This document shows, one piece after another, positions 1 to 64,000 of a DNA stretch of 64,000 nucleotides. This DNA is from Mycobacteriales bacterium (lineage in GTDB: Bacteria > Actinomycetota > Actinomycetes > Mycobacteriales > QHCD01). Within the stretch, counting starts at the first letter, position 1. Each line of letters opens with the position of its first letter. The DNA lies in NCBI GenBank assembly GCA_040414495.1, contig JBEDUI010000054.1:15253-79252 (forward strand). Direction: 5' to 3'. Made by a program: the position numbers and the translations under genes. The notes below the pieces were generated by a model that was not told where the DNA came from, made no database searches, and saw only the letters and a list, made by a program, of their open reading frames with translations.

Positions 1-383
1 GCGATCACCAACCGGTCGGCCCAACCCGGTCCGAGGCTGCCGACTACGGCCAGGTCGGCGTGTTCGGCCAGCCGCAGCATTTCCGCGGCGGGCTGGCCGC
101 TGGCCAGATGCAGTGCGGTACGTACGCCCGGGGCGGCTGCCTCCGCCTTGGCCCGTGCCCGAGCCAATACGTACTCGCCATGCTGCCGCGTACCGGCCGC
201 AAGATCGGGACTATCGAGCAGATGCGCGACCCGGTCCCCCGGCAGAACCAGGCACAGCGTCAGCAATTCGTCTCGCGCGACCGCGGCACGAGCCGCCCAC
301 ACGACGGCCGCATTGGTGATACGCGTGCCGTCAACCCGGACGACCACACCGCTGCGCCGCATGTCTTCGCGCTGCTCGGCCAT
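1..383 (-). CDS. universal stress protein (UspA family); 5' end complete, 3' end runs off the window
   Basis: Own minus-strand translation from ATG 383: MAEQREDMRRSGVVVRVDGTRITNAAVVWAARAAVARDELLTLCLVL...AEHADLAVVGSLGPG. Absent from the ORF track because no stop lies in the window. Confidence 0.6.
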   Translation of the reverse strand, partial: MAEQREDMRRSGVVVRVDGTRITNAAVVWAARAAVARDELLTLCLVLPGDRVAHLLDSPDLAAGTRQHGEYVLARARAKAEAAAPGVRTALHLASGQPAAEMLRLAEHADLAVVGSLGPGWADRLVI

Positions 384-467
384 GACGCACCCCCGCGCGG
401 CCAACCGTTTTATCCGACCCGCTCAGGCCACACCTTCAGCGTCGGCTGCCGGCGTTCACGATGCAAC

Positions 468-481
468 GGTCCTAAGTCCTG
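468..481. promoter_or_regulatory. loose DevR/DosR-like box GGTCCTAAGTCCTG, 85-98 nt upstream of the partial usp
   Basis: Resembles the GGGACTTTAGTCCC-type dyad. Single copy, not a strict GGWCCTT core. Confidence 0.25.
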
Positions 482-542
482 TTCCAGCCCAACGCTTTCA
501 CCCTTTCGCTTGTCCAAGTACGACACCATTCGCCTGGTCTTA

Positions 543-1046
543 TCAGGACAGTCGGGAATGGACACCAAAGTTGCGATCGGCATAGATCAATGGCTGACAG
601 GGCTGGTATTCCAGGTCATCGACCCGCCCGACGACGATCACATGGTCGCCACCGGGCATGAGGGATTCGACCGCGCACTCGGCCCAGCCGGGCGAACCAT
701 GCAGATACGGCAACCCGGCCCGGTCCGACCATTCGACGCCGGCGAATTTGTCCTCGCGTTTGGTGGCGAACAATGTGGCCAGTTCGGACTGCGCCGCGTC
801 GAGGATATTCACGCCGAAGCGACGGGTGCGACGTAGTCGGGCCAGCAGCCGCGACCGGCGATCCAACGCCAGCATGATCAGTCGCGGTTGCAGCGACAGC
901 GAGGTAAAGGCGCTGACCGTCGTACCGGCCGGCTCCGTTCCCTCCGCGGTCGTAACGATCACGACCGGCCCACACACCATGCTCATCAGGTCACGAAATC
1001 GTTGGTTGGATACGTCTTCCTGTGCGCAGGTCTGCGGCACGCTCAT
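543..1046 (-). CDS. flavin reductase (NAD(P)H:FMN oxidoreductase, HpaC/NtaB-like)
   Basis: 167 aa. Flavin_Reduct-like sequence FRDLMSMVCGPVVIVTT...SAFTSLSLQPRLIMLAL. The ATG overlaps the upstream stop (ATGA). Confidence 0.85.
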   Translation of the reverse strand: MSVPQTCAQEDVSNQRFRDLMSMVCGPVVIVTTAEGTEPAGTTVSAFTSLSLQPRLIMLALDRRSRLLARLRRTRRFGVNILDAAQSELATLFATKREDKFAGVEWSDRAGLPYLHGSPGWAECAVESLMPGGDHVIVVGRVDDLEYQPCQPLIYADRNFGVHSRLS

Positions 1047-1936
1047 TCGACCATCCCTGTCTCTCGAGCCACTTGGTCTCGCAATTCGCGCCGTCGTTCG
1101 GCATCGATGCTGGTCGCGGCGTTGATGCTCGGCACGGACGCGATCAGCAGCCGCGTATACGTGTGCCGTGGTGCGGTGAAAACGTCCTTTGTGGACCCAT
1201 ATTCGACGAGACGTCCGTGATACAGGACCGCGATGCTGTCGGTAATGCTGGCCAGCGCGCCGAGGTCGTGCGAAATCACGATGACCCCGACGCCCAATTC
1301 GTCCCGCAAATCGGCCAACAATTGCAGGATGTGATTGCGATTCGACACGTCCAGGGCGCTGACCGGCTCATCGCAGATCAACAGCCGCGGGCGCATCACC
1401 AACGCCCGCGCGATCGAGACGCGTTGCCGTTGACCGCCCGAAATCTGACCCGGCGTCCGGTCGGCCAAAGCCGGATCCAACCCGACCTGCTCCAACGCCG
1501 CCCGGACCGCATCAGCGCGCTCGGCCCGCGACACCCCGCGGACCGCCAGGCCCTCGCCGACGATGTCCCGTACCGGCAGGTCCGGGTCCAGCGACCGCAG
1601 CGGATCCTGGAACACGTACTGGATCTGGCCGGTCCGCCGGAAGGCGCGCAGCTTGTTCTCCCGCAGCGACGAGAGTTGCGTGTCGGCCAGCGTCACGCTG
1701 CCCGATCGCACCGGTACGAGGCCGAGAATCGCCCGAGCCAACGTGGTTTTACCCGATCCGGTCTCCCCGATCAGTCCGACAATTTCGCCGGCGGCCACGT
1801 CGAGGTCGACGTCATGCAGGATCGGTACGCCGTGGCCACGGCCGAGTGAGACGTTCAGCCCACGTACGCGTAACAACTGCGCCGTCGACGAGGTTGCTTG
1901 ATCCTTGCCGATCCGGGTGATTTCGGTGGCGCTCAT
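1043..1936 (-). CDS. ABC transporter ATP-binding protein (DppF/OppF-like)
   Basis: Walker A GETGSGKT, signature LSGGQRQR, Walker B LLICDEPVSALD. Start trimmed to MSATEITR (ATG 1936, ATGA overlap with the upstream stop). Confidence 0.85.
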   Translation of the reverse strand: MSATEITRIGKDQATSSTAQLLRVRGLNVSLGRGHGVPILHDVDLDVAAGEIVGLIGETGSGKTTLARAILGLVPVRSGSVTLADTQLSSLRENKLRAFRRTGQIQYVFQDPLRSLDPDLPVRDIVGEGLAVRGVSRAERADAVRAALEQVGLDPALADRTPGQISGGQRQRVSIARALVMRPRLLICDEPVSALDVSNRNHILQLLADLRDELGVGVIVISHDLGALASITDSIAVLYHGRLVEYGSTKDVFTAPRHTYTRLLIASVPSINAATSIDAERRRELRDQVARETGMVE

Positions 1937-2922
1937 GATGCCTCCCGTACCGGCACTGGGTGCTGGCATTGGAATCCATGCCCGCCGGCGGTACGCCACG
2001 GAATTCCGTCGCTGTGGCAATCCGCGGCGCTCGATGCGCAGCGATCGGCGAATGCACAGCCGGTCCAGGGCGTGTCCAATGCCGGCGGCTGCCCGGGAAT
2101 GACCGTGAGCCGGCGTCGATCCCAGGTGCCGGTATCAGCCGCGTCGAGTAGTGCCTGCGTGTAGCGGTGCCGCGGCGCCGCCAACACCTGCCCGGCTTCG
2201 CCCGCCTCCACCACCTGGCCGGCATAGAAAACGGCGATGCGATCACACAGCTCGGAGATGACGGCCAGGTCGTGCGAAACGAACACAATGGACAGACCGA
2301 GTTCGGCCCGCAGCGTCCGCAACAGATCGATCACCTCCGCCTGCACGGTGACGTCCAGCGCGGTCGTTGCCTCGTCGGCAATCAGCAATTCGGGGTCACA
2401 CGACACGGCGATCGCCAACAGCGCCCGTTGCAACATGCCACCGGAGAGCTGATGCGGGTACTGCCCCAGAACCCGTTCTATCCGGCGCATTCCCACCAGC
2501 TCGAGCAATTCGGCGGCCCGAATCCGGGCGGCTTTCCGGGCCAGCCCACCCTTGACCCGGAGCACCTCGCTCAGCTGGCGGCCGATCGTCAGCGACGGGT
2601 TCAGGTACGAGGCTGGGTCCTGGAACACCGCCCCAATATGGCGGCTGCGAATATCCGCCAGTTCGCGGCGGCCGGCACCGACCAGATCCTTGCCGGCAAA
2701 GCGGATCGAGCCACCGGTTACGACACAACCGGGAGCCAGCACGCCCAACACCGCCCGGCAGGTGAGCGTCTTACCGCTCCCGGATTCGCCCACCAGCCCG
2801 ATCGTCTGTCCCTTGTGGACATCAAACGACACGCCGTGCACTGCCTCCAATGCGCCGCCACCGACCGCAACACGGAGCTGATCGACACGCAGCAGCGGCT
2901 CGTTCTCAGCGAGCGCCGACAT
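1933..2922 (-). CDS. ABC transporter ATP-binding protein (DppD/OppD-like)
   Basis: GESGSGKT, LSGGMLQR, LLIADEATTALD, Cys-rich oligopeptide-type C-terminus. Start trimmed to MSALAENEPLL. Confidence 0.85.
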   Translation of the reverse strand: MSALAENEPLLRVDQLRVAVGGGALEAVHGVSFDVHKGQTIGLVGESGSGKTLTCRAVLGVLAPGCVVTGGSIRFAGKDLVGAGRRELADIRSRHIGAVFQDPASYLNPSLTIGRQLSEVLRVKGGLARKAARIRAAELLELVGMRRIERVLGQYPHQLSGGMLQRALLAIAVSCDPELLIADEATTALDVTVQAEVIDLLRTLRAELGLSIVFVSHDLAVISELCDRIAVFYAGQVVEAGEAGQVLAAPRHRYTQALLDAADTGTWDRRRLTVIPGQPPALDTPWTGCAFADRCASSAADCHSDGIPWRTAGGHGFQCQHPVPVREAS

Positions 2923-3781
2923 TCTGCACCCTCCCCAAACGTCGTCGCCCGGTCGTCTGCCGTACCGAATCCCCGGCGCTGTCGCGGATCGCATCCGCCA
3001 GCGCGTTCAGCGCGCCAACGGTGAGCATGATCACCAGAGCCGGAAAGATCGGTGCCCAACGCTGCTGGGCCAGATAGCTCAGGTCGCTGGCGAGCATGCC
3101 GCCCCACGTCGGTGTCGGCGGCACCACGCCGATTCCGAGAAACGTCAGCGACGAGACGACCAACAACGCACCGGCAATGTGATTAGCGGTGGTGATCGCC
3201 ACCGTCGGCAGCACCTTGTTCCAGATATGGGTACGGATCACCCGCCACGGCGAGGCGCCCAGCAGCTGGGCCGCCTCGACGTACTGGGCCTGGTTGAAGG
3301 ACCAGGCCGCCGCTCGCGTGATCCGGAAGAAACCCGGTGCCATCAATATGCCGACCGCGAACATCGCCTGATGCAGGCCATTGCCCAACAACGCGGCGAC
3401 CGCGATCGCGAAGATGATGAACGGCAATGCCATCAGCCCGTCCATCACCCGCTGCGACACCCACTCGAACGACCGTCCCAAGTAGACAGAGGCGAGCCCG
3501 GGGAAAACGCCGAGCCCGAACGCGATGCCGACCGCCTCCAGCGCGCTGAGTACGGATAACGCCGAACCGGCCAGCAACCGGCTCAGCACGTCCCGACCCA
3601 GATAGTCGGTGCCGAGCCAGAACCGTGAACTGGGTCCTTTGAGGATCTGGCCGTCGTGCTGCTGCAACGGGTTCATTGGCGCCAGCAGGTGTCCGAACAC
3701 GACAAGCACCACGACCACCAGCAAGATCGCGATCGAGATCTTGGCCGACCGCAGCTGCCAGCTCCGCCGGAATGTGTTCAT
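2906..3781 (-). CDS. ABC transporter permease (DppC-like)
   Basis: The real gene starts at MNTFRRSWQLRSAKISIAILLVVV (ATG 3781, ATGA overlap). The remainder of the 480-aa track ORF is a GC-rich N-terminal artefact. Confidence 0.85.
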   Translation of the reverse strand: MNTFRRSWQLRSAKISIAILLVVVVLVVFGHLLAPMNPLQQHDGQILKGPSSRFWLGTDYLGRDVLSRLLAGSALSVLSALEAVGIAFGLGVFPGLASVYLGRSFEWVSQRVMDGLMALPFIIFAIAVAALLGNGLHQAMFAVGILMAPGFFRITRAAAWSFNQAQYVEAAQLLGASPWRVIRTHIWNKVLPTVAITTANHIAGALLVVSSLTFLGIGVVPPTPTWGGMLASDLSYLAQQRWAPIFPALVIMLTVGALNALADAIRDSAGDSVRQTTGRRRLGRVQNVGAR

Positions 3782-4797
3782 TCCGCCCTCCCCGTACCGG
3801 GACGCAGCCGGCGCAGGCCGATATTGACCAGGAGGCTGGACACCAGCACCAGGCCGATCGTGACCAACAACGTCGCCTGCACGACCGGGACATCGCCCCG
3901 CAATGCGCTGTCCTTGGCCAACTGGCCAAGCCCCGGCAAAGCGAAAACCGTTTCGGTAATAACCGCACCGCCGATGAGCCTCGGCACATGCAGGCCGAGA
4001 ACAGCCAAGGCCGGACCAGCGCCATTGCGCAACGCGTGCACGAACACCACGCGCCGGGTCGAATACCCGCGCACAACGGCCCCGGTGACGTAGTTCTCCC
4101 GCAGCGTTCCGACCAGGCCATTGCGCAACTGGCGGGCCAGATCGGCGGCCGAATCCAGGCTGAGCGACAGGCACGGCAGGATCAGGAACTTCAGCCATTG
4201 CCCGATATTCACCGAGGGACCGACATACCCGCCCGAGGGCAGAATCGGCAGGCTCACCGCGAAGACCGTGATCAGCACGATCGCCGCCACGAAACCGGGC
4301 ACTGTGGACAGTAGCGAGCAGACGAACGTGACCGCACGGTCGAACCACCCGCCATTGTTCAGTGCCGCGGCAATGCCGACCAAGGTCCCCAGCACCACGG
4401 CGATTATCAGCGCGCCGACCGCCACCGAGAGGCTGACCGGCAGCCGCTGCTCAATGCTCTGCGTCACCGGGATATGGGTAAACCACGACGTCCCGAAATC
4501 GCCCCGCACCGCGCGGCCGACCCAGCTGAAATACTGGACGATGAACGGGCGGTCCAACCCGTACTGATGGTTCATCCGCGTGATATCGGCCTTGGTCGCG
4601 GTATCACCGAGCACAGCGTTGGCCGGGCTGAACTTGCTCAGCGCGCCCAGCCCGTACGTAATGAACGTCGCGATAAAAAGCACCGGCACCGCGACCGCAA
4701 GCCCACGCCCGAGCGATCGGAGCAGCCGCAACGACCGCCGGCGTGGCGACACGGCCACGCCGACATCGAGTGGTGCGCTCTGCTCAATGACCACCAT
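3778..4797 (-). CDS. ABC transporter permease (DppB-like)
   Basis: 339 aa, multi-TM, typical DppB-type N-terminus and EAA-loop region. Confidence 0.85.
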   Translation of the reverse strand: MVVIEQSAPLDVGVAVSPRRRSLRLLRSLGRGLAVAVPVLFIATFITYGLGALSKFSPANAVLGDTATKADITRMNHQYGLDRPFIVQYFSWVGRAVRGDFGTSWFTHIPVTQSIEQRLPVSLSVAVGALIIAVVLGTLVGIAAALNNGGWFDRAVTFVCSLLSTVPGFVAAIVLITVFAVSLPILPSGGYVGPSVNIGQWLKFLILPCLSLSLDSAADLARQLRNGLVGTLRENYVTGAVVRGYSTRRVVFVHALRNGAGPALAVLGLHVPRLIGGAVITETVFALPGLGQLAKDSALRGDVPVVQATLLVTIGLVLVSSLLVNIGLRRLRPGTGRAE

Positions 4798-4815
4798 GAC
4801 GTCGCTGCCTCTCGC

Positions 4816-6333
4816 TCACTTGACCGCAACGCCTTCCCAACGCTGCGTGTCGACCCACGGTTGCAGGCCGCTCACGTTCGGCTTATACGCGAAAATGCGC
4901 TTCCACGAGAACAGGAAGGTGTTCGGCATCGACTTCACCCCGGCCGCGGTGGCGGCCTGGATCGCCGCCGCGTATTTCGGCGAATCGAGCGGAGTGGCGC
5001 GCACGACGTTCAGCGCATTGTCGAAGGTGCCGCTCTTGGTCTTGCCGAGGTTCATCAGGCCCTTCTGTCCGAAGAGGACTGTCAGCGCCTGCACCGGCGA
5101 TTCGCGGCCGGAGAAGCTATCGAGAGCGAGCGGGTACTGCCGGGTCAAATAGTTGTTGATGCCGGGCTGCTCCACCTTCAGCGTCACCTTGATGCCGACC
5201 GCATTGAGCTGCTTCTGCAGCACCTCGGCGAGTGCGTCGCCGGCGTCGGCGACCCACAGCGTGATCTTCAGCCCGTCCGGGTGGCCCGCCTCGGCAAGCA
5301 GTTGCTTCGCCTTGCCCGGGTCGTACGAATACAGATTGTCCAGCGATGGGTCGTAGCCCACATATCCCTTCGGGAACGGCTGCCAGTCCGGCTCGCCCTG
5401 GCCGAAGAACGCGGTCTTGACCAGCTCTTTTCGGTTGATGGCATGGCTGATCGCCTGCATCACCTTGGGATTGTTGAACGGTGCGACCGTGCCGTTGACG
5501 TCGAGCGTACGGACATTGAACGTGGTGTTCGCCTCGATCTTCAGTCCGGCGGCCTTGGCGGCCTGGATCTGGCTGGGCGGAATTGTCGCCATGTCGTACT
5601 GGCCGGACTGCAAACCGGCTACCGCCACCGAGGGATCCGGGGCCTCTTTGAGCACGAACTTGTCGAGCTTGATGTCCTTGGCATCCCAGTAATTCGGGTT
5701 CTTTTTCAGCTCGGCATGCGAATCCGGTACGTAGTCGGTGAGGATGAACGGTCCCGCACCAACTGGCTTCGTGGCCAGACCGGCCGCGTTCTTCTTGGCC
5801 GCGGTCGGGCTGACCAGATCACCGGTCTTTCCGGCCAACAGCGCGGGAATTTGGTAATCCGGCTTGTCCAGGACCAGCGTCACCGATGTGGTGCCGGCCA
5901 CCGTCACGTCCTTCACTTCGGCCAACTGATCGGCGATATTGCTGCCCTTGCCGTCCCGGCCACGCAGAATGTTGTATTTCACGGCCTCGGCGTCCAGCGG
6001 CGTGCCGTCGCTGAACTTCAAACCGGGCCGGAGCGTGAACGTGACCTGGGTGCCGTCGCTGTTGTATTTCCAGGATTTCGCCAAGGCTGGTACGGCCGTG
6101 CCCTTCACGTCCAGCTTGGTCAGGGCAGCGTAGGTCAGCGCTAACGCGTGCGTGTCGTTGCCAATGGCTGAGGTGGCCGGGTCCCATGTGGACGGAAGGC
6201 CCCAGCCCCAGGTCAGCGTTCCCCCGGCGCCGCCGGTTCCGCCACTGCTCGCGGTGGCGGACCCACCGCAGGCCGCGGCCAGCGCGAGCATCGCGGCGCC
6301 CATTGTCGCGCCCAGGCTCCTGCGCGTATTCAT
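4816..6333 (-). CDS. ABC transporter substrate-binding lipoprotein, family 5 (peptide/nickel type)
   Basis: 505 aa. Lipoprotein signal MNTRRSLGATMGAAMLALAAACGGS. SBP_bac_5-like body. Confidence 0.85.
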   Translation of the reverse strand: MNTRRSLGATMGAAMLALAAACGGSATASSGGTGGAGGTLTWGWGLPSTWDPATSAIGNDTHALALTYAALTKLDVKGTAVPALAKSWKYNSDGTQVTFTLRPGLKFSDGTPLDAEAVKYNILRGRDGKGSNIADQLAEVKDVTVAGTTSVTLVLDKPDYQIPALLAGKTGDLVSPTAAKKNAAGLATKPVGAGPFILTDYVPDSHAELKKNPNYWDAKDIKLDKFVLKEAPDPSVAVAGLQSGQYDMATIPPSQIQAAKAAGLKIEANTTFNVRTLDVNGTVAPFNNPKVMQAISHAINRKELVKTAFFGQGEPDWQPFPKGYVGYDPSLDNLYSYDPGKAKQLLAEAGHPDGLKITLWVADAGDALAEVLQKQLNAVGIKVTLKVEQPGINNYLTRQYPLALDSFSGRESPVQALTVLFGQKGLMNLGKTKSGTFDNALNVVRATPLDSPKYAAAIQAATAAGVKSMPNTFLFSWKRIFAYKPNVSGLQPWVDTQRWEGVAVK

Positions 6334-6399
6334 GTGAATTCACTCCCCGATCAAAGGTCTGCTGGTTGCGCTGTCAGTTGCGTGTCGAGCGAGGTGAAC

Positions 6400-6444
6400 A
6401 ACAGGCAGCGCTGCAGATGCGTAGGAAGTCCACGTAGCGTCTGG
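6400..6444. promoter_or_regulatory. conserved 45-nt element, copy 1 (core AAGTCCACGTAGCG at 6425-6438)
   Basis: 34/45 identical (manual alignment) to 7752-7796. Lies about 95 nt upstream of the SBP start. Confidence 0.4.
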
Positions 6445-6468
6445 CGGTCAGTGGCGACATTGGGCGTA

Positions 6469-7575
6469 CTACGCGACCGAGGCGGGCTGGCGGCTACCGG
6501 CAATCTGCTCGCGTAGCAGCGGTACCAACCGCTCGCCCCACTGCACGACATCACCGAGCGGATCGAAGCCGCGGATCAGGAAGTTATCCACGCCGAGGTC
6601 GCGGTATTTCTGCAACGACTCGGCGACCTGCTCGGCCGTACCGACCAATGCGGAGGAATTGCCACCGGGACCGGTGAGCGCGGTGACCCCGAACCACAGG
6701 CGTTCGTCGTGCACCTCTTGCGTACGGGCCTGATCCTGCAGACGTTGGGCACCAATGGACGAGCTTTGCTGACCGGCCCGGCGGAATCGGTACAAGCCAT
6801 CGGGATTGTCGACCCGGGCCTTGGTGGCGTCCCGGATCTCCTCGGCCCGGGCCCAGGCCGCGTCCTCGGTGTCGGCCACGATCGGCCGCACCGACAGGCT
6901 GAATGAGACGTCCCGGTCGAATTTCGCGGCCTCGGTACGAACCTGCTCGATGCGCTCGGCGATCTGCGCCCGCGGCTCGCCCCAGAGCATGTAAACGTCG
7001 GTGTGCTGGGCTCCGACCTGCACGGCGGCCGGCGAAGCCCCGCCGAAGAAAACCCGGATACCGCCGGGCTGGACCGGCTTGACCGAGCTGAATGCGCCCT
7101 CAACGCGGTAGATCTCGCCGTGGTGGTCGAACGGTTCGGCCGAATTCCAGGTGCGGCGCAGTACGTCGATGAATTCACCGGTACGGGCGTAACGCTGATC
7201 GTGATCGAGGAAATCGCCGTCGCGTTTTTGATCGCGCTCGTCGCCTCCGGTGATGTGGTGAATGCCGACCCGGCCCCCACCGCTGAGGTGATCCAGCGTC
7301 GCCAGCTTGCGCGCCACCAGCGTCGGGGCGACAAACCCCGGCCGGTGTGCGATCAGCACCTTGAGTTTCGTGGTCACGTGCAGAACGTGCGCCGCAATGG
7401 CGAATCCGTCCGGCCCGGTGGCGCCGTAACCGATCAGAACACGGTCAAAACCGGCCGCTTCATGGGCCTGGGCAAATCTGGTGAGGTAGTCGGTGTCGAT
7501 CACCGAGCCGGTGAACGAGCCACGCGTTTCGGAGACCTCTTTTGTGCCGACCATGCCGAGAATTTCGCTGGTCAT
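6469..7575 (-). CDS. LLM-class FMNH2-dependent monooxygenase (alkanesulfonate-monooxygenase-like)
   Basis: Start trimmed to MTSEILGMVGT (ATG 7575, RBS GAAGGGAA). Clear paralog of 19402-20517. Shares AHRPG, GGRV..H.ITGG and MLWGEP blocks with SsuD-type enzymes. Confidence 0.8.
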   Translation of the reverse strand: MTSEILGMVGTKEVSETRGSFTGSVIDTDYLTRFAQAHEAAGFDRVLIGYGATGPDGFAIAAHVLHVTTKLKVLIAHRPGFVAPTLVARKLATLDHLSGGGRVGIHHITGGDERDQKRDGDFLDHDQRYARTGEFIDVLRRTWNSAEPFDHHGEIYRVEGAFSSVKPVQPGGIRVFFGGASPAAVQVGAQHTDVYMLWGEPRAQIAERIEQVRTEAAKFDRDVSFSLSVRPIVADTEDAAWARAEEIRDATKARVDNPDGLYRFRRAGQQSSSIGAQRLQDQARTQEVHDERLWFGVTALTGPGGNSSALVGTAEQVAESLQKYRDLGVDNFLIRGFDPLGDVVQWGERLVPLLREQIAGSRQPASVA

Positions 7576-7613
7576 GGAATTCCCTTCGTGGTGTCTGGAC
7601 ATGCGCATCACTC

Positions 7614-7656
7614 GTGCGCGCAGCGCACATCGGCGCGACTCACCACAATGTGAGTC
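7614..7656 (-). promoter_or_regulatory. two perfect inverted repeats in the 5' region of the LLM gene (GTGCGC-gca-GCGCAC; GACTCAC-n6-GTGAGTC)
   Basis: Read directly. Located 40-80 nt upstream of ATG 7575 and downstream of an AT-rich TTTATAAATAT tract (7672-7700). Confidence 0.35.
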
Positions 7657-7751
7657 CCGGCAGGAAGAACGATTTATAAATATGGCCGAGACAGATATAT
7701 TCGGTATCCGGTTGAAATAGGGCCGCGATCCCCGAATTCAGCAGGTCAGCG

Positions 7752-7796
7752 ACAGAGCGCGCTGGAGGTACGCACAAAGTCCACGTAGCGACAGGC
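7752..7796. promoter_or_regulatory. conserved 45-nt element, copy 2 (core AAGTCCACGTAGCG at 7777-7790)
   Basis: 34/45 identical to 6400-6444. About 200 nt upstream of the LLM start. Confidence 0.4.
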
Positions 7797-7910
7797 TACG
7801 AGGCGGCGGCGGCTGAATGACACGAGAAAAACGTTAACCGAGCCGCCGCAACAATGTCAATCGACACCTAGAAGTGTCCTATTCGGATCATCGCTCGTAA
7901 CGGCGTTGCT

Positions 7911-8762
7911 CTATCGGGTCAGCCGCCACAGCGTGCCGTTCCCGGTACGGTGCGCGATCGCACCGTCAGGTGGACATACGGCGCCGGTCAACAATTCCAG
8001 GTCACGAATCGTGAGGCTGCCGAACATCCGCAGCGCCTGCTCCGGCGAAAGCGCCGGTGGCCGCAACGTTATCGCCGGAGCCGCGTTGATCGCAGCTTGT
8101 TCGTACACCGAAATATGACGCCAACCCGGCACGACCCGGCGCCCGGCCGACCCCAGGAAAATCACCGTAGGCAATGCGTAACGGTGCCGTAACCCAACCT
8201 GCTTGGCCCGACCGTCATGCGGTGGCGGACCGTCCACAGTGAGCACTTCCGGGCACGGATTACGACACTGCTCCCAATCGGCCCGCACGGCATCACGAAT
8301 CGGCCGGCTGCGCAGGTCTCGCGCCAACCGATCTATATCCAGCCCATAAATATCGGATACCGAATTGAGCGCGCCATCGAGAGTGTCGGGCGGATCGCCG
8401 TCCAGGAAGGTTGTTTCCCGCAACCGACGCAGGACGCGCTCGGCCAGCACCTCACCCTGTTCCTCCGCGGCCTTGGCCGTGAGCGAAGCGGGCCAACTCG
8501 TCCGGGCCACCCGGCACAGCCGTTCCGGGATCGGAGCACCGGTCTCCTGCCCCACCCGGGCCAGAAACGCCGAATACCAAGCGGTTTCGGCCGCCGGATC
8601 CGGTGGCGGGTCCTCCGTGCTGTCGAACAGAATGCCGAATACCCGGCGCCAGTGAACCTGGTCACCCAAAGACAAGCGCAACCGGCGGAACGTCGGCTCC
8701 GATCCCCATGCCCACGGGCAAACCGGATCGGTGAACTCGAGCACCGTCAGCGGCGCGGTCAT
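7911..8762 (-). CDS. DsbA-family thioredoxin-fold protein (monothiol CPWA variant)
   Basis: Start trimmed to MTAPLTVLEFTDPVCPWAWGSEP (ATG 8762, ATGA overlap with the Rrf2 stop). DSBA-like thioredoxin fold. Confidence 0.7.
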   Translation of the reverse strand: MTAPLTVLEFTDPVCPWAWGSEPTFRRLRLSLGDQVHWRRVFGILFDSTEDPPPDPAAETAWYSAFLARVGQETGAPIPERLCRVARTSWPASLTAKAAEEQGEVLAERVLRRLRETTFLDGDPPDTLDGALNSVSDIYGLDIDRLARDLRSRPIRDAVRADWEQCRNPCPEVLTVDGPPPHDGRAKQVGLRHRYALPTVIFLGSAGRRVVPGWRHISVYEQAAINAAPAITLRPPALSPEQALRMFGSLTIRDLELLTGAVCPPDGAIAHRTGNGTLWRLTR

Positions 8763-9211
8763 TTCGCGGCGGCCACCCGGGCCCGGCGCCGCGGCCGGGA
8801 CTCGGCGTGCTGCACGGGTCCGGCGCACAGCTGGGCGATGGAGGTGTCCAGCGGCCCTTGCAACCGCTGTTCGACCGATTCCCACAGCGAGCCGAGGTGA
8901 CGCGCAGAACCGGAATATGCCAGCTCGTTGATCGGCTCGTTGCGTACGAGCAGAACATCGCCATCGACAGCCGCGATCGCGTCCGCCACGGTGATCAAGT
9001 CGGCGTCGCGGGCCAGCCAATAGCCGCCCTCGCAACCGCGCTGGCTCACAACCAGCCCGGCCTGGCGGAGTTCCTGCACGATCGACTTAAGGAAGCGGTA
9101 CGGAATCCCTTGCGCGGTGGCCATTGCCTCACAGGTCACCGGCGCCGCGTTGTCCGCAGCCAACTCGAGCAACACCCGAATCGCGTAATCAGCTTTCGCA
9201 GAAATTCGCAC
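8759..9211 (-). CDS. Rrf2-family transcriptional regulator
   Basis: Start set at GTG 9211 (V)RISAKADYAIRVLLELA, the canonical Rrf2 N-terminus. wHTH IPYRFLKSIVQELRQAGLV. Confidence 0.8.
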   Translation of the reverse strand: MRISAKADYAIRVLLELAADNAAPVTCEAMATAQGIPYRFLKSIVQELRQAGLVVSQRGCEGGYWLARDADLITVADAIAAVDGDVLLVRNEPINELAYSGSARHLGSLWESVEQRLQGPLDTSIAQLCAGPVQHAESRPRRRARVAAAK

Positions 9212-9318
9212 GGCCCCATCGTGCCCGCTGCTGCTTGACAAACGCAATTGGACCCATGCAGTGTCTATATCATCGCGACCGCGCTTCGCCGGCCACCAAA
9301 CCACTTGTAGGAGCCCGA

Positions 9319-10488
9319 GTGCCCTTTCCCGCAGGCGATGCGCGGACGTCGACGCTCCCCGAGCCGGCGTGGGACGACCTGGCCACGGTCTCGGGTCGGC
9401 TGGCCGAGCGGGCTGCCGAGCACGACGAGCGGGCCGACTTCCCAGCCGACGGAATCGAGACGGTCTGGCGGTCGGGACTGCTCACCGCGACCGTCGGGAA
9501 GCAGTACGACGGCCCGGGGGCCGGCGTGGCCAAAACCGTCGAGATCCTTGAGCAGCTGGGCCACGGTGATCCGGCGGTCGCGCTGATTTCGGCGATGACG
9601 CTTTTTCTGCACGCCGCCGAGGCGCAGCGACCGACCTGGCCGGAGCCGTACTACCGCCAATTGCTGGCCGATTCGGCCGGCAAGCCCACGCTGGTCAACA
9701 TGCTGCGCGTCGAACCCGAACTCGGCACGCCGGCCCGGGGTGGCCTGCCGGCCACCATCGCCCGCCGCAACGGCTCGGATTGGCTGCTCTCGGGCCACAA
9801 GATCTTCTCTACCGGCGCGGTCGGGTTGGATTGGATGGTGGTCTGGGCACGGACCGACACCGATCCGGTTCAGGTCGGCGGTTTCCTGGTCCGCGCCGAT
9901 TCGCCCGGCATCACGATCCGCCCGACCTGGGATCACCTTGGGTTGCGGGCCAGCCGCAGCGATGACGTGCTGTTCGCCGATACCCCGGTGCCGGGTGACG
10001 CGACGGTCGGTCTCGCCCCGGCCGGGACTCACCAGCCGCCACGTGGCGCCTGGAATTCGCTCGGTCTGGCCGCGCTTTATCTCGGCGTCGCCCGGGCCGC
10101 CCGCGATTGGCTGACCGGCTTTCTGCATGAGCGGGTGCCGACTTCCCTGGGCCAGCCGCTCGCGACATTGCCGCGCATGCAGAACGAGGTGGGCGAAATC
10201 GACGCCGCACTGATCGGCGCCCGCGATCTGGTTACTGGATTGGCCGTACGCGCCGACGCCGGCGACGAGACCGCCGTGGCGCACTCCCCGATCGCCAAAT
10301 TGATCGCCACCCGCGCCGCCATTTCCGCTGTGGAACGGGCGGTTGCGCTGGTTGGTAACAATGCGCTCACCCGAAATGCGCCTCTGCAACGCCATTTACG
10401 GGACGTGCTGTGCAGCCGGGTGCACACCCCGCAGGACGATTCGATCGTCCACGCCGCCGGCATGTCCGCCCTCTATCCGGACCGATAA
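9319..10488 (+). CDS. acyl-CoA dehydrogenase-family flavoprotein (possible SfnB/DszC-like sulfur-acquisition oxidoreductase)
   Basis: GTG 9319 preceded by GGAG. ACAD N/M/C-domain-like sequence. Context is the ssuD operon. Confidence 0.75.
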   Translation: MPFPAGDARTSTLPEPAWDDLATVSGRLAERAAEHDERADFPADGIETVWRSGLLTATVGKQYDGPGAGVAKTVEILEQLGHGDPAVALISAMTLFLHAAEAQRPTWPEPYYRQLLADSAGKPTLVNMLRVEPELGTPARGGLPATIARRNGSDWLLSGHKIFSTGAVGLDWMVVWARTDTDPVQVGGFLVRADSPGITIRPTWDHLGLRASRSDDVLFADTPVPGDATVGLAPAGTHQPPRGAWNSLGLAALYLGVARAARDWLTGFLHERVPTSLGQPLATLPRMQNEVGEIDAALIGARDLVTGLAVRADAGDETAVAHSPIAKLIATRAAISAVERAVALVGNNALTRNAPLQRHLRDVLCSRVHTPQDDSIVHAAGMSALYPDR

Positions 10489-10497
10489 GGACACCCG

Positions 10498-11226
10498 ATG
10501 TCTGTCGAAACCGCCGCGCTGTTCCGCTGGAATCCACCGTCGGCGATTACGCCGCGCGGCACGGTCGTCGTGATTCCCGGCCGGGGCGAGCATGGCGGTG
10601 TGTACGAGCGCTTCGGGCTGCGCCTGGCCGCCGACGGTTACGTGGTGACTGCGATAGCAGCCGACGGTGCGGGCGATGCGGTCGCCGACCTGATCGCGTC
10701 CGAGACTCCAGCTCCGGTCGTCTTGGCCGGTTCCGATACCGGCGCGCTGCAGGCCCTGCTCGTCGCCGCCGGTACGGATGCGGTCGCCGCCGTTATCGCC
10801 GCGGGGACTCCGACCGGGTCGGCCGTGGGCGACGCCGACTGGGAAACCGAGCTGGGCCAGCGTACGTCGTGCCCGACCCACCTGGCCCGGCTCGCCGCCG
10901 ACGCCGACCTCGGCCGCGGTGCGCTCGGGGCGGCGATCCCGGCCGAGTTGACCGACGCCGCGACCGCGGCCCGGCCCCGAGTGCCGGTCCTGTTCGTACA
11001 CGGCGCCGCCGATTCGGTGGCACCGCTGGACGGCGTCCGGGAATTAGCCGCTGTGCTGCCGGCGGCGCTGGTCGCCACCGTGCGAGATGGCCGGCACGAC
11101 GCATTCAACGATATTGCGCACCGCAGCGTCGCGGCCACCGTCGTCCAGTTCCTGGAGCGGGTCCGCGCGGATGCCAGCACGGAGCCGATCGTGACCGTCG
11201 AGTCCACCGGAGACTGGGTGGCGTGA
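10498..11226 (+). CDS. alpha/beta-hydrolase-fold protein with Asp at the nucleophile elbow
   Basis: 242 aa. IPGRGEHGG oxyanion region, elbow LAGSDTGA (D80, codon 10735-10737), C-terminal GRHDAF. Confidence 0.7.
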   Translation: MSVETAALFRWNPPSAITPRGTVVVIPGRGEHGGVYERFGLRLAADGYVVTAIAADGAGDAVADLIASETPAPVVLAGSDTGALQALLVAAGTDAVAAVIAAGTPTGSAVGDADWETELGQRTSCPTHLARLAADADLGRGALGAAIPAELTDAATAARPRVPVLFVHGAADSVAPLDGVRELAAVLPAALVATVRDGRHDAFNDIAHRSVAATVVQFLERVRADASTEPIVTVESTGDWVA

Positions 11227-12317
11227 CCCTCCGTCCACAGTGGTATCTGCCGACCTCAGGCGACGGTCGCGACATCGTCGGCTGGGTGCACGCCCGTACG
11301 GCCACCACGACGCCGCGCGACCCGGGCCGGGCGCCTGAGCTGGACTACCTGGCCCAGATCGCCGGCGCCGCCGACCGACTCGGTTTCGAATCAGTACTCA
11401 CCCCGGTCGGCACCTGGTGTGAGGATCCGTGGATCACCACGGCCGCGTTGCTGCGCGAAACCCGGCGGCTGGCGTTCATCGTCGCGCTGCGACCCGACGC
11501 CGCCACCCCGACCCTGGTCGCCCAAATGGCCGCGACCTATCAACGTTTCTCGGCCGGTCGACTGCATCTGAACGTCGTGGTCGGCAGCGATGAGGCCGAA
11601 CAGCACCGATTCGGCGACTGGCTCGAGCACGACCGCCGGTACGACCGGGCAGCGGAATTCCTGCGAATTCTGCGCGGCGCCTGGTCCGGTGATTCTTTTG
11701 ATATGCACGGCGAGCATTTCCGGGTCGCCGATGCCACCGTCGCTCATCCGCCGAGCCCACAACCGCGGATTTACCTCGGCGGCGCCTCCACCGCCGCCGT
11801 GGCGGTCGCGGCGCAGCACGCCGATGTCTATTTGATGTGGGGTGAACCGCCGGCCGCCATCGCCGAACGCATCGCGGATGTGCGGGCGAAAGCCGCCGAA
11901 CACGGCCGAACCGTTGAGTTCGGCATCCGGCTGCACGTGATCAGCCGGGACACCGCCGACGAGGCCTGGGCGCACGCCGATCGACTGCTGTCCACTGTGG
12001 ATCCGGAGGCGATCGCCGTGGCGCAGGAGCGATTCGGCCACAGCACCTCGGTCGGGCAACGCCGAATGACCGCGCTGCATGACGGCCGTACCGATTCCCT
12101 GGTGGTTTCGCCCAACCTGTGGGCCGGATTTGGCTTGGTGCGGCGGCATGCCGGCACGGCCCTGGTTGGCAGCCACGACGAGGTCGCCGACCGGTTGGCC
12201 GAATACCACGACCTCGGCGTCACCCACGTCATCCTCTCCGGACAGCCGCACCTGGAGGAGGCGTACACCGTCGCCGAAGGGCTCTTTCCCGCATTACAAC
12301 GGCGAAACCTACTGTGA
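11223..12317 (+). CDS. ssuD: FMNH2-dependent alkanesulfonate monooxygenase
   Basis: GTG 11223 (GTGA overlap). Collinear with E. coli SsuD as I recall it (WYLPTSGDG, EDPWITTAAL, LYLMWGEP, SPNLWAGFGLVR, SGQPHLEEAY). Confidence 0.85.
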   Translation: MTLRPQWYLPTSGDGRDIVGWVHARTATTTPRDPGRAPELDYLAQIAGAADRLGFESVLTPVGTWCEDPWITTAALLRETRRLAFIVALRPDAATPTLVAQMAATYQRFSAGRLHLNVVVGSDEAEQHRFGDWLEHDRRYDRAAEFLRILRGAWSGDSFDMHGEHFRVADATVAHPPSPQPRIYLGGASTAAVAVAAQHADVYLMWGEPPAAIAERIADVRAKAAEHGRTVEFGIRLHVISRDTADEAWAHADRLLSTVDPEAIAVAQERFGHSTSVGQRRMTALHDGRTDSLVVSPNLWAGFGLVRRHAGTALVGSHDEVADRLAEYHDLGVTHVILSGQPHLEEAYTVAEGLFPALQRRNLL

Positions 12318-12788
12318 ATTGCCCTCGTCGACCTCGCCGGTCGTCATGACCGGCCCGACCCAGCGCAGATCCGGCACGTTCACCACGATCGCCTCCTGAG
12401 TCGTACGGGCTATCACGACGACCGCTTCAGCATCGGTATCGGGATTCTCCTCGCGGTGTGGCACCCACGGCGGCACGAAGACGTAGTCCCCCGGCCCGGT
12501 GACGATCCGCGTTTCCTTACTCTCATCGTCCGGGTCGAGAAAGACGAAGACCGGATTCCCGCTCACCACGTAAATGGCGGTCTCCGAATGCCCGTGATGG
12601 TGATTACCCGAATTCGTCGATGCCGGGACATGCGTCTGTCCCATCCAGAGGTTCTTCGCCCCCACGGTCTTGCCGCTGATCGCCTCCAACCGCCGCATAC
12701 CCGACGTTTGAGCGGTGTCGGAGACGAGCCCCGAGGGCGCGATGTGATGCAAGCGCTGGTGAAATGCGTCGTGCGGCTCGTCGCTCAT
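12309..12788 (-). CDS. cupin-domain protein
   Basis: 159 aa. Cupin metal motif GNHHHGHSETAIYVVSG...PPWVPHRE. Last gene of the ten-gene operon. Confidence 0.75.
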   Translation of the reverse strand: MSDEPHDAFHQRLHHIAPSGLVSDTAQTSGMRRLEAISGKTVGAKNLWMGQTHVPASTNSGNHHHGHSETAIYVVSGNPVFVFLDPDDESKETRIVTGPGDYVFVPPWVPHREENPDTDAEAVVVIARTTQEAIVVNVPDLRWVGPVMTTGEVDEGNSQ

Positions 12789-14014
12789 ATGTTGTCGCTC
12801 CGTATCGTGTTTTTGCCCAATAACAGCGCCTGTGTCGTTACGGACTCGGCGAAGCTGGGGTCGTTCACGTGGGTATCAAGCAGTCTAAGCTCGATGTCCG
12901 CCCGCAGGTCTTGCTCGAGTGCCGTGACAAAGGCCGCATCGGCGACCGGATCGTGAAAAGGCTGGCCCGCCACCGAAATCTGGGAGAAGCCGCGCTGCGG
13001 CACGAGCACCGACACCGGGCCGCGGGCCCGATTCAGTTTCGCTGCCATTCGCCGGCCCAACTCGGCGCATTCCGCGGTGTTGGTGCGCAGCAGCGTGACA
13101 TTCCGGTTGTGCGCATGCAGCGTTCGGTCGCGAAATGCCGCTGGCACGGTCTCGGGCGGACCGAAGTTCACCATGTCCATAGCGCCGGGCACCACGACCT
13201 GCGGCACGCCGTGTTCGGCCGCGGCCGTGAGTCGATCCGGACCGGCCGAACACACGCCCCCCAGAAGGTCGTCGGCCAGTTCTGTTGTGGTCAGATCCAC
13301 GACGAGGTCGATTATGCCCGCGCCGATCAACGCCTCGAGCGTGCGGCCGCCGGTCCCATTGCCGGCGAACGTCACCACCTCGTAGGCGTGCTCCTCCAGT
13401 TGATGCCTGATCGCGGTGGCGGCCGTGGTCGTCACCCCGAATACCGTGATCGCCGCGACCGGCCGATTCTCCGATACGTCAAGGGAAGGACGGGTCGCCA
13501 TGCCAGCCGCCGCGGCCGCCGCATTGGCCAATACCTCGCGCGACATCCGGTTCAGACCGTTGATATCGACCACCGGATAAAGCAGCGCCAGGTCCGTCGT
13601 ACCGACATACGGCCGGGTGTCTCCCGCCGCCACGGTCGCCACCAGCAGCTTGGGTACGCCGAAAGGCAGGGTCGCCGCGACGGCCGCGAACATCACGGCT
13701 GTGTTCGACCCACCGACCGCCAGCGCGGCATCGAGCCGCCCCTCCGCGTGCAGCTGACGAGCAACCGCCGCGGCGCCGCGGGCCATCGCCGCCACCGCGG
13801 CACCCCGGTCGCCGGCCCGGACCAGATCGGCCAACGACACGCCGGCCGCGGCGGCCACCTCCTCGCGCGTCACGTCCGCCGCGATGGTCGGCGAGCCCAA
13901 CACGCCACAGTCCACAAGGGACACCTGACAGCCGTGTAACTCCACCCGTTCGCGTACGAACGCGTACTCCTCGCCCTTTGTGTCCAAGGGGCCAACGAGT
14001 ACGACCGAACTCAT
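12785..14014 (-). CDS. UPF0261 (Tm-1 N-terminal-like) ATP-binding-type protein
   Basis: 409 aa. MSSVVLVGPLDTKGEEYAFVRERV...VDCGVLG is typical of UPF0261. ATGA overlaps on both sides. Confidence 0.75.
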   Translation of the reverse strand: MSSVVLVGPLDTKGEEYAFVRERVELHGCQVSLVDCGVLGSPTIAADVTREEVAAAAGVSLADLVRAGDRGAAVAAMARGAAAVARQLHAEGRLDAALAVGGSNTAVMFAAVAATLPFGVPKLLVATVAAGDTRPYVGTTDLALLYPVVDINGLNRMSREVLANAAAAAAGMATRPSLDVSENRPVAAITVFGVTTTAATAIRHQLEEHAYEVVTFAGNGTGGRTLEALIGAGIIDLVVDLTTTELADDLLGGVCSAGPDRLTAAAEHGVPQVVVPGAMDMVNFGPPETVPAAFRDRTLHAHNRNVTLLRTNTAECAELGRRMAAKLNRARGPVSVLVPQRGFSQISVAGQPFHDPVADAAFVTALEQDLRADIELRLLDTHVNDPSFAESVTTQALLLGKNTIRSDNI

Positions 14015-15162
14015 CGCGCCATCAGGTCGTTCGGCCGGCCGAAATCGGGAACCGTAACGGCTTCCCCGCCGCGCATCGCCGAGGCGTGACCGGCAATACC
14101 CGGCGCGGTCCAGGTGGCGGCGGTTATCGCGTCGACCAACGGCGTGCGGTCCTCGACGATGCTGCGGACAAATTCATGCACCAGGTGCGGATGGGACCCC
14201 GAATGCGCGCTACCTACCTCAACCTCGGGCCGGCCGCGACCGGGGTTGTACCGGTGCGGTCGGGTAAACGGGGCGATCGGCGGAGGCAGCAGGTCGGCCC
14301 GGTCCGGCGTCGTCACCACACTCGCGGTCCCCGACCGGCCCCGTCGACCGGCGACCTGCGGCCGCAACTCGAAAAGCGTGAACTCGTCCTCGTTCGCTAT
14401 TTGCGGCCATTCCAGGCCCCGGTCCTGCCCGTAAACGCTGAAACCCTCCTGGTATTTACGCGCCACCTGGAAGAAGCTCACCGTCACCTCGGCCACCAGA
14501 TCGTCCCGATCAAGTTGGAACAACGCGGTCTGGAGTGGATACGGGTTGTCGAAGTCGCCGACCCGGTCCTGAGTTAGCCGGCCCGAACCCATTCCGTGTG
14601 CCTTCAGCACGCGGGCACCGGCCAGGGCCAGTAGCGGTGAAAGGGCGTGTGTGGAATACGTCATCGGCGGATATCCCCACCAGTAGCGGGGATATCCATC
14701 GAGATCTTGGATATGCGTACCGCGCAGGTAGGTCAGCGGGCCCAATTCGCCGCGTCGGTGCAGGTCTCGGGCATACAGAAATTCCCGACCGAAGACCATG
14801 GTCTCCATCATCATGTACCGCTTACCGGAATCCTGCTGCGCGGCGATGATCTGCTCGATCCCGTCGATACTCGTGGCCATCGGTACCGCGCAGGCAGCGT
14901 GCCGGCCACTACGTAATACCGCCACGACCTGCTCGACGTGGAAACGCACCGGGGTGGCTATATGCACGGCGTCGTATCCGTCGCTGGCCAGCAATTCCTC
15001 GATGCTGGCGAATCGATCGTCCACACCGTACCGATCGGCAACCTCGTCCCGTACCGCCGGATCGAGGTCGACCACGCCGACCCGGCCCACGTCAGGATGG
15101 CTCCGGTAGATCGGCAGGAATTCGCTCCCGAACCGCGCCCCCACCACCGCGACGTCGATCAT
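14011..15162 (-). CDS. Gfo/Idh/MocA-family NAD(P)-dependent oxidoreductase
   Basis: 383 aa. N-terminal Rossmann MIDVAVVGARFGSEF. Confidence 0.8.
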   Translation of the reverse strand: MIDVAVVGARFGSEFLPIYRSHPDVGRVGVVDLDPAVRDEVADRYGVDDRFASIEELLASDGYDAVHIATPVRFHVEQVVAVLRSGRHAACAVPMATSIDGIEQIIAAQQDSGKRYMMMETMVFGREFLYARDLHRRGELGPLTYLRGTHIQDLDGYPRYWWGYPPMTYSTHALSPLLALAGARVLKAHGMGSGRLTQDRVGDFDNPYPLQTALFQLDRDDLVAEVTVSFFQVARKYQEGFSVYGQDRGLEWPQIANEDEFTLFELRPQVAGRRGRSGTASVVTTPDRADLLPPPIAPFTRPHRYNPGRGRPEVEVGSAHSGSHPHLVHEFVRSIVEDRTPLVDAITAATWTAPGIAGHASAMRGGEAVTVPDFGRPNDLMAR

Positions 15163-15476
15163 GCCTGCACCGGAATCACGGTCTGTACCTCACCGTAGAG
15201 AAATGTAACCCCGCCGGTGGCGAAATTCTCCAGGTCCGCCGTGGATGCCCGCCCCTCCGGGGAATCGAAGATCGCCAGCAGCGCGTCCCGGCTGGGCGCA
15301 TACAGCTCGGCGATCAGATAGTACGGGCTTGGTCCCTCGCCCGGATCGACTTTCGTGATCGTCCAGCCGGTGAGGCCGCGCATCTTCCGCGCGATCGGAA
15401 TGTGGACCGAGTCGTAATACGAGTCGAAATGCTGCGGGTCCTTGGGGTGTCCATAAAGGATCGTCGCTTTGTACAT
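15159..15476 (-). CDS. EthD-family protein
   Basis: 105 aa. MYKATILYGHPKDPQHFDSYYDSVHIPIA is an EthD/TIGR02118-like signature. Confidence 0.75.
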   Translation of the reverse strand: MYKATILYGHPKDPQHFDSYYDSVHIPIARKMRGLTGWTITKVDPGEGPSPYYLIAELYAPSRDALLAIFDSPEGRASTADLENFATGGVTFLYGEVQTVIPVQA

Positions 15477-15479
15477 CGG

Positions 15480-16307
15480 TCAGCCTCCCAGCGGCAGCTC
15501 GACGAACCTGCGCATGTGTTCGGTCATCGCCACCTCGGTGGGCAGCCTTTCCATACTGGAGGCGCCGAGAAATCCGTGAATTCCCGGCACCTCGGCCAGC
15601 ACCCGCGCCGCATCGTCCGGCGTCGCGATCGGTCCACCGTGGGCGAAGATGAAGCTGTCCGCGTTGGTCGATCGCGCCGCATCCCGGATCCGGCCGACGA
15701 ACTCGATCGCCTCGTCCAACGACAGCGCGGTTTTCGCGCCTATCGTCCCCGACGTGGTCAATCCAGCATGCGCCACGACCGCGTCCGCGCCGGCCGCCGC
15801 CATAGCGCGGGCCTCGTCCTCGTCGTGTACGTATGCGACGGTCAGCAGGTCCAACTCGCGGGCCGAGGCGATCAGCTCCACCTCTTTGTCGAAGCCCAGT
15901 CCGGTCTCCTCGAGATTGGCCCGGATAATGCCGTCGAACAGGCACACGGTCGGGTAGTTCTGCACACCGGCACAGCCAAGCTCCTTCAGCTGACGCAGGA
16001 AATACGGAATTACGCGGAATGGATCCGTACCGCAGACACCGGCGACCACCGGAACCGTGTCCACCACCGGCAGCGTCTCGGTCGCCATTTCCCAGACGAT
16101 CTGGTTCGCATCGCCGTAAGGCATGAGTCCGGCCATCGAGCTGCGACCGGCCATGCGGTACCGCCCGGAGTTGTAAATCACGACGAAATCCAGACCAGCC
16201 GCCTCGGCGCACTTCGCCGAGATGCCGACTCCGGCTCCACCGCCGATGATCGGTCGTCCGGCGGCGACCTTGGACCGGAACGATTCCAGGATGTGCTGCC
16301 GAGTCAT
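15480..16307 (-). CDS. phosphoenolpyruvate-hydrolase-like TIM-barrel protein (Tm-1 C-terminal-like)
   Basis: 275 aa. PIIGGGAGVGISAKCAEAAGLDFVVIYNSGRYRMAG...GVQNYPTV. Confidence 0.75.
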   Translation of the reverse strand: MTRQHILESFRSKVAAGRPIIGGGAGVGISAKCAEAAGLDFVVIYNSGRYRMAGRSSMAGLMPYGDANQIVWEMATETLPVVDTVPVVAGVCGTDPFRVIPYFLRQLKELGCAGVQNYPTVCLFDGIIRANLEETGLGFDKEVELIASARELDLLTVAYVHDEDEARAMAAAGADAVVAHAGLTTSGTIGAKTALSLDEAIEFVGRIRDAARSTNADSFIFAHGGPIATPDDAARVLAEVPGIHGFLGASSMERLPTEVAMTEHMRRFVELPLGG

Positions 16308-16317
16308 GAAACGCCTT

Positions 16318-17184
16318 TCATTTCACGGCGCCGCTGAGCATGCCCTGCATCAGGCGGCGCTGACTGAAGATGAACAACACCAGTACGGGCAATGTGATCA
16401 GCACGCCTAACGCCATCAAGTGTCCCCATTCGGTGCCGTAGAGCGTGGTTTGCAACGCCAGCATCGCACCGACCGGATAAGCGTCCGGTTTGGACAGGAA
16501 CGTTGTGCCGTACAACAGCTCGCCCCAGGACTGCATGAAGATCATGATCGCGACCGTGATGATTCCGTTGCGAGCCAACGGCATCACCACTCTGGCGAAG
16601 ACCGACCAGATCGAGGCGCCGTCCATCGTCGCCGCCTCCTCCAATTCGACCGGCACACCGAGGAAAAAGGGACGGATCAGCAATATCGCGAACGGCAGCA
16701 CCATTGCGCTGGTGGCCAGCACGATGCCGAAGATCGTATTGGTCAGGTGCCATTGGGCGAGAATGCTGTACAGCGGCATGATCGTCATTGCCTGCGGAAC
16801 CATCTGCAGCACAATCAGCAGCCCCAACGTCACCGCGATGATCCGCGCCCACACCCGATTACGTCGGCGGGCCAACGCATACGACGCGGGGACGGCCACG
16901 GCGAGTGTCAGTACGGTTGTCCCGATGCCGATCTGCAGCGAGTTGAGCATGGCCGGCCACACCTGCCCGACCACACCGCGGTACTGGGCCAGCGTCGGGG
17001 TGAACGTCAGCCCGGACGGATTTTTCAGAATCGCGGATTCGGGCTTGAACGACGTGGCCAGCACCCACAACAGCGGAATTCCGTAGAGCAGGAAGATAAT
17101 GACACGCCCGATGCGCGGGCCGACACCCTGCCGATCGTGGACCGAAACCGCCGCCCGGCGGCGGGTAGCGAGCGAGCTGGCCAC
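16318..17184 (-). CDS. carbohydrate ABC transporter permease (CUT1, MalG-like)
   Basis: 288 aa, 6 TM, EAA loop LEEAATMDGAS. Confidence 0.85.
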   Translation of the reverse strand: MASSLATRRRAAVSVHDRQGVGPRIGRVIIFLLYGIPLLWVLATSFKPESAILKNPSGLTFTPTLAQYRGVVGQVWPAMLNSLQIGIGTTVLTLAVAVPASYALARRRNRVWARIIAVTLGLLIVLQMVPQAMTIMPLYSILAQWHLTNTIFGIVLATSAMVLPFAILLIRPFFLGVPVELEEAATMDGASIWSVFARVVMPLARNGIITVAIMIFMQSWGELLYGTTFLSKPDAYPVGAMLALQTTLYGTEWGHLMALGVLITLPVLVLFIFSQRRLMQGMLSGAVK

Positions 17185-17185
17185 C

Positions 17186-18109
17186 TCAGGCCTCCTTCCG
17201 GCTGGCCCGTAAATAGGCGAGCCCCAGCGCGGCGACCATGATCATGGACAAGATTGCCTCAACCGCTCCCCGGCCGAAGTCGAACTTGATGAACGCGTCC
17301 CGATAGGACAGATACGGCAGCGTGGTAGTGGTCGTGCCCGGCCCGCCGTGCGTGACGACGTAGATGTAATCGAAACTGCGGAAGCCGTACATCATGTTGA
17401 GGATCGTGAGAATAAGGAATGTCGGTCGCAGCAGCGGCAGAACGATCCGAACCCGGGTCTGCCAGCGGCTCGCGCCGTCCACCGCGGCCGCGTCGAGCAG
17501 TTCGGTCGGGATATTCAGCAGCGCCGCCCGGAATAGCACCACCGACAGAGGCAGGCTCGCCCAGCACGCGATCAACGAGACCGTCCAGATCGATAGCTGG
17601 GCGCTGCCGAGCCAGTTCACCGCACCCAGGCCAACCTCGCCGAGGAGCTTGTTGACGAAACCGTTGTCGGCAAACAGAAACCGCCAGATATTGCCCACCA
17701 CGGCCGAGGGCAGCGCCCAGACGAACACCATCAGCGCCTGCACGAACCGCGCATCCAGCGACCGGTAGGAAAGCCACGACGCGAAGACGAAACCCAGCGC
17801 CAGGTCCACCACCGTGACGCCGGCGGTGAAATAGACAGTGGTCTTGAGCGATCCCCAGAATTCGGCCGATGACAATACGGGCCCGAAGTTGTGGAAACCC
17901 ACCCAGTGCCAGCCGCTGAGCAGGTTGGTCGGGCCGACGTCGGAGAACGCCATGCGAATGAGCGTGATCAGCGGGTACAGCGAGAACACGACCAGCAGTG
18001 CCACCGCCGGCCCTAAAAACCACACCATCCCAGTGCGCCGTCGGCGCGGCCGCCGGATCGCGATTGATCCGCGCCGTGGCGGTGCCGAAAGCTCAAGGTC
18101 AGCAGCCAC
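17186..18109 (-). CDS. carbohydrate ABC transporter permease (CUT1, MalF-like)
   Basis: 307 aa, EAA loop LLDAAAVDGAS. Confidence 0.85.
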   Translation of the reverse strand: MAADLELSAPPRRGSIAIRRPRRRRTGMVWFLGPAVALLVVFSLYPLITLIRMAFSDVGPTNLLSGWHWVGFHNFGPVLSSAEFWGSLKTTVYFTAGVTVVDLALGFVFASWLSYRSLDARFVQALMVFVWALPSAVVGNIWRFLFADNGFVNKLLGEVGLGAVNWLGSAQLSIWTVSLIACWASLPLSVVLFRAALLNIPTELLDAAAVDGASRWQTRVRIVLPLLRPTFLILTILNMMYGFRSFDYIYVVTHGGPGTTTTTLPYLSYRDAFIKFDFGRGAVEAILSMIMVAALGLAYLRASRKEA

Positions 18110-19379
18110 CGCCGCCCTCCCGGAAATCCTGGTGAATGCGCTTGATTGCTTCCCGGGCCGCCCTGCCCGGCCCGTACGCGCCGGCCAACATATTGCTCTG
18201 GATAACGCCCAGATCCGTTTGCGCGTCCAGTGTCTTGGTGTTGTTCGGCCAGGGCATCAGGTGTTGCGGCTCGAGTTCGGTGACAAAGGGCGTTGAGATG
18301 GTGCTCTTGGTGATTTCCGGCGCTTTACGTGCGTCCAAGCGGGACGGGATCGCGCCCGAGGCCTGATAGGTGGCGATTTGGCCCTGCTTGGACATGAATG
18401 CGGTCTCGATGTATTTCCAGGCCGCATCCTTGTGCTTGCTGAAGGCGCCCATCGCGATGGACTCACCGGCGAACGAAACGTGGCTGCCGGCCTTGCCGGC
18501 AGGCATTATCGAGCTTCCCACCGTGAATTTGGGCTTGGCCTGGGCCAGGATCGGCGCTTCCCAGCTGCCGCCTTCGGCGAAGGCGTACTGCCCCGTGAGG
18601 AACCGCATGAATGCGTCGTTCATATTGAGCGTGGAGACGTCCGGCGGCAGATAGCCCTTCTTGCGCCAGCCGTCCACCATGGAAAAGACCTTGGCGGTGT
18701 CCGGCGAGTCAATGTTGCAGTAGTTCACGCCCTGGGCGAGCAACCACATCACGAACATCCAGGTGCTCTGCACGGTGGCGTCGCCGGACAGCGCAATACC
18801 TTTGTATTTTCCGCTCTTGGTGACGATTGCCATGTCGCGGTTGAGCTCATCCAACGTCGTCGGCGGTCGGAGGTGGAACTGGTCCAGAATGGTCTTGTTG
18901 TACCAGAAGCCCAGGTCGTTGAAGCGCCACTGCAGCTCCAACAACTTCTTGTCTTTTTTCCACAGACCGGCGGCCGGATAGACCTTGCGTACCGGGGACG
19001 CGTTCCAGTATTTCGAAATATCGGCGTAGGCGCCACCGGCCGCGGTCAGCGGGAAGTCGACCACCGGATTGCCGACGATCACGTCCGGCCCGTCGCCCTC
19101 GCCGGCGGCCGCGACCAGCTTCGGACCGAAATTATTCATGTCGACGTTGGCCTGCCGAACAATGATGTTCGGATACTTCTTCGCAAAGATCGCATTCAGC
19201 TGGGCGAACGATGGATCGTTGCCGACGTCCGACCAGAGCACGATCGTTGTTTTGCCTTTGGGCGTGTGGTCGAAGGCGTACGACGTGACGACGCAACTCG
19301 ACAGCAGCGTCGCGAGTACCGCGAGCAGGACCGACGCCAGCACCCGCCGGCGTGGCCGGGTCGCCCGGATGTACGACAC
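18099..19379 (-). CDS. extracellular solute-binding lipoprotein (sugar ABC, family 1)
   Basis: Start set at GTG 19379 (GGAGGA 8 nt upstream; the track start 19418 is possible). Lipobox LLSSC. Confidence 0.8.
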   Translation of the reverse strand: MSYIRATRPRRRVLASVLLAVLATLLSSCVVTSYAFDHTPKGKTTIVLWSDVGNDPSFAQLNAIFAKKYPNIIVRQANVDMNNFGPKLVAAAGEGDGPDVIVGNPVVDFPLTAAGGAYADISKYWNASPVRKVYPAAGLWKKDKKLLELQWRFNDLGFWYNKTILDQFHLRPPTTLDELNRDMAIVTKSGKYKGIALSGDATVQSTWMFVMWLLAQGVNYCNIDSPDTAKVFSMVDGWRKKGYLPPDVSTLNMNDAFMRFLTGQYAFAEGGSWEAPILAQAKPKFTVGSSIMPAGKAGSHVSFAGESIAMGAFSKHKDAAWKYIETAFMSKQGQIATYQASGAIPSRLDARKAPEITKSTISTPFVTELEPQHLMPWPNNTKTLDAQTDLGVIQSNMLAGAYGPGRAAREAIKRIHQDFREGGGGC

Positions 19380-19401
19380 CGAGAATTCCTCCGAATAGGG
19401 T

Positions 19402-20517
19402 TTAGTGCGCGGCGGCACGATCCCGACGGGCCAACTCGCTCTGAACGGCCGGGATCAAATGCCGGCCGTAATCGATGGCGTCGTCGAGCGGATCGAATCC
19501 GCGAATCAGGATCGATGTGACCCCGAGATCAATGTAGTCCAGGATTGCCTGGCCCACGGTCTCCGGTGTCCCCACCAGAGCAGTCGTGTTACCCGAGGCA
19601 TTTGTCGCCGCAGCCGTGGGCGTCCACAGTGCCCGGTCGTGGAGCTCGCCTTTTTCCGCCGCAGCCAACAGTCGCTGCGCCGCGACCGACTGCGGTGCGG
19701 CTTTGGTGCCACCCACCAGCGCCGCCGAGGAGACGAACGACCCTTTGCCGCCGCCGCTGGACCGGATTGTGTCCAGAATGCTATGGGCCCGCTCCCACGC
19801 CTGCTCCTCGGTCGCACCGAGGATCGGCCGGAACGAGACCGAGAAACGCGGCGCCGTGGCCCGACCGGCAGCCTCGGCCGCCTGACGCACCGCGGCGATC
19901 TGCTCAGCCGTCTGCGCCAGCGGTTCGCCCCAGAGCATGAAAACGTCGCTCTGCTTACCGCCGACACGATAGGCGGCTGGCGAAGAACCGCCGAAATACA
20001 GGGGAATGCGAGGCGACTGCGCCGGCAGCACGTCGCTGCGGAAATCCTCGAACCGATAATGCTTACCGCGATAGCTGAACGGATCCACGCTGGTCCAGGC
20101 CGATTTCAGTACGTCAAGGTATTCGTCGGTCCGCTCGTACCGCTCATCCTTGGACAGGAAATCACCCTCGCGTCGCTGGTCGGCGTCGCTCCCGCCAGTG
20201 ATGATGTGCACCGCGACCCGGCCGCCGGTGAATTGGTCCAGCGTGGCGAAGGTCCGCGCCGCCAACGTCGGGAAGACAAACCCCGGCCGATGCGCCACCA
20301 GGAAACCAAGCCGCTCTGTCTGCGATGCCGCGTACGCCGTGACCTGCGCACCGTCCGGAGAGGACGATCCATATCCAACCAGTACCTTCGAAAAACCGCC
20401 GTCCTCGTGGGCACGCGCAATTCGGGCAACGAAATCGGGCTGGATTACGGGTCCCTGCCGAGCGCGGATCTCGGACACCTCGTGGGTGCCAATCATTCCG
20501 ATGAATTCAACTGACAC
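19402..20517 (-). CDS. LLM-class FMNH2-dependent monooxygenase (alkanesulfonate-monooxygenase-like), paralog 2
   Basis: GTG 20517 with RBS GGAGGGA. MSVEFIGMIGTHEVSE aligns with MTSEILGMVGTKEVSE of 6469-7575. Confidence 0.8.
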   Translation of the reverse strand: MSVEFIGMIGTHEVSEIRARQGPVIQPDFVARIARAHEDGGFSKVLVGYGSSSPDGAQVTAYAASQTERLGFLVAHRPGFVFPTLAARTFATLDQFTGGRVAVHIITGGSDADQRREGDFLSKDERYERTDEYLDVLKSAWTSVDPFSYRGKHYRFEDFRSDVLPAQSPRIPLYFGGSSPAAYRVGGKQSDVFMLWGEPLAQTAEQIAAVRQAAEAAGRATAPRFSVSFRPILGATEEQAWERAHSILDTIRSSGGGKGSFVSSAALVGGTKAAPQSVAAQRLLAAAEKGELHDRALWTPTAAATNASGNTTALVGTPETVGQAILDYIDLGVTSILIRGFDPLDDAIDYGRHLIPAVQSELARRDRAAAH

Positions 20518-20556
20518 GTGAGGTCCCTCCGCGCAATTACGGTCAGACGGAAGATA

Positions 20557-20580
20557 GTACTAGCCAGTACAGAACGCAAG
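20557..20580. promoter_or_regulatory. candidate TetR operator: GTACT-agcc-AGTAC dyad plus AGTACAGAACG
   Basis: Lies between the TetR stop and the LLM start. AGTACA(R)AACG recurs at 21242-21252, upstream of the TetR gene. Confidence 0.3.
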
Positions 20581-20590
20581 GCTGACGAGA

Positions 20591-21232
20591 TCAGCGGGAG
20601 GGCACCCGAAAGCTGCGCAGATGGCCAATCGCCATCGCCAGCGCGTCCCGCAACGGCGTAACGTCCCGGCGTACGCGCGCCAATAACAATCCGCCTTGCA
20701 CGGCCGCCATCGTCGCCGAGGCCAGCGACGTCGGATCGGCATTCGCGCGCAGCTCGCCCCGGTTCTGCAAGGAGACCAGGCCGCGCTCCAGATAGGACTG
20801 CCACACCGAGAATGCCTCCGCGAGGTGCGCCCGCAACTCGTCTTCGGAATCCACCTCACGCGCAAAGCTGCCCAGCCGGCACGGCAGCGGACCATCATCA
20901 GTGCTGTGCCGGGCCAACAAGCCCGAGGCCCAGGCGTCGAAATCGGCCCAGGTCGTAATGCCGTGCAAACCCGGCTGACTCGCCAACACCTGGTCGAGCT
21001 GGTAGCCGATCACCGCCCGGACCAGGTCCTGCTTGTTGTTGAAGTAGTGGTAAAGCTGCGACTTACCGGCGCCGCAATAGGCCAGCACCTCATCCAGGCT
21101 CGTGGTCGCGATTCCCCGCTCGTACATCAACGCGGCCGCCGCCTCCACAATCGCCGCGCGACTGCGTCGGCCGCGGGCCGTGGCCGGCAGCCGGTCAACC
21201 GGCAGCTGAGCAGGCGTCCCCAATTGACTCAT
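20591..21232 (-). CDS. TetR-family transcriptional regulator
   Basis: 213 aa. HTH RGIATTSLDEVLAYCGAGKSQLYHYF. Confidence 0.85.
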   Translation of the reverse strand: MSQLGTPAQLPVDRLPATARGRRSRAAIVEAAAALMYERGIATTSLDEVLAYCGAGKSQLYHYFNNKQDLVRAVIGYQLDQVLASQPGLHGITTWADFDAWASGLLARHSTDDGPLPCRLGSFAREVDSEDELRAHLAEAFSVWQSYLERGLVSLQNRGELRANADPTSLASATMAAVQGGLLLARVRRDVTPLRDALAMAIGHLRSFRVPSR

Positions 21233-21303
21233 GGACTAGAGAGTACAAAACGAAGTCCAGCCAGAGCCAGACGATCCTCAGCAACAAACCTGATCGGCTC
21301 GCG

Positions 21304-21999
21304 TCAGACGATGGCCGGCACCCCGCGATCAGAGGGCAGCACGGCCTGCAGCGCGGCCGCCAGTTGCGCGGAATGCGCGGTCTCCAGCCCCGCCGCAGGG
21401 ACAGACAGCTGCAACAGACGGGTATTCGGGCTCCGGCGCCGTAGCGTATCCACATCGGACGGTGCGACCGGACTGGTCCGCGACCGGATCAGAATGCTGG
21501 ATGCCGTGGTAGCCAGGCGATCCCACAGCGCCGCGCCGCCGACCGCGGATTGATCCGGAATCGCGTCGACCATGACCAACGTCGTCAGCTGCGGCGCCAG
21601 CGCCGAAGCCGCCAGAGCCGTGAGCGCCCCGGAGCCGAGCCCGACAAGTGCGGTAGCGGCAGGAGCGAGCAGCGCGATCGCCTCGGCCAGGCCGAAAGCG
21701 GCCCGATCTGACGAGCCAACAGACCAGCCGTGGCCGGGAATATCGATGGCGGCGACCGGCGCTCCCAATCGCAGCGCCAGCTCGTCGAGTGAGCGAGCAT
21801 TGCTGCCCTCACGGTGCAGCAATACTGTTCGCGGGCTCAGCCCGGTCCACAGCACGCCGCTGGCCTGTCCCCCGGTGGACAGGTCGACCCAGCGACGGCT
21901 GACAGTCGGCGTCGTATGCGGCGCGATCCCCAGCGCCAGGGCAGTTTCCGGTAAGAGTGCGAATTCGTGATCCAGCGGACGGGCGAAAGACATGATCAC
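21304..21999 (-). CDS. alpha/beta-hydrolase-fold protein
   Basis: 231 aa. DIPGHGWS and LVGLGSGAL elbow region. The catalytic Ser assignment is ambiguous. Confidence 0.6.
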   Translation of the reverse strand: MIMSFARPLDHEFALLPETALALGIAPHTTPTVSRRWVDLSTGGQASGVLWTGLSPRTVLLHREGSNARSLDELALRLGAPVAAIDIPGHGWSVGSSDRAAFGLAEAIALLAPAATALVGLGSGALTALAASALAPQLTTLVMVDAIPDQSAVGGAALWDRLATTASSILIRSRTSPVAPSDVDTLRRRSPNTRLLQLSVPAAGLETAHSAQLAAALQAVLPSDRGVPAIV

Positions 22000-22309
22000 A
22001 TTCCTGACCTGTTTGGGTTCACCGTGGACAGAAATGGGCGCGACCAGGACAAAAGAATTACTGATACAGAAAGAATTTGGTCGGACCCAGAATGATCAGC
22101 GGGCCCGACAGATGCAGGCGTCGACCAACAACAGGTCGACATGCAACCTGCGGGTCAAAATCAGTGTGCCCATAGTTAATGCTTACCAGAGCACGTGCTC
22201 GTACGCCACGGCAAATATCGGCAGCTGTCGGTCCGGGGTGATGACGCTGCCCGAGCGGCTGCCTTCCGCGCCTCGCGACAGGTCGCACCGTCCACTGTCG
22301 ACACTGCGG

Positions 22310-22573
22310 TCAGCTCATGGCCTGCAGGCGCCTGATCACGTCGGTCGATTCGAAGTCGGCGATCTCCACCAGCTTCATGCGGCTGGTCGTGCCGTGGACC
22401 AGCCGCACATCGGCCGGCCTGACGCCCAGCGCCTTCGCCAGCGCGCGCAGTGCGGCCTCGGTCGCCTTGCCGCCGACCGCACGCTCGGTCACCCGAACGA
22501 CCAACGCACCGTCGTACTCGCCGCCGACGGCGGTCGCCGACGCGCCCGGATTTACGCGAATCTGAAGCCTCAT
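22310..22573 (-). CDS. DUF167 (YggU-like) protein
   Basis: Trimmed to MRLQIRVNPGASATAVGGEYDGALVVRV (87 aa). Confidence 0.7.
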   Translation of the reverse strand: MRLQIRVNPGASATAVGGEYDGALVVRVTERAVGGKATEAALRALAKALGVRPADVRLVHGTTSRMKLVEIADFESTDVIRRLQAMS

Positions 22574-22888
22574 CCTGCCGCTCCCCACCAGCGCGCTCCC
22601 GGTCTGCAAGTATCTACGACGGCACCCGAGCCACTTCAGCTGGGTATCGCTCACCCGGTCGTACGGATTCTCCTTACACAGCACGGGATCCCGCCCCGCA
22701 CCGTCAGAAAACCCCAGCCGTACAAGCGTTTCCGGACAAGACTGGGTTCGTCCGGTCGGCCGTCGGACTCGTAGGCAGCTAGCCGGCAAGGTAAAGCTTG
22801 AGTCAAATCGCCCGCTGAATTGGCGCCCATCCCCGTATCGGGTGCAAGATGACGCACTGTCCGATTCCCAACTGACAGGAGGAATGTC

Positions 22889-22948
22889 ATGTCGCAGCTC
22901 TCTGCCCTCGTATCCCTGATCACGGGGGCGTTCGGCGGCGCGTTCTAA
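22889..22948 (+). CDS. candidate 19-codon hydrophobic small ORF (MSQLSALVSLITGAFGGAF)
   Basis: AGGAGG at 22877-22882, 6 nt before the ATG. A strong hairpin lies 17 nt after the TAA. No homology claim. Confidence 0.3.
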   Translation: MSQLSALVSLITGAFGGAF

Positions 22949-22964
22949 GCGAGCCGACATAGGT

Positions 22965-22995
22965 GCGGGCCGCCGAGACTGCCTCGGCGGCCCGC
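22965..22995 (+). terminator. 13-bp perfect GC-rich stem-loop (GCGGGCCGCCGAG-actgc-CTCGGCGGCCCGC)
   Basis: Read directly. Followed by TCTCGG. This is an actinobacterial-style terminator without a long U tract. Confidence 0.5.
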
Positions 22996-23113
22996 TCTCG
23001 GTCCCGTTCCTGCCCGGGACGAGCCGGACGCTCACCGGCACCAGCCACTGTGGACTGACGGTGCCCAAAGAGCGTGCAAGAATGGTCCTTGGTTACACGG
23101 ATGGCGTGTGGCC

Positions 23114-23155
23114 CCGGACGAGATGTGCGCCGTACCCGGTCTGCCAAGACGACGC
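23114..23155 (+). promoter_or_regulatory. guanidine-III (ykkC-III)-like riboswitch aptamer
   Basis: CCGGACGAG-at-GTGCGCCGTACCCGGTC-tgc-CAAGACG-a-CGC versus the recalled T. fusca aptamer CCGGACGAGGUGCGCCGUACCCGGUCAGGACAAGACGGCGC. Both ACGR elements are present. CTCC (23155-58) can pair with SD GGGAG (23163-67). Confidence 0.65.
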
Positions 23156-23176
23156 TCCACAAGGGAGTGAGTCGTC

Positions 23177-23422
23177 GTGGGACAAACGGTGCAGGTCGTC
23201 GGTTCTGTGTTGGTACTGGCCGCTTTCGCCGCCGCGCAGCGCGGTTGGCTGAACGCCAAGTCCACGATTTATCTGGTGTTGAACCTGATCGGTTCGGCGG
23301 TGCTGTCGGTCGAGGCCGTACTGGAGCGGCAGTGGGGATTCCTGCTCCTTGAGGGCGTCTGGGCGATCGTGTCGGCGGCCGGCCTGATCGCGGCACTTCG
23401 CCGCCGCGCGGTTGCGAATTGA
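23177..23422 (+). CDS. small 3-TM membrane protein (not SMR architecture)
   Basis: 81 aa, GTG start, SD AAGGGAG. TM3 FLLLEGVWAIVSAAGL carries a membrane-embedded Glu. Confidence 0.65.
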   Translation: MGQTVQVVGSVLVLAAFAAAQRGWLNAKSTIYLVLNLIGSAVLSVEAVLERQWGFLLLEGVWAIVSAAGLIAALRRRAVAN

Positions 23423-23453
23423 AACGCGCGCCAAACAGACCGCGAATCTGGGG

Positions 23454-23822
23454 TTAGGCTCGGTCCTCGCCCGATGCTGTCTTGATCACGTCGGTGAGGA
23501 TCTCGCGAGAGTTGGCCAGGTCGGTGATCATCTGGTCGATGCGGTCTCGTTCGGCAACCAGGTCGTCAACCAGTTGTGGCGTCGCGATCTGGGACGGGCC
23601 GCCGTCGGTATCGCGCATGCATGGGAGCAGTTCGGCGATCTTCTTGCTGCGCAAGCCCGCGGCGAACAGTTCTTGAACGTGGATGACGCGGTCGACAGCC
23701 CGTTCGGAATAGTCACGCTGCCCGCCAGGCGTGCGGTTGGAGCTGAGCAGTCCTTGCTGCTCGTAGTAACGCAGGGAGCGTTCGCTCACCCCAGTCCGGC
23801 GGGCCAACTCACCTATCCGCAC
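23454..23822 (-). CDS. MerR-family transcriptional regulator
   Basis: 122 aa. (M)RIGELARRTGVSERSLRYYEQQGLL. GTG start. Confidence 0.85.
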   Translation of the reverse strand: MRIGELARRTGVSERSLRYYEQQGLLSSNRTPGGQRDYSERAVDRVIHVQELFAAGLRSKKIAELLPCMRDTDGGPSQIATPQLVDDLVAERDRIDQMITDLANSREILTDVIKTASGEDRA

Positions 23823-23853
23823 GCACGCTCCTCATCGGCATTTCCAACGGGAC

Positions 23854-23885
23854 TTGAACCTGACATTAGTGTCAGATCTTATCGT
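23854..23885 (+). promoter_or_regulatory. MerR-type promoter: TTGAAC, 19-bp spacer containing dyad CTGACA-ttag-TGTCAG, then TTATCG/TATCGT
   Basis: Read directly. The -10 element ends about 7 nt before ATG 23893, which implies a leaderless transcript. Confidence 0.5.
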
Positions 23886-23892
23886 CGCCGGC

Positions 23893-24774
23893 ATGACCAC
23901 AACAACCAAGAACGCGCTCTACGACTACTCCCCGATCATCGACCGTCCATCGATCCGCTGGCCCAATGGCGCGCGGGTGGCGTTCTACGTCGGCCTGAAC
24001 ATCGAGCATTTCCACATCGACAAGCCCTCAACCAGCATCAACGAGGCCACGGCGTCGCTGGTGCCGGACGCGCTCAACTACGGCTGGCGGGACTACGGTG
24101 CGCGCGTCGGAATTTGGCGGCTGATCGAGACCCTCGACCGGCATGGCATCCGAGCCAGCGCGTTGCTCAACTCCGAGGTCGCCGAACACTATCCGCAGAT
24201 CATCGAGGCCGGCCGAGCCCGGAACTGGGCGTGGCTCGCGCACGGTCAGACGAACTCGCGGCTGCACACGGATATGCCGGTCGATGAGGAGCGGGCCACA
24301 CTCACCGAGATCGTCGAGACCATCGAGAAGGCCACCGGGCAACGGCCCCGCGGCTGGATGGGTCCCGGCCTGACCGAGACGTTCCACACACCCGAACTGC
24401 TCGCCGGGCTCGGCCTGAGCTACGTACTGGACTGGACCAGCGACGACCAGCCGTTCGCGCTGAATGTGCCCGGAATGCTGAGTGTCCCGTACACCGTCGA
24501 ACTCAACGACCTCGGCATCTTCACCGCCAACGGTCACACCGGCCCGGAATTCTTGCAAATGTTCACCGACCATTTCGACCAGATATACGCCGACTCCGCG
24601 ACCAGCGGCCGGGTAATGGCTCTGGCCCTGCACCCATTCGTCATCGGGCAGCCATCACGCACCAAATACCTCGACCAGGCGCTCGCCTATGTCGCGGCAC
24701 ACTCCGGCGTTTGGCTCACCACCAGCGATGACATCGCCGAGCATTACCAGCGCGCCCTGCCGGCGACGAAATGA
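23893..24774 (+). CDS. polysaccharide-deacetylase-family protein (PuuE/allantoinase-like)
   Basis: Start trimmed to MTTTTKNALYDY. Collinear with PuuE-type deacetylase-fold proteins as I recall them. Confidence 0.8.
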   Translation: MTTTTKNALYDYSPIIDRPSIRWPNGARVAFYVGLNIEHFHIDKPSTSINEATASLVPDALNYGWRDYGARVGIWRLIETLDRHGIRASALLNSEVAEHYPQIIEAGRARNWAWLAHGQTNSRLHTDMPVDEERATLTEIVETIEKATGQRPRGWMGPGLTETFHTPELLAGLGLSYVLDWTSDDQPFALNVPGMLSVPYTVELNDLGIFTANGHTGPEFLQMFTDHFDQIYADSATSGRVMALALHPFVIGQPSRTKYLDQALAYVAAHSGVWLTTSDDIAEHYQRALPATK

Positions 24775-24777
24775 CGA

Positions 24778-26139
24778 CTAATCGGCCGGGCCGTCCGAAC
24801 CGGCTGGATATTCCCTGAGCGGCACCAGGTTTCGCGACCACGCGGAAAGTACCGGCGCCACGACTCTCCACGACTCTTCGGCCTCGTCGCCGCGGATAGA
24901 CAGAGCCGGATCGCCGTTCAGTACGTCAAGCAGCAGCCTTCCGTACGGAGGCAATTCGGGTGTCGCCAGTTGCGCGGTCAGCCGGAGCGGGGCGAACGTC
25001 CGCGCGCGGGCGCCGGTCCCGGTCAGGTCGAGCGTCAGGGTTTCCGGGTCGAGGCCGAAGCGCAGGATATTGGGCAGGACGTCCCCGCTGTGTCCGAACG
25101 GCATGTGTGGCACCGATCGGAAATGTACGGTGACCTCTTTCCGATCGTCGCCGAGCGCTTTACCACTGCGTAGTCGGAACTTCGTTCCGGCCCATCGCCA
25201 ATTGTCGAGTTCCAGGTCCATCTCGGCGTATGTTTCGGTGCCGCGATTCGGGTCCACTCCCTCTTCGTCGCGGTAGGCGGGGATTTCATGGTCACCGATA
25301 CGGCCCGCACCATAACGGCCCCGGCGCGTGCGATGTCGTACGTCGTTATCTGTGAGGGGACGCACGGACCGCAATACGTCGACTTTCCGGTCCCGTAGGT
25401 CGCGCTCGCCGAGGCTTATCGGCGGTTCCATCGCTACCAGGCAGAGCAATTGCAGCAGGTGATTCTGCACCATGTCCTTGAGTGCCCCGGCGCCGTCGTA
25501 ATATCCAGCCCTGCCCTCGAGCGTGAGGCGCTCGTCCCAGACAATCTCTACCTCGGAAATATGGGCGCTGTTCCACAGTGGCTCGAGCACCCGGTTGGCC
25601 AGCCGGCTGCCGAGCACATTCTCGACAGTCGTCATGGCCAGAAAATGGTCGACCCGGAAAACAGCGTCCTCGGGCGCCACATCAGCCAACAGCCGATTCA
25701 GCTCGATCGCACTGGCCAGGTCCACGCCAAACGGCTTTTCCAGCACGATCCGGCTGCCCGGCGGCAGGCCCGCCTCATGCAGCGTGTCTACGGCGCGCGA
25801 GAACAGCGCCGGCGGCAGCGCGAGGTAGACGGCGACGGGCCGGTCATCACCGGAGATGATCGACGCGACATCGGCGACCTGGGTGATATCCGCGCGCCGA
25901 AAGCTGGCCGATGCCGCGATGGCTTTGCCCGCATCGACCGGCCACGCGTCGGCATAACGGTCGAGCTGTGCGCTGACCCAGGACTGGAACTGATCATTGG
26001 TCCGCTCACCGCGGTCAGCGCAGGTCAACTCGAACTGGTCGGTGAGCTGCCCGGCCGCTCGCAGGGCAACCAGGCCGGGCAACAAATACCGCGCGCTGAG
26101 GTCGCCGGTGCCACCGAAAATAGCTAGCCGATCGATCAT
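24778..26139 (-). CDS. glucose-6-phosphate-dehydrogenase-family protein (divergent Zwf paralog)
   Basis: 453 aa. GGTGDLSARYLLPGL, EKPFG, RVDHFLAMTTVENVLG (canonical RIDHYLGKE lost its GKE), MVQNHLLQLLCLVAMEPP. Confidence 0.85.
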   Translation of the reverse strand: MIDRLAIFGGTGDLSARYLLPGLVALRAAGQLTDQFELTCADRGERTNDQFQSWVSAQLDRYADAWPVDAGKAIAASASFRRADITQVADVASIISGDDRPVAVYLALPPALFSRAVDTLHEAGLPPGSRIVLEKPFGVDLASAIELNRLLADVAPEDAVFRVDHFLAMTTVENVLGSRLANRVLEPLWNSAHISEVEIVWDERLTLEGRAGYYDGAGALKDMVQNHLLQLLCLVAMEPPISLGERDLRDRKVDVLRSVRPLTDNDVRHRTRRGRYGAGRIGDHEIPAYRDEEGVDPNRGTETYAEMDLELDNWRWAGTKFRLRSGKALGDDRKEVTVHFRSVPHMPFGHSGDVLPNILRFGLDPETLTLDLTGTGARARTFAPLRLTAQLATPELPPYGRLLLDVLNGDPALSIRGDEAEESWRVVAPVLSAWSRNLVPLREYPAGSDGPAD

Positions 26140-26615
26140 GTCGCCGCTCCTTCGGCTCGAGCTAGGTTGCGGACTTAGATACGCCGAGATCTCACTACGC
26201 CAATCTGGCGCGAAATAGCAGGATTTCTAGAGCGTAATGAAACAGGATCGCAAACTCTCTTCATAACTACTTTCATCCGCCATCATCGCCTCACACCCGT
26301 ATCTGACGGCTTCCGCGACCTCAGCGGAGGGCAACACGCAACGATACTGGTGTCCCGGGAGGCTGACCGCAAATCGGCCGCACGCTACTGGCATTACATT
26401 TCAGTGTCGAAATATCACCGTACGCCGGGACAAAATTAACCGGATATCGCCCAGGCCGCGCGCAAGGCAGACAGAGTCGGTCCTGGCCGGCGCGCCGGTG
26501 CGCGCAAACCCGCTTAAAGTGAGGGCTGTCCGTCGCCAGCTGCGTAAAGCCCGCGTTGAAATTCAGATTAAGTCCACTAATGGCGAACATTGTCGGGAAT
26601 CTGGAGGGAAAGCTG

Positions 26616-28355
26616 ATGGAAGAAGCCGTACCGCCGCTTCGCAGCCAGCGGCTCCGCATGGTCAACCATCAGGGAGACGCACTCCGGATGGGGATGAACT
26701 GGACCGAGGAAGATCTCGCCAAACCGCAGGTCCTGGTGGACAGCGCCTACGGTATGGGCCATCCAGGGACGTTTCACTTTCGCGAGCTGATCGAGGAAGT
26801 CAGCAACGGTGTCTATGAGGCCGGCGGGAAACCGGGAGTTTTTACGGTCAGCGACATTTGCGACGGCGTAGCCCAGGCCACCGACGGTATGAGCTATTCG
26901 CTGATCTCGCGCGACATTATGGCGGCCATGGTCGAAATCCATGCCCTGGGGCATCCTCACGACGGCATGGTCCTGATCTCCGGCAACGACAAATCGGTCC
27001 CCGCGCACCTGCTCGCCATCGCGCGTTGCAACCTGCCGGCCATCCACCTGCCCGGGGGCACGCAGCTGAACGGACCCGACTACCTCACTTCGAGCGAATT
27101 GTGGTCCATGGGGGCCGCCGTCGAGCGCGGCGAAATGCCCCGGCAGGATCTGGAGCGCGCGCAGCGGGGCGCCTGCCCGACCTGCGGGGCTTGCCAGTTC
27201 ATGGGCAGTGCCAGCACCGGACAGGTACTCGCCGAGGCACTGGGACTCGCGCTGCCCGGATCCGCCCTGATCCCGGCGCCGTTGACCAAGCTCCTGCGGT
27301 ACGCCCGCGCCACCGGCAAGCAGCTGCTGTCGCTGATCGAGCGGGACATCAAGCCGAGCGACATCCTGACCCGGGAAGCGTTCGAGAATGCCATTGTCCT
27401 GCATGCCGCCATTGGCGGGTCGACCAACGCGCTGCTCCATCTGCCGCCGATCGCCCGGGAGGCCGGGATCGAGGTGACCATCGACGACTTCGACCGTATC
27501 CACCGGCGGGTCCCGGTGCTGGCCGATCTCAAGACGATCGGCCGATATCCGGCCGAATACCTCTGGTATGCCGGCGGTGTCCCAGCCGTCATGCTCGAGC
27601 TACGAGATCTGCTGCACCTGGACTGCATCACCGTCACCGGCAAAACGCTCGGCGATAACCTCGACGAGATCGAGCAGGACCCGTTCTTCTTCGCCGAACG
27701 GCGCGGCTACCTGAACAATTACAAGACCAATAAAGAAGAAATCATCCGGCCCCGCTCGGATCCATTCGCCATGGACGGCGGGGTTGCCGTCCTGTACGGA
27801 AATCTTGCCCCCGACGGCGCCATGATCAAAACATTCTCGGTGCCCAAGGAAATGCACATTCACACCGGCCCTGCTCGCGTTTTCGAGCACGAGGATGATG
27901 CCGTACACGCACTGATACGGCGCGAACTGACGCCCGGCGACGTCATGGTCATCCGGTACGAGGGGCCGCGCGCGAACGGCATGCCCGAGATGTATTTCGC
28001 CGCCGCTATTCTCGCCGCCGATCGGGTCCTCAACACCACGACGGCGATCGTCACCGATGGTCGCTATTCAGGCGCGATGCGCGGGCCCTGCATCGGGCAT
28101 GTCGCTCCGGAGGCAATCGACGGCGGCCCCATCGCACTGGTGGCCGACCATGACCTCATCGAGATCAACGTGCCCGAACGCCGCCTGGCCATCGTCGGGA
28201 TTGCCGGTGAGCAGCTCCCAGCCGATCAGGTCGAACAGGTACTGGCCGAACGCCGCCGTGCCTGGAAAGCCGAGCCGCCGCGTCATCCCAGCGGAATTCT
28301 CTCGTTGTATTCGCGGGTCGCCCGCACCGCTTCGGAAGGAGCGTCGATCACCTAG
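26616..28355 (+). CDS. IlvD/Edd-family dehydratase (sugar-acid/dihydroxy-acid dehydratase)
   Basis: ATG 26616 with RBS GGAGGGAA. CDGVAQATDGMSYSL, GACPTCGACQFMGSA, TDGRYSGAMRGPCIGHVAPEA. Confidence 0.85.
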   Translation: MEEAVPPLRSQRLRMVNHQGDALRMGMNWTEEDLAKPQVLVDSAYGMGHPGTFHFRELIEEVSNGVYEAGGKPGVFTVSDICDGVAQATDGMSYSLISRDIMAAMVEIHALGHPHDGMVLISGNDKSVPAHLLAIARCNLPAIHLPGGTQLNGPDYLTSSELWSMGAAVERGEMPRQDLERAQRGACPTCGACQFMGSASTGQVLAEALGLALPGSALIPAPLTKLLRYARATGKQLLSLIERDIKPSDILTREAFENAIVLHAAIGGSTNALLHLPPIAREAGIEVTIDDFDRIHRRVPVLADLKTIGRYPAEYLWYAGGVPAVMLELRDLLHLDCITVTGKTLGDNLDEIEQDPFFFAERRGYLNNYKTNKEEIIRPRSDPFAMDGGVAVLYGNLAPDGAMIKTFSVPKEMHIHTGPARVFEHEDDAVHALIRRELTPGDVMVIRYEGPRANGMPEMYFAAAILAADRVLNTTTAIVTDGRYSGAMRGPCIGHVAPEAIDGGPIALVADHDLIEINVPERRLAIVGIAGEQLPADQVEQVLAERRRAWKAEPPRHPSGILSLYSRVARTASEGASIT

Positions 28356-28409
28356 GACGAATTACCTAGGGGAGAATGCGGCCATCCTTTCGCGTAAAGG
28401 TGATAAGAA

Positions 28410-29431
28410 ATGACCAACACGATGCAGCAAACCGTAGTCATCGCCGACTACGATTACGGCGACGTTGATATCGAACGCGCCATTATCGAAGGCGCCGGAC
28501 TCCGGCTCATTACCGCCCAGTGCAAGACCGAGGACGATGTCATCGAAACCGCCAGCGACGCGGACGCGATCATCGCCCAATACGCCACGGTCGGCGCGCG
28601 GGCTATCGACGCTCTTACCCGCTGCAAGGTCATCGCGCGGTACGGCACCGGCGTCGACATCGTCGACGTGGACGCGGCGACTCGACGCGGAATCCTGGTC
28701 ACCAACGTGCCCAACGACTGGTGCCAGAACGAGGTCGCCGATCACGCCATGGCTCTGCTTCTGGCCGCGGCCAGAAAGATCGCCACTTATGACCGGGCCA
28801 CCCGCGCGGGAGTCTGGCGATGGCAGTCCGGCGAGCCGATCCACCGGATGCAGGGACGGACCCTGGGGCTGCTGTCGTTCGGCGCGATCGCGCAGACGAT
28901 CGCCATCAGGGCGCACGCATTCGGCGTGCACGTCATCGCACACGACCCGTACATGGCGCCGGACGACGTGACCGCCCACGGCGCCACCCCGGTGTCATTC
29001 GACGAATTGATCGAGCAGTCGGACTACCTGGTGATCCAGGCGCCGCTGACCAAGGAGACCCACCACCGCATTGGCGAAGCGGAACTGCGGCGCATGAACC
29101 GACGCTGATTCTGATCAACACCGCTCGCGGGCCCATCGTCAGTGACGAGGCTCTGTACGTGGCGCTCAAGGAAGGCTGGATCGGCGGCGCTGGCCTGGAC
29201 GACATCGAGGAGGAACCGGCCAAGCAGCGGGACTGGACGCCGCAGAATCCGCTCTTCGGTCTGGACAATGTCGTCATTACGCCACATGCGGCCTATTACT
29301 CCGAGGAAGCCATTCACACGGTGCGCGATTTCGCGGCGCACGAGGTGGTACGGGTGCTGACCGGGCAGCCGCCGCAGTCGCCCGTGAACGCGGCCCAACT
29401 CGCGATCGTTCAGCCGCGCCACTCGACCTGA
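28410..29431 (+). pseudogene. D-isomer-specific 2-hydroxyacid dehydrogenase, interrupted by a -1 frameshift near 29097-29099
   Basis: Frame A ends ...AELRRMNRR* (29108). Frame B continues (K)PTLILINTARG...LDDIEEEP...ITPHAAYYS to 29431. Restoring one A/G after ATGAA gives AELRRMKPTLILINTARG. Confidence 0.75.
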
Positions 29432-29561
29432 ATCGAATCTGCAATCCGCGCTCGGGAATTGTTCGATCCGTCGCGGGAAGTATCACTCCCGAATTGACCG
29501 AGCGAGCCGGCGGAGGTCCGGGGTCCTGAGACGGGTCGACGCGGCGGAACAGGCGGATCAG

Positions 29562-30371
29562 GTGACATCGCTGTCATTGTCGGGCTCCGAGGTGGCGCAC
29601 AGCAGGGTTATGGCGGTCGCGGCCCGTGCTGGTCTGTTGGCGCGCGGCGTTGTCTATCTGCTCATGGGCTGGCTCGCGATCAAGATCGCTATGGGCCAGC
29701 GCAGCCGACAGGCCAATCAAAAAGGCGCACTGGCCGATGTGGCCTCGCATTCGGGCGGTACGGTGCTGCTGATCGCGCTGGCCGGTGGATTCGCCGCGTA
29801 CGCATTGTGGCAATTGAGCCAATCCATTTACGGCACCGCCACCGACGGCCGGAAAACGAGCGCCCGGCTCAGCTCACTGGTGCGTTGTGTGGGTTACGCG
29901 GGACTGTGTGCCACCGCGATCAGCGTCCTCACCGGGTCGTCCAACACCGGGCAGGATCAGCAGCAGGCCGGCCTCACCGCGCGCCTGATGCACCACACCG
30001 GAGGGCGTTGGTTGGTCGGCGTCATCGGCTGTGTCGTGGTCATTGTCGGGGCCACGATGATGGCCGACGGTCTACGTAGGACATTCGTCAAAGAGCTGCG
30101 GATCGCACGGATGGAGGCCACGACCCGGCGAATTGTGGTGGCGGTCGGGGCCATCGGCTCCACCGCCCGCGGAGTTGTCGTCACCCTCGCGGGCGTCCTG
30201 GTCGTGGACGCCGCCGCAACCGCGGACCCGGCGAAATCCACCGGGCTCGATGGCGCGCTTCGTACGCTGTCCCACCAAACCTACGGACCGTGGTTGCTGG
30301 GCAGCGCGGCGCTCGGTTTGATCGCCTTCGGCATTTACGGCCTCGCTTCGACAAAATGGACGAAGGTGTGA
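29562..30371 (+). CDS. DUF1206-domain membrane protein
   Basis: 269 aa. Three repeats of the ARGVVYLLMGWLAI-type TM pair. Confidence 0.7.
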   Translation: MTSLSLSGSEVAHSRVMAVAARAGLLARGVVYLLMGWLAIKIAMGQRSRQANQKGALADVASHSGGTVLLIALAGGFAAYALWQLSQSIYGTATDGRKTSARLSSLVRCVGYAGLCATAISVLTGSSNTGQDQQQAGLTARLMHHTGGRWLVGVIGCVVVIVGATMMADGLRRTFVKELRIARMEATTRRIVVAVGAIGSTARGVVVTLAGVLVVDAAATADPAKSTGLDGALRTLSHQTYGPWLLGSAALGLIAFGIYGLASTKWTKV

Positions 30372-30476
30372 AATACCACTGCGGGTTATCTCCAGTCGCT
30401 TCGCCCAGCCCGCGCGGCCAGAGCGCGGAGACCTTGATGATCGACTACCGTTCATCCGCTGTGGGGGGAACCACAG

Positions 30477-31193
30477 GTGACTGACGAGGACCGGCTGCAC
30501 AGCTTATGGCGCATAGTGCTCGTCGCCGGCCAACGGCCGAGCGAGGACGGTTGGGCGGCCGCGGTCGCTCGCGGATGCGCAGCGGTTTTGCCGAGCATCG
30601 ACAGTGTGGCGATCACCCTGCGAACCCGTACCGCCGGCCCCGAGGAGCTGTTCGGCGCCAGCGACCCGTGGGCAGCGCGCCTGGACGAAGCCCAATTCAC
30701 GATGGGCGAAGGCCCCGGCGCGGATGCCCACCGCCTGGGCAGCCCGGTCTTCGTGCCCGACCTCGTCGGGGACAGCGCCCGCTGGCCAGCTTTCAGCGAT
30801 GCCGCGCTGAGCGACGGAGCGGCCGCGATTTTCGCGTTCCCGCTCCACACCGGCGCCATCAAACTGGGAACGCTAACGCTTTACCGGTGCCGGACCGGTG
30901 GCCTGCCCCGACCCGAATCGGCCGACGCCGCCGTGCTGGCCGATTACGTGACCCACGCCGTTCTGGCCGACATGGCGCTGGTCCAGCTTGCTGGAGGACA
31001 GTGGGCACCGCCGAACGAGTCCTATCACCAGGTCAGCATCGCCACCGGGATGCTGGCCGCACGACTGCACATCACTTTGCCGCAGGCGTTCGCCCGGTTG
31101 CAGGCGCGCGCGTTCGCGGAGGGACGATCGCTTCGACAGGTCGCCGACGACGTCGTCGCCTGGCGTACCGAATTGAGTCAGTGGACGGAGTAA
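30477..31193 (+). CDS. GAF + ANTAR domain RNA-binding regulator
   Basis: 238 aa. C-terminal ANTAR VSIATGMLAARLHITLPQAFARLQARAFAEGRSLRQVADDVV. Confidence 0.75.
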   Translation: MTDEDRLHSLWRIVLVAGQRPSEDGWAAAVARGCAAVLPSIDSVAITLRTRTAGPEELFGASDPWAARLDEAQFTMGEGPGADAHRLGSPVFVPDLVGDSARWPAFSDAALSDGAAAIFAFPLHTGAIKLGTLTLYRCRTGGLPRPESADAAVLADYVTHAVLADMALVQLAGGQWAPPNESYHQVSIATGMLAARLHITLPQAFARLQARAFAEGRSLRQVADDVVAWRTELSQWTE

Positions 31194-31197
31194 TCCC

Positions 31198-31935
31198 GTG
31201 AGCACATCCGCGGCACGCAGCACCCTCGCCGAGACGCTCTCGGATATCACAACCGGGCTCGTCGTCGACCCCTCCGATACGTTCGGCTCCCTGTCCGCGG
31301 TCGTAGCCGCCTCCACCGAGTTGCTGCCCGCCGTGGCCGCGGGAATCCTGATCGCCGACCCGCGTGGTGGCGTCACCGTCCTGATCGCGTCCAACGAAAC
31401 CGCGCAGTTCATCGAGATGCTGCAGGCGCAGTACGAGCAGGGACCTTGTCTGGACTGCGTCACCAGCGGCCAGCTGGTCCGCTCGGACGACCTGACCCAG
31501 GAGGATCGCTGGCCCGATCTGGCCCAAGCCGCCCGCGATGCCGGCTACACGGCGGTCGACGCAATACCGCTGCGACTCGGGCGGAACACCCTCGGCGGCC
31601 TGAACCTCTTTTACAGCAATGACACCCAGGCGAGCGACGACGATCTCCTCATCGGCAAAACCCTCGCCGACCTGACCGTTCTCGCCCTGACCCAGGACAT
31701 CCCGACCCATCGGGAGGCGCTGTTCACCAGAGCCACGCTGAACGCCCTCAACGACCGCGTACTCGTGGGCCACGCCATCGGCATGATCGCCGGAACGCTG
31801 AACCTCACCCCCGACGCGGCCCGGCTGCGTCTGCAACACCATGCCAACGCCACCCAGATCCCGCTCCCCCGGCTCGCGGCCGCCATCACCGACCGGCGAC
31901 TGGCCCCCGGCGAGCTGGCGACTCCATCGCATTGA
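31198..31935 (+). CDS. GAF + ANTAR domain RNA-binding regulator (tandem paralog)
   Basis: 245 aa. ANTAR VLVGHAIGMIAGTLNLTPDAARLRLQHHANATQIPLPRLAAAI. Confidence 0.75.
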   Translation: MSTSAARSTLAETLSDITTGLVVDPSDTFGSLSAVVAASTELLPAVAAGILIADPRGGVTVLIASNETAQFIEMLQAQYEQGPCLDCVTSGQLVRSDDLTQEDRWPDLAQAARDAGYTAVDAIPLRLGRNTLGGLNLFYSNDTQASDDDLLIGKTLADLTVLALTQDIPTHREALFTRATLNALNDRVLVGHAIGMIAGTLNLTPDAARLRLQHHANATQIPLPRLAAAITDRRLAPGELATPSH

Positions 31936-31968
31936 GTCGTCCAGCCCGCCCGGGTGCAACTGCCCCAG

Positions 31969-32679
31969 CTAACCGACGGAAATGTCGTCCGAACGTCCGG
32001 CCTCGATGCGCGGCCATTGCGCGATCGGCCGACCGCCTGCCCGTACGAAGCCGTCAAACTCCTGGGGCCAACCATCCGGAGAGTCCTCCCACGGCTCCTG
32101 CCGTCCGTACACCGTGAGGTCCATCAACGCGTAGTTGTTGTCCATCGCCTCAACGCCACGACCGGTCGTCCAGTAGGTCTCAAAGACCCGGTCGCCGTCG
32201 CGTATATAGCTGGCCAACACGAACGGCGCGCGCCCGGCGATCAAGGTGTCGCGAGAGTCGCGGGCCGAATACCACGGAATATCCCAGCCCATGAAATCCC
32301 GGTATTTAACGCTTTCGGCGTACGGGCCCTGACACAGCACGGCGTACGTGATGTCCCGCGAGTGCAGGTACGCCAGCTCCATGACCTGGGTCGTGATCCA
32401 CGTACAGCCCTCGCATTGCCCGGCGGCGGGCTGCCCGTCGTGCCACATGAAGTAGTACGCGAGCAACTGCTGGCGGCCTTCGAACGCATCAAGCAGGGTG
32501 ATCGGCCCGTTCGGCCCGATCAACGGGGTGCTCGCGTCCACCTCGACCATCGGCAGCCGGCGCCGGGCCGCGGCGATCGCGCTGCCTTCGCGGGTGTGTG
32601 CCTTTTCCCTGATCCGCAGTTTGTCCAGTTCGGCTTGGTACGTGGCCCGGTCAACGATCGTGGGCAGTGGGTGAGTCAT
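31969..32679 (-). CDS. DUF899 thioredoxin-like protein
   Basis: Trimmed to MTHPLPTIVDRATYQAELDKLRIREKAHTREGSAIAAARRRLPMVEV. CEGC motif. Confidence 0.75.
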   Translation of the reverse strand: MTHPLPTIVDRATYQAELDKLRIREKAHTREGSAIAAARRRLPMVEVDASTPLIGPNGPITLLDAFEGRQQLLAYYFMWHDGQPAAGQCEGCTWITTQVMELAYLHSRDITYAVLCQGPYAESVKYRDFMGWDIPWYSARDSRDTLIAGRAPFVLASYIRDGDRVFETYWTTGRGVEAMDNNYALMDLTVYGRQEPWEDSPDGWPQEFDGFVRAGGRPIAQWPRIEAGRSDDISVG

Positions 32680-32759
32680 GACTAATTCCCTTCTCGTGTT
32701 CTCGATTTCGCCCCACTGACGAAGGCCGCGACGCGACATCGACATCGCGCCGAAAAAAG

Positions 32760-33986
32760 TTAGAGTTCCCCGATCCGCCCGGTCAGATAACGTCGTTCGG
32801 CCTCGGTCGGCGCCAACCCGAGCGCCTGCTCGTACGCCGCTCTTGCCTCGTCCTTGCGGCCGTCCCGTCTGAGCAGATCGGCCCGGGTCGCGTACAGCAG
32901 GTGATATTTCTCGAGCCGACCGGACTCGACCAGCCCATCCACCAGCGCGAGGCCGGCCGGAATACTCTCCGCCATCGCCACCGCGACGGCGCGATTGAGC
33001 TCGACCACCGGCGAGGGCGCCAGCCGCAGCAACTCGTTGTAGAGCCGGGCTATCTGAGGCCAGTCCGTATTCCCGACGTCGGCCGCGGTGTCGTGGCAGG
33101 CTGCGATCGCGGCCTGCACCTGGTACGGACCGCCGCGGCGCATGCTGATCGCGTCGTCCAACACCGCGACGCCTTCGTCGATCAACCCGCGATCCCACTG
33201 GGCTCGGTCCTGATGTTCCAGGGGCACTAACACGCCATCATCGGTACGGGTGGCCCGCCGCGCCTCGTTGAGCAACATCAACGCCAGCAGTCCGCGTGGC
33301 TCGGGTTCGGTCGGCATCAGCCGGGTCAGCACTCGGGCCAGGTGGATCGCCTCGGCCGCCAGGGCACGCGTCTCGTCGTGCTCGTCGTAGCCCTCGTTGA
33401 AGATCAGGTAGAGCACCGCGAGTACCGCCGCCAGCCGCTGCGGCAGCAGTTCGGCGGGCGGGACCCGGTACGGAATTCCGGCCTCGGAAATCTTGCGTTT
33501 GGCCCGGACCAGGCGTTGCGCCATCGCCGATTCGGCGGTCAGGAACGCCCGGGCGATTTCGCCGGTGCTCAGTCCGGTCAGCGTGCGCAACGTCAGGGCG
33601 ACCCGGGCCTCGAACGGCAATGCCGGATGGCAGCAGGTGAAGATCAGGCGCAGGCGTTCGTCCGGGATCTCCTCGATCGATGGCTCTTCTCGGACAAATA
33701 CGGCGAGTTGCCGCAGTTTCGCCCGGCCGGTGGCGTCGCGACGCAGGCGGTCGGTCGCCCGGTTGCGCGCGGTGGTGGTGAGCCACGCACCCGGATTGTT
33801 CGGAATGCCGTCGCGCCGCCACGTCGCCAACGCCGCCGCGAACGCATCCTGCGCGCAATCCTCGGCCAAATCCCAGTCCCCGGTCAGTCCGATCAGCGTC
33901 GCGACGACCTGACCCCAGGCATCCCGATATGCCGCGTCGACCGCGGTGCGTACGGCGTCATCGGACGCCCGCATTCCCACCGTCAT
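32760..33986 (-). CDS. ECF sigma factor with long C-terminal TPR-like extension (ECF42-type)
   Basis: Trimmed to MTVGMRASDD (ATGA overlap with the YciI stop). Sigma-2 and sigma-4 regions followed by about 230 aa of extension. Confidence 0.8.
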   Translation of the reverse strand: MTVGMRASDDAVRTAVDAAYRDAWGQVVATLIGLTGDWDLAEDCAQDAFAAALATWRRDGIPNNPGAWLTTTARNRATDRLRRDATGRAKLRQLAVFVREEPSIEEIPDERLRLIFTCCHPALPFEARVALTLRTLTGLSTGEIARAFLTAESAMAQRLVRAKRKISEAGIPYRVPPAELLPQRLAAVLAVLYLIFNEGYDEHDETRALAAEAIHLARVLTRLMPTEPEPRGLLALMLLNEARRATRTDDGVLVPLEHQDRAQWDRGLIDEGVAVLDDAISMRRGGPYQVQAAIAACHDTAADVGNTDWPQIARLYNELLRLAPSPVVELNRAVAVAMAESIPAGLALVDGLVESGRLEKYHLLYATRADLLRRDGRKDEARAAYEQALGLAPTEAERRYLTGRIGEL

Positions 33987-34318
33987 TCCCACAGTGGACG
34001 GATCTCGACACCGCCCCATTGCGCGTACGGATGGCCGGCGGCGATCACAATCGCCTCGTCGAGGTCGGCGCAGTCGATGACGACAATGCCGCCGACGAAG
34101 TCCTTCGTCTCGGCGTACGGTCCGTCCGAGACGAGCGTCTCCCCCTTGCGCACCCGCACCGACGTGGCATCGGCGATCGGCCGCAACCGCGCGCCGTACA
34201 GCCTGCCGCCCCGCCGGTCCAGATCCGCCAGCCACGCCTGGTGCACAGGATCGGCGTCCAGTTCCTCGTTGCTCGGAGACTTGGACTCGTCGTCGCAGAT
34301 CAGCAGCACATACTTCAT
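33983..34318 (-). CDS. YciI/DGPF-family protein
   Basis: Trimmed to MKYVLLICDDE... GPYAETKDFVGGIVVIDCADLDEAI. Confidence 0.8.
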   Translation of the reverse strand: MKYVLLICDDESKSPSNEELDADPVHQAWLADLDRRGGRLYGARLRPIADATSVRVRKGETLVSDGPYAETKDFVGGIVVIDCADLDEAIVIAAGHPYAQWGGVEIRPLWE

Positions 34319-34388
34319 ACGCCAGAGTCTGACACTCGAGTCCGACAACGGCTGCCGCACCGCCGTCGGCGCCAGCCGTCAGATTTCT

Positions 34389-34627
34389 CCCATGGTCGAA
34401 GCCCGTAGCACGCAGCTGATCCAGGCGAGCCCGGACCAGATCCTCGAATTCGTGATGGACATCGAGCAATACGCGCGGATCGACGCGAAAATCCGGCCGG
34501 TGCCGTGGAGTCGGCGCAACGAAATGTCACCGAATTCGGCCCGTTGTTGCGTCGCCGGCTACCCGGAGAAGTGGACGAGGAGCTCTTACTGGCCAAACGC
34601 GAACTGGAGAATTCGACTGCGCAGTAA
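34389..34627 (+). pseudogene. short, frameshifted remnant of an SRPBCC/START-like gene
   Basis: MVEARSTQLIQASPDQILEFVMDIEQYARIDAKIRPVPWSRR, then the frame changes to ..NVTEFGPLLRR.. and stops at 34627. This is far shorter than a normal SRPBCC protein. Confidence 0.3.
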
Positions 34628-34791
34628 GGGTTTCAGCGGGGCCCGGCTCTCACATTTGTTGACTCTGTCCACAAGGGACGATCAGTGGTCGGATAGGCGT
34701 TCGATACCGCCTTGCCTGTGCGTTGCAGACCTGCGGTAGGTACAGTCCCACCAGCGGCGACGACGCCGGTGGCTGCGGACTGGAGTCGTTC

Positions 34792-35622
34792 ATGACCGAA
34801 CATCCCTTGACACTGATGGCCGTACATGCACATCCCGACGACGAGGCCAGCAGCACCGGCGGACTGTTGGCCCGCTGCGCCGCTGAGGGAATTCGTACGG
34901 TGCTGGTCACCTGCACCGACGGGCAGTGCGGTGACGGCCCAGGCGGGGTCAAGCCCGGTGCACCCGGCCACGATCCCGACGCGGTCGCTGCCATTCGTCG
35001 GACGGAACTCGAACGCAGCTGCTCGATTCTGGGTGTCGATCACCTTGAGCTACTGGGTTACGTCGACTCCGGGATGATGGGCTGGTCGACGAACGAGGCG
35101 CACGGTTCGTTCTGGAGTACGCCGGTCCAGGACGCGGCCAGGCGGTTGGCCACGATCATGCGTCAGTACGAGCCAGATGTCGTGGTCACCTACGACGAGA
35201 ACGGTTTCTACGGACACCCGGACCATATCCAGGCGCACCGAATCACGATGGCCGCCGCGGATCTCCTCATCGACACCGGCGTCCCGGCGAAGCTCTACTG
35301 GAGCACGCTGCCGCAGACAACCATGGCCGAATTCGCGGAAGCTGTGCGTGCGGCCGGCGGCGACTGGGACGAGCCAAGCCCAGATGACCCGGTGATCGGC
35401 CTACCCGACGCGGACATCAGCAGCTGGATCGACATCCGAAAGTTCACTGAGCAGAAGTTTCATGCCCTCGCCGCGCACGCCAGCCAGCTCGACAACGCGT
35501 TCTTCCTCGGGCTCGGACAGGAAAGGTTCCGCGAGCTGTTCGGTACCGAGACGTTCGTGCGCGCCCGTGATACGACCGGCGCCCAGCTGCCGGAGGATGA
35601 TCTGTTCGCCGGTCTACGGTGA
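34792..35622 (+). CDS. PIG-L-family deacetylase (Mca/MshB-like)
   Basis: Trimmed to MTEHPLTLMAVHAHPDDEASS. YDENGFYGHPDHIQAH. C-terminal DDLFAGL. Confidence 0.8.
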   Translation: MTEHPLTLMAVHAHPDDEASSTGGLLARCAAEGIRTVLVTCTDGQCGDGPGGVKPGAPGHDPDAVAAIRRTELERSCSILGVDHLELLGYVDSGMMGWSTNEAHGSFWSTPVQDAARRLATIMRQYEPDVVVTYDENGFYGHPDHIQAHRITMAAADLLIDTGVPAKLYWSTLPQTTMAEFAEAVRAAGGDWDEPSPDDPVIGLPDADISSWIDIRKFTEQKFHALAAHASQLDNAFFLGLGQERFRELFGTETFVRARDTTGAQLPEDDLFAGLR

Positions 35623-35639
35623 ACGCTGGGCGGGTCAGG

Positions 35640-38552
35640 TCAACCAGCGACGCGGACCGCCAGCGCAGGACTGATCCGGGCCGCGCGGCGAGCTGGTCCG
35701 ATCGTCGCGAGCATTGAGGCGATAAAGGTCGCTACGAGCAACAGACCGATGGTCGCCCATTCAATCGGGAATCCGCCGTGCAGATTCGCGAATTGGGCGC
35801 TTTTCTGATACATGAGCCAGGTCGTCAGGACGCCGAGAATCGCACCGAGCACAATTCCCTGCAGCGCGACGAACGAACTCTCGGTCAGGAATGACTGTTC
35901 GATCGTGCGCGACTGGAAACCCAGCGCGCGCAGCACACCGATATCGCGCCGCCGCTCCCGTACCGCCCGCACCATCACAATGCCCAGACCGCTCACTCCG
36001 ACCAACAAACCCAGCGCGAGAAATCCCTGCATCAGGCGGAAGAAGGCGGTATTCGCGGCGTAAAGATGCCGAACATTGGTGGCGACCGGCGTGGCCACGA
36101 GGCTGGAGCCCAGATATCGGGCCTGCAGGCTGGGGGCGAGTCGATCGGCGGAGACGCCCGGCGCGGTGGTCGCCAACGCGCTGTTCACCTGAGCCGCCGG
36201 TCCGTACAACTGCCGTACCGCGGCGTCGCTGGTGACGAGTGGATAAACGGTCTGGCTTTCCCCGTTGGGATAAAAGATCATGCCATTAGTGAGAATTCCG
36301 GCGATGGTCTTTCGCTCGGACCGGCCCGTTGCGGGATTGACGAGGGTCAGGTGGTCGCCGGGTTTGTAATAGCTGCCGGCCGGCCCGCCGGTTGCCCCGT
36401 AGAACGGGTCGAGCACTACATAATCGGGGTGCTGTGCGAGCGCGGACCAGACGGCGGAATTCGAGCGCAGACCAGTCAGCCGCTTCCCAAAGCTCATCGA
36501 GGTGATGGCATTCGGTGGCACGCCTACGACCACGGTGTCGAGCAGGTCTTTGGTGCGGTGACCCGGGTCGGTGGATTCCCCTACGGCGCTGACCAATGGA
36601 GCGACCCGCGTCAGCCCTCCGGTTTCGGCTATGCGCGCCGGCGCGACGCCACCACCGGCCCGCGGATTAAAGTCCAGCCGCAGTGTGTATCCGGCCGTTG
36701 CCTCGGCCACCGACCGGTTGACGCTGGCGTTGATGACACCCGTGATTTCGGTGAGCAGCACGAGCACCAGCATGATCAGCGTGTACATCACCAGCGTCGC
36801 TCCGGTGCGAAATCGCTTCGCGAGCGGATACGCCACCGCCAACCGGGTGGCCAATCCGGCCTGACCGGGCCCGTTCGTCAACCGGCGGAACGGGCGCAAC
36901 AGAATTGCCTGATTTTCGCTCACCAGCACCACACCGGAAAACGCCGTGAGCGTACCCAGAATGACAAAGATCGCCATCGACGGCGTGTCGAATACGTGCG
37001 GTCGAACCACACTGGCCACCAGGCTCCACACGAGAATCGTCCCCGAGACCAGACTCAATGCCGCACGGCGCGGCATGATCCGCAACAACAGCGGAGTCGC
37101 GCAGGCGACCGCCAATGCCGGCAGGATAAATGTCAGCTCGGGCTGACTCCGTATGACCGCCGGCACGGCCGCTACAGCACAGAGAATCGCTGCCGAGGTT
37201 GAGAAAGCCAACGCCCGACGCCGTGGTTGCCGTCCCCCGTCAGTGGGCAGATCCCGGATCGCGGCGATAATGTTGAACCGGCTGATCCGCACACTGGTGA
37301 GCAGAATCGCCAGCAACGCGATGACCAAACCCAGCGCCGTACCGTTGATGATGCTGGTCGGTGTCACGGCAAACGCGATATTCAATCCGGTACCCGTTGC
37401 CGACCAACTCTTGAAGATCTGGGCCGCGACCAGGGCCACCGCGTACCCAACCCCAATACCAACGGCAATTCCCGGAATAGCCGACAGAATGGCGTAAGCC
37501 GCGCCTTCCATGGTGAAGGAACCGATCAGCCACGAACGCTTCATGCCGACCGCCCGCAGGACTCCCAGCTGCGACTTTCGCTCCTCGCCGAGCATGACGA
37601 AGATATTCACCAGCAGCAAGGCACCGGCGATAATGCTGAAACTGCCAATCATGAGGAAGACGCTGCCCAGCGCGTCCCCGGTCGTTTTCGCTGCTTTGAG
37701 TACGTCGTGTTTCGGTGTCGCCACCTGGGTGCTCGCGGCGAGCGGCCCCAGTGCGGTGCCGATATCGCGCGTCACGGTGCTGGTCAGGTGGTTGCCGCCC
37801 TCGACCGAGCCGCGGTTGGAGACGAATGTCACCGAGCGCGGCATGGTCCCGGCGGCCGCGGCGGCGGCATCGAGCGTGCCCGGCGCGACGAATATGTCTC
37901 GGTTGAGAGTCGCGCCCAAGCCCGCCCCGGCCAGCCCACGCTGCGCCAGCACCCGATCGATCCGTACCCGGAAGCCGCGTCCGTAAAGAAAGAGCGTCAC
38001 GATCTGTCCACGATGGACACCCAACGAATTGGCGAATGGCTCGTTGATGACCACGTGGCCCGGCTTCGGCGTCGGGCCGGAGATACCGGTGGCTCCGGCC
38101 GCGCCGCCGAACCCCGCCGCGGCGGGGAAGTCCAGTTGCCAGGCCAGCACCCGGGGTTCGGCCCGGGAGCCTCGAACCGCCGCGGCCTGGTCGACCGACG
38201 TCGTAAATACGCCGTCGACATTCGGGTTTCCCCGCAGCGTTGCCAGCCGCGCGTTGACTTGCCCACCTACCGCCGAATTCGGTGCGGTGATGCGTTCATC
38301 GATCGGACCGAGCGTGCGATAAGCCTCCTGCCGTACGGAAAAGTTCAGCGTGTCTCCGACCACGAGCGCACCGATGATGATCGCGGTGCCCAGAATCGAG
38401 CCGATAATCGCCAGGGACGCCTCAAGCGGCCGACGTGCGATCTGCCGTACCGCCAATCGCCGGGACACCGGCTGGCGCGCCGCGAAAAGGACCACGGCGG
38501 CAAGACCGATCAGGACGGTGATCAGCAGCGGTACGAGCAGGTTCGGGTACAT
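35640..38552 (-). CDS. ABC transporter permease with two FtsX domains (MacB-type)
   Basis: Trimmed to MYPNLLVPLLITVLIG (970 aa), 10 predicted TMs. One nt after the ATPase stop. Confidence 0.8.
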   Translation of the reverse strand: MYPNLLVPLLITVLIGLAAVVLFAARQPVSRRLAVRQIARRPLEASLAIIGSILGTAIIIGALVVGDTLNFSVRQEAYRTLGPIDERITAPNSAVGGQVNARLATLRGNPNVDGVFTTSVDQAAAVRGSRAEPRVLAWQLDFPAAAGFGGAAGATGISGPTPKPGHVVINEPFANSLGVHRGQIVTLFLYGRGFRVRIDRVLAQRGLAGAGLGATLNRDIFVAPGTLDAAAAAAGTMPRSVTFVSNRGSVEGGNHLTSTVTRDIGTALGPLAASTQVATPKHDVLKAAKTTGDALGSVFLMIGSFSIIAGALLLVNIFVMLGEERKSQLGVLRAVGMKRSWLIGSFTMEGAAYAILSAIPGIAVGIGVGYAVALVAAQIFKSWSATGTGLNIAFAVTPTSIINGTALGLVIALLAILLTSVRISRFNIIAAIRDLPTDGGRQPRRRALAFSTSAAILCAVAAVPAVIRSQPELTFILPALAVACATPLLLRIMPRRAALSLVSGTILVWSLVASVVRPHVFDTPSMAIFVILGTLTAFSGVVLVSENQAILLRPFRRLTNGPGQAGLATRLAVAYPLAKRFRTGATLVMYTLIMLVLVLLTEITGVINASVNRSVAEATAGYTLRLDFNPRAGGGVAPARIAETGGLTRVAPLVSAVGESTDPGHRTKDLLDTVVVGVPPNAITSMSFGKRLTGLRSNSAVWSALAQHPDYVVLDPFYGATGGPAGSYYKPGDHLTLVNPATGRSERKTIAGILTNGMIFYPNGESQTVYPLVTSDAAVRQLYGPAAQVNSALATTAPGVSADRLAPSLQARYLGSSLVATPVATNVRHLYAANTAFFRLMQGFLALGLLVGVSGLGIVMVRAVRERRRDIGVLRALGFQSRTIEQSFLTESSFVALQGIVLGAILGVLTTWLMYQKSAQFANLHGGFPIEWATIGLLLVATFIASMLATIGPARRAARISPALAVRVAG

Positions 38553-38553
38553 G

Positions 38554-39276
38554 TCATCGTGCCGCCGCCGGGACCGGGGACTGCCGGACGTCTTCGACCA
38601 GGCTGCCATCGCGCATGGTGACGACTCGCGGCGCGCGCCCACCAATGGTTGGGTCGTGGGTGACCAGCACGATCGTCTGGCCCTCCGTGGCGTTGAGCTC
38701 GCAGAGCAGGTCCATCACCTCGGTCGCCATTGTGCTGTCGAGGTTGCCGGTTGGTTCATCGGCCCACACGATCGCGGGACGGGCCACCAGGGCACGGGCG
38801 ATGGTGACGCGTTGCTGTTCCCCACCGGACATTTCGCTGGGCCGGTGGTTCACACGATGCCCGAGTCCAACGCGTTCCAACATGGACAGTGCGCGTCGCC
38901 GGGCTTCGGCCTGATGCGTACCGGTCAGCAACAGCGGTAGCTCTACGTTCTCAGCGGCGGTGAATACCGGGATGAGATTAAATGCCTGGAATACGAAACC
39001 CATCGCGTGGGCGCGGTGCTCGGTCCGTTCGGTATCCGACATGGCGAACAAATCCCGACCCTCGATCAGGACCTGACCGCCGTCGATGTCGTCCAATCCG
39101 GACAGACAGTTGAGCAACGTGGTCTTGCCTGAGCCGGAGGGACCCATGACCGCGACAAGCTCGCCGTGCCGGACGACAAAGTCGAGATGCCGCAGAGCCA
39201 GCACTTCGATCGACCCGGTGCGATACACCTTCCGCACGCCGGTCGCGACCAACAAAGGATTCCGGTCAACCACCAT
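38554..39276 (-). CDS. ABC transporter ATP-binding protein (MacB/LolD-type)
   Basis: GPSGSGKT, MSGGEQQRV, IVWADEPTGNLD. Confidence 0.85.
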   Translation of the reverse strand: MVVDRNPLLVATGVRKVYRTGSIEVLALRHLDFVVRHGELVAVMGPSGSGKTTLLNCLSGLDDIDGGQVLIEGRDLFAMSDTERTEHRAHAMGFVFQAFNLIPVFTAAENVELPLLLTGTHQAEARRRALSMLERVGLGHRVNHRPSEMSGGEQQRVTIARALVARPAIVWADEPTGNLDSTMATEVMDLLCELNATEGQTIVLVTHDPTIGGRAPRVVTMRDGSLVEDVRQSPVPAAAR

Positions 39277-39333
39277 GAATCAAGTCAATGCCACGCGGCG
39301 GGACCGGTATACGGCCGAAAGTCACGACGTGCG

Positions 39334-39347
39334 CAGCCCAAGGACCT
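39334..39347. promoter_or_regulatory. DevR/DosR-like box (minus-strand reading AGGTCCTTGGGCTG)
   Basis: GGWCCTT core. 122-135 nt upstream of the CtpF-like ATPase start. Confidence 0.3.
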
Positions 39348-39468
39348 GACACGATTCGGGCCCGCCTCGGTCGGACCGGGCATAAGCCATCAGCCGGCGG
39401 GCCATTGGCCTCTATATCAGCGCGGCCGATCGACCGACGGTGGACGGTGACACCAGGGAGCGTCACCA

Positions 39469-42198
39469 GTGCATGCGGATGGCAATACGCTTACGGCCGA
39501 CAAGGCCCCCAGCCCGGGACTGGATCCGCGGGAGCCGCTGTCGCTGCTGTGGCGCCATCTTCGCGCAACCGGCGCTGGCTTGACCAGCCGCGAAGCCGAT
39601 CGCCGGCTTGTCGCGTTTGGACCGAATGAGCTGTCGCGACGGCGCCGACGCCGTTGGCCGCGGGAATTGCTGAATCAATTCATCCATCCGTTGGCGTTGC
39701 TGTTAATTGTGGCGGCGGCCTTGGCCTGGATCGCGGGAACCCCTTTGCTGACCGGCGCGATTCTCGTGGTCGTTCTGCTCAACGCCGCGTTCGCGTTTAT
39801 CCAGGAACAACAGGCCGAGCGCGCGGTCGAGGCGCTCAGCGCATATCTTCCGCTCACCGCGCATGTGCTCCGCGATGGTCATGTGCAAGCGGTGCCGGCG
39901 CGCACGCTCGTACCCGGAGATGTCCTCCTGATCGAGGAAGGCGACCGGATTTGTGCCGACGCCCGATTGATCGACGGCGAGCTCGAGGTGGATCTGTCAA
40001 TGCTGACCGGTGAGTCGCTGCCCGCGTCCCGGTCGGCCGAATTCCTCGATACCGATCGTCCCGTGATTGATTCCCGCGACCTGATCTTCAGCGGTACCAG
40101 CGCTACAGCAGGCGAAGCGCGGGCGATCGTCACCGCGACGGGAATGCACACCGAAATAGGTCGAATAGCCGCGCTGTCGGAACGAACGACACAAGCCGAC
40201 AGCCCGTTGGAGCGGCAGGTCAAACGGGTCGCGTGGCTGATCGCGTTGGTAGCGGTGTGCGCCGGGCTGGTTTTCATGCCGGTCGGAGTTTTGGCTGGAC
40301 TGGCCTGGTCGGCCGCGGCAACGTTCGCGATCGGGCTCATCGTCGCCAACGTGCCCGAAGGACTGCTGCCCACGATCACACTCGCGCTCGCGATCGGCGT
40401 ACGCGATATGGCCCGACGGGGCGCGGTCGTGAAACGACTGTCCGCTGTGGAGACACTCGGCTCGACGACGGTCATCTGCACCGACAAGACCGGCACACTC
40501 ACGGAGAATTGGATGCGGGTCACCACGGTGTGGCTGCCCGACCGGGAGGTCTCGATCGAGAACCTCGAGGTCGCCCCCACCGCCGCGCTGCAACGGATCG
40601 CCCGGGCCGCGGCCCTGTGTACCAGCGCCCAACCGGCCATAGCCGATCAGCCGGCGACCGGCGATCCGACCGAGCTGGCGCTGCTTGACCTTGCGGCCCG
40701 GGTCGGCGTGCCGATCAGCGACCAGGGTCGGCAGCGTAACCGGCGTGCCATATTTCACTTCGACCCGCACGTCAAATGTATGTCCACAGTAGACGAGTTG
40801 CCCGATGGGCAATATGTACACACCAAGGGCGCACCCGAGACCGTTATCGGCTACTGCACCTCAATCGCCGGACACGGATCGATCGACGCCGCCGATCGAC
40901 ACCGCCTGGCGAGCATTGTGGACGACTACGCGACGCGGGGCCTGCGACTGCTGGCCGTGGCCACGCGAAAGCTGCCGGCATCACCCTCGCTGAGCCGCTC
41001 GGAGATCGAACGAGAGCTGTGCCTACTGGGCCTCATCGCAATGTTCGACCCGCCGCGGCCCGGTGTCGCCGAGGCGGTCGCGCAGGCCCATACCGCCGGC
41101 ATTCGAATCCACGTGGTCACCGGCGACAATGGACTCACCGCCGCCGAAGTAGCCCGCAGAGTTGGCATCGGCACGGCTGGTACGGAAATCATCACCGGTT
41201 CGCAATTGGATGCGATGGCCGAGCCCGCGCTCGACGACACTCTCCTGAGCGGGCGGGAGATTATCTTCGCGCGCAGCTCACCGGAGGCAAAGCTGCGTAT
41301 CGCGGATGCGCTGCGTGCTCGTGGTCAGGTGGTCGCGATGACCGGCGACGGGGTGAACGATGCGCCAGCGTTGCACCGGGCCGATATCGGCGTCGCGATG
41401 GGCCGTTCGGGAACCGACGTGGCGCGAGAGGCCGCCACAATGGTCCTGACCGATGATGACTTCGGGACGATCATCGCCGCGGTCGAAGCGGGGCGCCGCG
41501 TCTTCGACAATGTACGAAAATTCATTCTTTACATATTCACGCACGCGGTTCCCGAAGTGGCGCCGTTCCTGCTCTTTGCCCTCAGCGGCGGTCTGATCCC
41601 GCTGCCGTTGACCGTAATGCAAATTCTGGCCATCGACCTCGGCACCGATGTGCTTCCCGCGCTCGCGCTCAGCCGCGAGCCATCCGAACCGGGTTTGATG
41701 CACCGCCCACCACACCGTCGCGGTGACAGCGTGGTCGATCGGAGCCTGCTGGGCCGGGCCTGGGGATTTCTCGGTCTGATTTCGGCCGTGCTCGTTATTG
41801 GCGTATTTCTGCTAGTGCTATGGCAGGGCGGTTGGCATCCCGGGGCGGCAACCGGCCGGCACAGCGAACTGCATCAGACTTATGTGGAGGCAAGCACCAC
41901 GGCGTGGCTGGGGCTTGTGTCATGCCAGATCGGCACCGCCTTCGCGGCCCGGACCGAACACGCATCGCTGCGCTCGATCGGGATAGCGAGCAATCCCTGG
42001 CTGCTGTACGGAATTGCCGTGGAGATCGCGTTCGCGTTGACGCTCGTCTACACGCCATTTCTGCAGTCCATTCTCGGCACAACGAGCTTGTCGCCAAGCC
42101 AACTGGCGCTGGTATTGCCCTTCCCGCTGGCGGTGTGGGGAGCTGATGAGATCCGCCGGGCGTGGTATCGCCGATCGTCAGGTGAGTTGACGGTGTAG
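39469..42198 (+). CDS. P-type cation-transporting ATPase (type IIA, CtpF-like)
   Basis: 909 aa. [25 protein letters not shown] start with AGGGAG RBS. Confidence 0.85.
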
Positions 42199-42301
42199 CG
42201 GGCGTGACGTGCGCATCGAAACGGGCCGCGCGATCACGGGATGGCACGGAGACCTCGATGCCTATTCCTGGACCGACACACCGAGCACTCTTCAGTCTCG
42301 C

Positions 42302-42880
42302 TCAGCCACAAGCGGACGGCCGGAGTCCGTCCATCAGGAGGTTCAGCAGGCGCGCCGCCATCGCTTCGTGCTCCGGCGAACCAGCCACGGTGAAGATGCC
42401 GATGAGAGCGGCAGCGATGTCCTCGGCGGGGACGTCGGCGCGCAGTTCCCCGCTCGTACGCCCGGCGTCGAGGATGTCGTCAATGGCCGCGAGCAGCTCA
42501 GTCCGGGTGTGGGCATGGGCGATCTCCCCCGACTCGACCATCGCGAGCAGCGTGTCGAGCATCCCGTTCTTGGTCGCGATCCACTCCCCGAACAGGTCCA
42601 TCCAGCGTCGCAGCGCTGCGGGCGGGTCGAGTTGGGCGAGTAGCTCACGGGCACCGGCCGTGAGCCGCGAGACCTGGTCCCGATAGACCGCGTCGACCAG
42701 CGACTGGCGGGTCGGGAAGTGCCGGTAGAGAGTGGCGATGCCGACCCCGGCTTCGCCCGCGATCGCGCGCATCGACGGCTCGGTCTCGGCCGACGCGAAC
42801 AAGCCGGTCGCCACGTCCAGCAGCTGTTGGCGGTTGCGAGTCGCGTCCGCCCGCGGTCTACGGGTCCTTGCGTCGGCCAA
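42302..42880 (-). CDS. TetR-family transcriptional regulator
   Basis: 192 aa. HTH MRAIAGEAGVGIATLYRHF. Only a TTG start is available upstream of the HTH. Confidence 0.8.
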   Translation of the reverse strand: MADARTRRPRADATRNRQQLLDVATGLFASAETEPSMRAIAGEAGVGIATLYRHFPTRQSLVDAVYRDQVSRLTAGARELLAQLDPPAALRRWMDLFGEWIATKNGMLDTLLAMVESGEIAHAHTRTELLAAIDDILDAGRTSGELRADVPAEDIAAALIGIFTVAGSPEHEAMAARLLNLLMDGLRPSACG

Positions 42881-42940
42881 AACGGATCACGCTCCACTTG
42901 TGCTAGCTTGAGGTCACGCAAAACGAAGCGTAATCCGTTT
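42880..42940. promoter_or_regulatory. 13-nt inverted repeat AAACGGATCACGC (42880-92) / GCGTAATCCGTTT (42928-40) bracketing a TTGAGG-17-TAATCC promoter
   Basis: 12/13 complementary. The right arm overlaps the putative -10 of the oxidoreductase gene. The left arm overlaps the TetR start codon. Confidence 0.4.
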
Positions 42941-42976
42941 ACGTTGCCTCACGAGCCGCGCAAGAGACAGGTGAGC

Positions 42977-43924
42977 ATGAAAGAACCGAGCGTCAACACG
43001 AGCCGGGCGGTCGAGTTCGAGTCCTTCGGCGGACCCGAGGCCTTGAGCGTCCGCGAGGTACCCGTGCCGCGGGCCGGCTCGGGACAGCTCCGCGTGCGGG
43101 TCACCGCGGCTGGCCTGAATCCGATGGACTGGTTCATGACCTCTGACGCAGAGACCGCCGCGCGATTCGGCTTGAGCCTGCCGTGTGGGTTCGGCACCGA
43201 CTATGCCGGGGTCGTGGATCAGGTCGGAGACGGCGTGAGCGAGTTCGTGGTCGGTGACCGGGTGTTCGGCGGTGCCCTGTCCCGCGCGGTTGCCGACTAC
43301 GTCGTCGTGGAAGAGGCGGGGAGCATCGCGGTGGGCGGCGAGGCGCACCGGACCCCTGACGGCGTCGACGACCGCACCGCTGCCACCCTTGCTATTGCGG
43401 GCCGCACGGCGGCCGCAGCTCTCGCCGTGGTCAACCCGGGCCCGGGTGACACGGTGCTCATCGGCGGCGCGGGCGGCGGTGTAGGTGTGTTCGCTGTCCA
43501 GCTCGCGCGCATCGCGGGCGCGCGAGTAATCGGGACGGGGTCGGCAACCTCGGCCGATGCCCTGCGCACCCTGGGGGCCGAGCCGGTCGCCTATGGCGAT
43601 GGTCTCCTCGACCGGGTCCGTGCGCTGGCTCCCGCTGGCGTCGATGCGGTCATGGACCTGCACGGGACGGACACGGCGCAGGCGGCACGCGAACTTGGCG
43701 TACCTGACGAGCGCATCACCACGATTGCCGCCCAGGTCGACGGGATCACGCCGGCGAACGGCGCCAACGCCGCTCCGGGCGCCCTCGAGGAGATCGCCGG
43801 CCTGGTCGCGGCGGGTCGGCTCCGGGTGCCGATCGCGGCACGTTTTCCGGTCGAGCAGATCCGCGCCGCGGTCGAGCTTCAGGCGGCGCGGCACGTGCAT
43901 GGAAAGGTCGTCATCGACCTCTAG
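42977..43924 (+). CDS. NADPH:quinone-oxidoreductase / zinc-type alcohol-dehydrogenase-like protein
   Basis: Trimmed to MKEPSVNTSRAVEFESFGGPEAL. GGAGGGVGVFAVQLA Rossmann motif. Confidence 0.8.
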   Translation: MKEPSVNTSRAVEFESFGGPEALSVREVPVPRAGSGQLRVRVTAAGLNPMDWFMTSDAETAARFGLSLPCGFGTDYAGVVDQVGDGVSEFVVGDRVFGGALSRAVADYVVVEEAGSIAVGGEAHRTPDGVDDRTAATLAIAGRTAAAALAVVNPGPGDTVLIGGAGGGVGVFAVQLARIAGARVIGTGSATSADALRTLGAEPVAYGDGLLDRVRALAPAGVDAVMDLHGTDTAQAARELGVPDERITTIAAQVDGITPANGANAAPGALEEIAGLVAAGRLRVPIAARFPVEQIRAAVELQAARHVHGKVVIDL

Positions 43925-43968
43925 GAAAGCTCGGAACACGACGCTCTGCTCCTGGCGCCAAACACACC

Positions 43969-44157
43969 CTAATGAGTCGCGCCCATCTCGTGCAGCAGGC
44001 TGATGAGCTCCGCTCGGGTCGGTGCCATGGCAACGACGCCAACGGTATCCTCGGCCACCCAGACTGTCCGCTCGTCAATGGTCCGCGATTCGATTTTTAT
44101 ATGGCTGTGTACGACCCATTGCGGTAGGTCATGGTGGTGCTCAGGTTGATAAGTCAT
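43969..44157 (-). CDS. small hypothetical protein (possibly DUF1902/HicB-fold-like)
   Basis: Trimmed to MTYQPEHHHDLPQWVVHSHIKIESRTIDERTVWVAEDTVGVVAMAPTRAELISLLHEM (62 aa). RBS AAAGGTG. Confidence 0.4.
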   Translation of the reverse strand: MTYQPEHHHDLPQWVVHSHIKIESRTIDERTVWVAEDTVGVVAMAPTRAELISLLHEMGATH

Positions 44158-44183
44158 CTGATTTACACCTTTTGTTGCCCGGG

Positions 44184-44197
44184 CCGTACAAGGACCG
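44184..44197. promoter_or_regulatory. DevR/DosR-like box (minus-strand reading CGGTCCTTGTACGG)
   Basis: GGWCCTT core. GTACAAGGACC is identical to 62426-62436. A second, Mtb-consensus-like box GGGCCAATAGTCAC lies at 44362-44375. Confidence 0.3.
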
Positions 44198-44423
44198 ATC
44201 GCCGACGCCGCAGACGTGGAATACGGCTGGCGTCGAGGAGAGTCCGTCCGCACGAGCGGCTTGGAGATGGGTGGTGTGCGGAACACCCGCAGCTTCCGCC
44301 CCTTATCTTTCCGGCTCTCCTCGACAATTCAAGTAGATGCCGGTCCGCGACCATCGTGGTAGGGCCAATAGTCACTAGCGCAGTCATACGACACCAACGC
44401 ACGCCCGGTCGCGATCGCAGCTC

Positions 44424-44648
44424 CTATCTGGACCGAATGCGCGTTCGTACCGCACCATCTTCATGCGTCGAACGAACGCGAGCATCGGAGCCGGGAAAAA
44501 CCAGCGTCGTATCCCCGGTGTCAGACCACCGAACGACATAGGGCGGCTGCCCGCCTTTACCGTGGACTTCCAGGATTTCTCCATCGCGAATCGATCGCTG
44601 CAACCGGCTGGACATGATCAGCAGCTGATCACCAACTGTGGCGTACAT
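44424..44648 (-). CDS. DUF1918-domain protein (Rv0569-like)
   Basis: 74 aa. MYATVGDQLLI...RDGEILEVHGKGGQPPYVVRWSDTGDTTLVFPGSDA. Confidence 0.7.
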   Translation of the reverse strand: MYATVGDQLLIMSSRLQRSIRDGEILEVHGKGGQPPYVVRWSDTGDTTLVFPGSDARVRSTHEDGAVRTRIRSR

Positions 44649-44669
44649 TCTCAGCCCCTCCCTCGATCA

Positions 44670-46394
44670 TCAGATCTTCTCCGTTTGGTCGTGCCTACCG
44701 GCCTGCACCGTCCACCGCTGGTACGCCTCTACCGCAGTCGGCAAGGTCACGAAGATTCGATCGGCACCGATCTTGTCCGCCAGACCCGCAGCGGCCAGAT
44801 TGTCCCGTAATTCCTGCTTCACCCGCGCCATGGCAAACACAATGCCCCGGGTGTTCAGCTGACAGCGCAGTTTCTCCAACGCATCAACCGCAGTGATGTC
44901 GACCTCCACGTTCGCTTCCGCGTTGAGCAGGAACCAGCGCGGTGGGCACTTATCCACGGTCAGCGAAGCCAGCGCCCGGCGGCGGAAGTCTTCGGCGTTG
45001 GCGAAGCACAGTGGCGCGTCGTATCGATACACGATCAGCCCGGGGATAAGCGTTGCGTCGGCATAGTCGTCGATGTCATGCATGCCGGCCAAACCCGGAA
45101 CCTGCCCCAGAATCCCGTCGTGAGGCCGGGCCAGGCGTCGGAACAAGTCCAGAATGGACAGTCCAACCGCGACCAAGACGCCCTGCAGGACGCCGAGCCC
45201 GAGAACGGCTGCGGTCGTGGCCAATGCCAGCGCCAGCTCGCTACGGCGAAATGCGGCGAACCGCCGAAGCTCCGGTATGTCGATCAGCGTCAAAGCCGCG
45301 TAGACCACCAACGCGCCGAGCGCGGCGAGCGGAAACGCGGCGAGCAATGGGCGTGCGGCAAGCACTGTCACCAATACCGCCGCCAAACAAACCAGCGAGT
45401 ACAACTGCGTCCGGCTGCCAGTCGCCACACCGATCGCGGTCCGGCTCCCACTGCTGCTGATAGGGAAACCGTGTAGTGCACCGGCGGACCAGTTCGCAGC
45501 ACCCAATGCCAACAGTTCCTGGTTGGCGTCGATCGTTTCGCCTCTGCGATCGGCGAATGCGCGTGCGGTCAGAATGTCGTCGGAAAACCCGACAATAGCG
45601 ATGCCAATTGCCGGAAGGATGAGATGGCTGACGTCATGCAGGCTGAGGCCGTGCACAGATGGCCTCAGCACCCCCGCGGAAAAGTCACCGACAACCGCGA
45701 TTCCGTGGTTTTGTAACGAGAAGACGTAGACCACGAACGTGGCCAGCAACATTCCGATCAGCGGCCCCGGCACGTGCGGTTTCAACCGGGCCGCCAGCAG
45801 GAGAAAGGCGAGTACGCCGGCGGACAGCAATACGGTTGGCCAGTGCACCTGGTCCAGCTGGCTCAGGAAGGAACGGGCTTCGGGGACGAAGCTATCTCCG
45901 CGAACCGGCACCCCGGTAAGCTTTTTGAGCTGGCTGGTGATCATGATGACCGCCACGCCAGCCAGGTATCCGGTCAGTACCGGCTTGGACAACAGGTCGG
46001 AGAGAAATCCCAGCCGTGCCAGCCATCCGAGCACGCAGACTCCCCCAACCAGCAGCGCCAGCACGACAGCAAGCGACTCGTAACGCGCCGAGTCACCGGC
46101 CGCGAGCGGACCGAGCGCGACCGCGGTGAGCAGCGCCGTGGTCGACTCCGGACCGATCGAGACCTGCCGGGATGAACCAAGTAACGCGTAGATCGCGAGC
46201 GGACCGATTGCCGCCCACAAACCGGTGGCAGGCGGTAGTCCGGCAACGCCGGCATATGCCATCACCTGCGGGATGAGATACGTCGCGACGGTAACGCCGG
46301 CGATGACATCACCACGTAGCCACTCGCGCTTGTAGTGCCGGAGAACCCCTATTCCCGGTGCTCGCGGGACAACACCGTGCAGTACGGATGACAT
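44670..46394 (-). CDS. SulP-family anion transporter with C-terminal STAS domain
   Basis: 574 aa. Multi-TM core plus STAS (LNAEANVEVDITAVDALEKL). Confidence 0.85.
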   Translation of the reverse strand: MSSVLHGVVPRAPGIGVLRHYKREWLRGDVIAGVTVATYLIPQVMAYAGVAGLPPATGLWAAIGPLAIYALLGSSRQVSIGPESTTALLTAVALGPLAAGDSARYESLAVVLALLVGGVCVLGWLARLGFLSDLLSKPVLTGYLAGVAVIMITSQLKKLTGVPVRGDSFVPEARSFLSQLDQVHWPTVLLSAGVLAFLLLAARLKPHVPGPLIGMLLATFVVYVFSLQNHGIAVVGDFSAGVLRPSVHGLSLHDVSHLILPAIGIAIVGFSDDILTARAFADRRGETIDANQELLALGAANWSAGALHGFPISSSGSRTAIGVATGSRTQLYSLVCLAAVLVTVLAARPLLAAFPLAALGALVVYAALTLIDIPELRRFAAFRRSELALALATTAAVLGLGVLQGVLVAVGLSILDLFRRLARPHDGILGQVPGLAGMHDIDDYADATLIPGLIVYRYDAPLCFANAEDFRRRALASLTVDKCPPRWFLLNAEANVEVDITAVDALEKLRCQLNTRGIVFAMARVKQELRDNLAAAGLADKIGADRIFVTLPTAVEAYQRWTVQAGRHDQTEKI

Positions 46395-46412
46395 GCCATA
46401 CTCCCGGGCCGC

Positions 46413-47330
46413 CTATCCAACACCTCGGGCGTGCTCGCTCATTGGTTGATCGGGCCCTTTCACCACGGTGACCGGGCAATAGGCCTGGTGCAGAACACTT
46501 TGGCTGACTGAGCCGAGGAACAGTCCGATTCGCCCGCCCCGCCCGCGCGAGCCAACAACCAGCATCGGTGCGCCGAGCGATTGATGGATCAAGGCCGTGT
46601 CGGCCTCACCTTTCGGCAGTTTCTTGACGACTGGCACCGCGGGATATTTCTCGGTAAATCCGGACACATATTGCTCGAGCCACTGTTCCTGCTCGGCCGG
46701 CGGTCCCAGCTTGATCGATTCAGCGTATCCAGGCCTGCGATATACCGCCTCCCAGCAATGCACGATCACGACCGGGAGATCGCGCAATGACGCCTCGTCA
46801 AACGCGTATCCCAGCGCCTGTTCGGATGCGGCCGAGCCGTCGACACCGACCACAACGCCGGTTCCGGGAATGGGCTCGCACCGGTATGGTCGCGCCACCA
46901 TCAGCGGGCACCGGCAATGCGCGATCAGACCGGAGCCCACTGCCCCGAGCAGAGCGGAGACCGTCGCTCCGTGCCCCCGCGTACCAATGATCATCAGGCT
47001 GGCGTCATAGGACTGATCAACCAGGACGCTGCGGGGGTGACCGTTTATCGTGATTCCACTCACCCGATTGGGACCGATTTGCTCGCCGGCCAAGGCGATC
47101 GCGTTTCCGACGAGTTCCTCGCAGTTGTATTGCGGCACCGATTCGGTCGGTAGTGGATACGCTGCCGTCGCCGGAACGACGTGTGCCCGATGGTCGCAGG
47201 CGTGGACAATTCCCAGCGAACGTTGCCGCAGCGTCGCCTGCTCGATGCCGTGACGCAAGGCCAGTTGGCTCATCGGAGTTTCGTCGATGCCGACGACGAT
47301 CGGGTGCACCGCGTAGTCGATCATTCCCAT
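46413..47330 (-). CDS. universal stress protein (tandem Usp domains)
   Basis: 305 aa. Two Usp repeats (IVVGIDETPMS..., VVVGVDGSAASE..., VVGSRGRGG). Confidence 0.85.
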   Translation of the reverse strand: MGMIDYAVHPIVVGIDETPMSQLALRHGIEQATLRQRSLGIVHACDHRAHVVPATAAYPLPTESVPQYNCEELVGNAIALAGEQIGPNRVSGITINGHPRSVLVDQSYDASLMIIGTRGHGATVSALLGAVGSGLIAHCRCPLMVARPYRCEPIPGTGVVVGVDGSAASEQALGYAFDEASLRDLPVVIVHCWEAVYRRPGYAESIKLGPPAEQEQWLEQYVSGFTEKYPAVPVVKKLPKGEADTALIHQSLGAPMLVVGSRGRGGRIGLFLGSVSQSVLHQAYCPVTVVKGPDQPMSEHARGVG

Positions 47331-48535
47331 CAGCTCCTCAAGGTCCGCCGCGATGCCGCCATCGCCGGGTTGCCCGCATCGTTTTCGGCGGTACGGGCCG
47401 AGAGCCCGAGACGAATCCGCACCGATGCCTCGTTGATATCCGCCAGCGAAACGATGCCGACCAAGGTGTCGCCGGCGAATACCAACGCGTGCCGGGACGC
47501 TGAACGCGTCGTCATGCGGGCCAGCAGGTCGCCCAGCGGCTCCTCCGGATTCGCGGTGGCGACGCTTGTTCGAGGCAGCGCGACGGCATCGGCGCGCGTT
47601 GTCGCTCGCTGCCCAGGGGTGAGAGCGAGAATTCGGTCACGTTGCAAAAGCCCCACGATGTCGCCGTCACAATCCTGGACCGGGTAGGCGGTCGCGTCGT
47701 GCGTGCTGACAAACCGGGCGATGATCGCATCGACGGTCAACCAACCCGGAACCACGACCGGGTCCGGGTTCATGACGTCCCTGACCCGTAATCCGCTGAA
47801 TGTCTCGGTGATCTGCGCCTGTTGTTGTTCGGCGCGGGCCGCTCCGATGACAAAGACGCCGATCAGGGCTAGCCAAAGACCGCCCAACAAGGCACCCGCC
47901 AGCGCGTCGAAAACGCCAAATGCCACGAGAATCCAGCCCATGATCACGCCGGCCCGGTTGGCCGATTGGATGCCGCGTTGGCGATCCGCGGTTCGTGCCC
48001 ATACCGCGGCGCGTAGCACTCGACCGCCATCGAGCGGAGCGGCGGGCAACAGATTGAAAACGGCGAGGAAGATGTTGATCCAACCGAGCCAGAGCAGCGC
48101 CGCGGTCAGCAATTCGGGGCCGGCCAGCGATCGCGAGATGAGCCCACCGATGGTGATCAGCCCACCGATGAGCAGGCTGGTTACCGGTCCGGCGATCGCG
48201 ATTCGAAAATCCGCTCCGGGCGTGTTCGGCTCATCAGACAGTTTCGTCACGCCACCCAGCAGCCACAACGTGACACCCTCGACCCGTTCGCCTTCGTGCC
48301 GGGCAACGACAGCGTGCGCCAACTCATGGGCGAGCAGCGAGGCCAGGAACAGCGTTCCCACCCCGATGCCGACAAGCCAATATACGGCCCGATTCTGCCC
48401 GGCGACCCGGCTGGGAAGGTAGGAATCGGCCAGCAGATAGGCGACCAGCGCGGCCATAATCGCCGCCGTCCAGTTCACGCCGATCCGGACGCCGGCCATT
48501 CGCCCCAGCCGGAATGTCTCGTTCACCGAACCCAC
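47330..48535 (-). CDS. site-2 protease (M50) with CBS pair (Rv2625c-like)
   Basis: 401 aa. HELAHAVVARHEG. C-terminal CBS domains. TGATG junction with the usp gene. Confidence 0.85.
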   Translation of the reverse strand: MGSVNETFRLGRMAGVRIGVNWTAAIMAALVAYLLADSYLPSRVAGQNRAVYWLVGIGVGTLFLASLLAHELAHAVVARHEGERVEGVTLWLLGGVTKLSDEPNTPGADFRIAIAGPVTSLLIGGLITIGGLISRSLAGPELLTAALLWLGWINIFLAVFNLLPAAPLDGGRVLRAAVWARTADRQRGIQSANRAGVIMGWILVAFGVFDALAGALLGGLWLALIGVFVIGAARAEQQQAQITETFSGLRVRDVMNPDPVVVPGWLTVDAIIARFVSTHDATAYPVQDCDGDIVGLLQRDRILALTPGQRATTRADAVALPRTSVATANPEEPLGDLLARMTTRSASRHALVFAGDTLVGIVSLADINEASVRIRLGLSARTAENDAGNPAMAASRRTLRS

Positions 48536-48558
48536 CTCGTCTTACCTATCGGAACCGA

Positions 48559-49614
48559 CTACGGTGCTCGCGAATACCCGAGATACGGCCTGACCGGGGC
48601 CTGGCTGCACAGCACTTCATGGACCGCACGACGCGGTGTCAACGCCGGTTCCGGTCCCGGCCCGGGCCATCCGATCCGCAACAGAATCTGCGGCGTTCCC
48701 ACACCGCCCAAAACTCGGCGCATCAACGACTGCGGTCCGGGAACCTCCAGCGGCTGCGTATACGGCGAAGCGCTCAGCCCCAATTCCGTTGCCTCAACCA
48801 GGACTCGGCCCAGCGCTTCCCCGGCCACCAGCCGGTCCAAGCGACTGTCGCTACCCGTGCCGATCACCAGCATCAAAGGCCGCTCGATCTGCACGGGCGA
48901 GGGAACCGTCATCGTTCCAGGCAAATCGCGCAACGGCACATCACAGCGCCGATCTGGCAGATCGGGCACAGCCGAAACCGGGATGCCGTCGGGCGAATCA
49001 TCAGCTCGACCCGACCATCGCTTCAACTCCCGCGCATAGGACGGGTCGGCCGCCTCGATCTCGTTGGCCCGACCCGCGGCCACGGCCAGGATCAACCGGT
49101 CTTCCCGACGGCGCACCTGGTGTGCGAAAACGCGCTGCTCATGGGCGACTGCCTGCAGACGCGCCACTATTTCCGGTTCGACCGGACGGTCGGCGAATGG
49201 CCGGCGGTCCGTACGCCGCCGCCGCGCCGCCGCCGCCAGATGCAGCGATTCCTCCGAGACGGCAGCCCGTCCGCTGACCAGAATCGTCGCCAAATGATCG
49301 TCATTCAGTGGATTCGGCTGCCGGGTGACCGTCGTACGCCATCCGGCCGCCGCCAGCGCCAGCTGGGCCAGATACAGCGCGGCCCCGCAGCTGATCAACA
49401 ACGCCCGACTACCCGGATCGGCGACCCGCAGTTGCCGCGATCGGTCGGCATACAGATCGATGGCGCCCAGCCGCAGATCGCCAATGCCGGAATGCTCGTC
49501 GATCCGCCACCACCAGGGCTGCGTGTTGTGAATGGAGGGAGCACGAATTGCCAGTTCCACGGCGCTGGTCAGCACCCCGAGTCCCGGCTGTGCATCCGAC
49601 ATCGCGGTAGTCAT
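48559..49614 (-). CDS. Acg-family nitroreductase-like FMN-binding protein
   Basis: AIRAPSIHNTQPWWWRI. Start set at MTTAMSD (AGGAGG upstream). The track start 49629 is an alternative. Confidence 0.8.
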   Translation of the reverse strand: MTTAMSDAQPGLGVLTSAVELAIRAPSIHNTQPWWWRIDEHSGIGDLRLGAIDLYADRSRQLRVADPGSRALLISCGAALYLAQLALAAAGWRTTVTRQPNPLNDDHLATILVSGRAAVSEESLHLAAAARRRRTDRRPFADRPVEPEIVARLQAVAHEQRVFAHQVRRREDRLILAVAAGRANEIEAADPSYARELKRWSGRADDSPDGIPVSAVPDLPDRRCDVPLRDLPGTMTVPSPVQIERPLMLVIGTGSDSRLDRLVAGEALGRVLVEATELGLSASPYTQPLEVPGPQSLMRRVLGGVGTPQILLRIGWPGPGPEPALTPRRAVHEVLCSQAPVRPYLGYSRAP

Positions 49615-49699
49615 GACGCCTCCTGGCAATGGGCACAGTCTTCACTGCATTCCATCGCAAGTGGACAGCAACAGCCATGGCCCAAAGTCACCCGTATAC

Positions 49700-49738
49700 G
49701 GGACATTCGTCGGTTCGGAAGTTCAGGACCAATGGCCG
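49700..49738. promoter_or_regulatory. two loose DevR/DosR-like boxes (GGGACATTCGTCGG; AGGACCAATGGCCG) in the acg/usp divergent promoter
   Basis: Read directly. Both deviate from the strict GGWCCTT core. Confidence 0.25.
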
Positions 49739-49785
49739 TACCGGGTTCCGATCAGCAGATGAGACTGGAGGGAGGAGGAACTGCG

Positions 49786-50574
49786 ATGTCACAACCAGCC
49801 ACTAGCCCTAGCAGGATCAGCGTCGGTGTCGACGGCGGCACCGGCGGCTGGGAGGCACTTGCCTGGGCCATCGAGGAAGCAGCTCTTCGGCAGGCCGAAT
49901 TGCACGTGATCCACTGTGGTACGTCGAGGGCAGTTTGTGACACCGCACGGGACCAAGCCGAACAGCGTGCCCCAGAGTTGCCAATAATTACCGAATTAAG
50001 CGACAAGCCGGCTCCTGAGGCCCTTTTGGACGCAGCGCGGCACAGTTCCATGGTCGTCGTGGGGCCGCCGTCGACGTCCCATCGCCTCAGTCAGCTGCTG
50101 TCGCGCTCAACCGCATTACACGTCGCGGTACGCACACCGCGCACGACCGTGATCGCCCACCGCCGCGCAAGCAAACTCCATGCTCCGATCACCATGGGGT
50201 GGATCGAACCGTCGGAGCGGGCATCGGCCGCGCTGGAGGCCGCCTTTCGGGAGGCGGTATTGCGAGCCCGCCCGTTACTGGTGATGACGGTGAAAACCTC
50301 GGAACCCCACGCCATGCTGGATGAGGTCGAGAACCAGTACCTCACGATGGAAATCGAACCGTGGCGATCAAAATATCCGGACGTCGAGGTTCAGGTGGCG
50401 GTGCAGCACGGCCGGCCGTACCGGGTTCTCGCGGAGAATTCGGCTCAGGCCGAGCTCCTCGTGGTCGGCGAACGCAGTCGGTCGGATTACCTGGGCCTGC
50501 ACAGCGAATCGGCCCTGCCAAAGCTTGTTCATGACATCGATTGTCCGTTGATGGTCGTGCACAACAGAGTCTGA
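49786..50574 (+). CDS. universal stress protein (tandem Usp domains)
   Basis: Trimmed to MSQPATSPSRISVGVDGGTGG. Very strong RBS GGAGGGAGGAGG. Confidence 0.8.
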   Translation: MSQPATSPSRISVGVDGGTGGWEALAWAIEEAALRQAELHVIHCGTSRAVCDTARDQAEQRAPELPIITELSDKPAPEALLDAARHSSMVVVGPPSTSHRLSQLLSRSTALHVAVRTPRTTVIAHRRASKLHAPITMGWIEPSERASAALEAAFREAVLRARPLLVMTVKTSEPHAMLDEVENQYLTMEIEPWRSKYPDVEVQVAVQHGRPYRVLAENSAQAELLVVGERSRSDYLGLHSESALPKLVHDIDCPLMVVHNRV

Positions 50575-50586
50575 TGGGAGTGCACC

Positions 50587-51480
50587 ATGGCACATCGTCC
50601 GCCCTTGGGGCAGCTCGGGCTCAACACCGGCAAGAAAGCGCGCTTGCACCGAATCCTGTTCCAGAACGGGTTACACAACGGCACCGGCCTGTTTCTCCCG
50701 TACGATCAGGGACTCGAGCACGGGCCGCGGGACTTCTTCGCCAATCCGGCCGCCAGCGACCCGAAATACATCGTTCAGTTGGCGATCGAGGGCACGTTCA
50801 ACGGAATCGTGCTGCAGGTTGGTCTCGCGGAGAAGTTCTATTGGGACTACGCCGGAGAAGTACCCCTTATCTTGAAGCTGAACGGCAAGACCGACATACC
50901 CGCGGCCGATCGGGCCCGTTCCCCGCTGAATGCCAGCGTCGCCGACGCTATCCGCCTCGGCGCGGACGCGGTCGGCTACACGATGTACGTCGGCAGCCCG
51001 GCTCAGGAAACAGACTTCGAGGAATACCGGTGTATCCGCCATGACGCGCACGAATATGGCATGCCGCTCATAGTCTGGGCGTATCCCCGGGGTTCGGCGA
51101 TCGAGGCCAAGGGCGGAAAGGACTCGTTCTACGCCGTTGATTACGCCGCGCGTACCGCGAGCGAGTTGGGCGCCGATGTGGTCAAGGTCAACTTCCCGCA
51201 CCCGGAGAAGCGCACCGCGGTCCCCGCCAATTACGACAGCGAGTTCGCCTCGCAGGAGGCGATCAACGCGGTCGTCCGATCGGCGAATCGCACGCTGCTG
51301 CTCGTCTCAGGCGGCGAGCGGGCCGGTGATGACGCGATGCTCGAAAAGGCCCGCGAATCAATGGAGGCCGGCGCCACCGGGTTGATTTTCGGTCGGAACG
51401 TGTGGCAGCGCGGGCACGATGAGTCGTTGCGGTTCGTCGATGAGCTTCGCGAGATTCTCGGGAAATACCCGACCACGTGA
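50587..51480 (+). CDS. class I aldolase (DhnA/FbaB-type fructose-bisphosphate aldolase family)
   Basis: 297 aa. LFLPYDQGLEHGP, ADVVKVNFP (Schiff-base Lys region), GLIFGRNVWQ. Confidence 0.8.
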   Translation: MAHRPPLGQLGLNTGKKARLHRILFQNGLHNGTGLFLPYDQGLEHGPRDFFANPAASDPKYIVQLAIEGTFNGIVLQVGLAEKFYWDYAGEVPLILKLNGKTDIPAADRARSPLNASVADAIRLGADAVGYTMYVGSPAQETDFEEYRCIRHDAHEYGMPLIVWAYPRGSAIEAKGGKDSFYAVDYAARTASELGADVVKVNFPHPEKRTAVPANYDSEFASQEAINAVVRSANRTLLLVSGGERAGDDAMLEKARESMEAGATGLIFGRNVWQRGHDESLRFVDELREILGKYPTT

Positions 51481-51513
51481 CGGGGCTCGGCGACATGATC
51501 TGGGGACAACGTT

Positions 51514-52053
51514 ATGGATGTCCTTGTGGCCTACGCGACCGCACACGGGTCGACGGCGGGCGTTGCCCGCCACATCGGCCAACGACTAAGCGCCGCCGGC
51601 TACCAGGTTGCGATTCGACCGACGACCGAGATCGCTGATATTTCACCGTATTCGGCCGCCGTCGTCGGTAGCGCCATCCACAATGGCCATTGGCTCAAAT
51701 CCGGGGCCGACCTCATCGAGCAGAACCAGGTGTTCCTGCGCGAGCGGCCGGTGTGGCTGTTCAGCGTCAGCTCGCTGGGCGACCATAGCGGCGCTTTTGC
51801 CGACCCGATGAACCGATGGCTACGCAAAATGCGCAAGGAACCCACCCAGATTGCCGGATTCCGCGCAGCGATCAACCCTCGTGACCACCGCAACTTCACC
51901 GGTGCGATCGAGCCCTCGCATTGGTCCTGGTGGGGTCGGCTCGTATTCCGGATCTTTGGTGGACGTTTCGGTGATCACCGCGACTGGCCTGATATCGACC
52001 GGTGGTCGGACCGGATCATCGAGGAACTCGGTCGCGCCGGACTGGGACCTTAG
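51514..52053 (+). CDS. flavodoxin-domain protein
   Basis: 179 aa. MDVLVAYATAHGSTAGVARHIG. Confidence 0.75.
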   Translation: MDVLVAYATAHGSTAGVARHIGQRLSAAGYQVAIRPTTEIADISPYSAAVVGSAIHNGHWLKSGADLIEQNQVFLRERPVWLFSVSSLGDHSGAFADPMNRWLRKMRKEPTQIAGFRAAINPRDHRNFTGAIEPSHWSWWGRLVFRIFGGRFGDHRDWPDIDRWSDRIIEELGRAGLGP

Positions 52054-52057
52054 CCCG
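52044..52057. promoter_or_regulatory. DevR/DosR-like box GGGACCTTAGCCCG
   Basis: 11/14 match to the recalled Mtb core GGGACTTTAGTCCC. Spans the flavodoxin stop, 60-73 nt upstream of ATG 52117. Confidence 0.35.
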
Positions 52058-52116
52058 TAGCACCGGAGGGCTCATGCGTCACACACTGCAAGAAAGGCAC
52101 CACGAGGAGCGTAACG

Positions 52117-54765
52117 ATGTCCCAGGCGACCGAGTCCGTACGTGCGCTACTCGTCGACGGTGAGCAGATTGAGTTGCGTCCGGCCACTCACTCCGACGAA
52201 TACGCGCTTATCCGACTTCACGACGAGCTTTCCGAGCGCAGCGTATATCTCCGGTTCTTCACAACAAATCATGCCGCGGGCGCGGATTTCGTCCATCGAG
52301 TACTCCAGCTGGAATCCCCGTCCGGCTATTGTCTGGTGGCCGTTCTGGCCGGCGAGATCGTCGGCATGGTGTCGTACCAGACCTTGGATACCCCAGAACG
52401 CGCCGAGGTCGCGCTGAGCGTCGCCGACCGTTGCCAGTCCCGTGGTGTTGGGACGCTGCTGTTGGAGCACGTGGTTTCGTATGCGCGACAGCACGGCATC
52501 AATGCCTTCCATGCCGAAGTCCTGGCCGAGAATTCGCGCATGCTGAGGGTGTTCTTCGATATCGGGCTGACTCCGACGACGAGGCGGGTCGACGGCACGT
52601 TGCAGGTCGAAATCCCGCTGCGATACGACGAAAGCTATCTTGACGCGGTCACCGTTCGCGAACGTCGGGCCGATGTGGCGAGCCTGACGCCGTTGCTCGA
52701 GCCGACGTCCGTTGCGGTGATCGGGGTCAGCCATCGAGGCGCTGGCGCCGGGTACGCCGTGCTGACGCATTTGCTGGAATCCGGCTTTCATGGCCCGATC
52801 CATCCGGTGAATCCGCACGCGACGCAGATCGCCGGGCTGCGGGTCTACCCCTCGGTGAGCGAGATACCAGAACCGCCAGAGCTGGCGGTGTTGGCCGTTC
52901 CGGCCGCGCAGGTGCCGGATGTAGCTGAGCAATGTGGACGGTGCGGGGTCAGGGCGCTGGTGGTGCTTTCCTCTGGATTGACCACCGCGGCCGGCCGCCG
53001 CCTGATCGACATCGTGCACCAGTTCGGTATGCGCATGGTCGGGCCGAACTGCATCGGGCTGGCCAATACCGAACCGACCGTTGCGCTTGACGCCTCATTT
53101 ACCCGGCACACCGCGAGCCCGGGCCATGTCGGCATCGTGACCCAGTCCGGCGGTATTGGTATCGCGTTACTGGAGTCCTTGGCCCAGGCCGGATTGGGCG
53201 TATCGACGTTTGTGTCCACAGGCGACAAGTACGACGTCAGCAGCAACGATATGTTGCTCTGGTGGGGGCAGGACGAGCGGACCAAGGTTGGCGTGGTTTA
53301 CGTCGAATCCTTCGGCAACCCGCGGAAATTCTCCCGGCTGGCCCGGCAGTTGGCCTCGCGTACACCAGTTGTCGCGGTCCGGGCGGCAGCGTCGGCGGCG
53401 GCCCAGAAAGCAGCGCAATCGCACACCGCCGCCAGCGCCACTCCCGCGGTCACCCGGGATGCGCTGTTCCGCCAGGCTGGAGTCATCCCGACCGACGATC
53501 TACAAGAGACGGTCGACGTCGTCGCACTGCTGAGCTGCCAACCGATCCCCGACGGATCGCGGGTTGCCATCATCAGCAATGCCGGCGGCGGTGGCGTTCT
53601 GGCCGCCGATGCCTGTGAGCGGTACGGCCTGCAAATAGCGACGATCTCGAACCGTGATGCCTTGAGCGCATTGCTGGGGAAGGGAACCGCCGCAAGCGTG
53701 GTGAACCCGATTGACACCAGCGCCGGCGTAAGCCCGGATATCTTCGCCGACTGTATTGTCGCGGCCGCCGCTGACCCCAACGTCGACGCCGTCCTGGCGA
53801 TCATCGCACCAACCGCGTTGGGCGACCTTCGGGGTGCTCTCGATGTCGCGGCCGCCAAGTGCAGCAAACCGTTGGTGGGCGCGGTATTCGGCCAGCCTGA
53901 CACCGTCCACATCAGCCTCCGATCGGTGCCGGTTTACGGCGATCCGGCGACGGCATTGCGCGCCCTCGGTCACGCCGCCAGTTACGCCGCATGGCGTCGG
54001 CGCCCGAGCGGAACGATCCCCCAGCCGAGGGGCATCCGGCCGGATGAGGCGGCAGCCGCGGTCATGCGGTATCTCACCGAGCACCCGTCCGGCGGCTGGC
54101 TGGACTGGGCGACTCTGGGCGATATCGCGCAGGCTTACGGAATTCCGCTGCCGCAGTCCGTGGTCGTGACCGACGCCGCCAGCGCCCAGAGCGCACTGTC
54201 CCAAGTGGATGGACCAGTGGCGATGAAGGCCCTGGTGGACGACTTGGTGCACCGTACCGAGGAACATGCCCTGGAACTGGGGGTCGAGACAGGCGATCAG
54301 GCCCGGGCAATTTACGAGCGAATGAGCCGCCGGTACGGCTCAAAGCTGCGGGGTGTCCTGGTGCAACACATGGCCAGCGCGGGTCAGGAGTTTCTTATTG
54401 GGGTGGTGCAGGACAGTGCGTTTGGTCCGCTAGTGCAGATCGGCGCCGGCGGTACCGCGACGGAACTGTTGCAGGATCGGGCCACCCGGCTGCTGCCGCT
54501 GACTGACATCGACGCCACGCAAATGCTGCAATCGCTGCACGTCGCGCCGCTGCTGGCCGGTTTTCGGGGCTCCTCACCACTGGACTCCGCCGGATTGCTC
54601 GACCTTGTGCATCGGGTGGCGCGGCTGGCCGAGGACCTCCCGCAGGTGGTCGAACTCGACCTCAACCCGGTGATCGTGCGGCCCCGGGATTGCGTGGTGG
54701 TCGATATGAAGGTCCGGGTGGCGCCGGCGCACACAGCCGATCCATTTCTGCGTCGGCTGCGTTGA
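52117..54765 (+). CDS. GNAT acetyltransferase fused to ADP-forming acyl-CoA synthetase-like domains
   Basis: 882 aa. N-terminal GNAT (CQSRGVGTLLLEH), CoA-binding/succinyl-CoA-ligase-like middle, ATP-grasp C-terminus. Confidence 0.8.
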   Translation: MSQATESVRALLVDGEQIELRPATHSDEYALIRLHDELSERSVYLRFFTTNHAAGADFVHRVLQLESPSGYCLVAVLAGEIVGMVSYQTLDTPERAEVALSVADRCQSRGVGTLLLEHVVSYARQHGINAFHAEVLAENSRMLRVFFDIGLTPTTRRVDGTLQVEIPLRYDESYLDAVTVRERRADVASLTPLLEPTSVAVIGVSHRGAGAGYAVLTHLLESGFHGPIHPVNPHATQIAGLRVYPSVSEIPEPPELAVLAVPAAQVPDVAEQCGRCGVRALVVLSSGLTTAAGRRLIDIVHQFGMRMVGPNCIGLANTEPTVALDASFTRHTASPGHVGIVTQSGGIGIALLESLAQAGLGVSTFVSTGDKYDVSSNDMLLWWGQDERTKVGVVYVESFGNPRKFSRLARQLASRTPVVAVRAAASAAAQKAAQSHTAASATPAVTRDALFRQAGVIPTDDLQETVDVVALLSCQPIPDGSRVAIISNAGGGGVLAADACERYGLQIATISNRDALSALLGKGTAASVVNPIDTSAGVSPDIFADCIVAAAADPNVDAVLAIIAPTALGDLRGALDVAAAKCSKPLVGAVFGQPDTVHISLRSVPVYGDPATALRALGHAASYAAWRRRPSGTIPQPRGIRPDEAAAAVMRYLTEHPSGGWLDWATLGDIAQAYGIPLPQSVVVTDAASAQSALSQVDGPVAMKALVDDLVHRTEEHALELGVETGDQARAIYERMSRRYGSKLRGVLVQHMASAGQEFLIGVVQDSAFGPLVQIGAGGTATELLQDRATRLLPLTDIDATQMLQSLHVAPLLAGFRGSSPLDSAGLLDLVHRVARLAEDLPQVVELDLNPVIVRPRDCVVVDMKVRVAPAHTADPFLRRLR

Positions 54766-54768
54766 GCC

Positions 54769-55767
54769 ATGATGTTTTTCCCGGCCGCCGAGGACGAGTG
54801 GGACGACAAACCGTTCTCACCCGAGGATGTGGCAGTGCTGTTACGGGCGGCGTCGGCAGCGCCTTCTCTGTATAACAGCCAGCCGTGGCGTTTTACGGTC
54901 GTTGATCGCGAGATTGGCGTATTCGCCGATCCGGAGCGCGTCAGTCCCGTGGCCGATCCGGATGGCCGGCAACAAATCATCGCCTGTGCCGCCGCGGTAT
55001 TGAACCTGCGGCTAGCCGTTCGGCATTTGGGTTATCAGCCTCTGGTGTCGCTGTGGCCCAGCCGCGATGATCCCGGTCATCTGGCCACCATACGGCGGGG
55101 TCCCTCAACTGACAGCGGTGTCGCCGAACGTCGGCTCTATGCGCAGATACAGGCCCGGCATACCCATCGGCAGCGTCTGGACGAACGCCCGATATATCCG
55201 GCCGCACGGCAAGCCGTTCGATATGCCGCCGCTATTGAAGGCGCATGGCTGCGTCCCATTGCCGCCGCGGACGAGGTGCGGGACACCATCGATCTGACGA
55301 TTCGCGCCATACGTACGCAGCAATCCGACCCGCGGATTAATGCAGAAATGTGGCACTGGCTCAGCACTGATGCCGGGCCGCAGGGTATGCCGCTCGCGGC
55401 CTGGCGCGGTGCCGCATTTCCGGTACCTGGGTTGGATCAACGGCTCGAGGGTGACTGGCACGATGAGGTGGCCCGCCAGCTGAGCACGTATCCATTCTTT
55501 GTCTTGGCGACGCCGCACGACACCGCGACCGATTGGCTCGTGGCCGGTCAGGCCCTGCAGCGGGCGTTGTTGACCGCCACGGAATTCTATATTGCCGCTT
55601 CCTTTTTCAATCAGATCGTGGAGGTCCCAGCCTTGCGGGTCGAACTGGCCGAGCGGCTTTCGCTCAGCGCGTGTCCACAAATGATTCTTCGGCTGGGCTA
55701 CCGGGTTGCCGGCGTCGACCCGGCAACGATCAACGGTCGTAGGGACCTCTCGGACGTCATTTCCTAA
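54769..55767 (+). CDS. Acg-family nitroreductase-like FMN-binding protein, paralog 2
   Basis: 332 aa. AASAAPSLYNSQPWRFTV. Confidence 0.8.
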   Translation: MMFFPAAEDEWDDKPFSPEDVAVLLRAASAAPSLYNSQPWRFTVVDREIGVFADPERVSPVADPDGRQQIIACAAAVLNLRLAVRHLGYQPLVSLWPSRDDPGHLATIRRGPSTDSGVAERRLYAQIQARHTHRQRLDERPIYPAARQAVRYAAAIEGAWLRPIAAADEVRDTIDLTIRAIRTQQSDPRINAEMWHWLSTDAGPQGMPLAAWRGAAFPVPGLDQRLEGDWHDEVARQLSTYPFFVLATPHDTATDWLVAGQALQRALLTATEFYIAASFFNQIVEVPALRVELAERLSLSACPQMILRLGYRVAGVDPATINGRRDLSDVIS

Positions 55768-55798
55768 CCATCAGCTCCGGCGACATTCTCATCCCGAC

Positions 55799-56674
55799 TT
55801 ACCGGGCGACCGCTACCGGGCAATGCGCCAGTGCCAGCACATGCTGGCTGACCGATCCGAGTAGCAGGCCGGCGAACCCGCCCCGCCCGCGGGATCCCAC
55901 CACGATAAGGGAAGCCGAACGCGCCTTGTCGACCAGCACCCGCCCGGATGCGCCACGGACGATCTCTCGACACACCGGCACCTCGGGATATTTCTCAGCC
56001 CAGGGATCAACGATGGCGTTCATGGTCTCGACTACGGCTAATTGTGCCGCCGAATCGGGTCGGGTCATGACCTGCATGCCATGTCCCGGAAGCATTGGCG
56101 GAACGGTGAATGCGTGTATTACCTGCAGGGGCAGGTCCAGCCGCCTCGCGGTTTCGAACGCGAAAGCCAATACCTTGTCCGCGTGTTCGGAGTTATCGAC
56201 GCCGGCAATGATGGGTCCATCGACGGGAAATCCATCGGTCCGGGTCACCACGACCGGGCCGGACGCGTGTGCCGCCACCTGGGTGCTGGTCGCCCCGACC
56301 ATCAGCCGCTGCATCCGCCCCGACCCGTGGGCGCCCACCACAAGCAGATCGTGCGGCCCGGCAAAGCGGATCAACTGCTCGGCCGGCTGGCCCGAAACGA
56401 GCTCCGGTACCACGCGCAGCCGTGGATACCTTGACCACACGCGGTCGCGCGAATGCCATAAAACCTGCTCGCCACGGGCTCGCAGCTCGGCGGACAGGAT
56501 CGGCTCGGTGGGCAACCAGAATGCGCGATCGGACGGCATGACGAGGCAGAGAAAGAGAATGCGATCCAGCTCGGCGGCACTGCGGGCCGCCCAATCCACG
56601 GCCGACAGGCTGGCCTCGGAACCATCAACTCCTACCAATACCGCGGCATCCGACGGCGTGTGCTGCTCGGACAT
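55799..56674 (-). CDS. universal stress protein (tandem Usp domains)
   Basis: 291 aa. RBS AAGGAGG. VLVGVDGSEAS and IIAGVDNSEHA repeats. Confidence 0.85.
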   Translation of the reverse strand: MSEQHTPSDAAVLVGVDGSEASLSAVDWAARSAAELDRILFLCLVMPSDRAFWLPTEPILSAELRARGEQVLWHSRDRVWSRYPRLRVVPELVSGQPAEQLIRFAGPHDLLVVGAHGSGRMQRLMVGATSTQVAAHASGPVVVTRTDGFPVDGPIIAGVDNSEHADKVLAFAFETARRLDLPLQVIHAFTVPPMLPGHGMQVMTRPDSAAQLAVVETMNAIVDPWAEKYPEVPVCREIVRGASGRVLVDKARSASLIVVGSRGRGGFAGLLLGSVSQHVLALAHCPVAVAR

Positions 56675-56742
56675 GATCCGCCTCCTTTGTCCGCAGATCT
56701 ACTGTCATCAGATCGCAGACGGCTACCGGCCGTAAGAGACAG

Positions 56743-56771
56743 ATGTCCTTTCGCGCTGGGACTTTCGAACC
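56743..56771. promoter_or_regulatory. adjacent DevR/DosR-like boxes ATGTCCTTTCGCGC and GGGACTTTCGAACC in the usp/DUF1876 divergent promoter
   Basis: The second box plus its GAA flank (56758-56774) matches the recalled 17-nt core-plus-flank GGGACTWWAGTCCCSAA at 14/17 positions. Confidence 0.35.
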
Positions 56772-56891
56772 GAACATTCCGCCAAACGCGGCTGGATTGT
56801 TACGGGACTCAGCGAGTGACCAAGGTACCTACCGGCCCAGCCGGCTGCGCGTAATCGTTGCTGTGAAGGTGAATTGGTCGGGAGGTTGGCG

Positions 56892-57146
56892 ATGACGCAC
56901 GTACGAAAGTGGACAGTCGATGTGTTTCTGTTCGAGGACAATGACAAGACAACGGCCAATGCCGAACTGAAGACAGAAGCTGGGAACGTGGTGCGCGGCG
57001 TCGGAACAGCCCATCGCAGCGGCTCGGACCCCGTGGTGCCCGAGATCGGCGCCGAGTTCGCCGCAGGTCGGGCGCTACGTGATCTGGCGCGCAAGCTGAT
57101 GGGTTTTGGTGTCGATGATCTGCAGAGCGTCATCAAACGGCCGTGA
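56892..57146 (+). CDS. DUF1876-domain protein (Rv1738-like)
   Basis: Start set at ATG 56892 (GGGAGG 6 nt upstream). MTHVRKWTVDVFLFEDNDKTTANAELKT...PEIGAEFAAGRALRDLA. Confidence 0.7.
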   Translation: MTHVRKWTVDVFLFEDNDKTTANAELKTEAGNVVRGVGTAHRSGSDPVVPEIGAEFAAGRALRDLARKLMGFGVDDLQSVIKRP

Positions 57147-57158
57147 ACCGGCTCAGCG

Positions 57159-58496
57159 TCAGTCGCGTCCCGCCTGAGCCGGGACAAAGTGGACGGTGAA
57201 CCAGTCCACCGCCAACCAGGACACAGCTTCCAGCGCACCCGGCTCCTCAAACAGATGCGTCGCCTCCGGCACGATCTCGAGCCGGTTTTCGCACCGCAGA
57301 TGGCTCTTCGCTATCCGGTTGAGGTGCAGCACCACCTCGTCGGCACCTCCGACAATAAGCAACGTGGGAGCGCGCACCAGCGCCAGCCGGGGTATCGCAA
57401 GATCGGGCCGACCACCACGGGAAACGACCGCCGCGACCGGGCTGTCCGGTGCGCCGGCCGCCCAGAGCGCCGCCGCCGCGCCGGTACTTGCGCCGAAATA
57501 GCCAATCGGCAACTGGCTGGTCTCCGGCGCGGTACGCAGCCAATTGGTGACATCGGTCAGCCGGTTGGCCAAGAGCCGTATATCGAACACATTGCCACGG
57601 TCGGTTTCCTCCTCGACCGTGAGCAGGTCGACCAGCAAGGTTCCCAATTCATTGGCGTTCAACGCCGCCGCCACATGCCTGTTTCGTGGACTATGCCGCG
57701 AACTGCCGCTGCCATGGGCAAACAGCACCAAGCCGCGCGCCCGCTCCGGCACGTGCAGATGCCCGGCCAACCGGGTCGTGCCGGACGGGATCGAGACATC
57801 GTCATCGCGGTGCTGGGGCCCGACGTCGACCACCGGCTGCTCGACCGGATGCTGTCGCTCGCGCGCCCCGGCCCGCTCCAACAATTCCGTTACGCGCTCG
57901 TCCGGCACCTGATCGAAATGCCGATAAAACTCACCTACGGCGAAAAAGCGGGCCGATTCACGCAGGCATATAACGTCATCAGCGTCGGCTCGCACTACCT
58001 CGCCCAATCCGGCTGGAGCGACCGGAGTCGCGAGCACAATGCGGTTTGCGCCTCTGGCCCGCACGGCCTGGCAGGCGGCACGGGCGGTCGCTCCGGTGGC
58101 GATTCCGTCGTCAACCACAATCGCGGTCCGGCCGTCCAACCGCACCGATGCGCGGCCAGCGCGGAAACGTCGTGCCTGACGTTCGAGCGTTATGCGCTCC
58201 CGATCGGTAATTGCGGCAATATGCTCAGCATCGATCCTGGCCTGCTGAACGACCCGATCGTTGAGCACCCGTACGCCGCCTTCGCCGATCGCGCCCAATC
58301 CCAACTCATGTTGGAAGGGCACACCCAGCTTGCGTACCACGGTGATATCCAGCGGCAAGCCGAGCTTCAGGGCAACCTCGTACGCCACCGGCACACCGCC
58401 GCGGGGCAGTCCGATCACGACCGCGTCGCCGAAATGGTGCTGTTGCAGCTCGGCGGCGAGGCGACGCCCGGCCTGTACCCGATCGCTGAATCGCAT
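57159..58496 (-). CDS. phosphoribosyltransferase fused to dienelactone-hydrolase-like alpha/beta hydrolase (Rv0571c-like)
   Basis: MRFSDRVQAGRRLA... PRT motif IVVDDGIATGAT. C-terminal DLH-like half. GTG 58508 is an alternative start. Confidence 0.8.
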   Translation of the reverse strand: MRFSDRVQAGRRLAAELQQHHFGDAVVIGLPRGGVPVAYEVALKLGLPLDITVVRKLGVPFQHELGLGAIGEGGVRVLNDRVVQQARIDAEHIAAITDRERITLERQARRFRAGRASVRLDGRTAIVVDDGIATGATARAACQAVRARGANRIVLATPVAPAGLGEVVRADADDVICLRESARFFAVGEFYRHFDQVPDERVTELLERAGARERQHPVEQPVVDVGPQHRDDDVSIPSGTTRLAGHLHVPERARGLVLFAHGSGSSRHSPRNRHVAAALNANELGTLLVDLLTVEEETDRGNVFDIRLLANRLTDVTNWLRTAPETSQLPIGYFGASTGAAAALWAAGAPDSPVAAVVSRGGRPDLAIPRLALVRAPTLLIVGGADEVVLHLNRIAKSHLRCENRLEIVPEATHLFEEPGALEAVSWLAVDWFTVHFVPAQAGRD

Positions 58497-58780
58497 GAGC
58501 GGCCTCACAACTGCTGTGTCCTCCGACCTCCCGGTGCGGTCGTCTGATCGCGTCGTTGCACCACAAAGTCCACATAGGATTTTTCGTAGCTGAAATGGCG
58601 CATTCGGGCTCCTCTCGCCGACGGGGCAAGCAGGTAGGTTCAGACAATCTCGCCCACGCTCCGATGGGCAGAGTCTTTAGCCCTCGCTTCAACGGCAAAG
58701 GGCTGGAATTGCCCTGCATCCCCAGCTATCACGTTTTCTGGCATCCAACCCACGTCGGGTACGAAATCCGCGGCAACGTT

Positions 58781-58794
58781 GGGACCTTCGCCTC
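58781..58794. promoter_or_regulatory. DevR/DosR-like box GGGACCTTCGCCTC
   Basis: GGACCTTCGCCTC is identical to 62467-62479. 106-119 nt upstream of the CBS-BON start. Confidence 0.35.
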
Positions 58795-58899
58795 CTGAAC
58801 CACGGGGCTCTTCGGCTTTTACTGGGAGTTGTCAACCCGGAAGACCGACGTTGTCGCCCTTATGCAAGGCGATTCGCTCCAACACGAAGAGGGATCGAG

Positions 58900-59577
58900 A
58901 TGAGACAGGTAACCGCTGGTGATGTCATGACTCGATCGGTGGTGACGAGTCGAGTCGACGAGCCGCTGAAAATAGCCGTAAGCAGGATGATCGACAACAG
59001 GGTCGGCCTATTGCCGGTGACCGACGACGCCCGGCATGTCCTGGGCGTGCTCTCCGAGAGCGACGTCATCCGTAAGCAGGAAAGCCCGACCGGGTCTGAG
59101 CAAGGTCGCGGGCGGTGGCTACGCCGTTTTCCCGAGCGCCAGGTTCGCGGCTCAACGACGGGCGAGATCATGACCACTCCCACCTATACGGTCGAGGAGT
59201 CCACGACCCTGCCCGAGGCCGCGCGGATCATGGATCAGTACGCCATCACCCACCTACCGGTGCTCGACAGCGAGAACCGGTTGATCGGGATCGTGGCTCG
59301 CGCCGACCTGCTGAGCGTTTATCTCAAGAGCGACCAGGAGATTCATGACGCGATTTATCGCGACATCATCGACGAGACCATGATGCTCGACCGGACATCG
59401 GTCACGGTCGCCGTGGAGAACGGAGTCGTCACATTGGCCGGTCGGTTGGAGAGTAGAAATCTCGTTCCGATACTCGTCCAATTCGTCTCGATGCTCGACG
59501 GGGTCGTCGGTGTCAAAAACCACCTGACGTATCGAGAAGACACCGTGGGTCTCCTGCAACAACCGCCCGGCGGCTAA
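58900..59577 (+). CDS. CBS-pair + BON domain protein (Hrp1/Rv2626c-like CBS module)
   Basis: 225 aa. Two CBS motifs, then BON (VTVAVENGVVTLAGRLES...VVGVKNHL). Confidence 0.8.
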   Translation: MRQVTAGDVMTRSVVTSRVDEPLKIAVSRMIDNRVGLLPVTDDARHVLGVLSESDVIRKQESPTGSEQGRGRWLRRFPERQVRGSTTGEIMTTPTYTVEESTTLPEAARIMDQYAITHLPVLDSENRLIGIVARADLLSVYLKSDQEIHDAIYRDIIDETMMLDRTSVTVAVENGVVTLAGRLESRNLVPILVQFVSMLDGVVGVKNHLTYREDTVGLLQQPPGG

Positions 59578-59585
59578 TACGCCGG

Positions 59586-60383
59586 TCAACGATCGAGGGC
59601 GGCTCTGATCAGCCCGTAATGTCCGTCGTACCGGTGGTAGAGCACGCTGGCATGTTCGTCCGCACTGTCCACAAAGAACACGAACGGTAACCCGGCCAGC
59701 TCGAGCCGATCTTTCGCCTCGGCAACGGTGAGCCGTGCCGCAGGTTGCGGGCTCACGGTGATCCGACCCGACGGGTGCCGCGTCGGCGACACCACGGCGG
59801 CAAGGCGATAACCGGTCTCCCCCGACCGGTAGATCACCGATTCCAATCCGGTGTCGACGTCGGTGAACAGATAGAAGTCATAGTCCATCAGGTCCATTTC
59901 GGTGGCGGCGTCCGTGCACGACTCGGGTGTGAGCGCCAGCGATTTACGCCGCACAATTCGGCGCTCCCCAAAAGGCCTCGGGAAATACCCGGGTCGGCGC
60001 GTCGGCTCCTGGCCGTGCCGCCACTCGTGCTCCTCGCTCTTGGGCATGCCACCGCGGCGGGCCTCCCAGTGCCGGGCGAGCCGATCCAGCCGGCGGGATA
60101 ACCGCTCCCGCAACAGGTCGATTGCCTGAGTCATCGTGGGCGCCGCGACCTGCGCGCGTACCAAACGACCATCAAGGTCCAGGTTGGCCTGGGCTATTGC
60201 CGGTCGACTCACTGCCGGGTTCGCCGACTCGGTCAGCTTGGCGCGCGCGAAAAGGATCGGCTCATGGGCGTGATTGGCCAATGCCACAATCCGGGAACGC
60301 ACGTATTCGGGCATGTTTGGGCGCACCTGGCCACGAACCACGACCGCCACATCGGGCATCGGCTGACTCGTACGTTGTCGCAT
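59586..60383 (-). CDS. long hibernation-promoting-factor-like protein (Rv0079-like, S30AE + sigma-54-modulation C-terminal domain)
   Basis: 265 aa. RBS GAGGAGG 7 nt before ATG 60383. Lies 12 nt downstream of ftsH. Confidence 0.8.
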   Translation of the reverse strand: MRQRTSQPMPDVAVVVRGQVRPNMPEYVRSRIVALANHAHEPILFARAKLTESANPAVSRPAIAQANLDLDGRLVRAQVAAPTMTQAIDLLRERLSRRLDRLARHWEARRGGMPKSEEHEWRHGQEPTRRPGYFPRPFGERRIVRRKSLALTPESCTDAATEMDLMDYDFYLFTDVDTGLESVIYRSGETGYRLAAVVSPTRHPSGRITVSPQPAARLTVAEAKDRLELAGLPFVFFVDSADEHASVLYHRYDGHYGLIRAALDR

Positions 60384-60395
60384 TGTCGAACCTCC

Positions 60396-62360
60396 TCACC
60401 CTGAGGTGACTGGCGAGAGCGGCTTGGCTGGCCCACCGTGCACGACTTCGAGCACGACCGACCCGTCGATGGTTTCGTGATAAACGAGGAGGGCCGAAAG
60501 CCGATCCAATGCGTCGCGATGCTCCCGCAACATATCGACCGCCCGCTGCTCCGCCTCTCGCAAAAGCCGCGACACTTCCTCGTCCACGATGCGTTGGGTC
60601 TGCTCGGAGTACGGCCGGCGCACCTGGTCGGCCGCGCTTTCACCGAGGAACTGCGGCTCGCCGGTTCCGTACCCGACCGGACCGACCACTGTGGACAGAC
60701 CGAATTCACGTACCATTCGTGTCGCCACCTGCGTCGCACCGGACAGGTCGTTGGCGGCCCCGGTCGACGCCTCGCCGAATACCACCAGCTCCGCCGCCCG
60801 ACCGCCCAACCGCACGGTCAGCAGATCGGTCAGATAGCCCTCGCTGTACAAATGCCGCTCCGCCTCCGGTAATTGTTCGGTCGAACCGAGCGCCATTCCG
60901 GAGGGCAGGATCGTCACCTTCGCCACCGGGTCGGCGTGCTCGCACAACGCGGCCAGCAACGCGTGCCCGGACTCGTGCACCGCGACCGCATGCCGCTCCT
61001 CGGGCAGCAACGCGTTCGAGGTTTCGCGACGGCCCAGCAGAACCCGGTCGCGGGCGGCGTCGAGATCCTCGCGGGTCAGCAGAGTACGGCCGGCGCGTAC
61101 GGCGTTGATGGCCGCCTCGTTCAGCAGGTTGGCCAGATCCGCGCCGGAAAACCCCGGGGTCGCGCGGGCGGTCACGTCCAGATCGACGTCCTCGGCGAGT
61201 TGCTTGCCCAGCGCGTGCACTTCAAGAATCGCCGCCCGCTCGGCCTGATTCGGCAGCGGCACCACGACCTGCCGGTCGAACCGGCCCGGTCGCAGCAGCG
61301 CCGGATCCAGCGTCTCCGGCCGGTTGGTGGCGGCCAGCACCACGATCCCGCTGCTCTGGTCGAAGCCGTCCAATTCGGCCAGCAACTGGTTGAGCGTCTG
61401 CTCGCGTTCCTCGTGCCCGCCCTGCGCCATTCCGCGGCGACCGCCGATCGCATCCAATTCGTCGATAAAGATGATCGCCGGCGCGCGCTTGCGGGCTTCC
61501 TCGAACAGGTCGCGAACCCGGGAAGCGCCTACACCGACGAACATTTCCACGAACGCCGATCCGGTCACCGAGAGAAATGGCACTTCTGCTTCACCGGCTA
61601 CCGCGCGGGCGAGCAGCGTCTTGCCGGTTCCCGGCGGCCCGACCATGATCACCCCGCGCGGTCCCTTGGCACCAGCGACGACGTACCGGCCCGGATGGCG
61701 CAGGAAATCCACGACCTCGCTGATTTCCTGTTTCACACCGTCATATCCGGCCACATTGGCAAAACGCGTATCGGGCCGGACAGACTCGATGATTTTCGCC
61801 TTGGATCGGCCGAATCCGCTCATTCCGCCGGCCAGCGACCGTTGAGCGCGCCCGCCAATCCAGATAAAGAAACCCACCAGGATCAGGAATGGCAGAAACG
61901 CCAGCAGGGCCGACAGCCAGGCGCTGCCGCTGCTGCGGGTCGCGGTGATCGGCACCTGTTTGGTCCGCAACGCCTGCTGCAGCTGGGAAGTACCCAGCGC
62001 GGTGGGCAGTTGGCTGGTGAAACGCTCGCCGGTCTTCAGCTCACCGGTCACCGCGCCTTTGTCGTTGATCGACACCTCGGAAACGTTGCCCGCCTGAACC
62101 TTTGTGACCAGCGCGGTGTACGAGAGCGACGTCGTCTTATGCGTATTGCTCGACAGACTCGACACGACCAGCACCGCGACCGTTCCGGCGAGGAGAACCG
62201 CCCACAGAACCCATCGCCAGACCGGTGTTTTCGGCGGTGTTGCCGGTGGCGGCGGATCGCGTGGCGGGCCGGGCTTCGGGCTCACCGACAGGTGCCGGTT
62301 GGGCCACTGCGCGGCATTCAACATCCGGACCACAGCGCGTTCTCGCTTCTCATTCGGCAT
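60396..62360 (-). CDS. ftsH: ATP-dependent zinc metalloprotease FtsH
   Basis: 654 aa. Two N-terminal TMs, [26 protein letters not shown]. Confidence 0.85.
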
Positions 62361-62400
62361 TCCGTGTACTCAGTGTCAACGACCACTCGACCGGACGTCA

Positions 62401-62479
62401 GGGTCCTTGTGCCCTCGTTGCTGGGTACAAGGACCAACTGAGAGTCCTTCCGGCGCCCGGCGGCGAGGACCTTCGCCTC
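62401..62479. promoter_or_regulatory. array of four DevR/DosR-like boxes (GGGTCCTTGTGCCC, GGGTACAAGGACCA, GAGTCCTTCCGGCG, AGGACCTTCGCCTC)
   Basis: Box starts at 62401, 62423, 62442 and 62466. Located in the ftsH / 4Fe-4S-gene divergent promoter. Confidence 0.4.
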
Positions 62480-62542
62480 TGGCCGTAGCCGAGGTGGTCG
62501 GCGTTGAGTGCTGGCAAGGGCAGCCCGACCGAGAGGGTGCTG

Positions 62543-63655
62543 ATGGATTCGCCAACCGCGCTGCTCGACCGGGCCGGCCTGGACCGGTTGATCGAGGTCC
62601 TGCGGGCCGACGGATATACCGTGATCGGCCCGACCGTACGCGACAACGCCATCGTGCTGGCTGAGCTTGACTCGGGCGCGGGCCTCCCGGCTGGCTGGGG
62701 CGTACGAACCGGACCGGGACAATACCGGCTGTACCGACGCGACGACGCGGCCGTGTTCGCGCATTCAGCCGGCCCGCAGTCCTGGAAGAACGTGCTGCAC
62801 CCGGCGCGGCGGCGACTGTGGTCTTCGGACTCTCCCGATGAATACGAGCCGGCGCCGAAATACGCCCTATTGGGGGTACGCGGCTGCGATCTGGCCGCCA
62901 TCGGGACGCTCGCCGGAGTGCTCGGTGCGGGCGCACATCCCGACGGCGCATTTCGCCGTACCCATTCCCAGCTGTTTGTGGTGGCGGCCAATTGCACCGA
63001 GCCGGGCGAGGTGTGTTTCTGCACCTCGATGGGCACCGGCCCGGCCGCTGGTCCGGGCTACGACCTGGGCCTGACCGAGCGGATCGACGAAGCCGGTCAC
63101 CGGTTCGTGGTCGATATCGCCAGCGACGCGGGTGCCCGAATAATGGCCCGGATATCGCACAATGACGCGTCGTCTGAGGACATCGCGCAGGCGCGGGCGC
63201 AGGTCGCGGCCGCCGCCGGGCGGATGGGCCGGTCCATGCCCGAGGTCGATCTGCGCGCGCTGTTGCGTGACAACCGGGAATCCCCGCACTGGCAGGACGT
63301 TGCCGACCGCTGCCTGACCTGCGGCAACTGCACAATGGTCTGCCCGACCTGTTTTTGCACCACCACCGAGGATGTCACCGATCTGACCGGCGACCACGCC
63401 GAACGATGGCAACGCTGGGCGTCGTGCTTCGAGCTGGATTTCTCTTACGTACACGGCGGAAATGTGCGTCAGTCCGGCGCCAGCCGCTACCGGCAGTGGA
63501 TGACCCACAAACTCAGCACCTGGTACGACCAATTCGGCAGCTCCGGTTGCGTGGGCTGCGGCCGCTGCATTGCCTGGTGTCCGGTCGGCATCGACATTAC
63601 GGCCGAGGCCGCTGCCCTCGCCGCCGGGTCAGGCGCGGACGATGCGCACCGATGA
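62543..63655 (+). CDS. 4Fe-4S dicluster protein, AsrA/HydB-like (beta subunit of a group-3b-type hydrogenase/sulfhydrogenase module)
   Basis: Start set at ATG 62543 (GAGAGGG upstream; track TTG 62504 possible). [16 protein letters not shown] and [15 protein letters not shown]. Confidence 0.75.
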
Positions 63656-64000
63656 TCCGCTGGCCGGCATCGCGACGTTTTCTCATTTGTCGCCGGCCGA
63701 ACGCGCCGTGATTTCTGGTACCACCCGGGTCGTGCAATTTCCCGCCGGAGAACGCCTTTTCGACGAAGGAGAGTCGGCGGACGGTTGCTGGCTCATCCAG
63801 GAGGGCCGAATCGCCTTGGATATAGCCGTTCCCGGCCGCGGTGACGTCGTCGTCCAGACGCTGGGCCCGGGCGATCTGCTGGGCTGGTCCTGGCTGGTGG
63901 CGCCATTTCGTTGGCATTTCGGTGCGCGAGCTGTACAGCCGACGACGGCCGTCGCATTCGACACCGCACGGCTCCGGGAACTGGCTGAAGCGGATCCGGC
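63642..64000 (+). CDS. cyclic-nucleotide-binding-domain protein; 3' end runs off the window
   Basis: Own translation: [60 protein letters not shown]...[11 protein letters not shown]. Overlaps the upstream gene by 14 nt. Confidence 0.65.

Follow-up and report, generated by a model that had tools for sequence, protein, structure and literature searches.

What does an operon do that joins an SsuD-related monooxygenase and a sugar-type ABC importer to both halves of the plant protein Tm-1? The question is raised by a 64 kb stretch of DNA (the window) from an uncultured soil actinobacterium, which carries a real, tightly packed operon of ten genes. The ten minus-strand open reading frames described in an earlier note were all found in place and their Pfam families confirmed, in the order TetR, LLM monooxygenase, binding protein (SBP), permease 1, permease 2, PF09370, EthD, Gfo/Idh/MocA (GFO), UPF0261 and cupin.

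The three junctions from EthD through GFO and UPF0261 to the cupin are all ATGA overlaps, and SBP and permease 1 overlap by 11 nt (GTGGCTGCTGA), an overlap which is identical in two other contigs, L002 and L009 (the sister operons). Overlaps of 4 and 11 nt imply that these genes are coupled in translation. The remaining gaps are +22, +1, +10 and +3 nt, in agreement with the claim that none exceeds 22 nt from LLM onward; the value of +22 depends on the SBP start at 19379, taken from an independent gene call, and the alternative start at 19418 (longest ORF) gives a 17-nt overlap with LLM. Similarly, the permease 1 start at 18028 chosen by one gene caller would remove the SBP/permease overlap. 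TetR and LLM are separated by 73 nt. The gene order is kept in the sister operons at 77–91% protein identity, and the arrangement is therefore more than chance. In other genomes the neighbourhood is conserved in part: the set TetR-LLM-(importer)-PF09370-EthD-cupin is all that recurs, and it does so solely within a narrow group of Mycobacteriales.

The importer is of the CUT1 type. It consists of a lipoprotein SBP with the lipobox LSSC (18099–19379, or to 19418; SBP_bac_8 and SBP_bac_1) and two BPD_transp_1 permeases, one UgpA/MalF-like (17186–18109; UgpA, 2.5e-34) and one GlcU/MalG-like (16318–17184; GlcU, 3e-30). The closest solved relative of the SBP is matched merely at 1e-16. Neither an ABC ATPase nor a flavin reductase is found among the operon genes; actinobacterial CUT1 systems usually share an ATPase encoded elsewhere.

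The LLM protein (19402–20517; Bac_luciferase, 8e-72) is an SsuD-clade two-component FMNH2 monooxygenase. Its best characterised matches are MsuD (5e-54), SsuD (4e-42) and SmoC (9e-33), to each of which it is 33–36% identical, and in the phylogeny it forms a separate clade, which is not nearer to SmoC than it is to SsuD. W196 is retained, as are the FMN-phosphate residues, while the SsuD-type positions are substituted (R226S, H228R, R297T, Y331F, H333P, C54S). Sulfonate binding in MsuD involves the motif W195/R225/R296/A299, and the R296A mutation abolishes the activity; the corresponding constellation of SmoC is Trp206-Arg236-His238-Tyr341-His343. The Trp alone survives in LLM. The same pocket, devoid of sulfonate-binding residues, is seen in 120 of the 120 nearest homologues, and with the NCBIfam SsuD model, which has a cut-off of 518 bits, LLM scores no more than 214. 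The description of LLM as a sulfonate-type enzyme is thus not supported; judging from its sequence, it belongs to a subfamily with a rebuilt substrate pocket and no characterised member. An anionic substrate is still conceivable, because W196 is accompanied by a new invariant Arg at the position of H228.

These observations bear on the possibility that the operon oxidatively removes the sulfonate group from sulfoquinovose or from some other sulfonated sugar, in which case LLM would free sulfite and GFO would reduce the resulting keto- or aldo-sugar. The sulfo-SMO pathway of Agrobacterium tumefaciens (smoA-I, PMC8795539) is likewise encoded by one regulated cluster, in which a CUT1 importer (SmoE-H) occurs with an oxidoreductase and a two-component flavin monooxygenase related to SsuD. 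Sulfonate monooxygenases are indeed the nearest characterised relatives of LLM, which is also sulfur-poor and sits in a sulfur-related context. Yet LLM lacks Arg236, His238, Tyr341 and His343 of SmoC, is just 33% identical to RoSmoC, not above its identity to SsuD, and lacks the Arg on which MsuD activity depends. In addition, neither a sulfoquinovosidase (GH31) nor a flavin reductase is encoded across the 64 kb window, the SBP matches SmoF partially and marginally (1e-9, rank 12 among solved binding proteins), the oxidoreductase is a non-canonical GFO protein rather than one of the SmoB type, GFO is missing from L002, and PF09370, EthD, UPF0261 and the cupin are extra. The analogy with sulfoquinovose degradation is therefore very unlikely to be right; because the oxygenase lacks the sulfonate-binding residues, a sulfosugar desulfonation route is not borne out by the sequence.

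The ssu/msu/sfn systems (SsuD, MsuD, SfnG, MsuC/SfnB, SsuE/MsuE) offer another comparison. They share with the operon the LLM clade, the FMN-phosphate residues and a sulfur-poor LLM (Cys+Met of 0.5%), and LLM orthologues have an SsuD-like LLM, an SfnB-like acyl-CoA-dehydrogenase (ACAD)-fold protein and flavin reductases as neighbours. In contrast, LLM lacks the sulfonate-binding Arg pair, its NCBIfam scores are far under the cut-offs, the importer is of the sugar type instead of SsuABC/TauABC, and control is by a TetR. SfnG, an SsuD relative, uses no basic residues in binding a neutral sulfone (PMC11588060). LLM resembles SfnG in lacking the SsuD Arg pair, but has one basic residue that is missing from the SfnG cage and a pocket that is otherwise its own, and it is no orthologue of SfnG (136 versus 383 bits).

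A sulfur theme is also supported by the context, through gene clusters that the earlier note had not used. A sulfur-acquisition-type cluster (1043–12317) adjoins the operon. Its convergent plus-strand part (9124–12317) encodes an SfnB-like ACAD-fold protein, a Hydrolase_4 protein and LLM2 (11223–12317), a canonical SsuD-like enzyme (SsuD model, 432 bits) which retains C54, W196, R226, H228, R297 and H333 and whose 3' end overlaps that of the cupin gene by 9 nt. The minus-strand part (1043–9035) encodes a DsbA-like thioredoxin, an Opp/GsiB-like ABC importer and LLM3, which has the same pocket as the LLM of the operon and is its paralogue (47% identical). The adjacency could reflect an origin of LLM by local duplication. 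LLM, LLM2, LLM3, Hydrolase_4, EthD and the cupin are sulfur-poor (the window median is 2.3% Cys+Met).

Comparison with related loci shows that the operon is a mosaic of two units. In a survey of LLM and cupin neighbourhoods (about a dozen loci inspected), orthologues of Unit A (TetR, LLM and cupin) occur elsewhere with Opp/GsiB-type importers in sulfur-acquisition-type clusters. The LLM orthologues (69–71% identical) are found there (L004, L006, L097 and L098) with Opp importers, an SfnB-like ACAD, Hydrolase_4, an SsuD-like LLM and FMN/flavin reductases. Unit B (the CUT1 importer, UPF0261, PF09370, EthD and GFO) stands alone in Arthrobacter castelli (L011) and a Chloroflexia MAG (L010), as SBP-permease-permease-UPF0261-PF09370-EthD-GFO beside a ROK regulator and with no LLM, TetR or cupin. 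Fusion variants exist: UPF0261 is missing from L009 and, along with GFO, from L002, and in L096 TetR, LLM and UPF0261 follow one another without an intervening importer; in all three, LLM, TetR and the cupin are still linked to Tm-1-like genes.

The cupin (12309–12788; Cupin_2) has a metal-binding motif of three His and one Glu. Its orthologues (60–75%) adjoin LLM orthologues in L096, L006 and L098; its family is conserved at 70–90% across Actinobacteria, and a fold search returned generic cupins only. In L093 it is paired with an orthologue of the GFO protein (14011–15162). The latter had been called a sugar dehydrogenase, a label which is not supported, as AVP replaces the catalytic EKP motif in 120 of 120 homologues; the protein is probably an accessory.

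UPF0261 and PF09370 do correspond to the N- and C-terminal halves of Tm-1, as had been noted. PF09370 (15480–16307; PEP_hydrolase, 8e-117) matches Mll9387 (PDB 2P10) at 3e-96, keeps all 63 family-invariant residues, and is present in both sister operons, which are devoid of UPF0261. In the cassette it probably serves as the active core enzyme. EthD (15159–15476; EthD and TIGR02118), a dimeric alpha/beta-barrel protein by family, follows PF09370 here, in L002 and in L008–L011, and is its constant partner within the actinobacterial/Chloroflexia group; distant PF09370 family members usually have a cupin after and a LivK-type ABC importer before.

UPF0261 (12785–14014) matches tomato Tm-1 (PDB 3WRY, 9e-70) and MarK from Novosphingobium aromaticivorans (PDB 9MPY, 1.8e-73), with which it shares a two-subdomain architecture. 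MarK (multiple aromatic kinase), itself a UPF0261 protein, was shown in 2025 to be an ATP-dependent kinase (PMC12624787), so that the statement that these families have no established biochemical role in bacteria is outdated. The operon protein keeps 29 of 30 invariant columns, including the Asp-Thr-Lys ATP motif and the equivalents of Gly195 and His304, but residue 217 is Ala instead of the acceptor-contacting His found in 40 of 40 relatives, in MarK (His219) and in Tm-1. The pocket residues T196, F283, I285 and H348 of MarK also differ, and no acvCDEF/hpe carboxylase genes lie near the operon. MarK works alone, whereas UPF0261 is directly upstream of PF09370 in 37 of 47 loci; here it is displaced, with EthD and GFO between the two. 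The Tm-1-like pair is thus not intact, which argues against both halves acting as enzymes, and UPF0261 probably has an accessory role or no kinase activity.

The TetR-family repressor (20591–21232; TetR_N and TetR_C_13) has orthologues (66–82%) ahead of LLM in L002, L009 and L096. An operator-like palindrome, GTACTCTCTAGTCC (21233–21246, minus strand), lies directly upstream of its start codon and has a counterpart at the same position in these three loci. A second one, GTACTGGCTAGTAC (20557–20570, minus strand), lies in the TetR-LLM gap, where GTAC-N6-GTAC is also found in L002 (6330), L009 (5711) and L096 (2952). Three matches at two sites were found, against 0.56 expected. This putative operator pair, conserved in four loci, is a new finding, and TetR is probably autoregulated.

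TetR control would also suit an ordinary operon for the catabolism of a sulfur-free carbon source, be it a sugar, a glycoside or a cyclitol. In inositol catabolism, a dehydrogenase, a TIM barrel, a cupin and a kinase act together; by analogy, the CUT1 system would import the compound, LLM would be a recruited hydroxylase or Baeyer-Villiger-type oxygenase, and GFO, the TIM barrel, EthD, the cupin and UPF0261 would between them oxidise, isomerise, phosphorylate and cleave it. This is possible but rather unlikely. The ROK regulators flanking Unit B in L010 and L011, a GH63-like hydrolase directly upstream of TetR in L002, the normal Cys+Met content of Unit B proteins, the loss of the sulfonate site in LLM and the absence of any sulfur-responsive element (e.g., a SAM riboswitch) or sulfur regulator are consistent with it. 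On the contrary, the pocket is uniform in the LLM clade, whose other members, like the cupin, belong to sulfur-acquisition-type clusters with peptide-type importers, GFO lacks the catalytic Lys of EKP, UPF0261 lacks the invariant His, and sister operons do without them.

It is doubtful that the two units have no common substrate and are merely co-transcribed after a rearrangement beside the sulfur island, with UPF0261 and GFO as decaying relics. Gene content does vary among the four related loci, transposases border Unit B in L011, Streptomyces oceani has a decayed cassette in which UPF0261 is split into fragments, and the His-to-Ala change points the same way. But the coupled overlaps, the conserved residues of PF09370 and UPF0261, and a linkage of LLM, TetR and cupin to Tm-1-like genes that is maintained in at least four different arrangements all argue against this view.

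The reading that we tentatively prefer, at somewhat less than even confidence, is that of a substrate-inducible uptake-and-oxidation operon, born from the fusion of the two older units, and not of the sulfoquinovose SMO type. It is supported by the close coupling of the ten genes, the operator pair, the occurrence of Unit B alone, the context of Unit A, the adjoining sulfur cluster, the sulfur-poor composition, the fusion variants, the uniformly changed pocket together with the SfnG precedent (PMC11588060), the intact PF09370 and the His-to-Ala change in UPF0261. The normal sulfur content of Unit B and the lack of a sulfur-responsive element or regulator weaken it, and TetR control, which fits carbon catabolism as well, is a point against it.

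To our knowledge, no member of the LLM subfamily, the cupin family, PF09370, the EthD group or the GFO subfamily has a known reaction, and we therefore infer all chemical steps. In the preferred reading, Unit A would come from actinobacterial sulfur-acquisition-type clusters, where its normal partner is an Opp/GsiB-like importer, and Unit B from a cassette that is self-contained elsewhere, with a ROK regulator. TetR would bind the two sites, at its own promoter and ahead of LLM, and leave them upon appearance of the substrate or an intermediate. The SBP and the permeases, powered by a shared ATPase encoded elsewhere, would import a polar, carbohydrate-like compound, which LLM would oxygenate with O2 and FMNH2 from an unlinked flavin reductase. 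The reaction would most likely cleave or oxidise a carbon-sulfur function other than a canonical sulfonate anion (for example a sulfone, sulfoxide, sulfinate or thioether), with the cupin acting on the same substrate line. The carbon skeleton would then be processed by PF09370 and EthD, while GFO and the His-less UPF0261 may have become dispensable accessories in this lineage.

The operon comprises ten consecutive minus-strand ORFs (12309-21232), whose Pfam families are exactly those listed in the earlier note: a TetR regulator, a Bac_luciferase-type luciferase-like monooxygenase (LLM), a family-1 solute-binding protein (SBP), two BPD_transp_1 permeases, the "PEP hydrolase-like" PF09370, EthD, a Gfo/Idh/MocA protein (GFO), UPF0261 with both its domains, and Cupin_2. 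The reported ATGA overlaps at the EthD/GFO, GFO/UPF0261 and UPF0261/cupin junctions are present, and so are the 11-nt overlap at the SBP/permease junction and the short remaining gaps, which are of 22, 1, 10 and 3 nt when the SBP start is set at 19379, as in an independent gene call. TetR and LLM are spaced by 73 nt. The same protein set occurs on an independently assembled Logan contig, which confirms the sequence. The nearest relatives of the window assign it to an uncultured member of the Mycobacteriales. The importer is of the CUT1 type (a family-1 SBP with two MalF/MalG-type permeases). The SBP is a lipoprotein, based on its LSSC lipobox, and its nearest solved relatives are generic CUT1 proteins (1e-16 or weaker). 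Neither an ABC ATPase nor a flavin reductase is encoded within the operon; actinobacterial CUT1 systems usually lack an ATPase gene in their operon.

The regulator is a TetR helix-turn-helix protein according to Pfam. A GTAC-N6-GTAC palindrome lies directly upstream of its start codon (21233-21246) and a second one in the TetR-LLM gap (20557-20570). Equivalent palindromes are found at the same two positions in three comparison loci, L002 (5680, 6330), L009 (5711) and L096 (2077, 2952), where the flanking sequence has diverged. The two sites are candidate TetR operators and, because conserved palindromes precede both TetR and LLM, they point to a repressor that would control its own gene and, separately, a promoter of the nine structural genes. 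Rfam detected neither a sulfur-related riboswitch nor any other element in the operon, and consensus scans for sigma-70 promoters and terminators gave chance-level results. A Guanidine-III riboswitch (RF01763, 23090-23158, plus strand, 48.8 bits for a gathering score of 36), unrelated to the operon, is directly followed by a small CBU_0592-like ORF (23177-23422). The stretch 24778-28355, some kb upstream of the operon, encodes a glucose-6-phosphate dehydrogenase and an Edd/IlvD-type dehydratase, neither of them evidently linked to it.

The LLM (19402-20517) is a luciferase-like TIM barrel (Bac_luciferase match at 8e-72), whose best solved relatives are MsuD (5e-54), SsuD (4e-42) and SmoC (9e-33). 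In MsuD, the phosphate of FMN is bound by R126, Y127, S177 and S178 (PMC8234197). Alignment to 7JV3 shows that these residues are kept in the LLM (ERY and GGSS motifs), which is why it is most probably still a two-component FMNH2 enzyme. The sulfonate-binding motif of MsuD consists of W195, R225, R296 and A/S299, and the R296A variant is inactive (PMC8234197); the corresponding constellation in SmoC is Trp206-Arg236-His238-Tyr341-His343 (PMC8795539). From the SmoC constellation, the LLM retains the Trp alone in HMMER and MAFFT alignments, and its substitutions are, in SsuD numbering, R226S, H228R, R297T, Y331F, H333P and C54S. The serine that replaces A300 equals MsuD's own S299. Among the 120 closest database homologues of the LLM, Ser226, Arg228 and Pro333 are invariant and Thr297 is present in 110. 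Since the altered residues are conserved in these homologues, the pocket is a distinct and conserved one, not the product of decay.

On the SsuD equivalog model (TIGR03565, NCBIfam), the LLM scores 214 bits, well below the cut-off of 518. With this score, and with the sulfonate motif absent except for the Trp (and A/S299), its earlier description as a "sulfonate-type" monooxygenase does not hold: motif and score place it among SsuD-related proteins yet outside SsuD/MsuD. The label "alkanesulfonate monooxygenase", which JGI pipelines currently assign to this clade, needs correcting. The LLM shares 33–36% identity with SsuD, MsuD and RoSmoC (33% with the last), and it forms a clade of its own together with LLM3, a paralogue encoded elsewhere in the window. 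The comparison with SmoC and SsuD that had been proposed as a check thus finds the two equally distant, and the LLM in a separate clade.

The locus resembles smo and ssu in outline, as it combines an importer with a two-component monooxygenase. The earlier note saw a likeness to the oxidative desulfonation route for sulfoquinovose and proposed a catabolic or desulfonation pathway for a sulfonated or otherwise modified sugar. The active-site residues, the phylogeny and the missing genes speak against this analogy, which we reject; a sulfoquinovose-type pathway is very improbable here. Pfam searches, which covered the operon and the majority of the remaining gene predictions in the window, found no Glyco_hydro_31, Flavin_Reduct or FMN_red. 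The match between the SBP and SmoF is partial (1e-9, 12th rank), too distant for the sulfonate-recognising Thr220/Gly166/Ser43 cluster to be mapped reliably.

The GFO (14011-15162) has the Rossmann N-terminal domain according to Pfam, and its solved relatives match this domain only, at about 1e-12. The catalytic EKP is replaced by AVP in all 120 members of its subfamily, in contrast with the second GFO of L011 (from Arthrobacter castelli DSM 16402), which has EKP. The label "sugar dehydrogenase" is therefore not secure. Orthologues of this GFO often adjoin a cupin (L093, L095, L099) or a small LLM (L092, L099). The cupin of the operon is 70–90% conserved over many actinobacterial genera, and its metal motif (His/His/Glu...His) is intact. 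Neither its sequence nor its predicted fold assigns it to a subfamily: a Foldseek search with the AF2 model (mean pLDDT 62, 80–90 in the core) returned only generic cupins (HppE, quercetinase, oxalate oxidase, CDO, DddQ) at about 1e-5.

Both Tm-1-like halves are complete (PF06792 and PF23189 for UPF0261, and PF09370), as judged from Pfam and from PDB matches. The canonical order, in which UPF0261 is directly upstream of PF09370, is found in 37 of 47 loci of at least 5 kb. The window departs from this order: UPF0261 is downstream of PF09370, with EthD and GFO in between. Second to UPF0261 among the neighbours of PF09370 come an ABC importer of the LivK type and, directly downstream of PF09370, a small cupin (Cupin_2, about 134 aa), which suggests that most UPF0261-PF09370 pairs act on non-sugar small molecules.

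The statement that the pair has no established role in bacteria is outdated, since MarK is a UPF0261 kinase. This enzyme from Novosphingobium aromaticivorans phosphorylates phenolic hydroxyls in an ATP-dependent, ADP-forming reaction, and its structure is available (9MPY; PMC12624787). The UPF0261 protein of the window, a match to 9MPY at 1.8e-73, retains the Asp-Thr-Lys ATP motif but has Ala217 at the position of MarK His219, the residue which hydrogen-bonds the phosphoryl-acceptor oxygen. A histidine occupies this position in 40/40 UPF0261 proteins from related loci, and also in MarK and Tm-1. As the other 29 invariant columns are intact, the replacement by Ala would be a specific functional change or loss rather than general decay. 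Relaxed selection on the whole protein was considered but found no support: a single invariant column out of 30 deviates, which does not exceed the number in other members of the family, and for a protein of this set to have one substitution of its own is nothing unusual. From the acceptor pocket of MarK (G195, T196, H219, F283, I285, H304, H348), only G195 and H304 are conserved. A role as a MarK-like phenolic kinase was also rejected, the pocket not being conserved, His219 being lost and carboxylase genes being absent; a Pfam scan of the operon and neighbouring genes found none of the acvCDEF/hpe type. By the tests that define each group, the locus thus falls outside SsuD/MsuD, the SMO pathway, the MarK-type kinases and the canonical Gfo/Idh/MocA dehydrogenases.

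PF09370 keeps 63 of 63 family-invariant residues in the window, and likewise in L009, where there is no UPF0261. In the window lineage, the cassette has PF09370 and EthD as its conserved core, and the UPF0261-PF09370 pair does not work as it does in canonical loci; the locus shows that the two proteins are separable. The sole solved relative of PF09370 is the uncharacterised Mll9387, and we found no literature on the function of PF09370, Mll9387 or TBST.

The distribution of these genes was examined in 84 loci centred on PF09370, four from a genome scan, whose single-protein patterns are strict, and 80 from a metagenome scan (57–67% identity). At this level of PF09370 identity, the partnership with UPF0261 alone persists; among the PF09370-centred loci, the LLM, EthD, GFO and CUT1 genes are confined to the closest relatives. 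In L012-L091, the pair is mostly preceded by a LivK-type importer (Peripla_BP_6/BPD_transp_2) and followed by a Cupin_2 protein of about 134 aa.

These neighbourhoods show the operon to be a mosaic of two units. Unit B stands alone in L011 and in L010 (a Chloroflexia MAG), where a ROK gene is followed by SBP-permease-permease-UPF0261-PF09370-EthD-GFO, with no LLM, TetR or cupin; nothing relevant was found in the flanks examined in L010. In L011, Unit B is bracketed by two DDE transposase genes (transposase and flanking features at 578-2705 and 11994-19585). On the opposite strand after it are genes for a canonical GFO, a GH20 hydrolase, a second CUT1 importer and a sulfatase, possibly a sulfated amino-sugar locus. 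A decayed cassette in Streptomyces oceani (L094, 5891-11134) has a ROK regulator, an intact GFO and a fragmented UPF0261 (7628-7813, 8593-9216), without PF09370.

We define Unit A as TetR, LLM and cupin. LLM orthologues of 69–71% identity are found in Streptomyces, Kitasatospora and metagenomes, in clusters that contain an Opp/GsiB-type importer and additional LLMs; those of L004, L006, L097 and L098 have an SfnB-like acyl-CoA-dehydrogenase (ACAD)-fold protein, a Hydrolase_4, an SsuD-like LLM and FMN/flavin reductases. Cupin orthologues (60–75%) accompany the LLM in L006, L096 and L098, and one is paired with a GFO orthologue in Actinopolymorpha (L093).

Fusions of Units A and B occur in four related contigs only: the window, L002, L009 and L096. 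L002 reads TetR-LLM-SBP-permease-permease-PF09370-EthD-cupin, without GFO and UPF0261; L009 has the same arrangement plus GFO, with the cupin inverted and again no UPF0261; in L096 the cupin is divergent and UPF0261 follows TetR-LLM with no importer in between. Because gene content varies in this manner, GFO and UPF0261 are dispensable. The two units might be co-transcribed with no substrate in common, which we consider unlikely: the linkage persists through differing arrangements, and this argues for a functional connection.

A cluster of sulfur-type genes adjoins the operon. The gene for LLM2 (11223-12317, plus strand), an SsuD-like monooxygenase, converges on the operon and shares 9 nt with the 3' end of the cupin gene. 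LLM2 carries every canonical SsuD sulfonate-binding residue and reaches 432 bits with the SsuD model, so that the real candidate for an alkanesulfonate monooxygenase at this locus adjoins the operon from outside. Upstream of LLM2 on the same strand are Hydrolase_4 (10498-11226) and an SfnB-like ACAD-fold protein (9124-10488). The minus-strand stretch 1043-9035 encodes a DsbA-like thioredoxin (7911-9035), LLM3 (6469-7611), which shares 47% identity with the operon LLM as well as its altered pocket, and an Opp/GsiB-like ABC importer (SBP at 4816-6333, two permeases and two ATPases). This gene set resembles the Streptomyces clusters that surround LLM orthologues. The gene at 44670-46394 codes for a STAS-domain SulP sulfate permease and has no evident link to the operon.

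The genomic context of the LLM and cupin families and this flanking cluster count in favor of a link to sulfur, as does the low Cys+Met content of LLM (0.5%), LLM2, LLM3, Hydrolase_4, EthD and cupin, compared to a window median of 2.3%. On the other side, Unit B proteins are normal or high in sulfur content, Unit B is elsewhere under a ROK regulator, TetR in L002 has a GH63-like hydrolase before it, and the regulator of the operon is itself a TetR. These observations would fit plain carbon catabolism, which we regard as rather unlikely given those pointing to sulfur. The reading that we tentatively favor, with a confidence just short of even, is that of a fused uptake-and-oxidation operon in which the LLM and the cupin would carry out sulfur-type chemistry on a carbohydrate-like compound.

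The nature of this chemistry can be considered in the light of SfnG, an SsuD relative which binds a neutral sulfone without basic residues (PMC11588060). An LLM that has lost the Arg pair could therefore still act on organosulfur compounds other than sulfonates, and the invariant new Arg at position 228 of the LLM clade leaves room for other options. The fused operon could, as a speculative and rather improbable proposal, serve the salvage of sulfur from glycosidic or sugar-like non-sulfonate organosulfur compounds, the LLM and the cupin performing C-S chemistry while PF09370 and EthD would process the sugar part. Candidate substrates are a methylthio- or methylsulfonyl-sugar, a thioglycoside or a mycothiol-derived pseudo-disaccharide. 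The LLM would then represent an SsuD-clade enzyme that had so far gone unrecognised, its pocket rebuilt (Ser-x-Arg, Thr, Asp-Pro), and PF09370 would for the first time be placed in a physiological pathway.

The description that suits the locus best is that of an operon for scavenging or catabolism, under the control of a repressor and built from uncharacterised subfamilies. It brings together five families without a known reaction, all widespread in soil Actinobacteria (the LLM clade with Ser-x-Arg/Thr/Pro, the highly conserved cupin that accompanies it, PF09370, the EthD group and the Gfo/Idh/MocA proteins of the AVP type), and ties them to a single importer and to a repressor whose operator can be recognised. 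This makes it a tractable entry point, with the SBP, the TetR operator and the definition of the LLM clade as handles, as the ligands of the SBP and of TetR would reveal the substrate. With the LLM clade, the sulfur-scavenging flavoenzymes would have a chemistry that goes beyond sulfonates and dimethylsulfone.

Follow-up and report, generated by a model that had tools for sequence, protein, structure and literature searches.

The GGWCCTT cores found in the promoters of a 25-kb dormancy-gene island (39.3-62.5 kb) in the window, the 64-kb stretch of DNA analyzed here, are very probably half-sites of predicted operators for a response regulator of the DevR/DosR family (NarL/LuxR type). A DevR/DosR-like operator in these promoters had been proposed from a sequence-only reading of the same DNA, and the proposal is now supported by the unbiased recovery of the motif, a Dev-box layout, tandem boxes at 22-bp spacing, and a matrix derived from relatives. 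The motif, its enrichment, the box architecture, the gene context, and the conservation in relatives are shown here, whereas the identity of the binding protein, its action as an activator rather than a repressor, and the signal that induces it are inferred. The island is a sound but ordinary further example of a well-known regulatory system (Park 2003; Chauhan 2011, PMC3177182; DosR-RNAP cryo-EM 2026, PMC13486717).

Exactly 19 matches to GGWCCTT were found on both strands of the window, compared with an expectation of 10.33±3.08, and none of 100 shuffled sequences reached this number. All of the 8 intergenic and 11 coding positions reported earlier correspond to a real core, each within 1-6 nt. 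On a gene map corrected by Pfam, seven of the eight were strictly intergenic (23084, 39340, 44190, 58782, 62402, 62429, and 62467), whereas the eighth, at 52045, overlaps the stop codon of a flavodoxin gene, 66 nt ahead of the next gene. Since intergenic DNA amounts to 5.3 kb of the window (8%), the core density was approximately 1.5 per kb in intergenic DNA vs. 0.19 per kb in coding DNA on the corrected map, in agreement with the 8-fold enrichment originally estimated. The pentamer GGWCC by itself was not enriched (200 vs. 209±15 expected), indicating that the signal resides in the longer word. Identical 11- and 13-mers were shared between different promoters; the two exact repeats noted previously, GGACCTTCGCCTC (58782 and 62467) and GTACAAGGACC (44186 and 62425), are both real, although the latter had been placed one nucleotide off. 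The k-mers most enriched in the island intergenic DNA were GTCCTT and GTCCTTGT, the latter with four copies there vs. none elsewhere in the window. Two of the intergenic cores call for qualification: 23084 is located at a riboswitch, and 44190 precedes only an unannotated 62-aa ORF.

The heptamer is only the better-conserved half-site, the predicted DevR/DosR box being a pseudo-palindrome of approximately 18 bp with the window consensus (A/G)GGAC(C/T)TTnG(G/C)CC(G)TA. Several good boxes (39312, 44362, 49678, 56758, and 56816) lack the strict core, and the looser relatives of the core were present as described. The right half, which had been called C-rich but poorly palindromic, is CC-rich but has a consensus of its own, GG(C/G)C(C)GTA. 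The unbiased motif discovery suggested as a check, comprising k-mer and de novo searches, recovered the motif on the corrected map, the de novo search giving GGGACCTTCGGCCGTA-type motifs at all widths tried (z = 2.5-3.9). The motif was not recovered by a mixture-model run on the window or by 14-nt runs on the uncorrected gene map, and some runs were not significant; the statistics from the window alone are moderate. In an alignment of 16 sites, C8 and G6 were invariant (16/16), C15 was present in 14/16, and a WW centre in 14-15/16, together with a conserved GG and the CC-rich second half, while a hold-out by region placed a site at rank 2-29 among ~64,000 positions in 7/7 island promoter regions tested; because some of the aligned sites were picked by eye, neither the invariant columns nor the hold-out test is a fully independent check. 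The pattern common to the M. tuberculosis and OsdR consensus sequences, GGGNCNWWNGNCCC with at most one mismatch, had 14 matches in the window, six of them in the island intergenic DNA, which makes up 2.9% of the total. In addition, a de novo search restricted to the intergenic DNA of three relatives (L003, L005, and L006), with the window left out, yielded CAGGGaCgaaGGTCCc (z = 13.5), and the corresponding matrix placed 4/9 window matches of at least 9 bits and 7/31 of at least 7 bits in the island intergenic DNA, the window boxes scoring below the relatives' own sites.

From 39.3 to 62.5 kb, approximately 18 boxes were predicted, distributed over eight promoter regions that are mostly divergent intergenic DNA, with three tandem pairs exactly 22 bp apart centre to centre and with proximal boxes 42-112 nt ahead of start codons. 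On Pfam evidence, the putative targets are of DosR-regulon gene types. At the left end, the Dev-like box GTGACTTTCGGCCG (39312..39325, minus strand; 16-mer TACGGCCGAAAGTCAC), recovered de novo, ranked 2 of ~64,000 when held out and scoring 7.0 bits on the relatives' matrix, is centred 42.5 nt before the start of a putative target unit encoding an ABC ATPase and an FtsX permease (35640..39276, minus strand) and 150 nt before that of a P-type cation ATPase gene (39469..42198, plus strand). Box AGGTCCTTGGGCTG (39334..39347, minus strand), 22 bp away, carries a strict core and looks like a secondary site (held-out rank 6; -2.6 bits on the relatives' matrix), and the OsdR-like box GGGCCATTGGCCTC (39399..39412, plus strand), detected by both pattern match and de novo search, is centred 63.5 nt before the GTG of the P-type ATPase at 39469. 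The weak, strict-core box CGGTCCTTGTACGG (44184..44197, minus strand), 33 nt before the ATG of the 62-aa ORF, is of low confidence because it scored -12.3 bits on the relatives' matrix; GTGACTATTGGCCC (44362..44375, minus strand; 16-mer TAGGGCCAATAGTCAC; 11.8 bits) lies between this small ORF and the DUF1918 stop codon. The DUF1918 gene belongs to a putative target operon (44424..49615, minus strand) together with genes for an Acg-type nitroreductase, an M50-CBS peptidase, a tandem USP, and a SulP/STAS protein. Box GTGACTTTGGGCCA (49678..49691, minus strand; 11.1 bits on the same matrix) has its centre 69.5 nt ahead of the nitroreductase start codon (ATG, 49615). It is paired at 22 bp with GGGACATTCGTCGG (49700..49713, plus strand), and AGGACCAATGGCCG (49725..49738, plus strand; 8.7 bits), likewise found de novo, is centred 54.5 nt ahead of the ATG (49786) of a USP gene.

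This ATG begins the first of two putative target units (49786..55767, plus strand), which encodes USP, DeoC aldolase, and flavodoxin; the second, following box 52044, encodes a GNAT/ADP-forming acyl-CoA synthetase and a nitroreductase. The strict-core box GGGACCTTAGCCCG (52044..52057, plus strand; 6.8 bits on the relatives' matrix), 66.5 nt before the synthetase start, is the single convincing box at 52.0 kb, as is that at 58.8 kb in its region. At 56.7 kb, the weak box ATGTCCTTTCGCGC (56743..56756, plus strand; 5.3 bits), 75.5 nt before the start (56674) of a tandem USP gene (55799..56674, minus strand), and GGGACTTTCGAACC (56758..56771, plus strand), of all boxes the closest to the M. tuberculosis half-site, show an atypical spacing of 15 bp. 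Box GGTACCTTGGTCAC (56816..56829, minus strand; de novo; 9.5 bits on the relatives' matrix) is centred ~51 nt before the ATG of a gene for an Rv2632c-like protein (56874..57146, plus strand; PF08962). The next putative target (57159..58508, minus strand) is a phosphoribosyltransferase (PRTase) and alpha/beta-hydrolase fusion, whose domain order we take to be Rv0571c-like and which we presume to be a target shared with M. tuberculosis; a plus-strand ORF over the same interval was dismissed as spurious. A low-confidence candidate, TGGACTTTGTGGTG (58559..58572, minus strand; 9.2 bits on the window matrix), lies 57 nt before the fusion gene start at 58508, and the strict-core box GGGACCTTCGCCTC (58781..58794, plus strand; held-out rank 4) is placed in the divergent region between this gene and a CBS-CBS-BON gene (58900..59577, plus strand, ATG 58900). 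At the right end, GGGTCCTTGTGCCC (62401..62414, plus strand; 16-mer CAGGGTCCTTGTGCCC; 7.8 bits on the relatives' matrix) is centred 47.5 nt ahead of the ATG (62360) of the FtsH-like gene, which heads a putative target operon for this protease and hibernation-promoting factor (HPF, S30AE; 59586..62360, minus strand). Its mirror copy TGGTCCTTGTACCC (62423..62436, minus strand) stands 22 bp away, and is followed by the weak, low-confidence box GAGTCCTTCCGGCG (62442..62455, plus strand; -11 bits) and by the best box, AGGACCTTCGCCTC (62466..62479, plus strand; 16-mer CAGAGGCGAAGGTCCT), the top window match of the relatives' matrix (15.4 bits). The latter is centred 70.5 nt before the true start, ATG 62543, of a putative target gene for a Fer4 dicluster protein (62543..64000, plus strand), whose unit continues past the window end. 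No sigma-70-like promoter was recognisable beside the 62.4-kb boxes.

The window consensus falls between TTSGGGACTWWAGTCCCSAA of M. tuberculosis and AGGGCCGATCGGCCCT, the operator of OsdR/OsdK in Streptomyces coelicolor (Urem 2016, PMC5069765). All 47 footprinted sites of M. tuberculosis have C8, with G3-G5 also conserved (PMC3177182), and every promoter there carries two or more boxes in tandem, spaced by about 21 bp and located 17-114 nt away from the start codon. Both systems share 18-20-bp pseudo-palindromes with a GGGAC half-site, C8 in every aligned site, a conserved GG, and a W-rich centre, as well as boxes in tandem at a spacing of about two helical turns, divergent promoters, and start codons within about 115 nt; the shared target families include USP, Acg-type nitroreductases, Rv2632c-like proteins, P-type ATPase, M50-CBS, and an HPF (S30AE) protein of the Rv0079/DATIN kind. 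In contrast, position 9 is mostly C in the window (GGGACC) and T in M. tuberculosis, roughly one in three window sites has T at position 7, GG(C/G)CCGTA takes the place of AGTCCCSAA in the second half, the spacing is 22 rather than 21 bp, and some window promoters have a single recognisable box, whereas those of M. tuberculosis always have properly phased pairs; the window boxes are predicted from sequence, while the M. tuberculosis sites were footprinted. OsdR, an orthologous regulator outside mycobacteria, likewise controls a USP-rich island, and boxes 39399 and 44362 resemble its consensus in their GGGCC-type half-sites, but that consensus has a G/C-rich centre (GATC) and lacks the ACCTT signature dominant in the window and the Nocardia-like relatives. 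By analogy with M. tuberculosis, hypoxia, NO, or CO would cause a DevS/DosT-type haem kinase to phosphorylate DevR, whose phosphorylated dimers would occupy the best (primary) boxes first and cooperatively recruit further dimers to the weaker boxes that lie about two helical turns away (here 22 bp); contacts of the promoter-proximal dimer with the alpha subunit and with sigma region 4 would then activate the operons on both sides.

The core had been considered lineage-specific, but GGACCTT is equally the conserved half-site in Nocardia sp. NBC_01730 and two related MAGs, in which 9/12 copies are intergenic. In two of the three relatives, the dormancy loci encode a DevR-type regulator and/or a DevS-type kinase: L006 has the kinase, and in L003, devR and devS lie some 8 kb away from the Fer4 gene, the encoded DevR matching PDB 3C3W (E = 2.7e-77) and having exactly the recognition helix of M. 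tuberculosis, LAEKTVKNYVS. Another regulator of similar specificity, either a DevR paralogue or another NarL/LuxR-family response regulator, could replace or join DevR, and a second protein might own the GGTCCTTGT(A/G)CC subclass in particular, but we consider this unlikely. It would be consistent with the window containing no detectable regulator gene (devR and devS were not found by tblastn, E > 0.5), a point that counts against the DevR reading as well, with the tightness of the GGTCCTT (A7→T) subclass (39334, 44184, and 62423), which scores below zero on the relatives' matrix and whose GTCCTTGT is confined to the island intergenic DNA, and with the precedent of M. smegmatis, which has one active and one inactive DosR copy (PMC13486717). 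Nevertheless, the subclass retains G5, G6, and C8, essential in M. tuberculosis, and its sites are exactly 22 bp from better boxes, like secondary Dev boxes; moreover, the relatives with the M. tuberculosis-identical recognition helix also have intergenic GGTCCTT (3/4 copies), and the simplest reading requires one regulator only.

We regard it as quite improbable that 62401-62436 is one structural element rather than two boxes, namely a 5'-leader hairpin of the FtsH-like or Fer4 transcript, a cruciform, or a palindromic operator of another dimeric protein. The arms GGTCCTTGTGCCC and GGGTACAAGGACC do pair over 13 positions around a 9-nt spacer as an inverted repeat, and the predicted RNA fold has -29.3 kcal/mol with z = -5.7 (other strand, -23.9 kcal/mol, z = -4.5). 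However, a head-to-head duplication of any asymmetric box is bound to produce such a repeat, the same core stands alone and unpaired at 39340 and 44190, the 22-bp spacing is that of the remaining tandem pairs, and the inverted repeat was found in no relative; the hairpin is followed by no T-tract and is thus not a terminator. The least probable reading, that AT-richer intergenic DNA merely tolerates a word disfavoured by codon usage, draws on the eleven coding cores without sign of function, the non-significant de novo runs, and a generic palindrome not enriched window-wide (14 vs. 13.6 and 5 vs. 4.0 expected), but is already largely refuted, since dinucleotide-preserving shuffles of the intergenic segments gave 1.0±1.0 cores and never the observed number (0/1000 reached the six counted on the earlier gene map), the island has six cores in 1.9 kb of intergenic DNA vs. 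one in about 3.4 kb elsewhere, exact 11- and 13-mers recur across promoters, and the matrix made without the window points to the same places. That single non-island core, 23084, abuts a guanidine-III riboswitch at the riboswitch's 5' end; it is unrelated to the others and is not a Dev box.

In relatives, the Fer4 gene heads a group-3b [NiFe] hydrogenase (Hyh) operon adjoining USP, nitroreductase, and devRS genes. Among actinobacterial homologues of Fer4/hyh, those at 60% identity or more carried a Dev-like box at -64 to -98, in line with -70.5 in the window, while those below 60% showed no box enrichment. In M. smegmatis, Hyh is under dos control (PMC8125079), and the box ahead of Fer4, together with the hyh context in relatives, fits this known DosR dependence; unlike the M. 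smegmatis case, the Fer4 intergenic region of the window also serves the divergent FtsH-like/HPF operon.

The GGWCCTT core occurs 19 times on the two strands of the window (64 kb of actinobacterial DNA with 62-70% G+C) against 10.3±3.1 copies expected, a count reached in none of 100 shuffles, and a both-strand search recovered all 19 positions listed in the sequence-only reading with offsets of 1-6 nt. On a gene map built from third-position G+C and then corrected with Pfam, seven cores are strictly intergenic, and one more (52045) runs over a stop codon that lies 66 nt ahead of the following gene. Intergenic DNA makes up 5.3 kb of the window and holds cores about eight times as densely as coding DNA, which matches the enrichment originally estimated by eye. 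Dinucleotide-preserving shuffles of the intergenic segments yielded 1.0±1.0 cores, and 0 of 1000 such shuffles reached six, the count on an earlier version of the map. The core observation is confirmed. Several gene calls were revised in the course of the mapping. The core at 42863 falls within the first codons of a TetR gene (42302-42880, minus strand), which is the actual gene at the place of "hyp144", a miscalled plus-strand ORF of 144 aa; the 401-aa call for the neighboring ADH gene was also wrong, and this gene starts at 42977. A plus-strand ORF at 57189-58547 was rejected as spurious, its translation being non-protein-like, and the true gene is located at 57159-58508 on the minus strand. 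The Pfam-corrected map places the DUF1918 gene at 44424-44648 (minus strand), and the start of the Fer4 gene, 62543, was fixed by an exact database match.

Unbiased de novo discovery, which had been proposed as a check of the operator, was carried out on the intergenic DNA of the island, the 25-kb block of dormancy genes. Among 6-8-mers compared between island intergenic DNA and the rest of the window, the most enriched were GTCCTT, TCCTTGT and GTCCTTGT, the last with four copies in the former and none elsewhere in the window; the 8-mer GTATACGG was also among the most enriched. A greedy site-sampling search on the corrected map recovered one motif at widths of 14, 16 and 18 (GGACCTTGGGCCGT, GGGACCTTCGGCCGTAGC and TACGGCCGAAAGTCAC), with z = 2.5-3.9 from 20 shuffles each, and the support for the motif from the window alone is thus real but moderate. 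Before the map was corrected, this search had given no significant motif at 14 nt (z of 0.4 and 2.0), partly because 745 nt of the DNA then treated as intergenic in fact belonged to DUF1918 and a small ORF. With mixture-model EM, the island intergenic DNA yielded ATCAGC-like patterns of low information content, a result set aside as a failure of the method. Matches to GGGACTWWAGTCCC, the M. tuberculosis consensus, were not enriched window-wide when as many as three mismatches were allowed, nor was a generic palindrome, and for both only the positions of the hits were informative.

Alignment of 16 sites gave the consensus GGGACCTTCGGCCC, in which C8 (column 5) and G6 (column 3) were present in 16/16 sites, G5 in 11/16, G4 in 10/16, the central TT/WW in 14-15/16 and a C at column 12 in 14/16, the invariance of the columns being partly by construction since the sites were partly hand-picked; the de novo runs reached the same consensus. 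They fit the definition of the Dev box, a pseudo-palindrome of 18-20 bp, GGGAC(T)WW(A)GTCCC, in which C8 (C7 in the 18-mer numbering) is invariant and G4-G6 are conserved. The 7-mer put forward as the operator proved to be positions 2-8 of this box and is indeed part of it, but about half of the good boxes escape it: those at 39312, 44362, 49678 and 56758 have GTGACTTT or GGGACTTT in place of a strict core, and an additional box at 56816 was found by the matrix and de novo scans. The half described as poorly palindromic is degenerate in the window, as it is in the secondary boxes of M. tuberculosis, but has a preference of its own, GG(C/G)CCGTA (TACGG(C/G)C when read from the opposite strand). 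When promoter regions were held out one by one, all seven regions tested had a site ranking 2-29 of approximately 64,000 positions; some of the training sites had been picked by eye, so that the test is not fully independent.

Three pairs of boxes are spaced 22 bp center to center (39318.5/39340.5, 49684.5/49706.5 and 62407.5/62429.5); at 56.7 kb two boxes stand 15 bp apart, and only one convincing box each was seen at 52.0 and 58.8 kb. The proximal boxes lie 42-112 nt ahead of the start codons, which is compatible with the Dev-box promoters of M. tuberculosis. A consensus promoter scan at 62.4 kb found nothing. For the ABC gene, the box center is exactly 42.5 nt from the ATG, as would suit a leaderless transcript, and inspection by eye gave no credible -10 element there. 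A perfect 12-nt palindrome, CCCGTATACGGG, occupies 49691-49702 between the two boxes at 49.7 kb, and the related CGGTATACGG is found at 39305-39314 beside the box at 39.3 kb.

In M. tuberculosis, the Dev box is 18-20 bp long (TTSGGGACTWWAGTCCCSAA), and its key C is invariant across 47 footprinted sites (PMC3177182). Each Dev-box promoter of that species has two or more boxes in tandem, in helical phase at a spacing of about 21 bp; the weak secondary ones, often unrecognizable by sequence, are occupied cooperatively, and the proximal box, centered near -42/-43, overlaps the -35 region (PMC3177182, PMC13486717). The DevR residues K179, K182 and N183 read GGGACT. The window motif stands between this box and the Streptomyces OsdR consensus, AGGGCCGATCGGCCCT (PMC5069765), and keeps the essential bases. 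Divergent promoters and, in three of the regions, tandem boxes recall the architecture in M. tuberculosis, with pairs 22 bp apart in the window compared with about 21 bp there. On these grounds, we read the sites as predicted DevR/DosR boxes that most likely work as they do in that species. The strong boxes would be bound by phosphorylated DevR, which would then spread cooperatively to neighboring boxes 22 bp away, and RNA polymerase would be recruited in both directions; which protein binds, whether it activates and what signal it answers to are inferred by analogy. The DevR/DosR-like operator of the sequence-only reading is in this sense borne out as a prediction, on which motif, architecture, gene context and the motif matrix learnt from relatives agree.

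Eight promoter regions hold the boxes, and in five of these the flanking genes are clearly divergent; nearly all transcription units from 35.6 to 64 kb are served by them. These comprise ABC/FtsX and a P-type ATPase; a small ORF; nitroreductase, M50-CBS, USP, SulP and DUF1918; USP, DeoC and flavodoxin; GNAT-acyl-CoA synthetase and nitroreductase; USP and, as a separate unit, an Rv2632c-like gene; the PRTase/hydrolase fusion and, separately, CBS-BON; and FtsH-like with HPF and, separately, Fer4. USP recurs four times and nitroreductase twice downstream of boxes, and in the eight promoter regions the boxes precede genes of DosR-regulon type. Individual genes are presumptive orthologues of members of the M. 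tuberculosis regulon. The gene at 57159-58508 (minus strand) encodes, according to Pfam, a phosphoribosyltransferase fused to an alpha/beta (dienelactone-type) hydrolase, a domain order which we presume to be that of the M. tuberculosis DosR-regulon gene Rv0571c. To our knowledge, the FtsH-like/HPF operon, CBS-BON, ABC/FtsX and GNAT-acyl-CoA synthetase have no place in the classical M. tuberculosis regulon. The families of that regulon (Table 1 of PMC3177182) cover most of those in the island. The divergent pair of TetR and Zn-dependent ADH (quinone oxidoreductase) genes embedded in the island (42302-43924, -/+, Pfam) has no Dev box. A palindrome, TGATCAGCAGCTGATCA, was seen at 44614-44630, at the 5' end of the DUF1918 gene and just after the SulP gene.

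The best homologues of the Fer4 protein are 74% identical and come from Smaragdicoccus, Amycolatopsis, Nocardia and MAGs, and Fer4 is, in relatives, the first gene of an operon for a group-3b [NiFe] hydrogenase (hyh). An exact database look-up of the Rv2632c-like protein returned no record, and a search of genome contigs with the acyl-CoA synthetase returned one MAG locus (L001), 44% identical. We compared three relatives' loci in which dormancy genes surround hyh: L003, L005 and L006, the last from Nocardia sp. NBC_01730. L003 carries devR and devS, L006 a DevS-type kinase and L005 a split response-regulator gene, whose DevR-like receiver and GerE halves are called as two genes (1164-1427 and 667-1164), which may reflect a frameshift or an assembly error. 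The window itself (64 kb) has no devR, devS, response regulator or GAF kinase gene. The L003 regulator matches PDB 3C3W with E = 2.7e-77 and is an unambiguous DevR orthologue, with a recognition helix, LAEKTVKNYVS, identical to that of M. tuberculosis.

When the window matrix was run on the relatives, the top hits fell in intergenic DNA, and only coding-region background was obtained for the Smaragdicoccus locus, where hyh lacks dormancy neighbors. De novo discovery on the intergenic DNA of the relatives alone, with the window left out, gave CAGGGaCgaaGGTCCc at z = 13.5. Across the window, the top match of this relatives' matrix was 62466, and island intergenic DNA, 2.9% of the window, held 4/9 of the hits at or above 9 bits and 7/31 of those at or above 7 bits. 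Related genomes also keep the box ahead of orthologous genes. Of 80 metagenomic Fer4 loci fetched, 69 had enough upstream sequence for analysis, and homologues at least 60% identical tended to have a Dev-like box centered -64 to -98 from the start (upstream versus coding, p = 0.02), for example CAGGGCCGAAAGTCAC at -78 with 18.5 bits, the window box being at -70.5; homologues below 60% identity showed no upstream enrichment. Copies of GGACCTT were intergenic in 9/12 cases in the relatives versus 0/1 in the Smaragdicoccus control. The operator had been called lineage-specific, and this qualifier has to be dropped: GGACCTT is a conserved half-site in the relatives too, and L003, which uses it, has an unchanged DevR recognition helix.

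These predictions extend the DevR/DosR operator and regulon to an apparently uncultured actinomycete whose nearest sequenced relatives show about 74% identity in a conserved protein. The box form GGGACC-TT-GGTCCC is common to Nocardia-like lineages and bridges the mycobacterial and Streptomyces consensus sequences. The predictions also provide a list of candidate targets that includes FtsH-like/HPF, CBS-BON, ABC/FtsX and GNAT-acyl-CoA synthetase. Hyh is a member of the M. smegmatis dos regulon (PMC8125079), and DosR control of this fermentative hydrogenase gains support beyond that species. The understanding of the system is unchanged, and the value lies in annotation and comparison.

Some of the sites form a tight subclass, GGTCCTTGT(A/G)CC, at 39340, 44190 and the mirror pair 62402/62429, and the GGTCCTT sites, in which A7 is replaced by T, score below zero on the relatives' matrix. 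The mirror boxes, 22 bp apart, constitute a 13-bp inverted repeat, GGTCCTTGTGCCC-N9-GGGTACAAGGACC (62402-62435), in the FtsH-like/Fer4 divergent promoter, which, if transcribed, would fold as RNA at -29.3 kcal/mol (z = -5.7); an exact-pattern search of the metagenome collection for this repeat gave no matches. The subclass might represent a second, lineage-restricted signal laid over the DosR regulon, read by a paralogous or co-evolved regulator with a changed specificity at position 7 or acting as a structured leader, which would amount to a two-input dormancy switch in this uncultured actinomycete; we consider this improbable, and prefer to regard the GGTCCTT sites as ordinary secondary Dev boxes. 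The exact 13-mer and 11-mer repeats reported earlier are both present, and a dispersed repeat (REP/MITE) was rejected because the similarity does not run past 13-14 nt. A restriction site was ruled out, as the GGWCC 5-mer alone is not enriched in the whole window (200 copies versus 209 expected).

The core at 23084, the only intergenic one outside the island, had been counted with the operators and turned out to be unrelated: it scores poorly as a box and adjoins the 5' end of a full-length guanidine-III riboswitch (RF01763, 23090-23158, plus strand), detected at 48.8 bits, the gathering score being 36. Downstream of the riboswitch lies a plus-strand ORF (23177-23422) for a hydrophobic protein of 81 aa with no Pfam match. 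The expected partner of this riboswitch is an SMR/Gdx exporter, and the ORF is not one. Elsewhere in the window, a D-2-hydroxyacid dehydrogenase (28410-29431) is divided into two overlapping ORFs (28410-29108 and 28820-29431), likely by a frameshift, as a pseudogene or through an assembly error. Upstream of the island are two adjacent GAF-ANTAR genes of the RNA-binding antiterminator type (30477-31935), and next to them, at 32760-34469, is the gene for a long ECF sigma factor that contains DUF6596 and TPR domains.

Follow-up and report, generated by a model that had tools for sequence, protein, structure and literature searches.

The right-hand part of the window, i.e., of the whole 64-kb stretch of DNA that was analyzed, encodes the following proteins.

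39469..42198, plus strand: type II P-type cation ATPase, CtpF (Rv1997)-like (Pfam, NCBIfam), with Dev-type boxes
42302..42880, minus strand: TetR-family regulator (Pfam, NCBIfam), divergent from the Zn-ADH
about 42977-43924, plus strand: quinone-oxidoreductase-type Zn-ADH (Pfam, NCBIfam)
43969..44157, minus strand: conserved 62-aa small protein, candidate regulon member
44424..44648, minus strand: DUF1918 protein, Rv0569/Rv2302 family (Pfam, E 4e-25; PDB 2A7Y, Rv2302, E 5e-13)
44670..46394, minus strand: SulP anion transporter with STAS domain, Rv1739c-like (Pfam; TIGR00815 above cutoff; Rv1739c STAS, 2KLN, E 5e-51)
46413..47330, minus strand: tandem USP 1, Rv2623-like (Pfam; PDB 2JAX/3CIS, E 5e-40, full length)
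47330..48535, minus strand: M50 site-2-type metalloprotease with CBS domain (Pfam; HELAH and NLLPAAPLDG motifs intact)
48559..49629, minus strand: Acg-family FMN-binding nitroreductase 1 (NF047509, 298 bits vs cutoff 199; PDB 2YMV, E 5e-37)
about 49786..50574, plus strand: tandem USP 2, divergent (Pfam, two Usp stretches, E 2e-17)
50587..51480, plus strand: DhnA/DeoC-type (DeoC/LacD) class I aldolase (Pfam; NCBIfam class I FBA, 215 bits, below the cutoff of 277)
51514..52053, plus strand: flavodoxin_5 (HemG-like) flavodoxin (Pfam, NCBIfam)
52117..54765, plus strand: GNAT (PatA-like) domain with ADP-forming acyl-CoA synthetase-like alpha+beta module, GNAT-ACD (Pfam, NCBIfam, PDB)
54769..55767, plus strand: Acg-family nitroreductase 2 (NF047509, 256 bits vs cutoff 199)
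55799..56674, minus strand: tandem USP 3 (Pfam, E 5e-47)
56874..57146, plus strand: Rv2632c/Rv1738-like DUF1876 protein (Pfam; PDB 4WPY, Rv1738, E 4e-10; 2FGG); start maybe at 56892
57159..about 58496-58508, minus strand: fusion of phosphoribosyltransferase (PRT) and alpha/beta (dienelactone-type) hydrolase (Pfam; 445 aa in public data)
58900..59577, plus strand: CBS-CBS-BON protein (Pfam)
59586..60383, minus strand: RafH-type dual-domain ribosome hibernation factor, Rv0079/MSMEG_3935 family (S30AE, Pfam; PDB 8WHX, E 2e-81, full length)
60396..62360, minus strand: FtsH paralogue (Pfam; TIGR01241, 697 bits vs cutoff 600)
62543..63655, plus strand: HyhB-like Fe-S (Fer4_22) beta subunit of a group 3b [NiFe]-hydrogenase (Pfam; NCBIfam sulfhydrogenase beta/AsrA below cutoffs)
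63642..64000 and past the window end, plus strand: stand-alone cNMP-binding protein, 154 aa (ORF incomplete in the window, whole in Logan contig L164)

All genes that a sequence-only reading had named were found at their positions, with Pfam, NCBIfam and PDB sequence matches that are strong for most of them. This includes three USPs that are all two-domain by Pfam, the Rv1738-like and Rv1739c-like proteins, a long Rv0079-like hibernation factor that is of RafH type, and two nitroreductases above the curated NCBIfam cutoff for 'Acg family FMN-binding oxidoreductase'. The genes said to be interleaved with this canon (ftsH, class I aldolase, flavodoxin, GNAT/ACD fusion and a hydrogenase-type module) are all present by Pfam. 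A few assignments held in part. The DUF1918 family stands, but Rv0569 is not separable from its paralogue Rv2302 as the closest relative. The CBS-BON protein, homologues of which lie near hyhB in 12 loci, is likewise there, but with generic CBS similarity only and not the proposed Hrp1-like CBS domains, as Rv2626c (E 4e-9) is surpassed by another PDB match. The PRT-alpha/beta-hydrolase fusion, which we take to resemble Rv0571c, is clear, whereas its dienelactone hydrolase match is weak; relatives of about 445 aa number more than 8000, PF01738 being present in some, and the fusion adjoins rafH in eight metagenome loci.

The M50/CBS protease gene lies directly upstream of USP 1, as had been read, and its stop overlaps the USP 1 start at 47330. 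The order Usp-M50CBS-Usp recurs in a Mycobacterium locus (L027), and the pair presumably corresponds to Rv2625c (M50-CBS) adjoining the Rv2624c USP in the M. tuberculosis regulon. Acg nitroreductase 1, the protease, USP 1, SulP and DUF1918 probably form one operon, with the nitroreductase first; we take Rv1739c to be a neighbour of the M. tuberculosis DevR regulon and not a listed member. The FtsH paralogue has two TM segments and intact Walker A/B, SRH and HESGH motifs. The rafH gene follows 12 nt downstream on the same strand, and both are probably co-transcribed; this arrangement stands out and was seen in none of 38 other rafH loci. RafH is the dual-domain ribosome hibernation factor of the Rv0079/MSMEG_3935 family (PMC3390679; PMC10799931). 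It depends on DosR, and a putative box precedes the rafH start by 82 bp (PMC3390679). In relatives, the hyhB operon continues with the gamma subunit, the NiFe small and large subunits and HycI. Contig L164, which reaches 890 bp past the window, has a HyhG-like gamma subunit after the cNMP-binding gene.

Actinomycete loci, but no non-actinomycete locus, carry DevR/OsdR-like boxes at a distance of 50-120 bp upstream of their hyhB homologues. A PWM derived exclusively from such boxes at 21 other actinomycete loci, pre-selected by the filter GGGNCNNNNGNCCC and independent of the window sequence, identified the following Dev-type boxes.

39309..39328, minus strand: score 12.7; upstream of two genes, with 42 bp to the start of an ABC ATPase and 150 bp to that of the P-type ATPase
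39396..39415, plus strand: GGCGGGCCATTGGCCTCTAT, score 13.4; 64 bp upstream of the P-type ATPase start
44359..44378: GTAGGGCCAATAGTCACTAG, score 16.4, highest in the window; 212 nt upstream of the ATG of the small ORF
49675..49741: three weaker tandem boxes in the divergent Acg1/Usp2 promoter region (starts 49675, 49697, 49722; scores 9.5, 8.3, 9.6; spacing 22 and 25 bp)
52041..52060, plus strand: ACTGGGACCTTAGCCCGTAG, score 14.4; across the stop codon of the flavodoxin gene and 66 bp ahead of the GNAT-ACD start
56733..56832: three boxes in the divergent Usp3/DUF1876 promoter region (starts 56733, 56755, 56813; scores 11.7, 12.0, 13.3; the first two 22 bp apart)
58778..58797, plus strand: GTTGGGACCTTCGCCTCCTG, score 14.4; 112 bp upstream of CBS-BON and 280 bp upstream of PRT-hydrolase; weak partner at +24
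62398..62417, plus strand: TCAGGGTCCTTGTGCCCTCG, score 13.2; 48 bp upstream of the ftsH start
62463..62482, plus strand: GCGAGGACCTTCGCCTCTGG, score 14.9; 70 bp upstream of hyhB

At a score of at least 11.5, the cluster intergenic DNA (1,958 bp) has nine sites, whereas the other intergenic DNA (6,097 bp) has none and the other coding DNA (33 kb) has two. A Markov model predicts 0.15 sites for the cluster intergenic DNA (maximum two in 500 simulations), and the enrichment is about 60-fold; the site counts give a chance of about 3e-6 that all nine sites fall into the cluster share of intergenic DNA. Among the 13 top PWM matches of the whole window, 11 are in cluster intergenic regions. Most transcription units have a box at the promoter-like distance of 42-112 bp upstream of their start codon and several boxes are in tandem at 22 bp; the nearest strong box to the PRT-hydrolase gene is 280 bp off. 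M. tuberculosis DevR promoters combine a primary box with weak secondary boxes in tandem, and the 22-bp spacing is a DevR hallmark (PMC3177182); box-to-start distances and tandem spacing in the window agree with this architecture. The hyhB box GCGAGGACCTTCGCCTCTGG also agrees in position and sequence with hyhB boxes of relatives, e.g., CATGGGACATTCGCCTCACG at -83 in locus L006. The same PWM marks Acg, Usp and devR operon promoters in Mycobacterium loci with a DevR orthologue 80-90% identical to that of M. tuberculosis.

The left half of the box is well conserved and the right half degenerate. The strict M. tuberculosis core GGGACNNNNGTCCC with at most one mismatch yielded no match (4.4 expected), and a PWM from published Streptomyces OsdR sites showed no enrichment, while individual boxes resemble published OsdR sites such as AGGGACCTTCGGCCCC (PMC5069765). 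Because both the M. tuberculosis core and the OsdR matrix miss the sites, we use similarity and the relatives to infer that a DevR orthologue recognizes them.

The cluster exceeds the 20 kb (43969-64000) to which it had been assigned: it extends left to the boxed CtpF-like ATPase at 39.5-42.2 kb and right into the hydrogenase operon. An ATPase similar to the former adjoins devR in a Prescottella locus (L021), and Rv1997/ctpF belongs to the DevR regulon (PMC3177182). With a boxed ATPase outside these limits, a hydrogenase operon that leaves the window, and regulator and kinase absent, the description as a self-contained kit was not borne out. The reported lack of a DevR/DevS-type regulator was confirmed, as tblastn with DevR found no NarL-type response regulator in the 64-kb window (E > 3) and no histidine kinase occurs among the Pfam-scanned ORFs (window regions outside 15159-18109). 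The same gene families co-occur near hyhB and rafH homologues in 160 other loci (80 each), with gene content mosaic between relatives. Clustering is not due to chance because these families recur in the other loci and the intergenic regions share a regulatory box. We consider it likely that the genes clustered on the chromosome between about 39.3 kb and a point past 64 kb belong to a hypoxia/redox-stress regulon of the DevR/DosR (OsdR) type in an undescribed actinomycete. The proposed dormancy/hypoxia set with additional proteostasis, metabolic and hydrogenase genes is supported by the enrichment of a box defined on foreign sequences, a test that could have gone against it.

Regulator, inducing signal and physiological roles are inferred as follows. 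Briefly, a haem/GAF sensor kinase would phosphorylate a DevR-type NarL-family response regulator, encoded outside the window, when oxygen falls or NO/CO rises. The regulator would bind imperfect palindromes of 18-20 bp (consensus about GGGAC-C-TT-C-G-NCC) and thereby switch on about nine transcription units. Seven intergenic regions contain these palindromes, 42-112 bp ahead of start codons, and a strong one is often accompanied by a weaker one at a distance of 22 bp. RafH would probably park 70S ribosomes, while the FtsH paralogue of the rafH operon and the M50/CBS protease would probably remodel membrane proteins. Excess reductant would probably be disposed of by the group 3b NiFe-hydrogenase and the flavodoxin, ions adjusted by the CtpF-like ATPase and the SulP transporter, and carbon/acetyl-CoA metabolism adjusted by the class I aldolase and the GNAT-ACD fusion. 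Tandem USPs, Acg nitroreductases, DUF1918, DUF1876 and CBS-BON would constitute the conserved regulon core.

Alternatively, the stress genes could be co-localized by inherited synteny, with a box that is non-functional or read by another NarL/LuxR-family protein or by a Crp/Fnr-type protein linked to the cNMP-binding gene. The failure of the canonical DevR consensus and the OsdR matrix, the degenerate right half-site, the lack of DevR in the window and the cNMP-binding protein encoded in the hydrogenase operon would fit such a scenario. However, this 154-aa protein has no DNA-binding domain, the enrichment is specific to the cluster, the tandem spacing of 22 bp is typical of DevR (PMC3177182), and the boxes match in position and sequence the hyhB boxes of genomes with a DevR orthologue within 10 kb, so that we regard the absence of a DevR-type regulon as unlikely. 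Even less probable is a recently acquired mobile island of 20-25 kb carrying a ready-made hibernation kit. The mosaic gene content points in this direction, as do an FtsH paralogue with 73-75% identity to Streptomyces paralogues (compared to 59-73% between HyhB and its best relatives), FtsH paralogues on Streptomyces plasmids and a GC3 of cluster genes slightly below that of other window genes (0.74 vs 0.79, p = 1e-4). Yet overall GC is the same (0.647 vs 0.651), the codon-usage distance is just marginal (p about 0.05), plasmid matches are limited to short conserved gene segments and the regulator is not carried with the cluster. Integrase, transposase, flanking tRNA and long flanking direct repeats were searched for in the window and none was found. 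There is thus no evidence of recent horizontal transfer, and 'island' in the sense of acquired DNA finds no support.

The function of the GNAT-ACD fusion, as read from its domains (GNAT, CoA_binding, Succ_CoA_lig and ATP-grasp_5), is ambiguous. The substrate-level ATP formation previously attributed to it may be possible, as the alpha-domain phospho-histidine (SHT) is kept as in true ACDs, where enteric Pat has Asn, and true ADP-forming CoA ligases head the PDB matches (E 6e-96). However, the fusion, like Pat acetyltransferases, has lost the GG motif of ATP-grasp: HK(S/T)D-GGV is replaced by HRTEEHAL, which is nearer to Pat (HKSEVQGV) than to ACDs. Every ACD equivalog model is far under its cutoff (about 370 vs 1200-1300 bits), the GNAT domain matches that of S. 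lividans PatA (4NXY, E 4e-22), and enteric Pat (9IT0, E 2e-76) matches along the whole protein. The case is evenly balanced for a protein lysine acetyltransferase of the SlPatA type, in which the ACD-like module would serve to sense acetyl-CoA only and would yield no ATP; the cluster would then have a regulatory acetylation module instead of a fermentation module.

The DevR-type cluster is a further instance of an already known type of hypoxia-survival regulon and not a novel system. Families shared with the M. tuberculosis regulon are Rv2623-type USPs, Acg (Rv2032/Rv3131), Rv0079, Rv1738, Rv0569-type DUF1918 and ctpF. The Rv2625c/Rv2624c pair and Rv0571c (PRT-hydrolase) presumably also count among them. 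Both systems share the promoter architecture of a primary box with weak secondary tandem boxes, but the window boxes depart from TTSGGGACTWWAGTCCCSAA of M. tuberculosis, chiefly in the right half. The M. tuberculosis regulon comprises about 48 genes (Park 2003; Chauhan 2011, PMC3177182). It is scattered over more than eight loci and lacks hydrogenase 3b, FtsH paralogue, GNAT-ACD and class I aldolase, whereas the window has all of these and most genes in one 25-kb block.

In M. smegmatis, msmeg_3932-3955 and Hyd3 (msmeg_3931-3927) are hypoxia-induced (PMC2799521). Like the window, msmeg_3927-3955 combines a group 3b hydrogenase operon (beta first) with RafH (full-length match, E 2e-81), tandem USPs and Acg nitroreductases, and has Dev-type boxes about 50-110 bp upstream of starts. 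It differs in containing devR/devS; in the window, hspX was not seen, rafH lies behind an ftsH paralogue in one operon, the M50/CBS-SulP operon, class I aldolase, flavodoxin and GNAT-ACD are additional, and protein identity is just about 50-70%. The OsdR/OsdK region of S. coelicolor, SCO0167-SCO0219 (Urem 2016, PMC5069765), is a similarly large, USP/nitroreductase-dominated chromosomal cluster with Zn-dehydrogenases, CBS and Crp-like proteins and a DevR-like palindrome. Some of its published sites (AGGGACCTTCGGCCCC) differ very little from window sites (GGGACCTTCGCCTC), although the OsdR matrix (GC-rich, symmetric GGCCC halves) fails to score the latter. Its osdRK, PPDK and nitrate reductase Nar2 have no counterpart in the window. 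In further loci of Streptomyces, the FtsH paralogue of the window recurs (73-75% identity), together with boxes near hyhB. The likeness to the lxa locus of the proteobacterium Burkholderia cenocepacia, which we take to contain USPs, is one of analogy only. The lxa locus is described as a large low-oxygen-activated cluster (PMC3721108).

The TetR/Zn-ADH pair probably represents unrelated genes that interrupt the cluster, because the PWM scan found no Dev box there. The AF2 model (pLDDT 77) of the 62-aa protein encoded next to this pair gave no significant fold match. The exact protein is on record together with three relatives at 79-84% identity, and a paralogue sits in a boxed Usp-GAPDH-sORF operon in another locus (L163).

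Gene content and promoter sequences support the interpretation of the region from ~39.3 kb to beyond 64 kb as a putative DevR/DosR-type dormancy gene cluster. The sequence-only reading had proposed such a cluster from its genes, and cis-regulatory boxes now add to the evidence. As the window has 65% G+C and many shadow ORFs, genes were chosen by codon-position G+C and then checked by Pfam and NCBIfam annotation, in which all items of the earlier gene list were present:

39469-42198, type II P-type ATPase
42302-42880, minus strand, TetR gene
to 43924, plus strand, quinone-oxidoreductase-type dehydrogenase, divergent from the TetR gene
43969-44157, minus strand, 62-aa ORF (sORF)
next, minus strand, DUF1918 protein
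next, minus strand, SulP-STAS protein
46413-47330, minus strand, tandem USP (USP1)
next, minus strand, M50 protease with CBS domains
48559-49629, minus strand, Acg nitroreductase (Acg1)
49786-50574, plus strand, tandem USP (USP2)
next, plus strand, DeoC/DhnA class I aldolase
next, plus strand, flavodoxin_5 protein
52117-54765, plus strand, GNAT fused to an ADP-forming acyl-CoA synthetase-like module (GNAT-ACD)
54769-55767, plus strand, Acg nitroreductase (Acg2)
55799-56674, minus strand, tandem USP (USP3)
from 56874, plus strand, DUF1876/Rv2632c-like protein
next, minus strand, phosphoribosyltransferase and alpha/beta-hydrolase fusion (PRT-hydrolase)
from 58900, plus strand, CBS-CBS-BON protein
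next, minus strand, long HPF
60396-62360, minus strand, FtsH
from 62543, plus strand, Fer4_22 iron-sulfur protein
at the window end, cNMP-binding ORF, cut

The conserved core families are represented by two Acg nitroreductases, both above the NCBI curated Acg-family cutoff (NF047509), and three tandem USPs. Comparison with solved structures matched Acg1 to the Acg nitroreductase 2YMV (E 5e-37), USP1 to Rv2623 (E 5e-40), the STAS domain of the SulP protein to that of Rv1739c (2KLN, E 5e-51), and the DUF1876 protein to Rv1738 and Rv2632c, in agreement with the Rv1738-like and Rv1739c-like assignments made earlier. The HPF, previously called Rv0079-like, aligns over its full length (residues 12-262 versus 3-256) with M. 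smegmatis RafH (8WHX chain w, E 2e-81) and has the dual-domain RafH-type architecture, with S30AE and two stretches of C-domain in Pfam. Two finer assignments held at the family level only: the supposedly Rv0569-like DUF1918 protein matched the structure of Rv2302, so that Rv0569-like and Rv2302-like are not separable, and the CBS-BON protein bears a generic likeness to Hrp1/Rv2626c (E 4e-9), which is not among its best matches. The PRT-hydrolase fusion falls within a very large family of ~445-aa actinomycete proteins. Judged by domain architecture, it is a putative equivalent of Rv0571c, and the M50-CBS protein a putative equivalent of Rv2625c. Rv0571c, Rv2625c, Rv0569, Rv1997, and Rv0079 are documented members of the DevR regulon (PMC3177182; PMC7801807).

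Dev boxes are 18-20 bp palindromes of the GGGAC-N4-GTCCC type, which precede transcription units as tandem sets of two or more, and were recognized here by a position weight matrix (PWM) built from foreign sites. The strict DevR core GGGACNNNNGTCCC had zero matches in the window at up to one mismatch. Neither the 20-mer M. tuberculosis consensus (up to seven mismatches) nor a PWM from 25 published S. coelicolor OsdR sites (PMC5069765) was enriched, and the top matches of the latter lay outside the cluster. By eye, the divergent promoter regions have GGGACCTTCGCC-like words in common; the hand-derived patterns RGGACYWWYGNC, GGACCTTCGCCTC, and ACAAGGACC were suggestive but post hoc and were left out of the evidence. 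An ECF/SigF-type -35/-10 promoter as the source of the motif was ruled out, as the spacing to candidate -10 elements is inconsistent.

To avoid circularity, boxes were sought upstream of hyhB in 80 foreign loci. GGGNCNNNNGNCCC-like boxes occur 50-120 bp upstream of the hyhB start in actinomycete loci and in none of the non-actinomycete hyhB loci among the 80. A 20-mer matrix from 21 of these foreign sites (consensus GCAGGGACCTTCGGCCCTCG) was then run over both strands of the full window, and 11 of its 13 best matches were intergenic at 39.3-64 kb. At a score of at least 11.5, nine distinct sites lie in the 1,958 bp that are intergenic within the cluster, compared to zero in the 6,097 bp of remaining intergenic DNA of the window and two in 33 kb of other coding DNA; one extra site, at 52041, spans the end of the flavodoxin gene and lies 66 bp upstream of GNAT-ACD. 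By chance, 0.15 sites would be expected under a first-order Markov model of the same intergenic cluster DNA, with a maximum of two in 500. In Mycobacterium loci that carry DevR, this matrix also picks out the promoters of Acg, USP, and the devR operon. Box centres are 42-112 bp from start codons, with 22-bp tandem partners at 56733/56755 and 49675/49697/49722 and, weakly, at 39309 and 58778. This layout, in distance and in tandem partners, is that of M. tuberculosis DevR promoters, in which a conserved primary box and poorly conserved adjacent secondary boxes lie 23-93 bp from the start codon (PMC3177182).

Two further repeats were observed. At 62389-62435, two perfect 9-bp arms, GGTCCTTGT...ACAAGGACC, separated by 17 nt, form an inverted repeat that overlaps the ftsH-proximal box and may be an extra regulatory element or a piece of a secondary box; ACAAGGACC occurs a second time at 44188. 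The near-perfect GC-rich palindrome CGGCCCGTTCGGCCCG (32503-32518) is the top match of the Streptomyces OsdR matrix (score 12.8) and was missed by the hyhB-derived matrix. It is intergenic and adjoins an ECF-type sigma factor gene with DUF6596 and TPR domains (32760-34469, minus strand).

Boxes at 39309 and 39396 precede the P-type ATPase, the equivalent here of ctpF/Rv1997, which belongs to the DevR regulon (PMC3177182). The cluster thus begins ~4.7 kb to the left of the 20-kb stretch (43969-64000) that the sequence-only reading had delimited, and it runs past 64 kb, so that the gene content of that stretch stands while its borders do not. The TetR gene and the divergent dehydrogenase separate the ATPase from the rest of the cluster, and the PWM scan found no Dev-type box at this pair. 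ORF 42209-42643 (plus strand) was rejected as a shadow of the TetR gene, and the first ~86 codons of 42719-43924 (plus strand) are likewise shadow or over-extended reading frame. The CtpF-like ATPase and a MacB-like ABC system (35640-39276, minus strand; 1001-aa FtsX-domain permease and ABC ATPase) are divergently oriented; as the box at 39309 is just 42 bp upstream of the ABC ATPase gene, this system may be co-regulated or repressed.

The predicted transcription units are the P-type ATPase alone, the sORF alone, Acg1-M50-USP1-SulP-DUF1918 (gaps of at most 23 nt), USP2-aldolase-flavodoxin, GNAT-ACD-Acg2 with its own box, USP3, DUF1876, CBS-BON, ftsH-rafH (12-nt gap), and hyhB-cNMP-hyhG and onward. 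The PRT-hydrolase gene is possibly served by the CBS-BON box from 280 bp away.

A tblastn search with a DevR sequence found no DevR-type regulator in the window (E > 3), and the same query gave 80-90% identical matches in Mycobacterium loci, which validates it. No histidine kinase was found among the Pfam-annotated window genes outside 15159-18109; the other genes scanned encode transporters, oxidoreductases, two GAF-ANTAR proteins, TetR, MerR, and an ECF-type sigma factor. Within this scope, the earlier statement that the window has no DevR/DevS-type regulator or kinase is supported. DevR orthologues lie at most 10 kb from hyhB in five Mycobacterium loci and in Prescottella. The cluster is predicted to answer to a NarL-family regulator and a GAF/haem sensor kinase encoded elsewhere in the genome and to be co-induced by hypoxia, NO, or CO; the roles of its accessory genes are likewise inferred.

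Comparison with Mycobacterium and Streptomyces loci, as suggested earlier, revealed shared families and shared boxes. Across 80 hyhB homologue loci the same families recur in shuffled order (Acg in 28, USPs in 17-20, CBS-BON in 12, DUF1918 in 11, DUF1876 in 8, M50-CBS in 3, an FtsH paralogue in 3, GNAT-ACD in 2), and DUF1918, USPs, DUF1876, PRT-hydrolase, M50-CBS, Acg, and GNAT-ACD are recurrent in 80 rafH homologue loci. The cluster corresponds to msmeg_3927-3955 of M. smegmatis, the OsdR region of S. coelicolor, and MAV_2494-2508 of M. avium (PMC11876180). HyhB has its closest relative among 185,579 species representatives at 73% identity, RafH reaches ~60% at best in JGI metagenomes, and PRT-hydrolase ~63% at best, which points to an actinomycete that lacks a near sequenced relative in the collections searched. 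Exact copies of HPF, sORF, and HyhB were found on Logan contigs of 1.5-3.3 kb (run SRR34018551), and the sORF product also on a 92.8-kb NCBI contig; neither GNAT-ACD nor FtsH had an exact copy on record, and JGI metagenomes did not contain an exact 39-mer taken from the end of the window.

One of these comparisons also clarified the "hydrogenase-type module" at the right end. HyhB, the Fer4_22 protein, is encoded inside the window, and a Logan contig that adds 890 bp past its end encodes a stand-alone cNMP-binding protein of 154 aa and, after it, the gamma subunit. In relatives, hyhB is followed by genes for the NAD-binding gamma subunit, the NiFe small and large subunits, and the HycI protease. 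Group 3b is defined by HyhB-HyhG-HyhS-HyhL and a maturation protease, of which the small and large subunits were seen only in the operons of relatives. The module is thus probably the first part of an operon for a group 3b [NiFe]-hydrogenase and the counterpart of M. smegmatis Hyd3 (msmeg_3931-3927), whose induction at 0.6% oxygen reaches 67-fold and which adjoins the DosR-like cluster msmeg_3932-3955 (PMC2799521).

A horizontal origin, for which a compositional check had been proposed, would make the region an acquired island. Overall G+C is equal (0.647 in the cluster versus 0.651 outside), GC3 shows a slight drop inside the cluster (0.74 versus 0.79, p = 1e-4), and codon-usage distance is marginal (p about 0.05). 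The window, beyond which the right border lies, revealed no integrase, transposase, border tRNA, or long flanking repeats, and a plasmid search did not recover the block, matching only short conserved ftsH and hyhB segments. We found no evidence of recent horizontal acquisition.

In the FtsH paralogue, the two TM segments, Walker A/B, SRH, and HESGH are all intact, and the protein scores above the TIGR01241 cutoff. Three Streptomyces loci encode an FtsH 73-75% identical to it, 5-8 kb or less from hyhB and with Dev/OsdR-type boxes upstream, which argues for a recurrent regulon member outside mycobacteria. Its predicted operon fusion with rafH is so far specific to this genome, as ftsH never preceded rafH in the 38 rafH loci for which 2 kb or more of upstream DNA was available. 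A ~1-kb stretch of the gene has 75% DNA identity to ftsH on large Streptomyces linear plasmids, and shorter segments match ftsH on Klebsiella, Paracoccus, and Shinella plasmids; FtsH paralogues thus travel on mobile replicons.

The GNAT-ACD fusion is present as described earlier, and the substrate-level ATP formation attributed to it is possible. Its N-terminal GNAT domain resembles that of S. lividans PatA (SlPatA; 4NXY, E 4e-22), of the type I protein lysine acetyltransferases, a class in which GNAT is fused to an ACD-like module that has lost the catalytic His in enteric Pat, and the best PDB matches of the remainder are ADP-forming CoA ligases (E 6e-96). ACDs are recognized by an alpha phospho-histidine, a beta His with an HK(S/T)D-GGV loop, and scores over equivalog cutoffs. 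The alpha-domain phospho-histidine, at residue ~456, is retained (SHTAAS versus SHTGSLAG; Asn in enteric Pat), and the ATP-grasp loop HRTEEHAL keeps the beta His and has lost the GG of HKSDAGGV in ACDs; the loop of Pat reads HKSEVQGV. All NCBIfam ACD equivalog models score ~370 bits, far short of their cutoffs of 1200-1300. The function is ambiguous, and an ATP-forming role is no better supported than that of a regulatory acetyltransferase.

The strongest box in the window (44359, score 16.4) precedes the 62-aa ORF, which public annotation also calls and for which three relatives are known. One of these, a paralogue in the same 62-64 aa family (positions 4040-4234 of L163, another contig of the same sequencing run), comes third and last in a Usp-GAPDH-sORF operon, where a box (score 15.9) lies 60 nt ahead of the Usp start. 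The AlphaFold model of the sORF is of moderate confidence (pLDDT 77), with a three-stranded sheet and a C-terminal helix, and has no significant PDB match.

It is tempting, albeit rather speculative and on balance unlikely, to propose that in this lineage and some Streptomyces the DevR/OsdR regulon recruited non-canonical modules, i.e., the boxed FtsH paralogue (here joined with rafH) and the boxed GNAT-ACD, which together with the 62-aa protein behind the strongest box would make the environmental dormancy regulon an extended one that includes mechanistically new members. The ftsH-rafH operon would then link membrane proteolysis with ribosome parking, and GNAT-ACD could make ATP from acetyl-CoA and acetylate, and so inactivate, AMP-forming acetyl-CoA synthetase or USPs. 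The regulon concept itself is unchanged by the cluster. Best known for its part in M. tuberculosis latency, the DevR/DosR dormancy programme seems to persist here as a compact, box-marked block in a distant, uncultured-looking actinomycete whose compared proteins are at most 60-75% identical to public ones (79-84% for the sORF relatives). The block is a natural list of accessory functions that accompany the regulon core outside pathogens: FtsH paralogue, M50 protease, hydrogenase 3b, GNAT-ACD, class I aldolase, flavodoxin, CtpF-like pump, and new small protein. These genes are testable candidates for ribosome, membrane, and redox upkeep in non-growing actinomycetes.

Elsewhere in the window, the two GAF-ANTAR proteins (RNA-binding antiterminator type) are encoded in tandem at 30477-31935 (plus strand), with no obvious tie to the dormancy cluster. 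ARAGORN called a tRNA-Arg(CCT) at 23305-23384, probably a false positive, within an 81-aa ORF (23177-23422). This ORF, which has no Pfam match, is preceded by a Guanidine-III riboswitch at 23090-23158 (plus strand; Rfam RF01763, 48.8 bits versus a gathering score of 36).
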